Shown: positions 1 through 36,234 of the stretch, piece by piece
Position numbering within the stretch: position 1 is the stretch's first letter
Layout of the letters: each line of letters begins with the position of its first letter
NCBI GenBank assembly: GCA_964523265.1
Contig: CAZFXQ010000005.1
Span: forward strand, 1 to 36,234
Direction: 5' to 3'
DNA: 36,234 bases
From: an uncultured Muribaculaceae bacterium
Lineage (GTDB): Bacteria > Bacillota_I > Bacilli_A > RF39 > UBA660
The notes under the pieces: generated by a model
The model's database searches: none
What the model was told of the DNA's origin: nothing
Seen by the model: the letters and a program-made list of their open reading frames with translations, nothing else
Program-made: the position numbers and the translations under genes

Positions 1-623
1 ATGGTAATGTGTTAATAGCTCAAGGAATAGAAGTAAGTAAGAAAGTAAAAGATAGTGTTATAGGAAAAAAATTATATGATGCTGTATGTTCATCATTAAA
101 ATATATTATGGATGAAATGAATAAAAAAGATGATGAAATAGTTGCAACCATAATAGGTTTATCAAATTATCATACATCAAATTATAATCATAGCATCTTG
201 CCATTTATTATTAATCCGATTACTAATAATAGTTCTTATAATGGCATTTATAATTATCAAGCGTTGTTGCATTTAAAAGAAGATAAAAGTTTAAGTGATA
301 TTAAACTTTATATTCCAGAAGCATCTTACTTCGATGATGAAGAAATACTAAAAAGAAATGACACAATATATCAAAATGATATAACATATCAAAAAATAGA
401 AAAAATATTACAGTCATTAAGATATGCTAGATATAAAAAGGATAATTATTATAATTTTAAAATAAAAAACGAAATATATACAGAGTGTACACTATCATGG
501 TTTATTACTGTTTTTGATGATGGTACTATTGATAGTTTTATTAATTCTGATAATCCTAATATAATAAAACAGTATAATGATGAGCTAGAAATAATAAGTA
601 AAAACATTGGAAAATGTGTTTAA
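1..623 (+). CDS. hypothetical protein, probably 5'-partial
   Basis: ORF track 9..623. The same frame has no stop between nt 3 and the GTG at 9, so the gene may begin upstream of the window. Asn/Tyr/Ile-rich with no motif I recognise. Confidence 0.5.
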   Translation, partial: GNVLIAQGIEVSKKVKDSVIGKKLYDAVCSSLKYIMDEMNKKDDEIVATIIGLSNYHTSNYNHSILPFIINPITNNSSYNGIYNYQALLHLKEDKSLSDIKLYIPEASYFDDEEILKRNDTIYQNDITYQKIEKILQSLRYARYKKDNYYNFKIKNEIYTECTLSWFITVFDDGTIDSFINSDNPNIIKQYNDELEIISKNIGKCV

Positions 624-678
624 TATTTACATTCATTAGATATATGCTATAATAAATAACTGATAAGGAGGACAGATT

Positions 679-1593
679 ATGAATAAAGAAGAATTTTTGC
701 ATAAAGCAAATGATAAACTAAACGCTATGAGGTATTTTCCTGAATTTTTTGAAAAAGATTGTAATGTTTCAAGTAATAAAACAATAGAGCAGTTAAACAA
801 AGCATATACTAAAGCTTGTAAAAAATATGTAAGTTTTAAAAACTTTGATGAATCTAATACAATTAGGCTTGCATCTGCATATGGATATATGATGAGTGTA
901 TTGGGAAAAAACAAAAATGCTTATGAGCCAAAACATAGAACGACTAAAGATTTATTAAGTAGCTATGATAAACTAATTGAATCAATTTCTAGATATCATT
1001 TTAATCCAGAATATGATAATTCTTATGGGGATAATCAAAACAAAGCTAATAAACAAATGTTATTTGAAATATCATTATTAAGACCAATGTTAATTATGGT
1101 GTTGGAAAATATTGATGATCAGTTAGAAAAAAGAGGTAACAACAATGTTAATTTTAATGCTAGATTAACAGTTAAATTAGTAGATTTAATAGAAGATTTT
1201 TTCTATGTAAATCAAGGATTAACACGTGCAGAGTGTAACTATCATAATATGTGGGATCGTGTTATGAAGGGTTCTTGTAATAATAGGAGTATTAGTTATT
1301 TAGATGTTACAGAATATGATTTAGGAGAAACAAAATTAACTTGGAAGAAAAAGAAAAATGAAGCGTGTCATACTATTTTAAATTTTCATAAAAGTATGAA
1401 AGAAATAAATAGAAATTTAAATTCTTATGATTTAAATGACTTAAGAAATTTTATAAAAGTTAATGAGCTATATGTTTATGGTATTGATAATATTGTAAAT
1501 GGTCCTAATTATTATAGTTATTTAAGTGATGAAGAAAGAAAAAATTTAGATGAACAAAATAAATTAAGAAAAACTTTGGCTAAAAATAAATAA
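679..1593 (+). CDS. hypothetical protein (304 aa)
   Basis: Long ORF with ATG preceded by AAGGAGG (666-672) and followed by a terminator hairpin. No recognisable catalytic motif. Confidence 0.7.
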   Translation: MNKEEFLHKANDKLNAMRYFPEFFEKDCNVSSNKTIEQLNKAYTKACKKYVSFKNFDESNTIRLASAYGYMMSVLGKNKNAYEPKHRTTKDLLSSYDKLIESISRYHFNPEYDNSYGDNQNKANKQMLFEISLLRPMLIMVLENIDDQLEKRGNNNVNFNARLTVKLVDLIEDFFYVNQGLTRAECNYHNMWDRVMKGSCNNRSISYLDVTEYDLGETKLTWKKKKNEACHTILNFHKSMKEINRNLNSYDLNDLRNFIKVNELYVYGIDNIVNGPNYYSYLSDEERKNLDEQNKLRKTLAKNK

Positions 1594-1603
1594 AGGATTA
1601 TTT

Positions 1604-1637
1604 GAATTATTTGATTAATTCAAGTAATTCTTTTTTT
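1604..1637 (+). terminator. Rho-independent terminator
   Basis: gaattatttga (1604-1614) pairs with tcaagtaattc (1620-1630) with one G-T wobble. A T7 run follows at 1631-1637. Confidence 0.6.
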
Positions 1638-1688
1638 GTTTACTTATTAATAATTAAGATGTTATCATATAATTAATAAGAGGTAGTT

Positions 1689-2315
1689 ATGGAAAAAAAG
1701 ATAATATTAAAAAAAGAAGATGGTATTTATAATATTCCTAGGTTTATAAGATTTGAGATAAGAAAAAACACTAAATTCTATTATGAATATAACGGAAAAT
1801 TATATGATAAAGAAAAAAAAGATAATTTAGAGGTATGGCAAATATCTATTTTAGTTTGTGCACTTAATATAAAAAAGAGAAAAGAACGATTAAAATATGT
1901 ATATGATAGAGCATGTGATATATTAGACTCTGGTTTTTATGGAAAAAATTTATGTGAGTTTAAAAATAACCAGTGTATGCATGATAGATTACATGCTAAA
2001 AGTTTAGACGGTTGTTGTAGGAATAATAATAATTCTAGGAAATGTAGGTATATTAAAAACCATAGATGCGAAACTAGGTGTTTGGCTTGTAAATTACATG
2101 TATGTTATTGTCTTAAAGAAAAGGGAATTAAATATAAGGTAAATGATATATTAGCATTAAAATATTTATATAGTTGGAAGCAAAAAATTATTGTACGTTG
2201 TGATTTTTTTATGACAGAGGAAGAAGTGTTAAAAGATGTATATAGAAATAGTCTTATAATATGGTCTTTATTTACTAGACATAAGAGTTTTGTAAAAAAT
2301 ATAGACAATGATTAA
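1689..2315 (+). CDS. Cys-rich protein of unknown function, paralog A of the 7497..8060 product
   Basis: 208 aa. Carries the signature C-x6-C-x12-CC-x8-C-x7-C-x6-C-K-L-x2-C, shared with ORF 7497..8060. TATAAT at 1668-1673. The 12 nt gaggtagttatg including the start codon is identical to paralog B. Confidence 0.75.
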   Translation: MEKKIILKKEDGIYNIPRFIRFEIRKNTKFYYEYNGKLYDKEKKDNLEVWQISILVCALNIKKRKERLKYVYDRACDILDSGFYGKNLCEFKNNQCMHDRLHAKSLDGCCRNNNNSRKCRYIKNHRCETRCLACKLHVCYCLKEKGIKYKVNDILALKYLYSWKQKIIVRCDFFMTEEEVLKDVYRNSLIIWSLFTRHKSFVKNIDND

Positions 2316-2355
2316 AAATAAGTATATAATAGTCAATTAAAGGAGGTTTTAAGTT

Positions 2356-2937
2356 ATGAGTAAAAAGTATGTTATATCAAGAAAAGATGTTTGCGCAGGA
2401 CAATTATTAAAATCAGAAGAAGTATTATATAGAGCATATGATTGTGTGGGTAAAAAAGAAGTTACTCAGGAGGAACTTGCCAAGCAAGGAATTAATTTTT
2501 CTGTTTTTTCAGGTTTAATATTAAGGCCTATGTTGTTTAATGTAAATGATAATGGGTTAGCAAATGATTTAATATATACTACACCTACAAGTTATCCAAT
2601 TAAAGATATGAATGCAAATGTTAGTGTAGATGGAGAATTTATAATTGATAGTTATGTTGAATTAGAGGAATTATTAAAGTATTTAAAATATGGTGTTGAT
2701 TTAACTCAAGATGATTTAAATAAAATATATAGAAAACTTATTACAAATAGATATTGGTTAAATCATAATAAAGAGCTTTTTGGACTAATAAAATGTGGTT
2801 ATGGTCAATATTTTGGTGGTGGAACACAAATACTTCCATCTGAAATTTATGAAAATTTAAGCCACATTAATTGTTGTACAAATGGTAAGCCACATGAAGA
2901 AGAACCGGGTTATAGTTTAATTAAAAGAAAAAAATAA
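2356..2937 (+). CDS. hypothetical protein (193 aa)
   Basis: ORF with AAAGGAGG about 8 nt upstream of the ATG. No recognisable motif. A weak hairpin plus T-run follows the stop. Confidence 0.7.
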   Translation: MSKKYVISRKDVCAGQLLKSEEVLYRAYDCVGKKEVTQEELAKQGINFSVFSGLILRPMLFNVNDNGLANDLIYTTPTSYPIKDMNANVSVDGEFIIDSYVELEELLKYLKYGVDLTQDDLNKIYRKLITNRYWLNHNKELFGLIKCGYGQYFGGGTQILPSEIYENLSHINCCTNGKPHEEEPGYSLIKRKK

Positions 2938-2996
2938 AGCTTAAATGCTTTGTTTTTTTGTACAAAAATAACTTTGTAACAAAATGATAAAAAGTA

Positions 2997-3025
2997 TTGA
3001 CATATATGTTACTTTGTATTAAAAT
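2997..3025 (+). promoter_or_regulatory. sigma-70/SigA-type promoter
   Basis: TTGACA (2997-3002), a 17-nt spacer, then TAAAAT (3020-3025). It lies just upstream of the 3049-5013 three-gene unit. Confidence 0.5.
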
Positions 3026-3048
3026 GTAATTATGTGGGAGGTGTTATT

Positions 3049-3459
3049 GTGAATGCAACTTTAAGTTTGAAAGAAGCATTAGAAGTATTAAAAAAGCGTT
3101 ATGAAAAAGAATATAGTAGTTATGATTCTTTTTCGGTTGATTTTTGTTCTAAAAGTTATAATACAACAAGTACAGATTGGGGTGGTGATACTACTACTTA
3201 TAATTATTATGCATTAAGTGCTGATATCAGGTTAGGTAAAAAAATTGGTAATGTCACTGTTAATTATAATATAACAAAAACAAATTATGAACTTAAAGAT
3301 GATTTGTTAAATGAACTTAATGAATTATTTAAAGATGATGAATATGATATTTCGTGTTTATGGTTACCTTTATTTGATAGTGATGAAGTTAATTTAGATA
3401 AAGAGGTATCATTTAGTTTGAAAAAGAAAAAAGATAAAACGTTAGTAAAGAAAATTTAA
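3049..3459 (+). CDS. hypothetical protein (about 136 aa)
   Basis: The ORF track starts at GTG 3034. However, GGGAGG at 3036-3041 sits 7 nt before GTG 3049 (MNATLSLKEA...), so 3049 is the likelier start. No recognisable domain. Confidence 0.65.
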   Translation: MNATLSLKEALEVLKKRYEKEYSSYDSFSVDFCSKSYNTTSTDWGGDTTTYNYYALSADIRLGKKIGNVTVNYNITKTNYELKDDLLNELNELFKDDEYDISCLWLPLFDSDEVNLDKEVSFSLKKKKDKTLVKKI

Positions 3460-3473
3460 GGGGAGGTAAAAAT

Positions 3474-3731
3474 ATGAAAATATTAAAAAAAGGACATGCG
3501 TATAAACAAAGATGTAATAAATGTAATTCCTTGTTACTTATTGATGCTGCTGATATAGAAACTGGTACATATACAGATTATGGTGGTTTTAAAGAAACAT
3601 ATAAAATTTTTTGTTGTGCTGTGTGTGGTTCATGCAACGATATAGATGAAAGTAAAAAAATTGTTTACACGGATATTGATGATAATTTATCATATAGAAA
3701 GGGATTAGTAAGGGGGAATTTTCATGATTGA
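3474..3731 (+). CDS. small zinc-ribbon protein (85 aa)
   Basis: Two CxxC pairs (CNKCNS ... CAVCGSC). GGGGAGG RBS upstream. Its stop overlaps the start of the next gene (ATGATTGA at 3724-3731). Confidence 0.7.
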   Translation: MKILKKGHAYKQRCNKCNSLLLIDAADIETGTYTDYGGFKETYKIFCCAVCGSCNDIDESKKIVYTDIDDNLSYRKGLVRGNFHD

Positions 3732-5013
3732 TTATACAGTTGATTTATTAATTTTTGGAATTTCAAATAAAAAAAATAGTAATATACGAGAATTATCAAA
3801 AAAAAATTTAAGTGTTATATTGGTAAAAAGAGATAAAGAGCCATTTAAAGATATGCTAGTATTACCAGGTGGTTATGTTAATAGTAATGAAACATCTGAA
3901 GAAGCAGCTAAAAGAATATTAAAAAAAGAAACAGGGTTAGATAATATTGCATTATACTTGTCTGGTATAAATGATGAAGTAAAAAGAGATCCAAGAAATA
4001 GAACAATATCAGTTTCTTATATTGCTTTAATAGATGTAGAAAAAATAGATAAGAAATTAAAAGAAAACTCAAAATGGTATGATATTAATTATTATATTAA
4101 TGATGATAGTATATATGTTAAACTAGATAATATATTGTTTAAAGTAGGACGTAAGATTATTGATAAGAAGTGCGGGTATGAACGATATTATTTTGTAAAT
4201 AAAAATAAATTAGGTTTTGATCATGAAATTATATTAACTAAAGGTATTATGGAATTAAGAAATAAAGTTAAAAACACAGATATTGTTTTTAACTTATTTC
4301 CAAAGTGCTTTACGATTGGTTCATTAGAACAAGTGTATGAAGATATTTTAAAAGAAAAAATTGTTAATTCTGCTTTTAGAAGAACTTTTAAAGATAAATT
4401 TGAAGTAACAAATGAAATGGTTAAAACAGGTGGACATAGACCAAGTCATCTATATAAATATAAAGAAAAACAGGAAAAAACTTATACATGTGAAATGGTA
4501 GATATATATAATCCAGACACAATGGAAAAAACTGGAGAAAAACTTTCCAAATTAGCGGCACACAGATTAGGTGTTTGGCATAGTTCAATTCATTTAATTA
4601 TAGTAAATAAAAATAAAACTAAAACATTATTTCAGCAAAGATCAAGTTATAAAGATTTATATCCGAATATGTGGGATATAGCAGTAGGTGGACATATTTC
4701 ATCTGGTGAAAGTGATGAAATGGCAGTAAGAAGAGAATTGAAAGAAGAATTAGGAATAAATTCTGATGATTACAAAATAGAATTTATAAAAAAGTATAAA
4801 GAAGAATTAAAAAATAACAATATTGATAGTAAAGAAATTGTAAGTATATTTATATTATATTTGGATGTTAATATTGATAAATTAAAACTTCAAAAAGAAG
4901 AAGTTGGTAATGTTAAATGGGTTACAAAAGAAGAAATGAAATTATTAATTAAAGAAAGAAAAGTAATTCCTCACATTGAAGAATATAAATTGCTTAGTGA
5001 TATTTTAAAATAA
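3724..5013 (+). CDS. NrtR-like Nudix/winged-helix regulator fused to a second, canonical Nudix hydrolase domain
   Basis: The N-terminal Nudix box is degenerate (GGYVNSNETSEEAAKRILKKETGL). The middle segment GFDHEIIL...FTIGSLEQVYEDIL...AFRRTF...GGHRPSHLYKY matches the NrtR C-terminal wHTH pattern. The C-terminal domain has a canonical box GGHISSGESDEMAVRRELKEELGI preceded by WHSSIHLII...QQRS...YPNMWD (IDI/YfcD-like Nudix). Confidence 0.85.
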   Translation: MIDYTVDLLIFGISNKKNSNIRELSKKNLSVILVKRDKEPFKDMLVLPGGYVNSNETSEEAAKRILKKETGLDNIALYLSGINDEVKRDPRNRTISVSYIALIDVEKIDKKLKENSKWYDINYYINDDSIYVKLDNILFKVGRKIIDKKCGYERYYFVNKNKLGFDHEIILTKGIMELRNKVKNTDIVFNLFPKCFTIGSLEQVYEDILKEKIVNSAFRRTFKDKFEVTNEMVKTGGHRPSHLYKYKEKQEKTYTCEMVDIYNPDTMEKTGEKLSKLAAHRLGVWHSSIHLIIVNKNKTKTLFQQRSSYKDLYPNMWDIAVGGHISSGESDEMAVRRELKEELGINSDDYKIEFIKKYKEELKNNNIDSKEIVSIFILYLDVNIDKLKLQKEEVGNVKWVTKEEMKLLIKERKVIPHIEEYKLLSDILK

Positions 5014-5036
5014 AAGCTAATTATTTAGCTTTTTTA
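5012..5036 (+). terminator. Rho-independent terminator
   Basis: aaaagctaa (5012-5020) pairs with ttagctttt (5025-5033) across loop ttat, with a T-rich tail. Confidence 0.6.
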
Positions 5037-5047
5037 AATATAAAAAT

Positions 5048-5074
5048 TTAGCAATCATATCTTGACAGTGCTAA
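5048..5074 (+). promoter_or_regulatory. CIRCE-like inverted repeat (putative HrcA operator)
   Basis: TTAGCAATC-N9-CAGTGCTAA versus the consensus TTAGCACTC-N9-GAGTGCTAA. It overlaps the -35 of the htpG promoter. Confidence 0.55.
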
Positions 5075-5089
5075 AAATATAATTATAAT
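5062..5089 (+). promoter_or_regulatory. htpG promoter
   Basis: TTGACA (5062-5067), a 16-nt spacer, then TATAAT (5084-5089). GGAGGAG RBS lies before ATG 5115. Confidence 0.5.
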
Positions 5090-5114
5090 AATAATTGTAC
5101 TGGAGGAGATTAAA

Positions 5115-6953
5115 ATGGCAAAACAACAATTTAAAGCAGAATCTAAAAAATTATTAGATTTAATGATTAATTCTATTTATACTAATAAAGAAATATTTTT
5201 AAGGGAATTAATATCTAATGCAAATGATGCACTAGATAAATTATCTTATAATTCTTTAACAGATAAAACTATTAAGATAAATAGGAAAAAGTTGCAGATA
5301 AATATTGATGTTGATAAAGAAAAAAGGCTTATTACAATATCTGATAATGGTATTGGTATGAACTATGATGAATTAAAAGAAAATTTAGGTACAATAGCAA
5401 AAAGTGGATCACAAGAGTTTAAAAAAGCATTAGAAGAAAAAAATAATACTAATATTATTGGTCAGTTTGGTGTTGGTTTTTATTCATCATTTATGGTAAG
5501 TGATGAGGTAACTGTTGAAAGTAAAAAGATAAATGAAAATAAAGCGTATAAATGGGTATCTCGTGGTATTGAAGGATTTGATATAAAAGAATGTGAAAAA
5601 GAAGAAAACGGAACAAAAATAATACTTCATATTAAAGAAAAAACAGATGATTTTGATTATGATAAATTTTTAAATGAATATGAAATTAGGAATTTAATTA
5701 AAAAATATTCTGATTATGTATCTTATCCAATTAAAATGGTAAGTGATAAGAAAGAGGAAACAATAAATCAAATGATTCCATTATGGAAGAAAAACAAGAA
5801 TAAAATAAAAGAAGAAGAATATAATTTATTTTATCAAGAGAAATTTTTTGATTATAATAAACCTCTTAAGGTAATTCACATTAATACAGAAGGAATAGTT
5901 AGTTATGATGCTATTTTATTTATACCAGAAAATGTACCATATGATTATTATACAAAAGAATATAAAAGAGGATTAGAATTATATTCAAGTGATGTATTAA
6001 TTATGGAAAAGTGTTCTGATTTATTACCTGATTATTTAGGATTTGTAAAAGGTGTTGTATCATCACCTGATTTATCTCTTAATATATCAAGAGAAATTTT
6101 ACAACAAACTAAAGTATTAAATACAATATCTAAATCAATAGAAAAGAAAATATTAAAAGAACTTAAAGTAATGCTAGATGAAAAAAGAGAAGATTATGAT
6201 AAGTTTTTTGAAAAGTTTGGTAATAATATAAAATATGGTATTTATGAAAATTTTGGTGAGAAAAAAGAAGATTTAAAAGATTTAATAACATTTTATTCAT
6301 CAAAGGAAAAGAAGAATGTAACATTAAAAGAATATACTGATAAATTAGAAGAAAATTATGATACTATTTATTATGCATGTGGTGATAATATAAACAAAAT
6401 AGATATGTTACCGCAAGTTGAAATATTAAAAGAAAAAAATATAGAAGTTCTATATTTAACTGATTACATTGATGAATTTGTTTTAAAAACAATAGATAAG
6501 TATAATAACAAAAAGTTTGTTAATGTTTCAACAAATGAATTTGATTTATCAACAGAAGAAGAAAAGATTAATTTAGATAGAAAAAATAAAGATGATAAAG
6601 AAATGTTTGATTTTATGAAAGACCAATTAGATTCAAATGTTGAAAGTATTAGATATACAAATAAATTAAGTAAACATCCAATATGTTTAGCAACAGAAGG
6701 TGATGTAACTGTTCAAATGCAAAAAGTAATAAATGCAATGCCTACTGACGAACATATTGATGCTAAATTAATACTTGAAATAAATGAAGAACATGATATA
6801 GCTAAAAAGATAAAAGATTTATATGAAAATGATAAAGAAACATTAAAAAAGTATACAAAGATTTTATATAATGAAGCTAGAATAATAGAAGGATTAGAAG
6901 TTGTAAATCCATCTGAATTTAGTGATTTAGTATGTGAAATGTTATCAAAATAA
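5115..6953 (+). CDS. htpG: molecular chaperone HtpG (Hsp90 family)
   Basis: 612 aa. GHKL N-terminal motifs ELISNANDALDK, ISDNGIGM and GQFGVGFYS, plus full-length middle and C-terminal domains. Confidence 0.97.
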   Translation: MAKQQFKAESKKLLDLMINSIYTNKEIFLRELISNANDALDKLSYNSLTDKTIKINRKKLQINIDVDKEKRLITISDNGIGMNYDELKENLGTIAKSGSQEFKKALEEKNNTNIIGQFGVGFYSSFMVSDEVTVESKKINENKAYKWVSRGIEGFDIKECEKEENGTKIILHIKEKTDDFDYDKFLNEYEIRNLIKKYSDYVSYPIKMVSDKKEETINQMIPLWKKNKNKIKEEEYNLFYQEKFFDYNKPLKVIHINTEGIVSYDAILFIPENVPYDYYTKEYKRGLELYSSDVLIMEKCSDLLPDYLGFVKGVVSSPDLSLNISREILQQTKVLNTISKSIEKKILKELKVMLDEKREDYDKFFEKFGNNIKYGIYENFGEKKEDLKDLITFYSSKEKKNVTLKEYTDKLEENYDTIYYACGDNINKIDMLPQVEILKEKNIEVLYLTDYIDEFVLKTIDKYNNKKFVNVSTNEFDLSTEEEKINLDRKNKDDKEMFDFMKDQLDSNVESIRYTNKLSKHPICLATEGDVTVQMQKVINAMPTDEHIDAKLILEINEEHDIAKKIKDLYENDKETLKKYTKILYNEARIIEGLEVVNPSEFSDLVCEMLSK

Positions 6954-6954
6954 A

Positions 6955-6988
6955 AAAGGAAGAATTATTTTAAAATAATTCTTCCTTT
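6955..6988. terminator. bidirectional terminator between convergent genes
   Basis: Perfect 17+17 palindrome aaaggaagaattatttt/aaaataattcttccttt, flanked by A/T runs. Confidence 0.7.
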
Positions 6989-7406
6989 AATTTATATATC
7001 CATTTGTTTTAAATCTATCAATTGTTTCTTGTTTTGTTTTTTCACCGACAATTCTGTTTAGTGTCGTTTCTTCTTCACCATCTTTTATAAAAATAACAGT
7101 AGGTGTTCCGCTGACATTTAGTATACTTTTAAATTCGCCGTACTCACTTGTTGTTAATTTTGTGTTATCTAGATGTAATATATCAATATCATATTCATTT
7201 AAAACACTTGTAAGTACTGGCTTATAACTTTGACAATGTGAACAATCCTTGTTACCAATGTAAAGTACAAAACTTTCTTTATTATTTAACCTTTCTTTTA
7301 AATTACTATAGCTAATTTCTGTTATGTGGTTTTCTTCTTTTCCACACCCACATATTAAAAACGCAACTATTATTACCAATATAAATAATTTTGCTAGTTT
7401 ATCCAT
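6987..7406 (-). CDS. membrane-tethered thioredoxin-like protein (probable lipoprotein)
   Basis: N-terminal hydrophobic segment ending LICGC (lipobox-like). CSHC active-site motif and a GTPT cis-Pro loop typical of the thioredoxin fold. Confidence 0.85.
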   Translation of the reverse strand: MDKLAKLFILVIIVAFLICGCGKEENHITEISYSNLKERLNNKESFVLYIGNKDCSHCQSYKPVLTSVLNEYDIDILHLDNTKLTTSEYGEFKSILNVSGTPTVIFIKDGEEETTLNRIVGEKTKQETIDRFKTNGYIN

Positions 7407-7449
7407 AATTTTATCACTCCATTATAATTGTATCACTAAATTTTCTTTT

Positions 7450-7479
7450 TTGACACATTTTTTTAAAAAATGATATAAT
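7450..7479 (+). promoter_or_regulatory. promoter with extended -10
   Basis: TTGACA (7450-7455), an 18-nt spacer ending in TGa, then TATAAT (7474-7479). Confidence 0.5.
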
Positions 7480-7496
7480 TCTTATATGAGGTAGTT

Positions 7497-8060
7497 ATGA
7501 AAAAGTTAGATAATAATACTATATTAGTTGATGAAGAAGATTATTTAAATAAATTTAAGAGTTTAAAGAAGAAAAAGTATATTAAATATATATTAAAAAC
7601 TAATATTAAAAATAACGAAGAATTAAATGCTTTTGTTAAGGCGTTTAACTATAAAGATTTAAAAAAAAGATATGAATATATATATGATTATATGTGTAAT
7701 TATTTAGATAAAAATGTATGTGTTTTATGTGATTTTAAGGATAATAAGTGTATTGGTAACAGGCTTAAAACTTCTGTTCATGAAAAAGATGGATGTTGTT
7801 ATTTTAGAAAAGATGGGTTTTGTGAATTTTTTGACGGAAAAAAATGTGTTAATCCTAATATTACATGCAAACTTTTTATGTGTTGTGCTGCTGAAAAAAA
7901 GCTAGGATATGAATCTGTATGTAATAATTATTTGCTTCTTAATTTTTTCTTTAATAATGTTCAAAAAGAAATTTTAGAGCACAGTTATAAAAAGAAAAAA
8001 GAGTATACAATTGATTTACTTCTTAAGAATACAAATAGTTTACTTTTTATTAGAAAATAG
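7497..8060 (+). CDS. Cys-rich protein of unknown function, paralog B of the 1689..2315 product
   Basis: 187 aa. Signature C-x6-C-x14-CC-x7-C-x7-C-x6-C-K-L-x2-C, aligning with ORF 1689..2315. Same gaggtagttatg start context. Confidence 0.75.
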   Translation: MKKLDNNTILVDEEDYLNKFKSLKKKKYIKYILKTNIKNNEELNAFVKAFNYKDLKKRYEYIYDYMCNYLDKNVCVLCDFKDNKCIGNRLKTSVHEKDGCCYFRKDGFCEFFDGKKCVNPNITCKLFMCCAAEKKLGYESVCNNYLLLNFFFNNVQKEILEHSYKKKKEYTIDLLLKNTNSLLFIRK

Positions 8061-8091
8061 ATATAATTTACTTAATGAAGGGAATGTTTTT

Positions 8092-9186
8092 ATGAAAAAA
8101 ATTTTAGAATTTATAAAAGAAAAATCATATTATCTTTTAGGCGCAACGGTACTCATTTTAGTGTTAGCAGTAGCGATAGCTTCTTGCTCAAAAGGTGGTG
8201 AACCAAAAAGCTATGATCAAATTGAAAATATTGTGGTTGAAGCAGCTGAAAAATATTATGAACAGAAAAGTGATTTGTTACCAACTAAAGAGGGCGAAAG
8301 TGTAAGAGTGAATGTTGGAACTTTAATTGAGGCAAATTTGTTATCTGAAATATATGATCCAAACGATAAGTCTAATAAATGTAATGGATATGTGGATGTT
8401 ATTAAAATTGTTAACACATATTCATATATGCCATATTTGAATTGTCCGGGTAATTATGAACCTGAATATTTAGCTGACAAAATAAAGAATTCTACATTAG
8501 ATGAATATGGTAATGGTGTTTATGAAATGAATGGTGAGTATGTATACAGGGGTGATGATGTTAAAAATTATGTTATTTTTGCCAATCAAGTATGGAGAAT
8601 AATTAAAGTCGATAAACAAGGAGATATAGAAATTGTTTTAGCGGATGAGCAAAATTACAATAGAGCAGAATGGGATACATCATATAATCCAGAAATAGGT
8701 AGAAGCTATGGAAAAACCACTGATTATTTACATACAAGCATTAGGAGAAGCTTACAAGCATATTATGATGAAGTGTTAGATGATTTTTCAAGATCAAGGA
8801 TAGTACCTAAAAATATATGTGTTGGTCCAAAACAGTTTGATGCAAAAGAAAATGAAGATGAAGAGTGTTCTGTAATAAAAGAAAATGAATATGTTAGTTT
8901 ATTAAGAGTTAGTGATTATCCAAAAGCTAGTTTAGATAGTGGATGTACTATATATAGTGCACTGGAATGTACAAATAGAAACTATTTTGCGATAACAGGC
9001 AGTATTAATACATGGTTATTAACTAGAGTATTAGATAATTCATATGAGGTATATACTTTAGCAGGTGGTATAGATTATGATCAGGCTTACAGGAATAAAA
9101 AAATATGTCCAGTGGTATATTTATCAAAAAGCGTTATAGTTTCAAGTGGTGATGGTAGCTATGATGATAATTATATAATAAAATAA
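8092..9186 (+). CDS. exported lipoprotein or membrane-anchored protein of unknown function
   Basis: The ORF track begins at 8011. ATG 8092 follows GAAGGGAA and gives MKKILEFIKEK plus a hydrophobic helix and lipobox IASC. The extracytoplasmic body has several Cys and an NYVIFANQVWRIIKVDKQGDIEIVL motif. Confidence 0.7.
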   Translation: MKKILEFIKEKSYYLLGATVLILVLAVAIASCSKGGEPKSYDQIENIVVEAAEKYYEQKSDLLPTKEGESVRVNVGTLIEANLLSEIYDPNDKSNKCNGYVDVIKIVNTYSYMPYLNCPGNYEPEYLADKIKNSTLDEYGNGVYEMNGEYVYRGDDVKNYVIFANQVWRIIKVDKQGDIEIVLADEQNYNRAEWDTSYNPEIGRSYGKTTDYLHTSIRRSLQAYYDEVLDDFSRSRIVPKNICVGPKQFDAKENEDEECSVIKENEYVSLLRVSDYPKASLDSGCTIYSALECTNRNYFAITGSINTWLLTRVLDNSYEVYTLAGGIDYDQAYRNKKICPVVYLSKSVIVSSGDGSYDDNYIIK

Positions 9187-9195
9187 TTAATTTTG

Positions 9196-9224
9196 TTGAC
9201 AAAATAAATAAATTGATATACAAT
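9196..9224 (+). promoter_or_regulatory. near-consensus promoter for the small pilin-like gene
   Basis: TTGACA (9196-9201), a 17-nt spacer, then TACAAT (9219-9224). AGGAGG RBS lies before ATG 9251. Confidence 0.55.
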
Positions 9225-9250
9225 TCTTATGTAGAGTTAGGAGGATTTTT

Positions 9251-9637
9251 ATGAATATTAGTAGTATTTTTAGTATTTTGACTACAACTACAACAAGAAG
9301 TGGTGTTGGCTCAACTAATTTTAATTGTACTACACAATTAGAAGGTGTTATTGCTATTGCAGGTTTTGTGTTGAAAGTAATTCAGTATGCTGCACCAATA
9401 ATCTTAATTATATGGGGATCTATTGATTTGATTAGAGCAATAACTGCAGGTAAAGAAGAAGAAATTAAGAAGAAACAAGGAATACTAATAAAAAGAGCGA
9501 TAGCAGCGGTAATATTATTCTTTGTTCCACTTTTAGTAAGTACACTTCTAGGGTTAATTGGTTCTACTGATTGGAGAAGTTGTTGGAATGCAAACAAAGA
9601 TAAACCTTTACCAACAGCCGGCGAAGTACCAAATTAA
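9251..9637 (+). CDS. small two-helix membrane protein, VirB2/TrbC pilin-like (T4SS)
   Basis: 128 aa. Two hydrophobic helices are joined by a charged loop (SIDLIRAITAGKEEEIKKKQGILIKRAIA). It has its own promoter and terminator. It heads the T4SS cluster and shares this domain with the C-terminus of the next ORF. The pilin assignment rests on topology and context only. Confidence 0.55.
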   Translation: MNISSIFSILTTTTTRSGVGSTNFNCTTQLEGVIAIAGFVLKVIQYAAPIILIIWGSIDLIRAITAGKEEEIKKKQGILIKRAIAAVILFFVPLLVSTLLGLIGSTDWRSCWNANKDKPLPTAGEVPN

Positions 9638-9649
9638 AATTAATAGTTA

Positions 9650-9678
9650 AAAAAGAGTTCATATTGTGAACTTTTTTT
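9650..9678 (+). terminator. Rho-independent terminator
   Basis: agttca (9656-9661) pairs with tgaact (9667-9672), extended by A/T pairs, followed by a T7 run. Confidence 0.5.
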
Positions 9679-9757
9679 CATTTTATATAAAAAATATGTT
9701 TTAATTATCTTAAAAAAATGTTATCATTATAGTAAGTATAGTAGATGAGGTGTTTGT

Positions 9758-10621
9758 ATGAGAAAATTAAGTAAGCTGGTACTATTTATGATATTTGTAA
9801 TGTTTGTTGTTACTAATAAGGTAATAGCAGATACTTGTGTTGGTAAAATTACTGAAAGTGAAAGAAGTGGTAGCCAGGTTAAGGAAACTGTTACATGGAA
9901 TTGTGATGATCCAAAATATCAGAATACTTGTAACTTTAATATAGAAATCGAAGATACAAAATTTATACTTTCTTTTTATTGTAGTAATGGTAAATTAGGA
10001 AGTGCAACAATATATCCTTCTGATGTTTCAGATTGTAGTGAAGTGGGTACAGGATGGCGTGTTATGGGCGGAAAATCCAAGTTGGATAGAACAGAGTTAG
10101 ATGTTAGAACGTATGATAAGGAATTTTCACCAGATAAATACTATTTGCTTAATATTAGCCCAAAAGCGAAAATATTACCATATGGTTTGTGCATAAGCTT
10201 TGGATCTCCTGTTATACCTGGTACAACGACGAATCCAGGTGAAACAACAAAATCTGTTGGAATATCAAGTGGAACTAATACAGGAGCTAGTGTAACAAAA
10301 AAAACAAAGGTGAATCCTGATCATCCTAATTTGTCTACTTATAAAACAAATACGTTAGCAGAGCCAAGTAATATTTGTACTCAAGAAGTCAAAGATAAGG
10401 CCCACTACTATTGGGCATATATTATGGTAATGGCGCCAATAGGTTTAATGATATTGATATCTGTTGATTTCGTTAAAGCTATTACATCAGGTAAACCAGA
10501 TGCTTTAAAGAAAAGTGGTAATGATGCTGTTAAAAGAGCAATTGCTTGTATTATATTACTTATGTTACCATTTTTATTAGGTACTATATTTAGTTGGTTT
10601 AGTATGAATTTCTGTTTTTAA
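9758..10621 (+). CDS. secreted Cys-rich domain fused to a pilin-like two-helix C-terminal domain
   Basis: Signal peptide (MRKLSKLVLFMIFVMFVVTNKVIA/DT). About 140 aa with multiple Cys, then a Thr/Gly/Pro-rich linker. The C-terminus APIGLMILISVDFVKAITSGKPDALKKSGNDAVKRAIACIILLMLPFLL aligns with ORF 9251..9637. Confidence 0.6.
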   Translation: MRKLSKLVLFMIFVMFVVTNKVIADTCVGKITESERSGSQVKETVTWNCDDPKYQNTCNFNIEIEDTKFILSFYCSNGKLGSATIYPSDVSDCSEVGTGWRVMGGKSKLDRTELDVRTYDKEFSPDKYYLLNISPKAKILPYGLCISFGSPVIPGTTTNPGETTKSVGISSGTNTGASVTKKTKVNPDHPNLSTYKTNTLAEPSNICTQEVKDKAHYYWAYIMVMAPIGLMILISVDFVKAITSGKPDALKKSGNDAVKRAIACIILLMLPFLLGTIFSWFSMNFCF

Positions 10622-10636
10622 GGTTGGTGATTTAAC

Positions 10637-13624
10637 TTGAATATATTATTTAGTTGGCTATCAATACCTAGAATGATTGGTATATGGATAGATTCTATAG
10701 CTTTTTCATTGATTGATAATGCTTATAATTTGATTGTATTTTTTGCAGGAAAAAAACTTTTTGCAGATGGTACCGTAAGTAAAATAATAAGTAGTACTTA
10801 TGTTGTAATTGCATTATTTGCATTATTTAGGCTTGCGTTATTACTTATTAATGCAATGATTTCACCTGATAGATTATATGATTCTAAAAATGGTATTGTT
10901 AAAATTGGTCTTAATGTAGTTATAATGTTTGTACTATTAGTTATTACACCTTTACTTTTTAGTGAAGCAAGGGATTTACAAGAATTTATTGTAAAAGAAA
11001 ATTTTATTGGTAAGATGTTTGGATTGGGTGTTACTAGCTTTGGGACTTATGTCGATGATGATGATGATCCGAGTACACCAGCACCAACAGCGGATGAATA
11101 TAATCCCGGTATTATAATGCAAAAAATGGTAATTAGTGCATTAATATATCCGGATGAAAGATTAGTGAATGATGATGGTACACCAAATGGTGAATGTACC
11201 GGAAAATGTGATGATATTGTTACTGATTACAAAGATATGATGGATGGTGATTATAAAGTTGATTATGGGTGGTTATCTAGAAAAATAACGGTATCTGTAG
11301 ATGTTGGTGATGAAGAGGTTTACGTACTACATTATTACTTCATAGTAACACTTGCTGTTGCTGGATTTATTGCATATATATTATTTTCATTTGCAATTGA
11401 TATTGCTGTTCGTAGTGTAGAACTCGCAGTTTTAGAGATATTATCACCACTTTTTATAGTAACATATATAGATCCTAAGTCTGCTAAATCAGGGCCATTT
11501 CATAATTGGCTTACGACAGTTGGTAAAACATATGTTAGTTTATTTATAAAACTGGCCATAGTTTCAATTATGCTTGTATTAATAACACTAGTTGAAGACA
11601 TAGATTTATCTGGTGGAGGATTGTTAGCAAAAATAATAATGATTTTCGCGATATTAATATTTGCTAAAAAAGCACCAACCTGGATATCTAATATGATAGG
11701 AATTAAAGATAGCGAAGGATTAGGTGGACTTAATATTGGTAAAAAACTAGCTGGAGCTGCTTTAATAGGTGGTGCAGCACAAAATGCATTAAATAAAGGA
11801 AAGAATGCGTTAGCAGGGGCGGGGTTAGGTTTAGCTAAAAATGCTCATGCATATAGAAAAGCAAAGAAAAGTCAATTAAGTGATTCTGATGATAGAGCGA
11901 TGGATAGAGTTAAGTCTAGATATCATGATAATCGTGAAAGTTCAGGTAGAATAAAATCAGCACTATCTGCTGTTGGACAATCATATTTTAAAGATGCTGG
12001 AAAAAATATGAAAAATTGGGGTAGTACATTTGCAGCAGGAGCTGCAGGAGCTTTAACAGGAATCACTTCTGGAGCAAAGAGCGGTTATGAATCAAAGGAT
12101 ATAAAAGATATTAATTCTAAAACTAAAGCTACGGCAAAAGCTGCTGTTGAAAGATATGCTCCTGGATATCAATCAATACCATCAAGAGCAGCAGAAAAAG
12201 CAGGAGATGTTATAAATAAAGTTGCTAATGCGCCATTTGGTGGTGCGACTGCTGTTGAAGACCAGCTTCAAGAAGCAAGGAAGAAGAAAGCTGCAAACGA
12301 AAAAGCTAAAGCATATTTTCCTGGATTTAAAGTTGATAGTAACGGAGAAAGAAATAAAATTCAAAATCCAGTTAAAGTTAGTGAGGCAAAAGCCGTTGTT
12401 GATAAAGTTAATGCTGATGCATTAAAAGGAACAGGAATTAAATTTTCAAGTTCTGCAAAAGAAGGTATTGTTGGTGCAATGGCTGTAAGTAGATTAACGA
12501 AAAATTCAGATGGAACATTTAGTTATAATGGACAATCTGTATCACTTTCAAGTGATGGTATAAGTGTTAATGGTGGTCCAAAGATGTCTTATTCTGATTT
12601 CTGCAAGAACAATAACATAATGAGTGTAGCAGGAGAAAGATTTGCTGAATCATGTTCTCGTGAAATTGCGACTCAAAACCTAACTAGATATGATTCAAAT
12701 ATAAAAGAAATTGCATCAAAGAAAGAACTTGCTGCACAAGCTGAACAACAAATATTAAGTTTCCAAGCTAATATGAAAGCAACTCGTGGTGATGCAGCAT
12801 ATGAAAGTTTATTAAGATTAGATGCAGCTCAAAAAGCAAATGTTGGAAGTTCTATTACTAATAACACTCAATATATGAATGCAAAAAATAACCTTGTTAC
12901 AGGTTTTGGTAATGAAATGATAAATGCTGAAAGTAATCTAGATAGTGCAATGAAAGCATTAGTTACAGCAAGATCATCTGGAGCTACTAAAGAACAAATT
13001 ACTGAGTTGGAAAACAATGTTAATGTAGCAACAGAAGAAAGAAATAAAGTAAGATTAAATATATCAAGAGAAAATCAAATGGAGATTGAAAAATTCCAGG
13101 CGGATTTAACGTCAGCTCGTTCTTCTGGAGCTACTCAAGAACAAATTACGGAAATTGAAAACAACTTGAAAGCTGCTACAGAAAAGAGTGATAAATTTAA
13201 AACTTTAGTTAAAGAAGTGGATGCATATGAGGAATTAAATGGTTATACAGATGCGAGTGGTGTAGAATTAAAAGTAGGTGCAATCAAGGCTGTTGATAGT
13301 ATTCCAGGTGTTCAACAAGGAACTGCACAAGCATATATGAGAGTTACTGCAACCAGAGATGATGCAAATAATAAGGTTTCAGAACTTACTGAAGAAAGCG
13401 AAAAAATTAAAGATGAAATTATTACTGATCTTGAAAATAATGGTGATAAATCAGCTTATAGACCTGAAGATTATGATGGAACTGTGCTTGAAGCCTTTGT
13501 TAAGGATGCAAGAGGTAATTATGTTGTAAATCCAGAATTTTCTCGTGTTATATCAGCAGCTAGTACACAAGAATCTAAAGCTAAAGAAGCTTTGAGTAAA
13601 GCAACAGAAAAGGATAAGAAATAG
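10637..13624 (+). CDS. VirB6/TrbL-like polytopic T4SS channel protein with a roughly 630-aa hydrophilic coiled-coil extension
   Basis: TTG start after GGTTGGTGA. The N-terminal 350 aa or so contain at least 6 hydrophobic helices. The remainder is Ala/Lys/Glu/Ser-rich with an internal repeat. It sits directly upstream of VirB3/VirB4-like genes, as TcpH, PrgH and Orf15 do in Gram-positive T4SS. Confidence 0.6.
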   Translation: MNILFSWLSIPRMIGIWIDSIAFSLIDNAYNLIVFFAGKKLFADGTVSKIISSTYVVIALFALFRLALLLINAMISPDRLYDSKNGIVKIGLNVVIMFVLLVITPLLFSEARDLQEFIVKENFIGKMFGLGVTSFGTYVDDDDDPSTPAPTADEYNPGIIMQKMVISALIYPDERLVNDDGTPNGECTGKCDDIVTDYKDMMDGDYKVDYGWLSRKITVSVDVGDEEVYVLHYYFIVTLAVAGFIAYILFSFAIDIAVRSVELAVLEILSPLFIVTYIDPKSAKSGPFHNWLTTVGKTYVSLFIKLAIVSIMLVLITLVEDIDLSGGGLLAKIIMIFAILIFAKKAPTWISNMIGIKDSEGLGGLNIGKKLAGAALIGGAAQNALNKGKNALAGAGLGLAKNAHAYRKAKKSQLSDSDDRAMDRVKSRYHDNRESSGRIKSALSAVGQSYFKDAGKNMKNWGSTFAAGAAGALTGITSGAKSGYESKDIKDINSKTKATAKAAVERYAPGYQSIPSRAAEKAGDVINKVANAPFGGATAVEDQLQEARKKKAANEKAKAYFPGFKVDSNGERNKIQNPVKVSEAKAVVDKVNADALKGTGIKFSSSAKEGIVGAMAVSRLTKNSDGTFSYNGQSVSLSSDGISVNGGPKMSYSDFCKNNNIMSVAGERFAESCSREIATQNLTRYDSNIKEIASKKELAAQAEQQILSFQANMKATRGDAAYESLLRLDAAQKANVGSSITNNTQYMNAKNNLVTGFGNEMINAESNLDSAMKALVTARSSGATKEQITELENNVNVATEERNKVRLNISRENQMEIEKFQADLTSARSSGATQEQITEIENNLKAATEKSDKFKTLVKEVDAYEELNGYTDASGVELKVGAIKAVDSIPGVQQGTAQAYMRVTATRDDANNKVSELTEESEKIKDEIITDLENNGDKSAYRPEDYDGTVLEAFVKDARGNYVVNPEFSRVISAASTQESKAKEALSKATEKDKK
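12968..13189 (+). repeat. intragenic direct repeat (two 75-nt copies, 147-nt period)
   Basis: 12968-13042 encodes ARSSGATKEQITELENNVNVATEER and 13115-13189 encodes ARSSGATQEQITEIENNLKAATEKS. Confidence 0.8.
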
Positions 13625-13638
13625 GAAGGGGATAAAGT

Positions 13639-13953
13639 ATGAATCAATATTTAATAGCAGCTAATTCTAAAAAAGGGCAATTGATATTTAGTATATTTAG
13701 AAAAATTGATTTGATAATAGCTTTGGTAGGAGCAGGAACAACATTTATATTATTTTTAATATTTGAACCTTCCTCTTTATCATCTGGAATAATTGTGTTG
13801 TTACCACTTTTGGTGTGTACAACGCTTGTTATGCCAATACCTAATTATCATAATGTATTATGTGTACTTAAAAACATATATAATTTTTACTTTGTTGATA
13901 AGAATCAATTAGTATGGAAAGGATGGTGTGCTAAAGATGAGTACAAAGAATAG
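13639..13953 (+). CDS. small 2-TM protein, VirB3/PrgI-like
   Basis: 104 aa with two adjacent hydrophobic helices. It lies immediately upstream of and overlaps the VirB4 genes. GGAAGGGG RBS. Confidence 0.5.
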   Translation: MNQYLIAANSKKGQLIFSIFRKIDLIIALVGAGTTFILFLIFEPSSLSSGIIVLLPLLVCTTLVMPIPNYHNVLCVLKNIYNFYFVDKNQLVWKGWCAKDEYKE

Positions 13954-14476
13954 TGTAAATACAGAAAGTTTTGTTCCAATAAAATCAATTGAGAATAATA
14001 TGATTAATCTTGATAGTGGTTTTATGGTAGCGGGTGTTAAGGTTGCTCCTAAAAACATATTTATATTAGATGAAGGTGACATGTTTGGTGTTATTGATGG
14101 ATTAAAGGATTTTTATAATACGCTTGATTTTGAATTTTGGTTAGTAGTTGCAGATAGACCTGTTGATATATCAGTTTATATTGCAGAACTTCAAATGATG
14201 TATAACAAGTCACAAAATCCAGTTATTCGAAAACTAATAAATCAGGATCTTAAAAAAGCAGACGATTTTAGTGATAATGTTTCTGATATTGAATTTTATT
14301 TCTTATTCAAGGATAAAAATCTTGAACTAATAAACAAGAAAGTAAGACTTATGATAAATGGGCTTGCAAATGCGGGATTATCATCTAGTCAAGCTAATAA
14401 TGAAGATTTAAGAAGTATACTTGAGAATTTCTTGAATGGTGGATTAAAAACTGAATTTGGGACGGTGTTAGCATAA
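13928..14476 (+). CDS. VirB4 N-terminal-domain protein (first half of a split VirB4)
   Basis: FVPIKSIENNMINLDSGFMVAGVKVAPKNIFILDEGDMFGVIDGLKDFYNTLDFEFWLVVADRPVDISVYI follows the N-terminal pattern of Gram-positive VirB4s (PrgJ/TcpF/Orf16-type). The track start is GTG 13928; ATG 13937 is an alternative. Its stop overlaps the next start (TAATG). Confidence 0.6.
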   Translation: MLKMSTKNSVNTESFVPIKSIENNMINLDSGFMVAGVKVAPKNIFILDEGDMFGVIDGLKDFYNTLDFEFWLVVADRPVDISVYIAELQMMYNKSQNPVIRKLINQDLKKADDFSDNVSDIEFYFLFKDKNLELINKKVRLMINGLANAGLSSSQANNEDLRSILENFLNGGLKTEFGTVLA

Positions 14477-16269
14477 TGGCAAATAATATAAAAAAGGAGC
14501 TAGCTCCTAAAGGTCTAGAATTTAAACCAGCAGAATTTGTTATAAGTGATAAATGGTGTACTATTTTAACCGTAGTTTCATTTCCAAAATGGATATCACC
14601 TGGTTTTTTAGCAGGTATTACTAATACACCAGGTGTAAAAATGGTTATTAAACATATTCAATTACCATTTTCAGTCATGTCTAAAATGCTTAACAAACAA
14701 TTAACTGATTTAAGAGTTCAATATGAAAAAGAAAATGATAAAACATATCAAGAACAATTAAGACAAGATTATGATTCATTAAATGATTTTATTCAAATGA
14801 TTACGGCTAATCAAGCTAGAATATTTGATTTTCAAATGCACTTATTTATTTCTGCGGATTCTAAAGAAGAATTAGAACAGAAAAAAGTACAAATGAAAAA
14901 TTACCTAATTTCTATGGAAATGAGAGCAATACCATTAAGGTTTGAGCAAAGAAAAGTATTAAAATCAATACTTCCTATCTTTCCAAAACAAGATATTGAA
15001 GATCAAATAGGTACTCCTATTACATCTCCAACGGTTGCAGCTATGTATCCTTTTATATTTGATAGTTTAAAAGATCCAGGGCCATCTTGCCTTCTTGGTA
15101 CAGATTTTTCTGGAGGTGTTGTTTTATTTAATCAATTCTTATATCAAACAAGAAAAGAGTTTAATAGAACTAATGCTAATATGATTATTTTAGGTACAAC
15201 AGGATCAGGTAAATCAACTGCGGCTAAATTACTTTTAAGAACACATATTAGAAATGAATATAAAGTTGTTGCAATAGATCCTGAAGGTGAGCTTGAAGAA
15301 ATGGTAGCTCGTATGCAGGGTGATTTCATTGATTTAGGTAAGGGTGGACAATATGGTATGATTAATCCACTTGAAGTAATACTTGAAGCTGATGATGAGG
15401 AAATAAAAGATGGATTAGGATATACAGTTCTTACGAAAACATTACAGTTTTTAAAGGCATTCATGAAGTATTATGATCCAACTATAACTGAAGATGTACT
15501 TACAATGTTTAGTGAAATAGCTCAATTAACTTATCAACGTTTTGGTATTTCTTTTGAAAGTGATTTTTCAAGTTTTACCCCAGATCAATATCCAACATTT
15601 TCAGATCTTTATGAAACTTTGGTTAGAAGACTTGAAGCATATGGTGATCAATTAACACACGAAAGAAATATACTTGAGACGCTAGAACTTAAAATAAGAC
15701 CTTTGGTTAAAGAATTGAAATTCTATTTTGATGGACATACAACGATAAGACCAACTACTAAATTTATTGTTTTTAATATAAGAGATTTAATGAATGCTGA
15801 TGAAAATATCAGAAATGCATTGTTCTTTAATATATTAAAATATGCATGGTCACATTGTTTAGATAGAACAATTAATACAATACTTATGGTAGATGAGGCA
15901 CATATATTATTATCTGGTAATAACACAATAGGAGCAGATTTCTTGGCACAAATACAAAGACGTGCTAGAAAGTATAATAGTGGTACAATATTTATTACTC
16001 AACAACCATCAGATTTTGCAGAGCCTAGTGTAATAACTCAAGGTAAAGCAATATTTGATAATGCATCATATTATCTTATTATGGGACTTAAGAAACAGGG
16101 GGCAGAGGATTTATCAAAATTAATTGATTTAAATGATCAAGAAAAAGAAAGTATTAAGAAATATAATCAAGGTGAAGCATTACTTGTTTGTGGAGCTAGA
16201 AGAATGCGTATTGATGTTATTGTTACAGAAGCAGAACTTGATTCATTTGGTTCTGGTGGAGGATTATAA
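14476..16269 (+). CDS. virB4: VirB4-family T4SS ATPase (C-terminal two thirds)
   Basis: LAPKGLEFKPAEFVISDKWCTILTVVSFPKWISPGFL (VirB4 middle region). Walker A GTTGSGKST and Walker B LMVDEAH. IFITQQPSDF distal motif. Confidence 0.85.
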   Translation: MANNIKKELAPKGLEFKPAEFVISDKWCTILTVVSFPKWISPGFLAGITNTPGVKMVIKHIQLPFSVMSKMLNKQLTDLRVQYEKENDKTYQEQLRQDYDSLNDFIQMITANQARIFDFQMHLFISADSKEELEQKKVQMKNYLISMEMRAIPLRFEQRKVLKSILPIFPKQDIEDQIGTPITSPTVAAMYPFIFDSLKDPGPSCLLGTDFSGGVVLFNQFLYQTRKEFNRTNANMIILGTTGSGKSTAAKLLLRTHIRNEYKVVAIDPEGELEEMVARMQGDFIDLGKGGQYGMINPLEVILEADDEEIKDGLGYTVLTKTLQFLKAFMKYYDPTITEDVLTMFSEIAQLTYQRFGISFESDFSSFTPDQYPTFSDLYETLVRRLEAYGDQLTHERNILETLELKIRPLVKELKFYFDGHTTIRPTTKFIVFNIRDLMNADENIRNALFFNILKYAWSHCLDRTINTILMVDEAHILLSGNNTIGADFLAQIQRRARKYNSGTIFITQQPSDFAEPSVITQGKAIFDNASYYLIMGLKKQGAEDLSKLIDLNDQEKESIKKYNQGEALLVCGARRMRIDVIVTEAELDSFGSGGGL

Positions 16270-16280
16270 TGAGTTTTAAA

Positions 16281-16316
16281 AAGAATTATGATTTTTATCC
16301 ATAATTCTTTTTTTTT
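16281..16316 (+). terminator. Rho-independent terminator after virB4
   Basis: aagaattatg (16281-16290) pairs with cataattctt (16300-16309), followed by a long T-run. Confidence 0.65.
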
Positions 16317-16327
16317 GACAATAAATG

Positions 16328-16336
16328 TGCTATAAT
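16328..16336 (+). promoter_or_regulatory. extended -10 promoter element
   Basis: TGcTATAAT lies 25 nt upstream of GTG 16362. The TTGACA at 16315-16320 is too close (10 nt) to act as a -35. Confidence 0.4.
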
Positions 16337-16361
16337 TTTGTTATATTAGGTGGTGTAAATT

Positions 16362-19300
16362 GTGGATAACAAAAAATTTGATGATGATTTAATTGATGTA
16401 AGTGATAAAAAAGATATTAATATTGATATTGATATAAATGTTAATAAGTCCAATAATTTTAAAAATAATTATAATTTACCTAAAAGCGAAACAAATATAT
16501 CTAAACATGATAATTCACAAAGTGGTTTTCAAAATAATAGACCAATTAATCCATATAATAATTCTGGAATAAATAAGTTGAATGATAATAAGAAATTAAG
16601 TAGCTTGAATAATAGGGGTGTTAATAATCAAAGAAAACCGTTTAATAATAATCTGGGTAGTAGATTAAATAATATAAATGATCAAAATAATGTTGATCAA
16701 AAAAGTAATCAGAATAATAATGGTTTTAAAAATAATAATGTTAATGATAGGGGTTTAAAACAAGGGGTAAATAGTGCAGCAGACAGAATAAGAAATGCTC
16801 CTCAAAATATTAAAGATAAAATTAATGATACAAAAGACAAAGTTAATAATACTAAAGAAAAAATTAAAAATACGTCAGAAAACGTAAAGAATAAAGCAAA
16901 TAACGCAAAGGAAAAATGGAACAATAGACCAAAGAGTTTTAATGAGTTTAAAGATAGGGCAAAAAGCAGTTTTAAAAATGCTGGTCCAAAATTAGCAGAT
17001 AAAGCTAAGCAAGGTGTAAAAAAAACAGGTCAAAAAGCATTAGATGAAGTAAAAGATACAGCAAAAGAGAAAGTAGAAAGTTCTAGTTTAGGACAAGCTG
17101 TTAATAAAACTAAAGATGTTATTGATAAAACAAAACACACAGTTGAAGTAACAAAAAAAGCATTTAAAGCAATAATTACTTTTTTAAAAGCTACATTTCC
17201 ATGGCTCGAAATTATACTTGTTATATTGCTATTCATATTTGCAGTAATAATGTTAGTTAATTACTTATTTCCTGGGTTGTTTGGTGATGTAAAAAAAGAT
17301 GATGAGTATGATAATTATGCTGATGTTGATCAAAAAACATTAGAAAAAATGAAAGATGTATTTAATAAGCATTCTAGCGAAGATGCTACGCTTGCTATGG
17401 CAACAGTTGTGTTTCCGTATTATACACAGTTGCATGATGGTAACGTTTCTAGTTATTTGACAACAACAGATAATGAAGATAGTGGTGAAGAAGATCCGGA
17501 AGTAGATGTTGAAGAAGAATTTGATGGAGATGATGTTGAAAAGGATGAAGGTGACCAAGAAGCTGATGATATGTATTTGTTACCATTTAGAAATAGTAAG
17601 GTAAGAAAAAGATTGGGTGATGTATTAGATGCATTGGATGGTGGTCAAGATTCTTGGGAAAGCTATTTGAAAGATAAGTATTTTAAAAACGATAAAGGGT
17701 TTAAAAAGGAATTTGATGAAAAAGTTATAACAGGATATAACGGATATAAAAAATTGTTTGAGGCACAAATAGATGATGCTTATGAAGATAATCTTGAAGA
17801 TGCTATAATTAAGAATTTACAAGATATTAAAGATTTCTTTTTACCATATATATTTGATCTTGAATATTTAATATGTTCATCTGAATCTACTAATATTGGT
17901 TATAGTGATGCTGGTGGGATAATCCAAGGTGAAGCTTATGTTATTATAAAAGATACAGGTGTTGGAAATCCATTTAGTACTCTTAAAAACGCACCAGATT
18001 TACATGGTACAGGTAGCGATCCATTAACTTTAAAAAGGTACGTAATGGGTGTATCATATGCTGAAATTGGTGACGAAGTAAAAAATGAACATGCTGCAAA
18101 GGCAGACATGATAGCTTCTAAAAGTTTTGTTTTGGGTAGAATAGCTTCAGGTGCACCAAATTCTGTTGGTATGGGATATAAATATGATGTAAAAGACGGG
18201 AAAACATACTTTTATATGAGAGGTAATACTTCAGATCAAGATTTTTGTGATATATATGAAGGTTGTAAAACTGGTAGATTTGCTAAAAGTAATATTAAGT
18301 CTACATCAAGTTTTGCTCAAGAAAGTAAGAAGAATGTAAAAGATCCACTTCCTGCTGAAGATATAGCTAATTTGGAAAAATGGTATGATGAGGTAGCTGG
18401 TGAATTTATTTACAATGAAAGTATGAAAGCGTTTGGTGGTTCACAATATGATACATTTAATAAAAATTGTGTTAAGGGTTATTGTTTATCTCAAAAGTTT
18501 GCAAGTAAATTAGCAAAGCAAGGTCATGATTATAAATATATTTTATATGATAGTATAAATGGAGCATTTAGTAGAGGTTATGTTGTATATAATATGGAAA
18601 CTCAACAATTATCAGTGTCATCTACTAATTGTGTAGAAAAATTAGCAGGTGGTTGTTCAATTGCATCGGAAGATTTTATATATTATTCACAAAGACAATA
18701 TAATGATGCAAATGTTGGTTATTGTGGAAGGGTTGATCCATCAGCAGAAGAACCACCAACAATAAGCACAAGTGGTTGTGGAGTAACTTCTATGGCTATG
18801 ATTATTTCTAATTTAACAGATGAGAAGCTTGATCCTTTAGCTACAATGAATGAAGCGGCTAACGCTTCATCCCCAGGACCATATTGTGGTGAAGGAATAG
18901 TTGGTACAAAACCAGAGTATTATAGATATTCTGCTAGTAAACATGGTATAACATATTCATCAGTTTTATCAACAGCAGAAGATGCAGAAGAAAAAGTAAA
19001 AACCACGCTAAACTCTGGTGGACTTGTTATTGCTAATGTAGGAAAAGGATGGCAACGAAAGGATCAAGGACCTGTTGAAGTAGGACATTATTTGGTTATA
19101 CGAGGTGTGGCTGGAGATGGTAGTTTACTTTTAGCAGATCCTATGCTTAAAGAAGCATCTTTAGATCCAACTGATTTAATTTCTTTTGCTGATATTGTTT
19201 CATTTATGAAAGATAAAGAAAGATATTTCTTCTTATTTACAAGTGCTAAATCAGACGAAATAAAAGAAAAATATTGTGGTCTTTCGGTAACTGGTGAACC

Positions 19301-19820
19301 AGGTGTTGCAACAGGGCATTTAGGTAATCCATTAGATCCTAATGATACAACCAGGGATTTTTCAAAAGAACCATGTCGTATGGGTGGAATTCTTTATAGT
19401 TCTGCTACAGCATTTCCTAGATATTGTAGTGGTAATCCACATGGAGGCGTTGATTTGAGTTATGTTGTAACTGGAACACCAATTTATGCAATGGATGGTG
19501 GTGTAGTTAGTGCGTCTAATGATGAAACAGGTTGGGGTAAACACATTATAATAGACCATGGTAATGGACATCATACGGTATATGCTCATTTTAGTAGTCG
19601 TTCGGTTCAAAAAGGTGAGAATGTTGCTAAGGGTCAATTAATTGGTTATAGTGGAAATAGTGGTAATTCAACAGGAGAACATTTGCACATTGAGTTATGG
19701 AATGATTCTTTATATAGCAAAAATGGTAGAGATGCAGGTAAGTATAGTGAAGGAAAGGGATTAATGAATCCAACTAAATATATAAATTCTAGCACAAGTT
19801 ATGTTGGACAAACTCGATAG
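16362..19820 (+). CDS. T4SS-associated multi-domain peptidoglycan hydrolase (C39-like cysteine peptidase plus M23 metallopeptidase, possibly SpoIID-like)
   Basis: GTG start after AGGTGGTG. About 270 aa of Asn/Lys-rich low complexity precede one TM helix (about 17170-17270). An acidic stretch follows. LKRYVMGVSYAEIGDEVKNEHAAKADMIASKSFVLGR is tentatively SpoIID-like. SGCGVTSMAMIISNL ... VGHYLVIRG is a C39-like Cys/His pair. M23 motifs are HGGVD (19439-) and GEHLHIELW (about 19678-19701). Confidence 0.85.
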   Translation: MDNKKFDDDLIDVSDKKDINIDIDINVNKSNNFKNNYNLPKSETNISKHDNSQSGFQNNRPINPYNNSGINKLNDNKKLSSLNNRGVNNQRKPFNNNLGSRLNNINDQNNVDQKSNQNNNGFKNNNVNDRGLKQGVNSAADRIRNAPQNIKDKINDTKDKVNNTKEKIKNTSENVKNKANNAKEKWNNRPKSFNEFKDRAKSSFKNAGPKLADKAKQGVKKTGQKALDEVKDTAKEKVESSSLGQAVNKTKDVIDKTKHTVEVTKKAFKAIITFLKATFPWLEIILVILLFIFAVIMLVNYLFPGLFGDVKKDDEYDNYADVDQKTLEKMKDVFNKHSSEDATLAMATVVFPYYTQLHDGNVSSYLTTTDNEDSGEEDPEVDVEEEFDGDDVEKDEGDQEADDMYLLPFRNSKVRKRLGDVLDALDGGQDSWESYLKDKYFKNDKGFKKEFDEKVITGYNGYKKLFEAQIDDAYEDNLEDAIIKNLQDIKDFFLPYIFDLEYLICSSESTNIGYSDAGGIIQGEAYVIIKDTGVGNPFSTLKNAPDLHGTGSDPLTLKRYVMGVSYAEIGDEVKNEHAAKADMIASKSFVLGRIASGAPNSVGMGYKYDVKDGKTYFYMRGNTSDQDFCDIYEGCKTGRFAKSNIKSTSSFAQESKKNVKDPLPAEDIANLEKWYDEVAGEFIYNESMKAFGGSQYDTFNKNCVKGYCLSQKFASKLAKQGHDYKYILYDSINGAFSRGYVVYNMETQQLSVSSTNCVEKLAGGCSIASEDFIYYSQRQYNDANVGYCGRVDPSAEEPPTISTSGCGVTSMAMIISNLTDEKLDPLATMNEAANASSPGPYCGEGIVGTKPEYYRYSASKHGITYSSVLSTAEDAEEKVKTTLNSGGLVIANVGKGWQRKDQGPVEVGHYLVIRGVAGDGSLLLADPMLKEASLDPTDLISFADIVSFMKDKERYFFLFTSAKSDEIKEKYCGLSVTGEPGVATGHLGNPLDPNDTTRDFSKEPCRMGGILYSSATAFPRYCSGNPHGGVDLSYVVTGTPIYAMDGGVVSASNDETGWGKHIIIDHGNGHHTVYAHFSSRSVQKGENVAKGQLIGYSGNSGNSTGEHLHIELWNDSLYSKNGRDAGKYSEGKGLMNPTKYINSSTSYVGQTR

Positions 19821-19855
19821 TTGGACTTATATAAATAGAAGGGTAGGATAATTAT

Positions 19856-20575
19856 ATGAGTAATATAAAAAAAATTATAATATTATTGTGCCTTATAGTT
19901 TTGACTGGTTGCGCTGTTGATGCTGAATATACAGTAAGAGATGACGGAACAACCTTAGAAAGTGCATATCTATATGAATATAATAATGAAATATATAAAT
20001 ATGGAGATAGTGTAGATGAGTATATTGATAGTAAAATGATATATAACAATGGACTTACATTTGAAGAATTTAGTAATACATATGAAGGTAATTATGGATA
20101 TGAAAAAGTTTTAAATTCTGATACATCTGGAATTAATCTTTCAAAAGACTACAAAAATATATGTTCTGCATTTAATAATACTTATTTTAAGTTTTTCTTT
20201 GATGAGATTAACTGTGAAGTAGTTGATAACAAATATAAATTATCTGCAAAAGGTTCTTATTTTGTGTGTGAAGATGATTGTGGTGACTACGGTGAGGTTG
20301 ATGAAGCTAACATAAAAATAAATTTGCCAAATAAAGCAAAAAAACAAAATGCTGATGAAGTGGTAGAAGAAAATACTTATATTTGGCATTTTGATAACAG
20401 CAAAGATCAAGTGCTAGAATTGGAATTTAAAATAAATGATGCTAATAGTAATAATAAAAACAATATTAATTTGGTAAAAACGATTGTAATATTGATATTA
20501 GTGGTGTTAGTTATTGGTATATTAGTTGGATTTGTATTATATAATAAATATAAGAATAACAAATTAGATTATTAA
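19856..20575 (+). CDS. lipoprotein with a C-terminal TM anchor, paralog 1
   Basis: Lipobox LTGC. Cys-containing ectodomain, then a C-terminal helix IVILILVVLVIGILVGFVLY and tail NKYKNNKLDY. Paralogous to the next ORF. Confidence 0.75.
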   Translation: MSNIKKIIILLCLIVLTGCAVDAEYTVRDDGTTLESAYLYEYNNEIYKYGDSVDEYIDSKMIYNNGLTFEEFSNTYEGNYGYEKVLNSDTSGINLSKDYKNICSAFNNTYFKFFFDEINCEVVDNKYKLSAKGSYFVCEDDCGDYGEVDEANIKINLPNKAKKQNADEVVEENTYIWHFDNSKDQVLELEFKINDANSNNKNNINLVKTIVILILVVLVIGILVGFVLYNKYKNNKLDY

Positions 20576-20584
20576 GGAGGAATT

Positions 20585-21295
20585 ATGAAAAAAATTAAAG
20601 TTTTAATTTTAGCTTTATTATTGATTTTATTATGTGGTTGTACTGCGAAAGAAAATATAGTAATGGATGATTATGGAAAAATATCACAAAAAGTAGTAAT
20701 TCCTCTTGAAAATAATAATATGACTGAAAAAGAATTTGCCAATTATGTAACTAATATTTTAAAACCATATAATAAAGCTTTAAGTTATAGAAATTATAAA
20801 ACTGCTATTGTTTATGATAAAGATTATGGTAATATTGTATTTACTAATAAATTTAAAAGTATTTGTTCATATATTGAAAAAACAGTTTTTAGTCAGTATA
20901 TGTATAAATTTGTAAAATGTTATGAAGATGAGAATTATATTGAAATAAAAAATGAAAGTGAGCATATTGCTTATTGTTCTGATTGTACAACTTGGCCTAA
21001 ATTTGACGATGTACAATACAGTATTTCACTACCTGTTAAAGCATTAGAATCTAATGCAGATACAGTAGATGGTACCACATATACATGGCAATTTGATAAA
21101 AATAGTGATAAAGATAAAAGTTTTTATTTGAAGATTAGTAAAAAAGATTTAGATGAAAATTTAGCAAGGTTAAAAAAAATTGAACAAATAAAAAAGATCG
21201 CTATTATACTATTAAGTGTTTTATTTGTTATTGGGCTTGGCCTTATTGCCATGAGGTTGTATAAAAAGAATAAGAATAACAAGTTAGATTATTAA
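20585..21295 (+). CDS. lipoprotein with a C-terminal TM anchor, paralog 2
   Basis: Lipobox LCGC. C-terminal helix AIILLSVLFVIGLGLIAMRLY and tail KKNKNNKLDY. Shares the (N/T)TY(I/T)W(H/Q)FD and LP(N/V)KA motifs with ORF 19856. Confidence 0.75.
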   Translation: MKKIKVLILALLLILLCGCTAKENIVMDDYGKISQKVVIPLENNNMTEKEFANYVTNILKPYNKALSYRNYKTAIVYDKDYGNIVFTNKFKSICSYIEKTVFSQYMYKFVKCYEDENYIEIKNESEHIAYCSDCTTWPKFDDVQYSISLPVKALESNADTVDGTTYTWQFDKNSDKDKSFYLKISKKDLDENLARLKKIEQIKKIAIILLSVLFVIGLGLIAMRLYKKNKNNKLDY

Positions 21296-21304
21296 AAAAA
21301 ATAT

Positions 21305-21331
21305 ATACCAAATATTTGAAATATTTGGTAT
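21305..21331. promoter_or_regulatory. 27-bp perfect palindrome overlapping an extended -10 (operator and/or terminator)
   Basis: ataccaaatattt-g-aaatatttggtat. Its right arm contains TGgTATAAT (21326-21334), 40 nt upstream of the coupling-protein ATG. Confidence 0.55.
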
Positions 21332-21373
21332 AATATTTTTGAGTTTAACTAGTTGTGATAAGGAGGCTTTGTT

Positions 21374-23734
21374 ATGAAGCTAAAATTTAGAGCGGAAAAG
21401 AAGGATATAATTGCCTTTTTATGGGGTTGTTTACTACTTTTAATGGTTGTTTCAATGATAGTTGTTAATTTGTATCATGCAACTGATGAATCAACTGGTG
21501 TAAATGAAAACACAAGATGGACATTTAATTTTATAAAGGGATTATTTCCACCTTATTTACCATATACAATTTTATTTTGGGTTATTGCTATAATAGCAGT
21601 ATTCGCTAGTTTATCTTCATACTTTTTTGAAAGAGAAAAAGGATTTGGATTTAAAGAAGGTAAAGAAGAAAAAGGATTTGGTAGATTTGCCAAAGAAGAT
21701 GAATACAAAAAATTTGAAAATGTAAAATCTGTTGAATTAACTGCCAAAGAGGCAACAGCGGCAGGGTTCCCATTAGTTTACGATAAGAAAAAGGGATTAG
21801 TATACGTTGATGATGGTGAATCTCATTCACTTGTAATAGGTGCAACAGGTTCTGGTAAAACGCAAATGGTTATTAATCCTTTAGTTAATTATTTAGCTAA
21901 AAAGGGTGAATCAATGGTTATTACTGACCCTAAAGGTGAGATATACGAAAAAAATGGAGAAATGTTAAAAGATAAGGGTTATGATGTTATAGTTGTTAAC
22001 TTTCGTGATCCACAAAATGGTAGTTGTTGGAATCCATATACACTTCCTTATAAATATTATAAAGAAGGTAACCAAGATAAAGCAAATGAGTTGTTAAATG
22101 ATATGGCTATAAACATTGCATCAGATGAAAAGGCTGATGATCCATTTTGGACTAATTCAGCAGCAGATTATTTAACAGGTTTATCACTTGGTATGTTTGA
22201 GGATGCTTCTGAAGATGAAATTAGTATTTCAACAGTTAACTTAATGATGACTGTTGGTGATGAAAAAATGGGGGGTTCTACTTACTTAAAAGAGTATTTT
22301 AGAATGAAAGACCCTGCATCACCAGCAGCAATTAACGCACTTGGTACAATAAATGCACCTCAAGATACTAAAAACTCAATAGATTCAGTTTTAAAGCAAA
22401 AAATAAAAGTTTTTGCAGTAACTCAAAACTTATCTGAAATGTTATCTAGAAGTGATTTTGATATGGAAACTATAGGAGAAAGAAAAACTGCTATTTTTAT
22501 GATAATACAAGATGAAAAAACAACATATCATGCACTTGCTACAATATTTGTTAAACAATGTTATGAGTCTTTAATTGCTGTTGCTCAAAGACATGGAGGA
22601 AAACTTCCTATTAGAACTAATTTTTTGCTTGATGAGTTTGCTAATATGCCTAAATTCAAAGATATTACAACAATGATTACAGCGGCACGTTCAAGACAAA
22701 TAAGAATGACTATGATAGTACAAAACTTTGCACAGTTAAAACAAGTTTATGGTAATGAAGATGCCGAAACAATTCGTGGTAACTGTGGTGACATATTATA
22801 CTTACTTACTGGTGAATTATCAGCTTTAGAAGAAATTAGTAAACTATGTGGTGACAAGGTAGTTAAAGTTGGTAAGGATAAAAGAGAAGAAACAAGACCT
22901 TTAATTACAGTTACAGAACTTCAAAGATTTAAACAAAATGAAGTTTTAGTATTAAAGCATCGTCTTCCACCTCTTAGAACAAAGTTCTTGCCATTTTGGG
23001 ATACGGATCTAGGTTATGGAAAAAACGCAAGTAAAGTTCCTAAGGCAGAGCTTCCATCTCATGAGCAGATACCAATTAAATTATTTGATATAAGGGAGTT
23101 TGTAAAAAAGAAGAAAGAAGAACAAAGAAGTGGTATGTTTGGGGGAGATAGTCCATTTGGTAACCAAGGTGGTAATATGTTTGGTCCAAATCCTTTCGGT
23201 GGTGTACCTATGAGTCCATTTGGTAATAATAATTCTGGTATGGATTTTAAGCCATCTATTAATCCATTTGAGAATAATGGTAACATTAATCAAATGCCAA
23301 CTTCAAATCCATTTGAAAGTGGTAAATCACAATCAGATGATTTGGAAATAGATGATATTATTAAGAAAATTGATGAAAGAATAGCAGAACTTGAAAAAGA
23401 AGAAGAACAAAATAAGAGTAACTTAAGTAAAGAAAGTACATCAAATGAAGAATCAGACATAAACGATATGATTAAACCATCTAGTGTTGATAAAATAGAT
23501 TTCACTAATTTTTCAAATAATAAGCATGATATAATGGATGATTTTATGGAAGATTTATCAGATGATGATGAAGATGATACTTCTGTTGAATTAAAACCAG
23601 ATGAAACACAAGTGGATGCTACATTTATTCCAAAGAATAATGATCAAATAGTTTATAAAAACGAATCAGAAATAGATAAAATTATGAATGAAAAAGATGA
23701 AAATGATGATATTTTTGATGACTTTTTTGAGTAA
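21374..23734 (+). CDS. virD4: type IV coupling protein (VirD4/TraG family) with a disordered NPF/FG-rich and acidic C-terminal tail
   Basis: Two N-terminal TM helices. Walker A GATGSGKTQ and Walker B FLLDEFANMP. The tail from about nt 23107 is Gly/Asn/Pro/Phe-rich and then Asp/Glu-rich. Confidence 0.88.
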   Translation: MKLKFRAEKKDIIAFLWGCLLLLMVVSMIVVNLYHATDESTGVNENTRWTFNFIKGLFPPYLPYTILFWVIAIIAVFASLSSYFFEREKGFGFKEGKEEKGFGRFAKEDEYKKFENVKSVELTAKEATAAGFPLVYDKKKGLVYVDDGESHSLVIGATGSGKTQMVINPLVNYLAKKGESMVITDPKGEIYEKNGEMLKDKGYDVIVVNFRDPQNGSCWNPYTLPYKYYKEGNQDKANELLNDMAINIASDEKADDPFWTNSAADYLTGLSLGMFEDASEDEISISTVNLMMTVGDEKMGGSTYLKEYFRMKDPASPAAINALGTINAPQDTKNSIDSVLKQKIKVFAVTQNLSEMLSRSDFDMETIGERKTAIFMIIQDEKTTYHALATIFVKQCYESLIAVAQRHGGKLPIRTNFLLDEFANMPKFKDITTMITAARSRQIRMTMIVQNFAQLKQVYGNEDAETIRGNCGDILYLLTGELSALEEISKLCGDKVVKVGKDKREETRPLITVTELQRFKQNEVLVLKHRLPPLRTKFLPFWDTDLGYGKNASKVPKAELPSHEQIPIKLFDIREFVKKKKEEQRSGMFGGDSPFGNQGGNMFGPNPFGGVPMSPFGNNNSGMDFKPSINPFENNGNINQMPTSNPFESGKSQSDDLEIDDIIKKIDERIAELEKEEEQNKSNLSKESTSNEESDINDMIKPSSVDKIDFTNFSNNKHDIMDDFMEDLSDDDEDDTSVELKPDETQVDATFIPKNNDQIVYKNESEIDKIMNEKDENDDIFDDFFE

Positions 23735-23762
23735 AAGACACTTTATAAAGTGTCTTTTTTTC
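23733..23762 (+). terminator. Rho-independent terminator
   Basis: aaaagacacttta/taaagtgtctttt hairpin followed by a T-run. Confidence 0.7.
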
Positions 23763-23776
23763 ATACATTATAATGG

Positions 23777-24052
23777 GTGATAAATATGTTAATAGATATA
23801 AGTGAGGTAAAAAATAAAAATAATATAATTGATATTAGAAGTAGTATTAGTTTTAATAAATTTAATTATGAGGGTAGTAAAAATATACCTAGAATGATTC
23901 TTCTTAGCAATCCTGATTTATACTTAAATAGGACTGAAGAATATTATATTTTATGTGATAAAGGATTATTAAGTAAATCAGTTAGTAATATACTTAATTC
24001 CTTGGGTTTTAATTGTTATAGTATAATTGGTGGAATAGAATCATTAAGATAA
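23777..24052 (+). CDS. single-domain rhodanese-like protein
   Basis: YILCDKGLLSKS resembles the rhodanese active-site loop (CxxGxRS-like), with IIGGIESL at the C-terminus. The start is GTG 23777 or ATG 23786. Confidence 0.6.
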   Translation: MINMLIDISEVKNKNNIIDIRSSISFNKFNYEGSKNIPRMILLSNPDLYLNRTEEYYILCDKGLLSKSVSNILNSLGFNCYSIIGGIESLR

Positions 24053-24124
24053 ATTTAAATAAATTTAAATAAAATAAAGACTTTTTATAAGAAATTTGAT
24101 ACAATTTAATAGTGGTGATAGTAT

Positions 24125-24790
24125 ATGATGCTTTTAAAAAAATTTAATATTAAACCTAATGATATTCATTTGTATGAAATAGCCTTTTGTCATTCTTCTT
24201 ATAAGAATGAAAATAATTTGGATTATGATTATCAAAGATTAGAATTTTTGGGTGATAAAGTTCTTGATTTAATTATGAGTGATTATTTATATAATACAAC
24301 AGATTATGAAGAAGGAAAAATGACCAAGATAAGATCTATGTATGTTTGTGAAAATGCATTATATGAGTATGCTATGCTTCTTGATTTTTCATTGTATGCT
24401 AAAGTTGGTAAGGGTGAAGAAATGCATGGGGGTAAATTAAGAAAAGCAACTTTAGCTGATATGTTTGAATCTTTTTTGGGAGCTGTTTATTTAGATCAGG
24501 GATTTAAAAAAGCTAAAGAAATTGTATATAGTGTAGTAATACCATTTATAGAAGATAAAGATGAAACATTTTTTATGGATTACAAATCAAAATTACAAGA
24601 ATTAGTTCAGACAACCAAAAAATCTGTAACATATCAAATAGTAAAAGAAGAAGGACCAGCTCATGATAGAACATTTTGGGCTAATGTAATAGTTGATGGA
24701 ATTGTTTTAGGTAGTGGGGTTGCTAAATCAAAAAAGGATGCTGAACAAAATGCAGCAAAAGATGCACTAGATAAAAGTGTAAGTTTATAG
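24125..24790 (+). CDS. rnc: ribonuclease III
   Basis: Signature QRLEFLGDKVLDL and a C-terminal dsRBD (GPAHDRTF...SKKDAEQNAAKDAL). Canonical rnc-smc synteny. Confidence 0.95.
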   Translation: MMLLKKFNIKPNDIHLYEIAFCHSSYKNENNLDYDYQRLEFLGDKVLDLIMSDYLYNTTDYEEGKMTKIRSMYVCENALYEYAMLLDFSLYAKVGKGEEMHGGKLRKATLADMFESFLGAVYLDQGFKKAKEIVYSVVIPFIEDKDETFFMDYKSKLQELVQTTKKSVTYQIVKEEGPAHDRTFWANVIVDGIVLGSGVAKSKKDAEQNAAKDALDKSVSL

Positions 24791-24799
24791 GAGAGTATT

Positions 24800-27760
24800 A
24801 TGTATTTAAAACAAATAAAAACGGTTGGTTTTAAATCGTTTGCTGATAAAGTAATAATTGATTTTGATAATGGTATATCTGGTATTGTTGGACCAAATGG
24901 TAGTGGTAAAAGTAATGTTGTTGATGCAGTACGCTGGGTATTGGGAGAACAATCAGTTAAGGCACTTCGTGGTGAGGCATCAATGAGTGATGTTATTTTT
25001 TCAGGAAGTAAATCAAGAAAAGCATCATCAAGTGCTAGTGTAACACTTGTTTTTGATAATACTGATAAGTATTTACCTATTGATTATTCAGAAGTTGAGA
25101 TAAAAAGATGTGTTTATAAAACTGGTGAAAATGAATACTTTATTAATAATGAGAAGTGTCGCTTAAAAGATATTACTGATTTATTAATTGATACAGGAGT
25201 TTCTAAAGAATCATTTAATATTATTTCTCAAGGAGATATAGGAATAATTTTATCTAGTAAACCAGAAGATAGGAGAATAATATTTGATGCATGTGCGAAT
25301 GTTTTAAAGTATAAAAAAAGAAAAGAAGAAGCTTTAAGAAAATTAGAGCGTACTCATGATAATATGGCACGAATAAATGATATTATTTTAGAGTTAGAAA
25401 GTAGTATTAAGCCACTTGAAAAGCAAAGTCGTGATGCTAAAAAATATTTAGATAACAAAAAGAAATTAGATGAAATAGAAGTATCTTTGATTGTTAGTGA
25501 GGTAGAAGATATTAATTATAATTATCAGTTAAATAAGAAAAATGTATCAAAATTAAAACAAGAAATAGTAGAAATTGAATCAAACAGTAACATAGATAAT
25601 TCAAAGATAGAGAAAATGAAACATGATTTAGCTAAACAAAATGAAGAATTATATACTATGCAAAGTGAACTTGTTAAAAAATCTAGTTTAAAAGAAAAAT
25701 TAGATGGAAAAAGAAAAATAATATTAGAAAGAAAAAAGTATGAAAAAGAAAATAGTAAAGTACATGATAATATAGTTTTATTAAATGATAATCTTTTGAA
25801 AATAAAAAATGATATATCTAGTATAGATACAAATATTTATAGTATCAATGAAAGATTATCTTATATTAATAACAGTATTAATAATGAAGAAAAAGAGTTT
25901 AATGTATTAAAATTAAAACATGATAAGATATACAGTGATTTACTTAATAATAACAAATTAGAAAATGAAACAAAATATAAGATTGAAATAATAAGGAATT
26001 CATTAGAAAATAATGAACTTTTACCATATTCAATTAAAAATGTAATAAATAATCCAAAACTAGCAGGCATTAGGGGTGTTATAGCAAATGTTATCAAAGT
26101 AGATAGTGATTATGATTTATGTATAACATCTGCATTATCTTCAGCATTAAATTACGTTATATGTGATGATGAAGTTTGTGCAAAAGAAGCAATTAATTAT
26201 TTAAAAACAAATAATTTTTCACGAATAACTTTTTTTCCAATTAATATAATTAAATCAAGAAAAATTGATGATACTACATCTCATTTATTAAAAAATGAAG
26301 AAGGTTTTGTTGATATTGCATCTAATTTAGTTGCCTGTGATGACATATATAAAAATATTATTGAAAACCAGTTAGGTACAACAATTGTTACAAAAAATAT
26401 TGATTATGCAAATTATATTGCAAGAAAGATTAATTATAAATATAAAGTTGTAACATTAGATGGTGAAGTTCTTCATATAGGAGGTTCAATAACTGGCGGA
26501 ACTCTTAAAAACAATAATAATATGATAATGCAAAAACATGGTTTAGAAGAGAATTTAAAAACTATAGAAACATTAATTAAAAAAAGAGAAGAATTAGAAA
26601 GCATAATAAATGATTATGGTGAAGGATTTAAATTAATTGATGATAAGAAGAATAAATTATTAGAAGAAAAGACTAAATACGAAGCATTATTAAATATTGA
26701 ATATAAAAGAAAAGAAGAGTTAAATAAAAAAGAACTTGATTTAACTGATGAAATAAATAGTTTAAGTGGTGTTGTAAATGATACTTTAGAAGATGAAGAG
26801 AAGAAAGTAATGGAAGATTACTATAACGCTTTAAACGAAGAAAATGATCTATCAATAAAGATAGACAGTATTAAAACACTAGTAAATTCATATAACGATG
26901 AAATAAATCATATGGAAAAAGAATCAAAGGTAGCAAATACATTATTCTATAAAAAGAATGAAGAATTAAAAGAACTTGAAATATTAGTAAATAGAGATGA
27001 TGTAAAGTTAGATAATTTACTTAATACTTTAACTGAAGACTATGGTATGACATTTGAGAAAGCTAAAGCTAATTACTTTTTGGATATTGATATAAAAGAA
27101 GCTAGAAACATTGTTGATAAGTGTAAACTTGAAATTAAAAAACTTGGAGATGTTAACATAGGTGCTATTGAAGAATATGAAAGAGTGTCTAAAAGATATG
27201 AATTTTTAAATAATCAAAAAAGAGATTTAGAAAATGCGGAAGATACTATTTTAAAAATTATAAAAGAATTAGATGAAGTAATGAAAGAAAAATTTTTAAA
27301 TACTTTTAATGAAGTTAAAATAAAATTTAAAGAAGTATTTAAAAAATTATTTGGTGGAGGTAACGCGGAACTCAAATTAACTGATCCTGATAGTATTTTA
27401 ACAACTGGTATTGATATTAGCGCTTTACCACCAGGAAAAACATTAAAACACATTTCACTTTTATCAGGTGGTGAAAAAACTCTTACAGCAATTTCTTTAT
27501 TATTTGCAATATTAGAAGTAAGACCAGTACCTTTTTGTATTCTAGATGAGGTAGAAGCTGCACTTGATGAGGTTAATGTTGATAATTTTGGTAAATTCTT
27601 AAGAGAATTTAAAAAGAAAACACAGTTTATTGTTATAACTCATAAGAAAAAAACAATGGAGTATGCTGATTGTTTATATGGTATAACTATGCAAGAATCT
27701 GGAATTTCAAAACTTGTAAGTGTAAAATTAGAAGATATTAAAGAAGAAAATGATGAATAA
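24800..27760 (+). CDS. smc: chromosome segregation protein SMC (short, 986 aa)
   Basis: Walker A GPNGSGKSN, hinge region, signature LSGGEK, Walker B CILDEVEAALD, and long coiled-coil arms. Confidence 0.95.
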   Translation: MYLKQIKTVGFKSFADKVIIDFDNGISGIVGPNGSGKSNVVDAVRWVLGEQSVKALRGEASMSDVIFSGSKSRKASSSASVTLVFDNTDKYLPIDYSEVEIKRCVYKTGENEYFINNEKCRLKDITDLLIDTGVSKESFNIISQGDIGIILSSKPEDRRIIFDACANVLKYKKRKEEALRKLERTHDNMARINDIILELESSIKPLEKQSRDAKKYLDNKKKLDEIEVSLIVSEVEDINYNYQLNKKNVSKLKQEIVEIESNSNIDNSKIEKMKHDLAKQNEELYTMQSELVKKSSLKEKLDGKRKIILERKKYEKENSKVHDNIVLLNDNLLKIKNDISSIDTNIYSINERLSYINNSINNEEKEFNVLKLKHDKIYSDLLNNNKLENETKYKIEIIRNSLENNELLPYSIKNVINNPKLAGIRGVIANVIKVDSDYDLCITSALSSALNYVICDDEVCAKEAINYLKTNNFSRITFFPINIIKSRKIDDTTSHLLKNEEGFVDIASNLVACDDIYKNIIENQLGTTIVTKNIDYANYIARKINYKYKVVTLDGEVLHIGGSITGGTLKNNNNMIMQKHGLEENLKTIETLIKKREELESIINDYGEGFKLIDDKKNKLLEEKTKYEALLNIEYKRKEELNKKELDLTDEINSLSGVVNDTLEDEEKKVMEDYYNALNEENDLSIKIDSIKTLVNSYNDEINHMEKESKVANTLFYKKNEELKELEILVNRDDVKLDNLLNTLTEDYGMTFEKAKANYFLDIDIKEARNIVDKCKLEIKKLGDVNIGAIEEYERVSKRYEFLNNQKRDLENAEDTILKIIKELDEVMKEKFLNTFNEVKIKFKEVFKKLFGGGNAELKLTDPDSILTTGIDISALPPGKTLKHISLLSGGEKTLTAISLLFAILEVRPVPFCILDEVEAALDEVNVDNFGKFLREFKKKTQFIVITHKKKTMEYADCLYGITMQESGISKLVSVKLEDIKEENDE

Positions 27761-27806
27761 TTAATGTTTTTATGTTATAATTATCATTGTAAAGGAGTTG
27801 ATTGAT

Positions 27807-28151
27807 ATGGCAAAGTTTTGTCCTAATTGCGGAACAGAAATTAATGGTGGAGCATGTCCTAATTGTGCTAAGCCACAAGTGAATAATGTCCAAAATACTG
27901 AAAAATCAAATGGTTTTGCTATAGCTGGTTTTATAATATCAATAGTATCACCAGTATTATGTTGTGGTTCATTATCAACTTTGAGTTTAATTTTATCAAT
28001 AGTTGGGCTTGTAACTGTTAATAAGAATGGTCAAAAGGGTAAGGGACTTGCAGTCGCGGGTATTGTAATAAGTGCTATTACATTGATTTTTTCAATGATT
28101 TTAGTATTTACTATTAATGTCACTGAAGTTTTAAGCAGTTTGGATTATTAA
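27807..28151 (+). CDS. zinc-ribbon / DUF4190-like small membrane protein
   Basis: CPNCG...CPNC zinc ribbon followed by two hydrophobic helices. The ORF track starts at TTG 27798. ATG 27807 sits 9 nt after AAAGGAG and is preferred. Confidence 0.7.
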   Translation: MAKFCPNCGTEINGGACPNCAKPQVNNVQNTEKSNGFAIAGFIISIVSPVLCCGSLSTLSLILSIVGLVTVNKNGQKGKGLAVAGIVISAITLIFSMILVFTINVTEVLSSLDY

Positions 28152-28156
28152 AAACT

Positions 28157-28567
28157 ATGAATAAATTTATAGATTTTTTTAAAAAGTATTATAATAGTAG
28201 AGCATCTATTATTGTAATATCTTTTTTAACTATTATTGTGTTACATTTTTTTACTGATCTATTATTATCATCAAAATATGTTTGTCCATTTAGATATTTA
28301 TTCAATATTTATTGTGCAGGATGTGGTACAACGAGAATGTTTTTATCAATATATAAATTACAGTTTTATCAAGCGTTCAGATATAATCCTTTAATGTTTC
28401 TTTATTTAATATTACTAATTTTTTATATTATATTTTGTTTTTTTAAGTATAGGAAGATAAAACTTCCAAATTATAAAGTAATAGTATTTCTTATTTTATT
28501 AATGTTTATTTTTATGATACTTAGAAATACTGAAACATTTTCATATCTTAAGCCAACAAAACTTTAA
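28157..28567 (+). CDS. DUF2752-family membrane protein
   Basis: The CPFRYLFNIYCAGCGTTRMF motif is characteristic of DUF2752. Polytopic hydrophobic profile. Confidence 0.7.
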   Translation: MNKFIDFFKKYYNSRASIIVISFLTIIVLHFFTDLLLSSKYVCPFRYLFNIYCAGCGTTRMFLSIYKLQFYQAFRYNPLMFLYLILLIFYIIFCFFKYRKIKLPNYKVIVFLILLMFIFMILRNTETFSYLKPTKL

Positions 28568-28597
28568 AAAACTAGATTTTTATAATCTAGTTTTTTT
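28566..28597. terminator. bidirectional terminator
   Basis: aaaaactagatt/aatctagttttt hairpin between convergent genes, flanked by A/T runs. Confidence 0.65.
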
Positions 28598-29144
28598 ATA
28601 TTGCCCTATACTTATCGCTATCTTTAAATGGATTATTCTTATCAATTTTATCAATGAATAAAATTCCTTCTAAATGATCCATTTCATGCTGTACACACAC
28701 TGATAAATCTTCTCTTGCTCTAAGAGTAAACTTATTACCATCTATGTCATACGCTTCAATAGTTACTCTTGCATATCTTGGAATAATACCAGGTACATCT
28801 CTATTAACACTTAAACATCCTTCACCTTGTTCAACATATATCTTTTCTGTACTATTACTTACTATTTTTGGATTAGCAAAAAAGTATTCTTTAAATGAAC
28901 CATCATCTTTTTCTTCTACAATTACAAACCATCTTTCATCTATTCCAAGCTGTATAGCAGAAAGTCCCCAACCAGCTCTTAAGTCATATTTTTTTGCATA
29001 TTTTTCTATTTGACTATATCTTAAGTTATCCATTGCACATTTAATTATATCTTTTTCTTCATTTGATATTGGAAATATAACTTCTTTACTTTTTAACCTA
29101 AGTCTTTTATCTTTTTCATCTAATATTTTTAATTTTTTAAACAC
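28596..29144 (-). CDS. def: peptide deformylase
   Basis: The three PDF motifs are present: GLSAIQLG, EGCLS and QHEMDHLEG. GTG start with AAAGGGGG upstream. Confidence 0.95.
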   Translation of the reverse strand: MFKKLKILDEKDKRLRLKSKEVIFPISNEEKDIIKCAMDNLRYSQIEKYAKKYDLRAGWGLSAIQLGIDERWFVIVEEKDDGSFKEYFFANPKIVSNSTEKIYVEQGEGCLSVNRDVPGIIPRYARVTIEAYDIDGNKFTLRAREDLSVCVQHEMDHLEGILFIDKIDKNNPFKDSDKYRAI

Positions 29145-29286
29145 AGGTACTTCAGCCCCCTTTAATAATTCAAGTGTATTTTAGCATAAATTATAAAAAG
29201 AGGCAACCTACGGTGTAATTATTTATTTAACCATTTATAATTTATTAAATATATGATAAAATAAATTTATAAAGTAGGAGGAAAAA

Positions 29287-30354
29287 ATGGACTATATAAT
29301 TATTGGATTATTAGTAGTTGTTTTAATAATAACAATTATTTCTTTGTTTAAAAATATAAATGAAAGTAACATAACTGAAAGATTAGGAAAATTAGAAACA
29401 AGTGTGGTAAAAGAACTTGGTGAGTTTAAGAGTGATTTAAGTAAGGATTTAAATAATGATTTTGATAAACTAAATGAAAAAATAGAAAGAAAGATAAATA
29501 ATATTAGTGATCATGTTAATGAAAGATTAGATGTTAATTTTGAAAAAACTAATAAAACATTTACATCAGTGCTTGAAAGATTATCAAAAATAGATGAAGC
29601 TCAAAAGAAAATAGATAGTCTTTCTTCTGATATAGTATCACTTGAAACCATATTAACTGATAAAAAAACAAGAGGTATTTTTGGTGAAGTTAATTTAAAA
29701 CAAATAATGACTAGTGTCTTTGGAGAAAATAATGATAGAATTTATAAAATGCAGTATACATTTAATACGGGTGTTATTGCAGATTGCGTTTTATTTGCAC
29801 CAGAACCACTTGGTGTAATTGCAATAGATTCAAAATTTCCTTTAGAAAATTACCGCATAATGATTGATAAAACAAAAAATTCTTTAGAAAGAAAAGAAGC
29901 TGAAAGAAAGTTTAAAATAGATGTAAAAAAACATATTGATGCAATTAAAGATAAATATATAATAAATGGTGTAACAAGCAATCAGGCAATGATGTTTTTA
30001 CCAGCTGAAGCTTTATTTGCGGAGCTTAATGCATATCATCAAGATATCATTGAATATGCATATAAAAATAGGGTATGGATTACATCACCTACGACATTAA
30101 TGAGTACACTTACAACTATCGAGCTTGTAATTAAAAACATAGAAAAAGATAAATATACAAACATAATTCATCAAGAATTAAATAAATTATCTATTGAGTT
30201 TTCTAGATATAAAGAAAGATGGGATAAATTATCAAGAAGCATTGATGCAGTAAGTCGTGATGCTAGTGAAATACATATTACAACAGATAAGATATCAAAA
30301 AGATTTGATGCTATAAATAATGTTGAAGTAAAAAAATTAGAGAGTGATGAATAA
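29287..30354 (+). CDS. rmuC: DNA recombination protein RmuC
   Basis: N-terminal TM helix, then a coiled coil. RGIFGEVNLKQIM...IDSKFPLENY...MFLPAEALFAEL matches the RmuC family pattern. Confidence 0.85.
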   Translation: MDYIIIGLLVVVLIITIISLFKNINESNITERLGKLETSVVKELGEFKSDLSKDLNNDFDKLNEKIERKINNISDHVNERLDVNFEKTNKTFTSVLERLSKIDEAQKKIDSLSSDIVSLETILTDKKTRGIFGEVNLKQIMTSVFGENNDRIYKMQYTFNTGVIADCVLFAPEPLGVIAIDSKFPLENYRIMIDKTKNSLERKEAERKFKIDVKKHIDAIKDKYIINGVTSNQAMMFLPAEALFAELNAYHQDIIEYAYKNRVWITSPTTLMSTLTTIELVIKNIEKDKYTNIIHQELNKLSIEFSRYKERWDKLSRSIDAVSRDASEIHITTDKISKRFDAINNVEVKKLESDE

Positions 30355-30359
30355 AAGAC

Positions 30360-30803
30360 CTAACGAGTCTTTTTTAGTATTTTTAAAATATTTTTTTCAT
30401 AATCAACGCATATTAAGTTTTTATATCTAAAGTTTACTTCTTCAAATGGTTTATCTATATTATTTATATTTTTAATTTTTTTATAATTTTTTATTTTTTT
30501 TCTTAATTTACAATTTAAACATGTGTATAAATTTAATCCATTAATATTAAATTCATTATTAAATATTTCTTTCATATTACCTGCGAGTATTATTTTTATA
30601 TTATTATTTATAGCTTTAATAATACTTTTTTTATTTTTAATTAGTTTTTCCTTAATTACATCAATATAGTTTTCATCATAGTTTCCAAAATAGTATATAT
30701 TATTTTTATTAAAATTAAGCTTATCATTTAATTTAATGTTGCTTGTAAAGTTGTTATCTATAAATTTATCATTTAAGAAATCTTTTTCTAATACTTTAAT
30801 CAT
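30360..30803 (-). CDS. hypothetical protein (147 aa, Asn/Lys-rich)
   Basis: An ORF that fills the intergenic gap between convergent and divergent neighbours. No motif. Coding status is uncertain in this AT-rich background. Confidence 0.45.
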   Translation of the reverse strand: MIKVLEKDFLNDKFIDNNFTSNIKLNDKLNFNKNNIYYFGNYDENYIDVIKEKLIKNKKSIIKAINNNIKIILAGNMKEIFNNEFNINGLNLYTCLNCKLRKKIKNYKKIKNINNIDKPFEEVNFRYKNLICVDYEKNILKILKKTR

Positions 30804-30922
30804 TTTTATTCACCTATTAATGTTTTGTATTAATTATAAAATTTTATACATATAGTCAATAAATAGTTGAAAAATAAAGAAAAATAAAGTATGATATAAC
30901 ATATATATAAAGAGGTGATTTT

Positions 30923-31636
30923 ATGGGAAGATTTCCAAATATAGCAGCATCGAAAGCAAAAACGGGTGCCCAAAAGGCAAAGGTGTATTCTAGTTATGCA
31001 AAAGAAATATATCAGGTAGCTAAACAAGGTGGCACTGATCCAAATGGTAATTTGCAACTTAGACATTTAATAGAAAAAGCAAAAAAAGAACAAGTTCCAG
31101 CAGATGTTATTAAAAGAGCTATTGATAAAGTAAATAGTGGTGCAGATGAAAGTTATACAGCTGTAAGATATGAAGGATTTATATCAGGTGGAGCAACTAT
31201 TATAATTGATTGTTTAACAGATAACGTTAATAGAACAGTAAGTTTGGTTAAAAATGCCTTTACAAAATCAAAAAATAAGATGGGTGTTTTAGGTTCAGTT
31301 TCTCATATGTATGAACATTTATCTATTGTGTCAGTTAGTAATATGACAGAAGATGAAGTACTTGAAGCATTGCTTTTAAAGGAAGTTGATGCAAAAGAAA
31401 TAGAAGTAGATGATAATGGTGTTAATATATATGGTGATCCATCAGATTTATACAAGATAAAAGATGCTATTTTATATTATAAAAAAGATGCAGATATCAT
31501 TTTAGAAGATGTACAAATGCTGCCAAATGAGATGGTGACATTATATGGTGAAGATAAAGAAAATTTTGATAAGTTATTAAATATGTTAGATGATATTGAA
31601 GATGTTCAAAAATATTATCATAACGTTAATTTATAA
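30923..31636 (+). CDS. YebC/PmpR-family transcriptional regulator / translation factor
   Basis: The N-terminus KAKTGAQKAKVYSSYAKEIYQVAKQGGTDPNGNLQLRHLIEKAKKEQVPADVIKRAI is the family hallmark. AGAGGTGA RBS. Confidence 0.9.
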   Translation: MGRFPNIAASKAKTGAQKAKVYSSYAKEIYQVAKQGGTDPNGNLQLRHLIEKAKKEQVPADVIKRAIDKVNSGADESYTAVRYEGFISGGATIIIDCLTDNVNRTVSLVKNAFTKSKNKMGVLGSVSHMYEHLSIVSVSNMTEDEVLEALLLKEVDAKEIEVDDNGVNIYGDPSDLYKIKDAILYYKKDADIILEDVQMLPNEMVTLYGEDKENFDKLLNMLDDIEDVQKYYHNVNL

Positions 31637-31655
31637 TTAATTTGTTGGGGGTTTT

Positions 31656-33008
31656 ATGACAATAGAACAATTAAAAAAGATAAAAGAAAAATTAGAAAAG
31701 TATAATTTAGTAAGTGTAATAGACAATATATCAGACTGGTTTGGAAAATTAAATGATAAACAAATAAAAAATATATTAAGTTTAAATTTATATTATGGAC
31801 AATTGGAAAAGTACAGTAAATTACTTATTAATTTAGCATTTTTAGATAGTGATAATTATTTATCTGATATAAAATTATTATTAATATATGAAGATAAAAT
31901 AAATGATACTAATGAAATATATAAATTACTAACAGATCCAAATTTTATTAATAGTAAATATCATAATGAAGATTTAAAATCTATATTATCTACAAAAGAT
32001 GAAGAAGCAAGAAAATACTTGATTAGACTTGCAATAAGTACAATATCAATAAATAGTAAATATCATAGAGAAGATATGACAAAATTATCATCTAAAATTT
32101 TTGAACATTATAATCATAACTTAGTAAAAAAAAGATACTCATTATATGAAAATTTTGTTAATTATGTAATTGCATTTTCAAAAACTAATGTGGATGATAA
32201 ATTTTATTCATATGATGGTTATAAAATCCTTGAGTCAAAAACTGAAGAAAAGTCAAATATAATACAAAGTGTATCTTTAAATAAACAATCTTTAGAAAGT
32301 AAATATCATGTAAATGATATTGAAATTATAATAAAGGCAAAATTTGATGAAATTGCAAGATATCTTGGTATGTTAGCTTGTGATGAAAATTCTTTAAAGC
32401 AAGATGATCATGAAGAGAATATGGTTTTTGTAAGTAGTGCAAAAAATACTAAACAAGCATATATACTATATTCTTTAATTAAAGAAAAATCTGAACTTTC
32501 AAATATCAATTATAATTTTATTATGAATACTGTTTTGAAATGTAATGATAGTTTTGCTTTACAAAGAGTATGTGATTTAATTGTAGATTATGGTTTAAAA
32601 AAAATTACACCATATATAAGTTTAATTATTAACTCATCAATTGATAAGTTTGATATGTTATGTGATTTATCTATTCATAGTGATGTATTTAGTCCTGATA
32701 TGATAGTTAAATTTAATAATATAAAGTATTTTCCAGCATCACGCTTATATTATAATGTTTTAATTAAGTATATGCATGACAGTAATAAATTAAATGATAT
32801 ATATGAAAAAGTACGCGATTTGCCTGATTTTGGAATACATAATGTTTTATCTAAATATTTAAATATAGATGAGCAGTCTAAAAAAGAAGTGAAAAAACAA
32901 GAAGATAAATTAATGAATAAGGAAAAGCTAGATTTAATGTATCAGAGTCCATTAAAGTATGTTGATGATAATAAATGTAATGAGTTATCTGGTAAGGTTT
33001 TAGTGTAA
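31656..33008 (+). CDS. repeat protein of unknown function (NSKYHxxD[LMI] repeats), tandem paralog 1
   Basis: 450 aa with no signal peptide. Recurring motifs are INSKYHNEDL, INSKYHREDM and LESKYHVNDI. The N- and C-termini closely match the next ORF. Confidence 0.75.
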   Translation: MTIEQLKKIKEKLEKYNLVSVIDNISDWFGKLNDKQIKNILSLNLYYGQLEKYSKLLINLAFLDSDNYLSDIKLLLIYEDKINDTNEIYKLLTDPNFINSKYHNEDLKSILSTKDEEARKYLIRLAISTISINSKYHREDMTKLSSKIFEHYNHNLVKKRYSLYENFVNYVIAFSKTNVDDKFYSYDGYKILESKTEEKSNIIQSVSLNKQSLESKYHVNDIEIIIKAKFDEIARYLGMLACDENSLKQDDHEENMVFVSSAKNTKQAYILYSLIKEKSELSNINYNFIMNTVLKCNDSFALQRVCDLIVDYGLKKITPYISLIINSSIDKFDMLCDLSIHSDVFSPDMIVKFNNIKYFPASRLYYNVLIKYMHDSNKLNDIYEKVRDLPDFGIHNVLSKYLNIDEQSKKEVKKQEDKLMNKEKLDLMYQSPLKYVDDNKCNELSGKVLV

Positions 33009-33034
33009 AATAGATTAGTGTGGAGGTAAGAATC

Positions 33035-34399
33035 ATGAATATAAATGAATTTGAATTAGTAAAAGAAAAATTAGAAAAATATAATTTAGTAGATGAAATA
33101 GAAAACATATCAAAGTGGTTTAGAAGATTAAAAGATAAACATATAAAGAATTTTTTGAATTTAAATTATAATGATCATTTAAAAAAATATAATAAATTGT
33201 TAGTTAATATTGGTTTTTTAAATAGCAATACTTATTTAGATGATGTAGACTTATTAGAAATGTATAATGATAAAGATATAGATGTTGATGAAATAACTAA
33301 TTTGTTAACAGATCCAGTTTTTATAAATAGTCCTTACCATAATAAAGATTTAGATTTTATTTTAGATGTTGACGATAAAAAAACTAGAAAGTATTTAATT
33401 GAACTTGCAAGAAGTACAATATCTATAAATAGTAAATATCATGAAGAAGATATGAGGTATTTATATAGTGTAATTTCAGTTGATACAGAGCAAAAAAGGA
33501 TAAAAAAAGATAAATACAAATTATATGAAAACTTTGTTGATTATGCGATTAAACATTCACGTCTTAATATAGAAGTTAAAGATAAGATTCACGAAACGGA
33601 TAGTTTTATGATACTTGGAGCTAAAAATATAGAAATGTCTGATAATTTGAAAGAGACAGCATTAAATAAGTATTCTTTAAATAGTAAATATCATAAGCAG
33701 GATATGGGTTATATATATAATGCAGAAGATAATAATATTTCAGAACTTTTAGGTAAATTAGCTCGTAATAAAGTTTCTTTAGAATCAGAATATCATACAC
33801 TTAGTATGGATTATTTAAGCAGGGCAAAAACTCATGAACAGGCATTGTTAGTTTATTATTTATCCACTAATAAAACTATGCTTTTAAGTGATAAATATAA
33901 TTCTATAGTATGTGACATTTTGAATTGTAGTAATACTCAAGTTATACATAAACTATATTATTCAATAATAAATAATAATTTAGAATATATAGCACCATAT
34001 ATAAGTTTAATTATTAACTCATCAAATGATAAATTTAATATGTTATGCGATTTAGCTTTGCATAGTGATTTATTTTCTCATGATATGATAGTTAAATTTA
34101 ATAATATCAAGTATTTTCCAGCAGCCCAGTTATACTATAAATTTTTTATGAAGAATATGAATTATATTGGCTTAACAGGATTAATATTTGATAAATTAAA
34201 TAATTTATCTGATTTTGAAATATATGAGTTTTTATCTGAGTATTTAAATATAGATGAAAAGCCTAAAGAAGAAGTAATAAAAGAAGAAGATAAATTAACA
34301 AATCAAGAAAAATTAGATTTAATGTATAAAAATGCATTAAAATATGTAGATGATAATAAGTGTAATGAGTTACCTACTAAAGTATTTGTAATAAAATAA
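33035..34399 (+). CDS. repeat protein of unknown function, tandem paralog 2
   Basis: The track start is GTG 33020. ATG 33035 follows GGAGGT and aligns MNINEFELVKEKLEKYNL with the paralog N-terminus. Motifs are INSPYHNKDL, INSKYHEEDM, LNSKYHKQDM and LESEYHTLSM. Confidence 0.75.
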   Translation: MNINEFELVKEKLEKYNLVDEIENISKWFRRLKDKHIKNFLNLNYNDHLKKYNKLLVNIGFLNSNTYLDDVDLLEMYNDKDIDVDEITNLLTDPVFINSPYHNKDLDFILDVDDKKTRKYLIELARSTISINSKYHEEDMRYLYSVISVDTEQKRIKKDKYKLYENFVDYAIKHSRLNIEVKDKIHETDSFMILGAKNIEMSDNLKETALNKYSLNSKYHKQDMGYIYNAEDNNISELLGKLARNKVSLESEYHTLSMDYLSRAKTHEQALLVYYLSTNKTMLLSDKYNSIVCDILNCSNTQVIHKLYYSIINNNLEYIAPYISLIINSSNDKFNMLCDLALHSDLFSHDMIVKFNNIKYFPAAQLYYKFFMKNMNYIGLTGLIFDKLNNLSDFEIYEFLSEYLNIDEKPKEEVIKEEDKLTNQEKLDLMYKNALKYVDDNKCNELPTKVFVIK

Positions 34400-34428
34400 T
34401 TGACATTAAAAATATAATATTATAAAAT
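34400..34428 (+). promoter_or_regulatory. promoter of the serS leader
   Basis: TTGACA (34400-34405), a 17-nt spacer, then TAAAAT (34423-34428). Confidence 0.5.
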
Positions 34429-34439
34429 TAAAATATATT

Positions 34440-34647
34440 TAAATTAATGATGAAGACTAGTAGTTATATTAATTATTTAAAGAGAGTCATTGGTTGGTGT
34501 TAAATGATAATAATTATATAATGAATCTACTTCTAAATGAAATGTTAAAAGCATTTCCGGTAAAAAAACCGTTATTAAAATTAAGAATAAGCTTGGATGG
34601 CACCGTGGTTAATATCACTCCAGCATAAAGGCTTATTCTTTTTATTT
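34440..34647 (+). promoter_or_regulatory. T-box riboswitch leader, serine specifier
   Basis: AGAGA box at 34481-34485. GAA-TCT-A specifier context at 34523-34529 (TCT = Ser). T-box sequence TTGGATGGCACCGTGG at about 34594-34609. Terminator arms aagaataagc (34583-34592) and gcttattctt (34631-34640) with a T-run. It lies directly upstream of serS. Confidence 0.8.
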
Positions 34648-34661
34648 AAAAGGAGGATAAA

Positions 34662-35564
34662 ATGATAGATATTAAATTAATAAGAGAAAATAAAGAATTA
34701 GTGAAAGAAAATATTAAAAAGAAGTTTCAAGATAAAAAGTTAGATTTAGTAGATAAGATATATGATATGGATATTAAGTATCGTAAGATTAAAACAGAAG
34801 CAGATGAGGCAAGAAACAAAGTAAATAAGTTAAGTAAAGAAATTGGAAACTTAATGCGTGATAAGAAAATAGAAATGGCTAATAAAATAAAAGAAGAAGT
34901 AGCAAGTATTAAGTCAAAAATACCTGAACTAGAAAAAGAAGAGGAAGAATTAGAAAGTAAGATAAAAGAAAATATGATGGTTATTCCAAATATTATAGAT
35001 GAAAGTGTTCCTATTGGTGAAGATGATTCGCAAAATGTTGAAATAGAAAAGTTTGGAGACCCTATTGTTCCTAATTTTGAAGTGCCATATCATGCTGATA
35101 TTTTAGAAAGTTTTAATGCTTTAGATAAAGAATCATCTGGTAGAACAAGTGGTAATGGCTTTTACTATTTAATGGGTGATGGAGCAAGACTAACTTCTGC
35201 AATGCTTTCTTATGCTAGAGATTTTATGATAGATAAAGGTTTTATATACTGCATCCCACCATTTATGATAAGAAGCGATGTAGTAAAAGGTGTTATGTCA
35301 TTCGAAGAAATGGATGCTATGATGTATAAAATAGAAGGAGAAGATTTGTATTTAATTGGAACATCAGAACATTCTATGATAGGTAAGTTCAAAGATCAAA
35401 TAATAAAAGAAGAAAAACTTCCTATTACGATGACATCATATTCACCATGTTTTAGAAAGGAAGTTGGAGCTCATGGTATAGAAGAAAGAGGAATATACCG
35501 TGTTCATCAATTTGAAAAACAAGCCTATCGAAGCAGCTCACGGATCGCTGAGATTCAGCCTTGA
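34662..35564 (+). CDS. serS: seryl-tRNA synthetase, 3'-truncated (homology ends near nt 35521)
   Basis: N-terminal coiled-coil arm, then the class II core up to motif 2 (YRVHQFEKQ). The last 13 or so codons (AYRSSSRIAEIQP) are unrelated, and the ORF is about 125 aa short of a normal SerS. Confidence 0.85.
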   Translation: MIDIKLIRENKELVKENIKKKFQDKKLDLVDKIYDMDIKYRKIKTEADEARNKVNKLSKEIGNLMRDKKIEMANKIKEEVASIKSKIPELEKEEEELESKIKENMMVIPNIIDESVPIGEDDSQNVEIEKFGDPIVPNFEVPYHADILESFNALDKESSGRTSGNGFYYLMGDGARLTSAMLSYARDFMIDKGFIYCIPPFMIRSDVVKGVMSFEEMDAMMYKIEGEDLYLIGTSEHSMIGKFKDQIIKEEKLPITMTSYSPCFRKEVGAHGIEERGIYRVHQFEKQAYRSSSRIAEIQP

Positions 35565-35709
35565 TATAGACAATACCGAAGAACAGATCGACTACATAAT
35601 TGAAAAAGTACATCAGGTAATAGAGCTTTACAGAGGCATGTCGCCATACTGGGAAGATCTGCTTACCGGCAAGAGAGAACACTGCATACCGGAATTCTGG
35701 AACAAATAG
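35522..35709 (+). pseudogene. nifS: 3' fragment of cysteine desulfurase (NifS/IscS family)
   Basis: The frame encodes PIEAAHGSLRFSLDIDNTEEQIDYIIEKVHQVIELYRGMSPYWEDL, the conserved C-terminus of NifS. The N-terminal 330 aa or so are absent. G+C is much higher than upstream. Confidence 0.75.
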
Positions 35710-35722
35710 GAGGAATGAAAAA

Positions 35723-36100
35723 ATGTCACTGTATACAGATAAAGTAATGGATCACTTTGAGCACCCGCGCAATGTTGGTGTCATCGAGGATGCAGACGGA
35801 GTAGGAGAAGTCGGAAATCCTGTCTGCGGAGACATCATGAAGATGTATCTCAAGATAGAAGACGATAAGATTGCAGACGTAAAGTTCAAGACTTTCGGAT
35901 GCGGAAGCGCTATCGCAACAAGCTCAATGGCAACAGAACTCATAAAGGGAAAGAGCCTCGACGAGGCGCTTGAGCTCACTAACAAGGCTGTCGTAGATGC
36001 GCTCGACGGACTTCCGGCCAGAAAGATCCACTGCTCAGTTCTGGCAGAGGATGCCATCAAGGCAGCGCTCGTAGACTATTACACAAGAAGCGGCAGGTAA
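35723..36100 (+). CDS. nifU: Fe-S cluster assembly scaffold protein NifU/IscU
   Basis: HFEHPRNVG, the three ligand Cys (NPVCGD, FGCGSAIA, KIHCS), AGGAGG RBS, and GC-rich codon usage. Confidence 0.93.
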   Translation: MSLYTDKVMDHFEHPRNVGVIEDADGVGEVGNPVCGDIMKMYLKIEDDKIADVKFKTFGCGSAIATSSMATELIKGKSLDEALELTNKAVVDALDGLPARKIHCSVLAEDAIKAALVDYYTRSGR

Positions 36101-36190
36101 ATGCCTGAGGTCCTGATTGGATTTGAGCCGCACGAGGACTGATAATACTTCACTAAATCTATAAAAAAGTTAACACTTATGGTGTATAAT

Positions 36191-36227
36191 AATTTTGGCA
36201 GTTTGAGCTAATCAAGCTGCCAAAATT
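36191..36227. other. 16-bp stem / 5-nt loop inverted repeat
   Basis: aattttggcagtttga-gctaa-tcaagctgccaaaatt with one G-T wobble. It lies immediately after a TATAAT (36185-36190), and no T-run follows. Confidence 0.5.
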
Positions 36228-36234
36228 TCAATGT

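Follow-up and report, generated by a model that had tools for sequence, protein, structure and literature searches.

Chromosomal, relaxase-less type IV secretion systems (T4SSs) derived from the MPF-FATA type have been described in Patescibacteria, where they include TrsD, VirB3, VirB6 and arrays of VirB2 and are essential for epibiotic growth (PMC12102498; PMC12857230). In S. epibionticum, competence is separable from the essentiality of the T4SS (PMC12857230), and the most frequent relaxase class in Patescibacteria is MOBC (PMC12102498). In the RF39 Bacilli, de novo synthesis of nucleotides is missing and reliance on other cells is suspected (PMC13155120); no account of such a T4SS in RF39 was found in the literature searched. 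The closest analogue of the RF39 T4SS described here is the relaxase-less system of Patescibacteria with its pilin arrays.

Profile searches of the open reading frames in the window, the whole analysed stretch of 36,234 nucleotides (36 kb), identified a co-directional MPF-FATA-like T4SS block at positions 6987–24052 (Table 1). The sequence-only reading had delimited the module as 7497–23762. Its T4SS genes were recovered, but the first gene of that interval is accessory, with a homologue at the same spot in only two of about 80 relatives (L027 and L029), and is a paralogue of 1689–2315; the conserved unit runs instead from the divergent thioredoxin lipoprotein through the rhodanese, whose gene directly follows that of VirD4 at most loci of both the near and the far clade. 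The proposed setting between htpG and rnc-smc holds for this species; the neighbours that relatives conserve are rhodanese and RmuC. In the window, RmuC is 5.2 kb away from the block, with rnc, smc, DUF4190, DUF2752 and def intervening.

Table 1. Features of the T4SS locus and its conserved neighbours, with window coordinates.
Position	Strand	Feature	Basis
6987..7406	-	Thioredoxin/PedC-like lipoprotein, CSHC motif, divergently transcribed	Pfam Thioredoxin 3.8e-9; PedC-like match
7450..7479	+	Candidate promoter, perfect sigma-70-like TTGACA-18-TATAAT with TG, 5' of first + strand gene	Consensus match only
7497..8060	+	Cys-rich 187-aa protein; accessory, outside the conserved T4SS set	No Pfam family
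8086..9186	+	366-aa surface lipoprotein, lipobox IASC and six further invariant Cys	Alignment of 41 homologues
9196..9224	+	Candidate promoter, near-consensus TTGACA-17-TACAAT, 5' of pilin gene	Consensus match only
9251..9637	+	Short VirB2-like pilin, two TM helices	PF18895 (T4SS_pilin) below cut-off; TM prediction
9758..10621	+	Long pilin: signal peptide, ~200-aa Cys-rich ectodomain, C-terminal VirB2-like two-helix module	Aligns with pilin family
10637..13624	+	Extended VirB6/TrbL-like polytopic channel protein	TrbL_4 3.4e-9; TM segments
13639..13953	+	Putative VirB3/PrgI-like small membrane protein, two TM segments	Position directly 5' of VirB4; predicted TMs
13928..14476	+	TrsD/TraC-like protein, detached N-terminal domain of VirB4	PF26593 TraC-like; NCBIfam VirB4_plasma
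14476..16269	+	VirB4 ATPase, Walker A GTTGSGKST, Walker B MVDEAH	Profile matches, motifs, PDB match
16362..19820	+	Membrane-anchored multi-domain cell-wall hydrolase	Peptidase_M23 6e-27; Peptidase_C39_2 2.4e-8
19856..20575	+	Lipoprotein, C-terminal TM anchor	Lipobox; C-terminal TM
20585..21295	+	LppM-fold lipoprotein, C-terminal TM anchor	AF2 pLDDT 84, pTM 0.75
21374..23734	+	VirD4-type coupling protein, two N-terminal TMs, GATGSGKT, LLDEFAN	Profile matches; TM prediction
23777..24052	+	Single-domain rhodanese, conserved downstream neighbour, end marker of block	Rhodanese 2.2e-6
29287..30354	+	RmuC, conserved neighbour of the locus on relatives' chromosomes	RmuC 9.5e-55

Both ATPases named earlier were recovered by profile models, and the Walker motifs, together with the HGGVD...HLH motif of the hydrolase, were found in the translations. 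VirB4 matched AAA_10 and P-loop_TraG in Pfam, VirB4_plasma in NCBIfam (2.3e-104) and the VirB4 C-terminal domain structure 4ag5 in the PDB (2e-54); it has more than 7000 homologues, the best 120 being 85–97% identical. The TrsD/TraC-like product encoded just before it, with identities of 50–84% across all loci, covers positions 97–276 of the VirB4_plasma model (1.2e-15) and is homologous to the N-terminal part of VirB4, which is therefore split into two genes. VirD4, which has a long, low-complexity, acidic C-terminal tail, matched T4SS-DNA_transf (4.6e-58), TrwB_AAD_bind and TraG-D_C and scored above the cut-off of NCBIfam conju_CD1115 (317 vs 250 bits). The polytopic VirB6/TrbL-like giant was likewise recognized by its profile; it has a hydrophilic, repeat-bearing C-terminal extension of about 600 aa (internal repeat at 12966–13195), and its matches to NCBIfam pLS20_p028, MMCAP2_0566 and Mbov_0396 were below cut-off. 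The VirB3/PrgI-like assignment is weaker: it is suggested by the gene position, by two TM segments predicted in the product and by a weak hhalign alignment with pBMB68 PrgI (probability 43%, E 2.5e-4), the motif YLIPxNxK being common to both, but none of the 61 homologues matched Pfam PrgI.

The two VirB2-like two-helix proteins were supported at the family level, PF18895 being matched by 54 of the 146 pilin homologues (best 1.7e-8), with the short pilin itself below threshold (22.1 bits, 1.6e-4). Two extracytoplasmic cysteines are conserved in the short pilin, C111 invariantly and C26 in at least 90%. Long forms of 260–567 aa were present in most loci, residues 278–344 of one of them (L051) matching PF18895, and the pilin arrays comprise 2–4 genes per locus.

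Among the surface proteins, the thioredoxin/PedC-like lipoprotein is kept at the same position across the near clade with 51–63% identity, and we propose it as the oxidoreductase for the Cys-bearing surface parts. The 366-aa lipoprotein accompanies the T4SS in the near clade and at some loci of the far clade; its confident structure predicted with AF2 (pLDDT 88, pTM 0.80) had no PDB matches with E < 0.5, which suggests a novel fold. The hydrolase consists of an Asn-rich N-terminus, one TM, a C39-like Cys peptidase and an M23 metallopeptidase, both peptidase domains agreeing with the sequence-only reading, and it is a predicted functional analogue of VirB1/PrgK. Also the two lipoproteins reported downstream of it are present, and they are paralogues with a common, alignable C-terminus. 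The best Foldseek match of the second was LppM of M. tuberculosis (2nc8, E 4e-6, TM 0.59). A VirB8/NTF2 fold was ruled out for this protein by its predicted structure, and fold comparisons of the predicted lipoprotein structures found no VirB8-like protein.

No ORF of 80 aa or more on the probable coding strand of the 36 kb matched a relaxase, integrase or other recombinase, transposase or Rep family, in agreement with the absences listed earlier, and neither a tRNA nor an att-like flanking repeat was found in the window. Two further upstream genes, available from another assembly, had no relaxase or integrase signature, and in relatives no relaxase or integrase was found within the 10 kb searched on each side of about 80 loci. 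Integration and DNA-processing genes were also absent from the recurrent neighbours in 80 relatives.

Relatives of the T4SS are encoded by uncultured, small-genome Bacilli of the order RF39, in at least 463 species genomes of GTDB. The best 80 of these relatives were all uncultured gut Bacilli/'Mollicutes' MAGs, and the carriers include Ca. Aphodocola and Ca. Coprosoma, belonging to two RF39 families. The gene order of the block is conserved, usually followed by rhodanese-(VTT/YhcG)-RmuC, with the PD-(D/E)XK nuclease YhcG between rhodanese and RmuC in many near-clade loci; over hundreds of species the block is unchanged while the upstream flanks differ between clades. IS elements lie inside the cluster in two relatives (L029 and L037). 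The block is missing at that site in about a third of related RmuC loci, VirD4 being absent from 20 of the 49 loci with enough upstream sequence in this RmuC-ascertained sample. The T4SS-minus loci fall in about nine lineages, which implies repeated loss or relocation of the block, or else multiple gains; none of these loci has over 82% RmuC identity to any T4SS-plus locus. The comparison with relatives proposed earlier did yield an empty htpG...rhodanese interval: L109, with the order htpG-Hsp20-rhodanese-RmuC, looks like an empty site, and shows that the block is an ancient insertion or was lost in L109.

VirB4 and RmuC distances were correlated (Mantel r 0.87, reached by none of 2000 permutations), RmuC being a marker physically linked to the block and not an unlinked one. 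In no locus pair was VirB4 similarity far above that of RmuC (largest excess 0.15), and dS was saturated (about 1) in the T4SS genes and RmuC alike. The closest plasmid VirB4 had 30% identity, and VirB4 representatives outside the clade at most 34%. Raw GC is higher in the block (28–34%) than in the flanks (21–25%), but GC3 is the same (0.13–0.19 and 0.10–0.15, respectively), so that the composition matches at the codon level; the earlier statement that base composition and codon usage match the flanks thus stands for GC3 and not for raw GC. The raw GC, the presence/absence polymorphism at the htpG...rhodanese site and the species-specific genes of no assigned family at 1–5013 would fit the mating-pore module of a still mobile ICE or genomic island, with relaxase and integrase outside the window. 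Given the GC3, the co-divergence at saturated dS, the small similarity excess, the constant block in varied upstream contexts, the 82% limit, and the lack of integration features in the window and of relaxase or integrase genes upstream and near the relatives' loci, this reading is highly improbable.

With dN/dS of 0.07–0.10 in VirB4, 0.10–0.18 in VirD4 and 0.10–0.14 in RmuC, purifying selection on VirB4 and VirD4 is as strong as on RmuC. The cytoplasmic motor evolves slowly and the surface parts fast (24–55% identity, dN/dS 0.3–0.7), which fits interaction with variable partners. That the block is a decaying, functionless remnant of an integrated conjugative element is hardly credible: the loss of relaxase and integration functions and the IS elements in the two relatives would agree with decay, but every gene is complete in the window and across dozens of species, the low dN/dS persists despite saturated dS, and predicted consensus promoters are present. 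The suggestion of a domesticated chromosomal T4SS is supported by synteny, by the co-divergence with RmuC, by saturated dS, by strong purifying selection and by a GC3 like that of the host. The T4SS is apparently inherited vertically as an old chromosomal fixture in hundreds of RF39 species, and its probable origin is a conjugative apparatus of MPF-FATA type.

The same domesticated locus could have DNA as its substrate, which we consider rather unlikely but far from negligible. DNA might be exported to other cells, as in Mycoplasma chromosomal transfer or the Neisseria GGI, with the help of a relaxase from another part of the genome or of a non-canonical nuclease, for which the linked PD-(D/E)XK proteins RmuC and YhcG are candidates; or it might be imported as a nucleotide or gene source, as by ComB or Ced. 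VirD4 passes the cut-off of a family with a conjugal annotation, which keeps DNA plausible as a substrate, and the models that give VirB4 and VirB6 their best scores are those of Mycoplasma ICEs. The conserved linkage of RmuC, the frequent YhcG and the missing nucleotide synthesis of RF39 point the same way, and MOBC relaxases, the commonest class in Patescibacteria, are restriction-endonuclease-like. Against this, all of the about 80 loci are free of relaxases within 10 kb, RmuC is a widespread housekeeping gene, here separated from the block, DNA-uptake T4SSs such as ComB have, to our knowledge, no VirD4, and competence in S. epibionticum is separable from T4SS essentiality.

The domesticated T4SS would have entered the chromosome 5' of rhodanese-RmuC in a progenitor of the RF39 gut Bacilli, lost its link to any relaxase and then been inherited vertically under strong purifying selection. 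We infer that it functions as a contact-dependent translocation and pilus machine. The TrsD-like protein and VirB4, with VirB3 and the extended VirB6, would form the membrane translocon, and the TM-anchored C39/M23 hydrolase would open the wall locally. VirB2-like pilins would be pulled from the membrane by VirB4, the thioredoxin/PedC-like lipoprotein next to them would oxidise their conserved pair of outside cysteines, and the pilins would assemble into a short pilus or surface fibre on which the long pilin displays its variable ectodomain; the novel-fold and LppM-fold lipoproteins may complete the surface complex. VirD4 would recruit a non-relaxase substrate for contact-dependent transfer into a neighbour cell, be it of a partner bacterium or of the host. 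Pilus, disulfide and transfer direction are likewise proposals. Finding a complete T4SS without DNA-processing genes that hundreds of species have apparently received by vertical descent suggests that a conjugation machine has taken on another cell-to-cell task, and we lean, with modest confidence, towards an exapted ('domesticated') Gram-positive-type T4SS working in contact-dependent, non-relaxase transfer like that of Patescibacteria, and not in conjugation.

Profile searches assigned the central genes of the block, the T4SS gene cluster reaching from the Trx lipoprotein gene to the rhodanese gene at window 6987-24052, to known T4SS families (table). Both of the proteins on whose profile matches the sequence-only reading had made its identification depend were matched by the expected models, the VirB4 by AAA_10 and VirB4_plasma and the VirD4 by T4SS-DNA_transf and CD1115. 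The best NCBIfam model for the VirB4 was VirB4_plasma, the VirB4 of Mycoplasma ICEs (2.3e-104), with 350 bits, which is below its equivalog cut-off of 590. Further NCBIfam matches were CD1110 (5e-54) and VirB4_CagE (1e-23), and the PDB match was the VirB4 C-terminal domain 4ag5 (2e-54). The VirD4 scored above the NCBI-curated cut-off of the NCBIfam model conju_CD1115 (317 vs 250 bits), a family of VirD4-like conjugal transfer proteins.

Features of the window with their positions, strands and the basis of their assignment
Feature	Position (nt)	Strand	Basis
Co-directional gene run	7497-24052	+	ORF listing and translation
Divergent Trx/PedC-like lipoprotein gene	6987-7406	divergent to the + strand run	ORF listing
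Cys-rich protein heading the T4SS operon	7497-8060		no known family
VirB6	10637-13624	+	TrbL_4 match
Tandem repeat in VirB6	within 12966-13195		147 nt (49 aa)
TrsD/TraC-like protein, 182 aa	13928-14476	+	overlaps the VirB4 start; precomputed TraC-like match
VirB4	14476-16269	+	Pfam AAA_10 and P-loop_TraG
Lipoprotein with LppM-like fold	20585-21295		predicted structure
VirD4	21374-23734	+	T4SS-DNA_transf (4.6e-58), TrwB_AAD_bind, TraG-D_C
Cys-rich paralogue	1689-2315		no known family
Tandem paralogues, 450 and 459 aa	31656-34399		no Pfam or PADLOC family
IscU/NifU_N gene	35723-36100

The 182-aa TrsD-like ORF aligned with the N-terminal part of the VirB4_plasma model (1.2e-15), and because it matches the same model as the gene downstream, the VirB4 is regarded as split into two genes. 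The arrangement parallels TrsD and TrsE of the pGO1 subclass (PMC12102498). A frameshift artefact was ruled out as the source of the split, since it is kept in all loci and fits the TrsD and TrsE arrangement of the literature.

Also the VirB6/TrbL-like protein and the hydrolase had been correctly recognized, the first through its TrbL_4 match and the second through its C39-like and M23 domains. The VirB6 has a hydrophilic, internally repeated C-terminal extension of about 600 aa; its tandem repeat reads 'ARSSGATxEQITExENN'. The hydrolase (1152 aa) combines one TM segment with the two peptidase domains. A relationship of the M23 domain to SpoIIQ was rejected, its scores against active M23 peptidases being much higher. 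The proposed VirB3/PrgI-like protein (104 aa) was upheld by position, topology, a weak hhalign profile match to plasmid PrgI and a YLIPxNxK motif in common with it, but not by Pfam PrgI, which matched none of the 61 RF39 homologues of the candidate.

The window thus contains the VirB4-family ATPase that defines the T4SS superfamily, the VirD4/TcpA-type coupling protein of MPF-FATA systems, and the MPF-FATA accessory set (TrbL_4, TrsD/TraC-like protein, M23 and C39-like hydrolase, and the weakly supported VirB3). No family of the VirB7/9/10 outer-membrane core was matched in the Pfam and NCBIfam scans of the window proteins. The best models and plasmid matches of the VirB4 were all of monoderm origin: Mycoplasma ICE, CD1110, and plasmids of B. 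thuringiensis, Enterococcus and Staphylococcus.

Genes for DNA processing and mobility were not detected. Profile scans of the substantial window ORFs gave no match to relaxase, recombinase, transposase or Rep families, and the repeat search of the window found no att-like flanking direct repeats, both in agreement with what had been read by eye. The window also contains no tRNA. Neighbours of the block are HtpG, an NrtR-NUDIX protein, RNase III, SMC, deformylase, RmuC, YebC and several unknowns; two further upstream genes present in another assembly of the same organism matched no family. Among the related loci, the annotated near-clade contexts (RF39 loci with VirB4 82-90% identical to that of the window) contained no relaxase within 10 kb on each side. 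Relaxase, integrase and Rep were likewise absent from the recurrent neighbours at 80 loci, all of these neighbours being housekeeping genes, as were the 25 of the 88 rare flank protein families that were listed. The only transposases found were sporadic IS insertions at two loci, DDE_Tnp_1_4 and rve, lying inside the T4SS cluster on the opposite strand (L029 18219-19499 (-) and L037 4758-5759 (-)). In these scans, neither the linked relaxase nor the integration/excision module with att sites of a self-transmissible element was found in the window, and relaxase and integrase were not seen among the neighbour families listed within 10 kb on each side of the related loci. With a VirB4 score of 350 against 590 bits and no DDE transposase (CDS22) in the window, the locus also falls outside the Mycoplasma ICEs.

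The statement that base composition matches the flanks proved true of codon usage, GC3 being judged the same in the block (0.13-0.19) and the flanks (0.10-0.15), but not of raw GC (28-34% vs 21-25%). The difference in raw GC resides in codon positions 1 and 2, i.e. in amino-acid composition, and a foreign origin based on raw GC was rejected since GC3 is host-like. Every T4SS gene of the window is encoded on the strand whose GC skew is positive.

With the VirB4 as query, more than 7000 proteins were retrieved, of which the top 120 were 85-97% identical and located on contigs of up to 1.2 Mb. When one genome per GTDB species was surveyed, a relative was found in at least 463 genomes. The best 80 of these were all uncultured gut MAGs labelled 'Bacilli', 'Mollicutes' or 'Tenericutes'. 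Among them were a pair of closed chromosomes, each about 1.5 Mb long, as well as UBA660, Ca. Coprosoma and Ca. Aphodocola, the last two of which Gilroy et al. (PMC8035907) assign to two families of the order RF39. On the closed chromosomes the locus lies at OZ007038.1 105946-127724 (L051) and OZ007022.1 78234-100012 (L053), no more than about 0.13 Mb from where the record begins. Should dnaA mark the start of these records, the T4SS would be close to the origin, a position also reported for Patescibacteria.

The common gene order was pilin(s), VirB6, VirB3-like, TrsD-like, VirB4, hydrolase(s), lipoproteins, VirD4, rhodanese, in some cases VTT/DedA or YhcG, and RmuC. The near clade additionally has the Trx lipoprotein and a 366-aa lipoprotein upstream, and the far clade (VirB4 about 70% identical) a Tad-like gene set. 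The latter (L051 1-4855; also in L053, L060, L067 and L089) lies immediately 5' of the pilin genes and co-directional with them, and consists of a T2SSE ATPase, a pair of membrane proteins (each about 260-300 aa), a small protein (about 78 aa), two proteins with about 160 aa each and another with about 335 aa. In the species of the window the flanks have been rearranged, with rnc-smc-DUF4190-DUF2752-def placed between the rhodanese and RmuC genes, and both junctions were confirmed by independent assemblies. The flanks of loci L012-L091 have SpoIID, SpoIIP, a germination protease and penicillin-binding proteins among the neighbours, and on account of these families the RF39 genomes appear walled and possibly spore-forming.

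Pairwise identities of VirB4 and of RmuC, used as a linked marker, were strongly correlated over 40 loci (Mantel r 0.87, reached by 0 of 2000 permutations), and in no pair was the VirB4 much more similar than the RmuC. Compared with four near-clade relatives, dS was about 1, i.e. saturated, for T4SS genes and RmuC alike, and dN/dS was low in VirB4 (0.07-0.10), VirD4 (0.10-0.18) and RmuC (0.10-0.14). The pilins, VirB6, hydrolase and lipoproteins evolve fast (dN/dS 0.3-0.7). Judged from these rates, a conserved motor with a fast surface would be consistent with variable interaction partners. In an exhaustive search of representatives, VirB4 identity dropped from 70% within the clade to 41-44% in two rare proteins and to at most 34% beyond it. 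The representatives of the distant search included Thomasclavelia, Solobacterium and a Mycoplasmatota plasmid, and the nearest plasmid VirB4, that of B. thuringiensis pBMB68, was 30% identical. The signs expected of horizontal spread, incongruence with host genes or atypical codon composition, were not seen in the comparison with the linked RmuC, in dS or in GC3.

A control set of loci was ascertained on RmuC instead of VirB4. VirD4 was present upstream in 29 of the 49 RmuC-related metagenome loci with enough upstream sequence, and VirB4 in 26 of the 39 with at least 9.5 kb upstream. The 17 clear loci lacking the T4SS genes were spread over about nine RmuC lineages, their RmuC being at most 82% identical to that of any locus possessing them. 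To the question whether the interval is empty in relatives, one such locus gives an answer (L109, 23% GC): its htpG, Hsp20, rhodanese, VTT/DedA and RmuC genes follow at 6790-11014 with no T4SS between htpG and rhodanese. The near clade possesses the T4SS throughout. This locus looks like the empty-site counterpart of the htpG, Trx, T4SS and rhodanese arrangement of the window. On the basis of the distribution in the RmuC-ascertained set together with this locus, the block is considered to have been inserted long ago at a chromosomal site that is itself conserved, and to have been kept by most RF39 lineages and lost or moved in some.

Of the two origins considered in the sequence-only reading, the mating-pore half of an ICE was rejected. 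The block is old and co-divergent with RmuC, no relaxase, integrase or att repeat was found in the window, and no relaxase or integrase among the flank families listed for the related loci. The other, a domesticated chromosomal T4SS, is supported by conserved gene order, co-divergence, saturated dS, low dN/dS and GC3.

The two VirB2-like proteins are putative pilins. The first of them (128 aa) scored just under the cut-off of PF18895 T4SS_pilin (22.1 vs 26.6 bits). Related loci yielded 146 homologues, with 2-4 at each locus, and 54 of these matched PF18895 at E <= 1e-3, the best at 1.7e-8. The homologues include short forms of about 110-135 aa and long forms of 260-567 aa. The pilin is predicted to form a hairpin of two TM helices, flanked on the predicted outer side by two cysteines that are invariant or nearly so. 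The 287-aa protein of the window is a putative long pilin, in which a signal peptide is followed by a Cys-rich ectodomain and the two-helix pilin module. The equivalent gene of pBMB68 has a weak PF18895 match (E 0.023), which suggests that this plasmid subclass may have had the small pilin-like gene from its ancestor, and which tempers the novelty of the pilins.

The Trx/PedC-like lipoprotein has a CSHC motif, and its position next to the T4SS is kept in the near clade; its inferred role is the oxidation of the pilins and of other Cys-rich surface proteins. Two further lipoproteins had confident predicted folds. The one upstream of VirD4 (pLDDT 84) resembled M. tuberculosis LppM (E 4e-6), and the 366-aa one (pLDDT 88) matched no solved structure in the PDB structure search. 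No VirB8-like protein (NTF2-fold; PrgL/TraM/TcpC type) was found in the structure search of these two, the LppM-like one not being of the NTF2 type. The gene of the LppM-like lipoprotein and the lipoprotein gene just before it share a C-terminal NKLDY and similar downstream DNA (window 20537-21316), which indicates a local duplication. Of the twelve genes originally assigned to the module, the core T4SS genes stand, but the Cys-rich protein at its head had a counterpart at the T4SS position in only two relatives (L027 and L029) among 80 related loci and is regarded as accessory. It is about 30% identical to its Cys-rich paralogue in the upstream region.

The upstream region of the window (1-5013, and L001 1-2700, a contig of the same organism) contains co-directional genes without known family (606, 304, 208, 193, 141 and 85 aa), followed by an NrtR-like protein with two NUDIX domains. 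It appears species-specific, because no counterpart except a weak match of the Cys-rich 208-aa protein was present in the flanks of the 80 loci. Several ruminant metagenome assemblies have contigs of this organism that end within htpG (ends of L001 and L093; window ~5115-6953), which points to heterogeneity among strains or to a fault of assembly there; the htpG of the window is intact. The tandem paralogues towards the other end have internal 'S(I/L)NSKYHxEDM' repeats. PADLOC gave nothing meaningful for the upstream unknowns, the Cys-rich proteins or the tandem paralogues. At the contig end (window 34662-36234) the serS ORF stops prematurely at 35564 and GC rises from about 0.30 to 0.45-0.55, with a GC3 of 0.54 in the IscU/NifU_N gene vs 0.10-0.19 elsewhere; either the contig is chimeric here, or the DNA is foreign and was acquired recently.

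The closest analogue of the locus is the T4SS of Patescibacteria (Southlakia epibionticum ML1; PMC12102498, PMC12857230). Both are chromosomal systems of monoderms, derived from MPF-FATA (in RF39 probably so), and have no relaxase in their vicinity. Both include a TrsD-like protein adjoining VirB4, VirB3, VirB6, arrays of divergent VirB2-like pilins (PF18895; putative in RF39), and wall hydrolases, including M23, downstream of virB4. Also the hosts are alike in their reduced genomes and suspected dependence on other cells. In Patescibacteria the T4SS is essential for epibiosis (PMC12102498; PMC12857230). The finding of the patescibacterial feature set (chromosomal, relaxase-less, TrsD with VirB3 and VirB6, pilin array) in RF39 is a functional resemblance only, the host being Bacillota. 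RF39 further differ in the conserved cysteine pair of the pilins and the linked Trx lipoprotein, in the fusion of some pilins to large ectodomains, and in the VirD4, which is adjacent in RF39 but usually distant in CPR.

The MPF-FATA plasmid pBMB68 has the same core order: a small two-TM protein, TrbL_4 VirB6, PrgI, a 227-aa TraC-like protein, a VirB4 of about 600 aa and a wall hydrolase. Its VirD4 is likewise of the CD1115 family, and Tad-like ATPase genes lie nearby as in the far clade, in pBMB68 as SAF-AAA-T2SSE genes. Unlike in RF39, a MobP3 relaxase gene immediately precedes VirD4 on the plasmid. In RF39 the VirD4 is distal, the VirB6 is three times longer, and pilin arrays, Trx, and LppM-like and novel-fold lipoproteins are added. 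Mycoplasma ICE genes (Mbov_0396/0397; CDS16/CDS17, CDS5) provided the best-scoring NCBIfam models for the RF39 VirB4 and TrsD-like protein and, weakly, for VirB6. They share a minimal monoderm apparatus with RF39, whose lineage is related to Mollicutes. However, they are mobile, with a DDE transposase and without VirB1-like hydrolases, whereas RF39 have a split VirB4 and prominent hydrolases. The rvh T4SS of Rickettsiales is chromosomal, lineage-wide and relaxase-less, with duplicated or extended VirB6 in reduced-genome hosts; unlike that of RF39, it belongs to the diderm MPF-T systems, has outer-membrane components and scattered genes, and occurs in obligate intracellular bacteria of eukaryotes. 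The ComB system of Helicobacter pylori is a chromosomal, relaxase-less T4SS serving DNA uptake and not conjugation, but it is diderm and without VirD4, which is well conserved at the RF39 locus. Secretion of a protein effector has been reported for the 'type IVC' system of Streptococcus suis 89K, a Gram-positive T4SS with VirB1, B3, B4, B6, B8 and D4 (PMC12857230). In contrast to the RF39 locus, it lies on a mobile pathogenicity island/ICE, lacks VirB2-like pilins and belongs to one species, not an order.

For the RF39 T4SS as a whole we infer a mechanism in which the TrsD-like protein together with VirB4, VirB3, VirB6 and VirD4 would form the membrane translocon, and the TM-anchored hydrolase would open the cell wall. 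VirB2-like pilins, which vary in their ectodomains and would be oxidised by the Trx lipoprotein, would build a surface fibre, and the substrate recruited by VirD4 for contact-dependent transfer would be something other than a relaxase. The main rival explanation is that the same domesticated locus moves DNA. The VirD4 is of conjugal type, the PD-(D/E)XK nucleases RmuC and YhcG are linked to the locus, and the genome beyond the loci, covered here to 10 kb on each side, may encode a relaxase. If it is chromosomal DNA that the locus moves, genes would have a new path between gut Bacilli. For the study of T4SS evolution, the locus would be a natural case of the repurposing of a conjugation machine after relaxase loss.

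RF39 is an entirely uncultured order, abundant in human, ruminant, poultry and rabbit guts, reported to be without de novo nucleotide synthesis and suspected to rely on other cells (PMC13155120). According to a 2025 review (PMC12857230), the known functions of Gram-positive T4SSs are nearly all DNA transfer, and among monoderms VirB2-like pilins and non-conjugative essential T4SSs, possibly pilus-forming, have been known from Patescibacteria only. In the papers searched, none that is relevant to RF39 or RFN20 with a T4SS was found. We rate the locus as a probable exapted T4SS in a new, ecologically important lineage: a solution very similar to the patescibacterial T4SS, in another phylum and conserved across RF39. 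The T4SS genes provide a handle on RF39 through metatranscriptome tracking, the use of pilins and lipoproteins as surface markers for FISH or sorting, and the search for co-culture partners. It is conceivable, though we hold it to be rather improbable, that RF39, by convergence with Patescibacteria, are the second large monoderm lineage to rely for its reduced-genome way of life on a chromosomal T4SS without a relaxase. Such a system would build VirB2-like pili and mediate physical exchange with partner cells, e.g. to acquire nucleic acids or other building blocks that RF39 cannot make. If this were true, the uncultured RF39 would be partner-dependent, epibiont-like organisms, and the T4SS would be key to their cultivation.

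Follow-up and report, generated by a model that had tools for sequence, protein, structure and literature searches.

The window analysed here, a stretch of 36,234 nucleotides, carries two adjacent genes that probably both encode VirB2-type pilin subunits of a chromosomal T4SS of the monoderm type, with the short gene specifying the major subunit and the long gene a minor, head-bearing one, and with the system being core and vertically inherited in small-genome (0.6-1.6 Mb) uncultured gut Bacilli. We put the probability of this reading at about 0.68. Both open reading frames are present where the original prediction, made from the letters of the window, had placed them, and the features on which the argument draws are collected in Table 1.

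Table 1. Features of the pilin and T4SS locus, with positions counted from the first nucleotide of the window.
Feature	Position	Strand	Remarks
Thioredoxin-fold protein	6987-7406	-	Divergent from T4SS block; PF00085 Thioredoxin, E 3.7e-9
Sigma-70-like promoter, TTGACA-17-TACAAT	9196-9224	+	5' of short pilin gene; 11/12 consensus matches, consensus match only
Short pilin-like gene, 128 aa	9251-9637	+	Two-TM hairpin, PF18895/VirB2-like family
Codons of Cys26 and Cys111	9326-9328; 9581-9583	+	Conserved; flank both helices of short copy
Terminator-like AT-rich hairpin	9650-9678	+	13 bp plus U-run; directly 3' of short pilin gene
Long pilin-like gene, 287 aa	9758-10621	+	Signal-like N-terminus, head, linker, C-terminal hairpin
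Signal-peptide-like N-terminus, aa 1-24	9758-9829	+	MRKLSKLVLFMIFVMFVVTNKVIA, then DT; hydrophobic segment 1-29
Predicted extracellular head, aa 25-151	9830-10210	+	Six Cys; beta-strands predicted; possibly divergent FN3-like beta-sandwich
Low-complexity linker, aa 152-206	10211-10375	+	Rich in Thr, Gly, Ser, Asn; pLDDT about 30
C-terminal pilin hairpin, aa 207-287	10376-10621	+	Ends ...NFCF plus stop; Cys207 and Cys286 at family Cys-pair positions
Repeat of about 309 nt, common to second head-bearing pilin gene	10313-10621	+	Partner P0030, 331 aa, G000:C9:3895-4890, minus strand, same genome
VirB6/TrbL-like polytopic membrane protein	10637-13624	+	Long C-terminal extension; Pfam TrbL_4, E 3.4e-9
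104-aa protein, VirB3-like position	13639-13953	+	Between VirB6 and VirB4; homologue in same place in 56 loci
VirB4 ATPase	13928-16269	+	Two overlapping ORFs, 13928-14476 and 14476-16269; NCBIfam VirB4_plasma (Mycoplasma ICE type)
Cell-wall hydrolase (VirB1 role)	16362-19820	+	C39-like and M23 peptidase domains; Peptidase_M23, E 6e-27; Peptidase_C39_2, E 2.4e-8
VirD4-type coupling protein	21374-23734	+	Pfam T4SS-DNA_transf, E 4.6e-58; downstream in 33 related loci

The claim that the short product and roughly the last 80 residues of the long product share one domain was borne out, as BLASTP aligned residues 26-100 of the former with residues 207-278 of the latter at 37% identity and 59% positives (E 9e-14) and the peptide match quoted in its support was correct. 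This likeness is far beyond chance, because the short-plus-long arrangement recurs in dozens of related genomes. The VirB2-like topology claimed for the domain likewise held up. Hydropathy places two transmembrane helices at about residues 32-61 and 76-107 of the short copy and at 217-244 and 256-284 of the long copy, the intervening loops are basic (6 K/R against 3 D/E in the short copy, 5 against 2 in the long), and AlphaFold2 models a helix-loop-helix in both (H30-66/H72-103 with a mean pLDDT of 73.7 in the short copy; H209-244/H247-280 with a pLDDT of 70-84 in the hairpin part of the long). From these features we infer that the hairpin inserts with its loop in the cytoplasm and both ends outside, and the signal-like N-terminus gives the long copy the same orientation. 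The start codon of the short copy is fixed by an AGGAGG located 6 nt upstream of its ATG, and the resulting N-terminus shows neither a Sec-type signal peptide nor a cleaved long leader; it is a hydrophilic tail of about 25 residues without an h-region, and the tails of relatives are shorter still (e.g., MFILA..C). Class III prepilin motifs of the G/FTLxE type are absent from the N-termini of both copies. On the tree built from the hairpins, the short or long state is inherited within paralogue lineages, with 14 changes as against 42.8 in shuffles, and the two copies in the window each fall in starred single-state clades.

Profile searches assigned this domain to a known T4SS family, and no holin or transporter assignment of the kind that would speak against the original prediction was obtained. 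The short copy matched PF18895 (T4SS_pilin) over profile positions 17-71 of 71 with E 1.6e-4 and 22.1 bits, which is below the gathering score of 26.6 bits, while the long copy gave no PF18895 match at E <= 0.01 and the nearly identical hairpin of P0030, the second head-bearing protein of the same genome, reached E 0.046. Among relatives the family was recovered far more readily and was the commonest match, with PF18895 hits at E <= 0.01 in 67 of 104 short forms (best 9e-8) and 29 of 58 long forms (best 4.2e-8) and with precomputed PF18895 annotations on record for the homologues P0010 and P0011. Judged by these profiles, the proteins of the clade belong to PF18895, where they make up a divergent branch, and the two in the window are divergent members. 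The TrbC/VirB2 family PF04956 matched neither window protein and only 2 of the 104 relatives, both weakly (best E 0.0015). A profile search of the PDB with the pilin alignment did not recover the solved VirB2, TraA or CedA and returned chance GPCR TM5-loop-TM6 segments at E >= 0.028, and a Foldseek search of the PDB with the short-pilin model gave nothing at E <= 0.001; because helical hairpins are poor Foldseek queries, this empty result is uninformative, not negative. Many of the pilin-domain matches list in-frame stops, which we did not treat as recoding and which most likely arise where the profile overruns ORF ends into AT-rich spacers.

The placement of these genes ties them to a T4SS both in the window and across the clade, as the original prediction had anticipated. 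In the window, the VirB6-like gene starts 16 nt 3' of the long copy and VirB4 lies 3.3 kb 3' of the pilin genes, and the order pilin(s), VirB6, 104-aa protein, N-terminal VirB4 ORF, C-terminal VirB4 ORF and VirD4 recurs in 56-60 of 85 loci (33 for VirD4). A VirB6-like gene follows the pilin genes in 60 related loci, the split VirB4 is kept in 56, and short-long is the commonest pilin order (36 loci). Of the 55 loci whose downstream flank spans 7 kb or more, 49 had a same-strand VirB4 downstream at a median distance of 4.3 kb. The VirB6-like protein, the presumed assembly platform for the pilins, also matched NCBIfam pLS20_p028 and Mycoplasma ICE transmembrane families (ICE_Mbov_0396_TM, E 5e-5), and the two VirB4 ORFs matched VirB4_plasma at E 1.2e-15 and E 2.3e-104, respectively; the 104-aa protein between VirB6 and VirB4 had no Pfam or NCBIfam match. 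Across 201 genomes of the order (gut Bacilli of 0.6-1.6 Mb), the pilin domain was found in 195 and VirB4, with 65-73% identity across genera, in 192, such that 190 genomes held both, 4 held neither and 7 were discordant. Outside the family, the domain turned up in no more than 2 of the Bacilli genomes sampled. A tblastn search of 72,556 PLSDB plasmids gave no match at E <= 0.1, so the pilin is not among the known plasmid genes. The T4SS cluster, flanked by htpG and rnc/smc, occurs almost universally in the clade.

Turning to expression, the short copy had been described as its own transcription unit with a near-consensus promoter and a terminator, and each of these elements was located (Table 1). 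Promoter-like sites in this 25% GC DNA are in total no more frequent than in shuffles, and at the front of the cluster, at 7450-7479, there is a site with 12/12 matches and an extended -10. The hairpin directly after the short gene folds with -10.9 kcal/mol (z -2.74), a stability that none of 200 shuffles equalled, and it was missed by a stricter terminator consensus scan because its stem is AT-rich. An equivalent hairpin with a T-run stands 3' of the short gene in 57 of 76 distinct related loci, which supports the separate transcription unit, and none of the RNA runs searched contained the locus. With a presumably strong promoter of its own and a terminator-like hairpin behind it, the short gene would supply the abundant major subunit.

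The long copy has the composite build that had been proposed for it, that is, a signal peptide, a Cys-rich head and a Thr/Gly/Pro linker ahead of the shared domain. Its N-terminus is hydrophobic and signal-like, and all 57 long relatives start with a comparable segment that closes in V-x-A-type sites; the head holds Cys at residues 27, 49, 58, 75, 93 and 145, and the linker, though richest in Thr, Gly, Asn, Lys and Ser, includes four Pro (T12 G5 N5 K5 S5 P4 over residues 152-200). The C-terminus (...FSMNFCF) lacks an LPXTG sorting signal, as read from the sequence. AlphaFold2 gave the head a pLDDT of 30-50, with strands at 27-75 from a 10-row alignment, and Pfam did not match it. Its relatives among 1.84 billion representatives were only P0052, P0060 and P0147, the first of which is the closest full-length relative and carries an fn3 domain (27.6 bits against a cut-off of 25 bits); a head-only BLASTP with P0052 aligned at 50% identity over 26 aa only (pairwise E 6e-5). 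The head is possibly a divergent FN3-like beta-sandwich. A VirB5-type match for the long copy was found in neither Pfam nor NCBIfam, and the head is predicted to be rich in beta-strands.

Heads vary across the clade on a C-terminal domain that persists. The 57 distinct long forms (145-581 aa) all combine a signal-like N-terminus, a highly variable head and the C-terminal pilin domain, and the 579 clusters that match the long copy among the 1.84 billion representatives do so nearly all through the C-terminal 80-100 aa only. Head domains recognised by Pfam are mostly Ig-like (fn3, Big_2 and Big_3_2), and one head carries Lactamase_B. Many genomes hold several head-bearing copies away from the T4SS locus, such as the arrays in genome G017 or, in the genome studied here, P0030 on contig C9, which was the only homologue returned for the long copy by a word-indexed search, such that an exhaustive phmmer search was needed. 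P0030 bears an unrelated head on a 99% identical hairpin, and the repeat underlying this likeness differs between the two copies by one synonymous base, with identity stopping at the stop codon. In four metagenomes the Logan contigs stop exactly at 10313 and 10621, and the depth between these points is about twice as high; in two metagenome contigs (L002 and L003) the P0030 head is connected to the VirB6 of the T4SS locus. As the switch falls within about 300 nt of perfect identity and the Logan contigs break at the ends of the repeat, L002 and L003 fit an assembly chimera and a real recombinant alike. Pfam and PDB searches with the P0030 head returned nothing significant; SGNH-like motifs (GDS, G, IND, DEFH) were seen in it by eye only, and we do not claim an SGNH hydrolase.

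The most constant element of the domain is a Cys pair, present in 150 of 151 distinct pilin-domain proteins (the sole exception is cut by a contig end) and invariant in three alignments (A1, A4 and A6). Counted from the conserved Pro of helix 1, one Cys lies about 23 residues earlier and the other 59-74 residues later, positions that are practically invariant. Going by this conservation, the pair may form a disulfide that staples the two ends of the hairpin, which in function would correspond to the cyclisation, head to tail, of TrbC/VirB2. The thioredoxin-fold protein encoded divergently from the T4SS block also matches F-plasmid TraF (PF13728) weakly, and in 13 related loci, L004-L007 among them, a homologue is placed in the same divergent way; it is a candidate extracytoplasmic thiol-disulfide oxidoreductase for Cys-bearing exported T4SS proteins and may aid formation of the disulfide.

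In the pilin reading that we favour, VirB4 and VirB6 would pull the subunits out of the membrane and stack them, giving either a pilus or a short stalk spanning the wall. The abundant major subunit would be the short protein, with the long protein co-assembling in low numbers through the shared hairpin and displaying its head outside or at the tip as a contact or adhesion module. Heads would then be exchangeable modules that differ between species and between the two copies in the same genome while the hairpin is kept.

Alternatively, the hairpins could be VirB2-family T4SS parts that never form an extracellular fibre, the short protein serving as a channel component and the long ones as adhesins or enzymes anchored and docked by their hairpin, which we consider unlikely although it is the strongest competing reading. 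In Gram-negative systems that lack pili, VirB2 sits in the membrane as a component of the translocation channel. Head-bearing copies remote from the T4SS locus would fit a general surface-anchor module, and some heads look enzymatic, as with the Lactamase_B. Such a membrane-only role is plausible because, in the consulted parts of two reviews, Gram-positive T4SSs are held to work without pili and to use surface adhesins (PMC4027160; PMC12857230). Set against this are three points, none of them decisive: the separately terminated short-subunit unit in 57 of the 76 loci suggests the excess typical of a polymerising subunit, a structure reaching beyond the membrane would agree with the putative extracellular Cys staple and with the wall hydrolase, and Patescibacteria with the same pilin family are suspected, in the parts of a review consulted, to build pili (PMC12857230).

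We regard it as improbable that the long proteins are instead cargo, with the hairpin as a handle for extraction by VirB4 and VirB6 and the head delivered onto or into a partner cell. Extremely diverse heads on a constant C-terminal module would suit such a role, as would the occasional enzyme-like head (e.g., Lactamase_B, or P0030 if its motifs seen by eye are counted) and a genome with VirD4 in which relaxases of two families are missing. In known T4SS effectors, a C-terminal signal lets VirD4 recruit the protein from the cytoplasm, whereas the long proteins have Sec-type signal peptides and membrane insertion, and the heads that can be recognised are mostly Ig-like or FN3, suggesting scaffolds or adhesins over toxins. 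That the two are unrelated small membrane proteins (a holin, a bacteriocin-immunity protein or a transporter fragment) beside T4SS genes by chance is highly improbable, since the weak, unspecific profile matches that short two-TM proteins attract (7tm_1, DUF621 and BPSS1780) are outweighed by PF18895 as by far the commonest match across relatives, by a place 5' of VirB6/VirB4 that is fixed in about 50 independent species, by presence and absence that track VirB4 across the 201 genomes, and by the lack of phage or bacteriocin genes nearby. The holin, immunity-protein and transporter readings of the genes were accordingly ruled out by synteny and co-occurrence with VirB4.

Returning to the pilin reading, a broader and rather doubtful extension of it, which we offer as speculation, would be that an entire family of genome-reduced gut Bacilli, with at least 95 genera, domesticated a relaxase-poor T4SS that builds a VirB2-type pilus, a structure regarded among monoderms as peculiar to Patescibacteria, and that the pilins form a modular display. 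Interchangeable heads (adhesins or enzymes) would sit on a disulfide-stapled hairpin, could move between loci by recombination via the conserved hairpin-coding repeat, and would set the partner cells or surfaces for attachment. If true, these bacteria may be contact-dependent and perhaps live as epibionts, as Patescibacteria do, and this would go some way towards explaining their resistance to cultivation. The locus would offer a lead on the lifestyle of abundant uncultured gut bacteria, a natural example of how a T4SS pilus could gain adhesion specificity without VirB5, and a possible scaffold for surface display.

Comparison with known systems places the two proteins within a familiar family and in a form that appears to be new. 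Like VirB2 of the Ti plasmid, TrbC of RP4, TraA of F and TrwL of R388, which are about 70-120 aa when mature, they have two hydrophobic helices and a short basic loop, and as with Gram-negative conjugative pilins their genes lie beside virB3/virB4-type genes. VirB2/TrbC/TraA pilins polymerise together with phospholipid into helical filaments outside the cell. The ends of VirB2/TrbC are covalently joined by cyclisation in some systems, whereas here a putative disulfide would take the place of peptide cyclisation; the organism moreover has no outer membrane, the short copy has no long cleaved leader, and the likeness to Gram-negative pilins is at the profile level only, with no solved pilin recovered by sequence or fold search. 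The proposed role of the long protein as a low-copy, outward contact module with a variable contact part and a conserved core recalls VirB5, TraC of pKM101, CagL and the TrwL/TrwJ of Bartonella Trw. VirB5 is a separate, soluble, helical protein, whereas here the contact module is fused to a VirB2-like hairpin, with no homology between the two. In Gram-negative systems VirB5 does the contact job, and we know of no such pilin-head fusion there. For TrwL/TrwJ, multiple variant copies are thought to widen the target range, according to the parts of a review consulted (PMC12857230).

A polymerisation domain fused to a bulky displayed module is also seen in Streptococcus sanguinis PilB with its grafted vWA module (bioRxiv 10.1101/2021.01.27.428410), although that type IV pilus is unrelated and combines a class III signal peptide, a single N-terminal helix and a C-terminal module, whereas here the module is N-terminal and the domain has two helices. 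Among named relatives, Mycoplasma ICE genes (the Mbov_0396 and Mbov_0397 families) come closest to the window's VirB4 and VirB6; unlike those mobile elements, for which no pilin is described in the parts of the review literature consulted, the cluster here is chromosomally fixed.

The nearest parallel lies in Patescibacteria. In the consulted parts of the literature, VirB2 pilins are said to be missing from monoderm T4SSs, Patescibacteria being the one recent exception (PMC4027160; PMC12102498; PMC12857230), and the T4SSs of Ca. Southlakia epibionticum and TM7x are described there with arrays of VirB2-like pilins of PF18895/PF04956 (PMC12102498; PMC12857230). As far as those sources go, the two lineages share the Pfam family, a monoderm MPF-FATA-like set with VirB4, VirB6, VirB3-like protein and VirD4, several divergent pilin paralogues next to one another, and a chromosomal, usually relaxase-less and lineage-wide occurrence in very small genomes. 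They differ in that the host here belongs to the Bacillota (Bacilli) of the animal gut and that at least one paralogue carries a large N-terminal secreted head, of which the consulted Patescibacteria literature makes no mention, and the Cys pair and linked thioredoxin gene are features recorded in these Bacilli. Gram-positive-type secretion machines are generally described as having no pilins of this kind, hence the significance of one that bears a head. A pilin hairpin fused to a large, fast-changing, predicted extracellular head and marked by an invariant Cys pair is a form not described in the parts of the T4SS literature that were consulted by topic. On genomic evidence, a known pilin family is a near-universal, chromosomally fixed partner of a highly conserved T4SS in small-genome gut Bacilli, which would provide, next to Patescibacteria, a second independent monoderm lineage for asking whether T4SS pili exist without an outer membrane.

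Computational comparison of the two adjacent pilin-like genes, a short copy (ORF 9251) and a head-bearing long copy (ORF 9758), revealed that residues 26-100 of the former align with 207-278 of the latter at 37% identity (BLASTP, E 9e-14), which bears out the shared domain of the original prediction. Hydropathy placed two transmembrane segments in each copy, the loop between them being the most basic stretch of each hairpin, and AlphaFold2 modeled the short copy as helix-loop-helix (helices 30-66 and 72-103, mean pLDDT 73.7) and the long-copy hairpin as helices 209-244 and 247-280 (pLDDT 70-84), in agreement with the order of helix, charged loop and helix that had been read from the sequence. 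The rest of the long copy also has the parts foreseen, namely a signal-like segment (residues 1-24), a head with six Cys (within residues 25-151) and a linker rich in T/G/S/N (152-206) ahead of the hairpin. Both ORFs lie within one co-directional gene block that is flanked by htpG and rnc/smc.

Features of the pilin locus, with the second head-bearing pilin gene of the same genome
Feature	Position	Strand	Evidence or detail
Thioredoxin-fold gene	6987-7406	minus, divergent from T4SS block	PF00085 E 3.7e-9; weak match to F-plasmid TraF
Sigma-70 consensus site	7450-7479		perfect 12/12, extended -10 (TG)
Promoter-like site	9196-9224		TTGACA-17-TACAAT
Short copy ORF, 128 aa	9251-9637	+	table-11 ORF calling; TM1 32-61, TM2 76-107; loop K/R vs D/E 6 vs 3
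Hairpin and U-run	9650-9678		13 bp; dG -10.9, z -2.7
Long copy ORF, 287 aa	9758-10621	+	table-11 ORF calling; TM1 217-244, TM2 256-284; loop K/R vs D/E 5 vs 2
VirB6/TrbL-like protein	10637-13624	co-directional with pilin ORFs	TrbL_4 E 3.4e-9
104-aa protein	13639-13953	co-directional
VirB4 ATPase, overlapping ORFs (182 aa, 597 aa)	13928-14476, 14476-16269	co-directional	NCBIfam VirB4_plasma E 1.2e-15, 2.3e-104
Wall hydrolase, C39-like + M23	16362-19820	co-directional
VirD4 coupling protein	21374-23734	co-directional	T4SS-DNA_transf E 4.6e-58
P0030, third pilin-domain gene, 331 aa	G000:C9:3895-4890	minus

To place the domain in a family, a domain profile was searched against 80 loci from species-representative genomes plus four metagenome loci, which yielded 104 distinct short forms and 57 distinct long forms. 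A Pfam scan revealed PF18895 (T4SS_pilin, VirB2-like) as the commonest family, matched at E <= 0.01 by 67 of 104 short and 29 of 58 long proteins (best E 9e-8 and 4.2e-8, respectively), with PF04956 (TrbC/VirB2) matching two proteins weakly and other families present only as scattered chance matches, so that the profile check favors the VirB2-type assignment first proposed. Both window proteins score under the Pfam cut-off for PF18895 (short copy E 1.6e-4, 22.1 bits against 26.6), and two of the 29 clusters of short-copy homologues carry it as a precomputed match. The domain is, at family level, that of the T4SS pilins, a type for which Pfam has a family; this predicted assignment draws on profile, topology and gene context and not on a demonstrated structural identity with known pili, and sequence and fold searches of the PDB recovered no solved pilins.

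Gene context proved similarly consistent, with the order pilin(s), VirB6, 104-aa protein, VirB4N, VirB4C and later VirD4 found on a single strand in 56-60 of 85 loci, and the anticipated linkage to T4SS genes elsewhere was seen as VirB4 downstream in 49 of the 55 loci with at least 7 kb 3' of the first pilin gene (median distance 4.3 kb). Short-long is the commonest arrangement (36 loci), besides short alone (20), short-short (11) and short-long-long (6). Because the two-ORF split of VirB4 is also found in 56 related loci, it is a conserved gene organization, neither a frameshift error nor a pseudogene. The VirB6-like protein has a hydrophilic C-terminal extension of ~630 aa, and in related loci L004-L007 the equivalent region is split between two gene calls (364 aa and 436 aa).

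Evaluating distribution within the order to which the window belongs (201 genomes of 0.6-1.6 Mb, nearly all from a single family of 98 genera) revealed the pilin domain in 195 genomes (1-16 copies each) and VirB4 in 192 (mostly single copy, 65-73% identity between genera), and comparison of the absence lists gave 190 genomes with both, 4 with neither and 7 discordant. Of about 223 Bacilli genomes sampled beyond the family, only 2 had the domain, and it had no match among the plasmids of PLSDB. Relaxases of the two families searched, PF03432 and PF02486, were absent from the window's genome (1.10 Mb, 110 contigs, 25% GC, 89% complete) and rare in its genus (3/13 and 0/13, respectively). Given this presence across the clade, near-absence outside it, and lack of plasmid matches and scarcity of relaxases, this T4SS and its pilins appear to be a core chromosomal feature of the clade rather than mobile-element cargo. 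Carriers are labeled uncultured gut Bacilli, 'Tenericutes' or Mycoplasmatota MAGs (e.g. Clostridium sp. CAG:710, CAG:417, Ca. Caccenecus and Ca. Scybalousia). Certain related genomes carry up to 16 pilin-domain genes, among them head-bearing forms of 340-555 aa arrayed in tandem away from the T4SS locus and arrays of 3-6 short forms inside it (genome G017, e.g. C1:78007-82890, and loci L044-L046 and L049).

Among 151 distinct pilin-domain proteins, 150 have one Cys 14-33 residues (mode 23-24) ahead of the conserved helix-1 Pro and a second 59-89 residues (mostly 59-74) past it, the sole exception being a sequence ended by the contig end. The window's pairs are C26 with C111 (short copy) and C207 with C286 (long copy); both Cys of each hairpin are predicted to lie on the outer face, about equally far from the loop, and we infer from this conservation that each pair forms a disulfide tying together the two ends of the hairpin. 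The thioredoxin-fold gene, found in the same divergent position among the nearest relatives (13 loci), may help to form disulfides in the many exported T4SS proteins that contain Cys.

Head-bearing pilins are the rule of the clade, with long forms of 145-581 aa that all possess a signal-like N-terminus and the pilin domain at the extreme C-terminus. An exhaustive phmmer search with ORF 9758 returned 579 clusters at E <= 1e-3, nearly all matching only the last 80-100 residues, and only the homologues P0052, P0060 and P0147 matched into its head. Few heads are known to Pfam: fn3 (3), Big_2, Big_3_2, Pur_ac_phosph_N, one Lactamase_B and one choline-binding repeat. As P0052 has fn3 above threshold and a short stretch in common with the window's head, an FN3-like fold is possible for the latter. 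Some heads may be enzymes rather than adhesins because of the Lactamase_B head (metallo-beta-lactamase fold, E 9e-11; a relative in long-form alignment A4, loci L004-L090), the choline-binding repeat, and SGNH-hydrolase-like motifs (GDS, IND, DEFH) seen by eye only in the head of P0030.

The P0030 gene sits away from the T4SS locus, between DinB-like and phosphoribosyltransferase genes; its final ~309 nt repeat window 10313-10621, a stretch covering the hairpin domain, with a single synonymous base of difference, and its head is unrelated to that of the window's long copy. Metagenome contigs L002 and L003 link the P0030 head to the VirB6 of the T4SS locus, a junction that could be a real recombinational head swap through the 309-nt repeat or an assembly chimera. 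On a hairpin-domain tree, 14 changes suffice to explain the short/long state, compared with 42.8 for shuffled labels, supported branches force at least 4, and the window's copies fall in separate, supported single-state clades; the pair is therefore one of old paralogues, with heads gained or lost several times.

For expression, the promoter-like site and terminator expected around the short copy were both located (the latter as a terminator-like hairpin), and 57 of 76 distinct loci have a T-run hairpin 3' of the short gene, its sequence itself not being conserved. The sigma-70 consensus just 5' of ORF 7497, with which the T4SS block (7497-23734) opens, probably serves as main promoter of the operon. 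Inside the long pilin gene, a short GC-rich inverted repeat (GCCCAC...GTGGGC-type; 10400-10416) was flagged as terminator-like on both strands; it is part of the coding sequence (KAHYYWAY), lacks a proper T-run and is probably due to chance.

The locus combines a hairpin topology, a fixed place beside VirB6/VirB4, clade-wide co-inheritance, a Cys pair and modular heads. As the most likely mechanism, we propose that its own promoter would yield short protein in excess, most transcripts ending at the hairpin, and that this protein, having no Sec signal, would insert with its loop inside, probably by YidC-type insertion. Once disulfide-stapled, it would be pulled out by VirB4 at the VirB6 platform and polymerize into a pilus or wall-spanning stalk, which the long protein, entering by Sec, would join through the same hairpin at low stoichiometry, displaying its head on the exterior or at the tip to serve as a contact module. 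The main rival has the hairpin act as channel part or anchor, with no fiber, and we consider it unlikely. That the long proteins are cargo is less likely again, and a chance neighborhood, set against the fixed place and co-inheritance, is scarcely credible.

Compared with known systems, the putative Cys staple would be functionally like the cyclization of TrbC/VirB2, and the long-protein head would take the contact-module role of VirB5, which is absent here. Literature text searches found no paper on T4SS or pilins in RF39/RFN20-type gut Bacilli, and near-universal T4SS_pilin presence in a Bacillota clade, the head-fused pilin architecture and the proposed staple all appear undescribed. Guglielmini et al. 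(PMC4027160) detected no pilin homologues in MPF-FATA systems and remarked that VirB2 is lacking in monoderms. Quiñonero-Coronel et al. (PMC12102498) report Patescibacteria pilin arrays, found using PF18895 and PF04956 and mostly without relaxases. The T4SS seen here, relaxase-poor for the two families searched, resembles the relaxase-poor T4SS of Patescibacteria.
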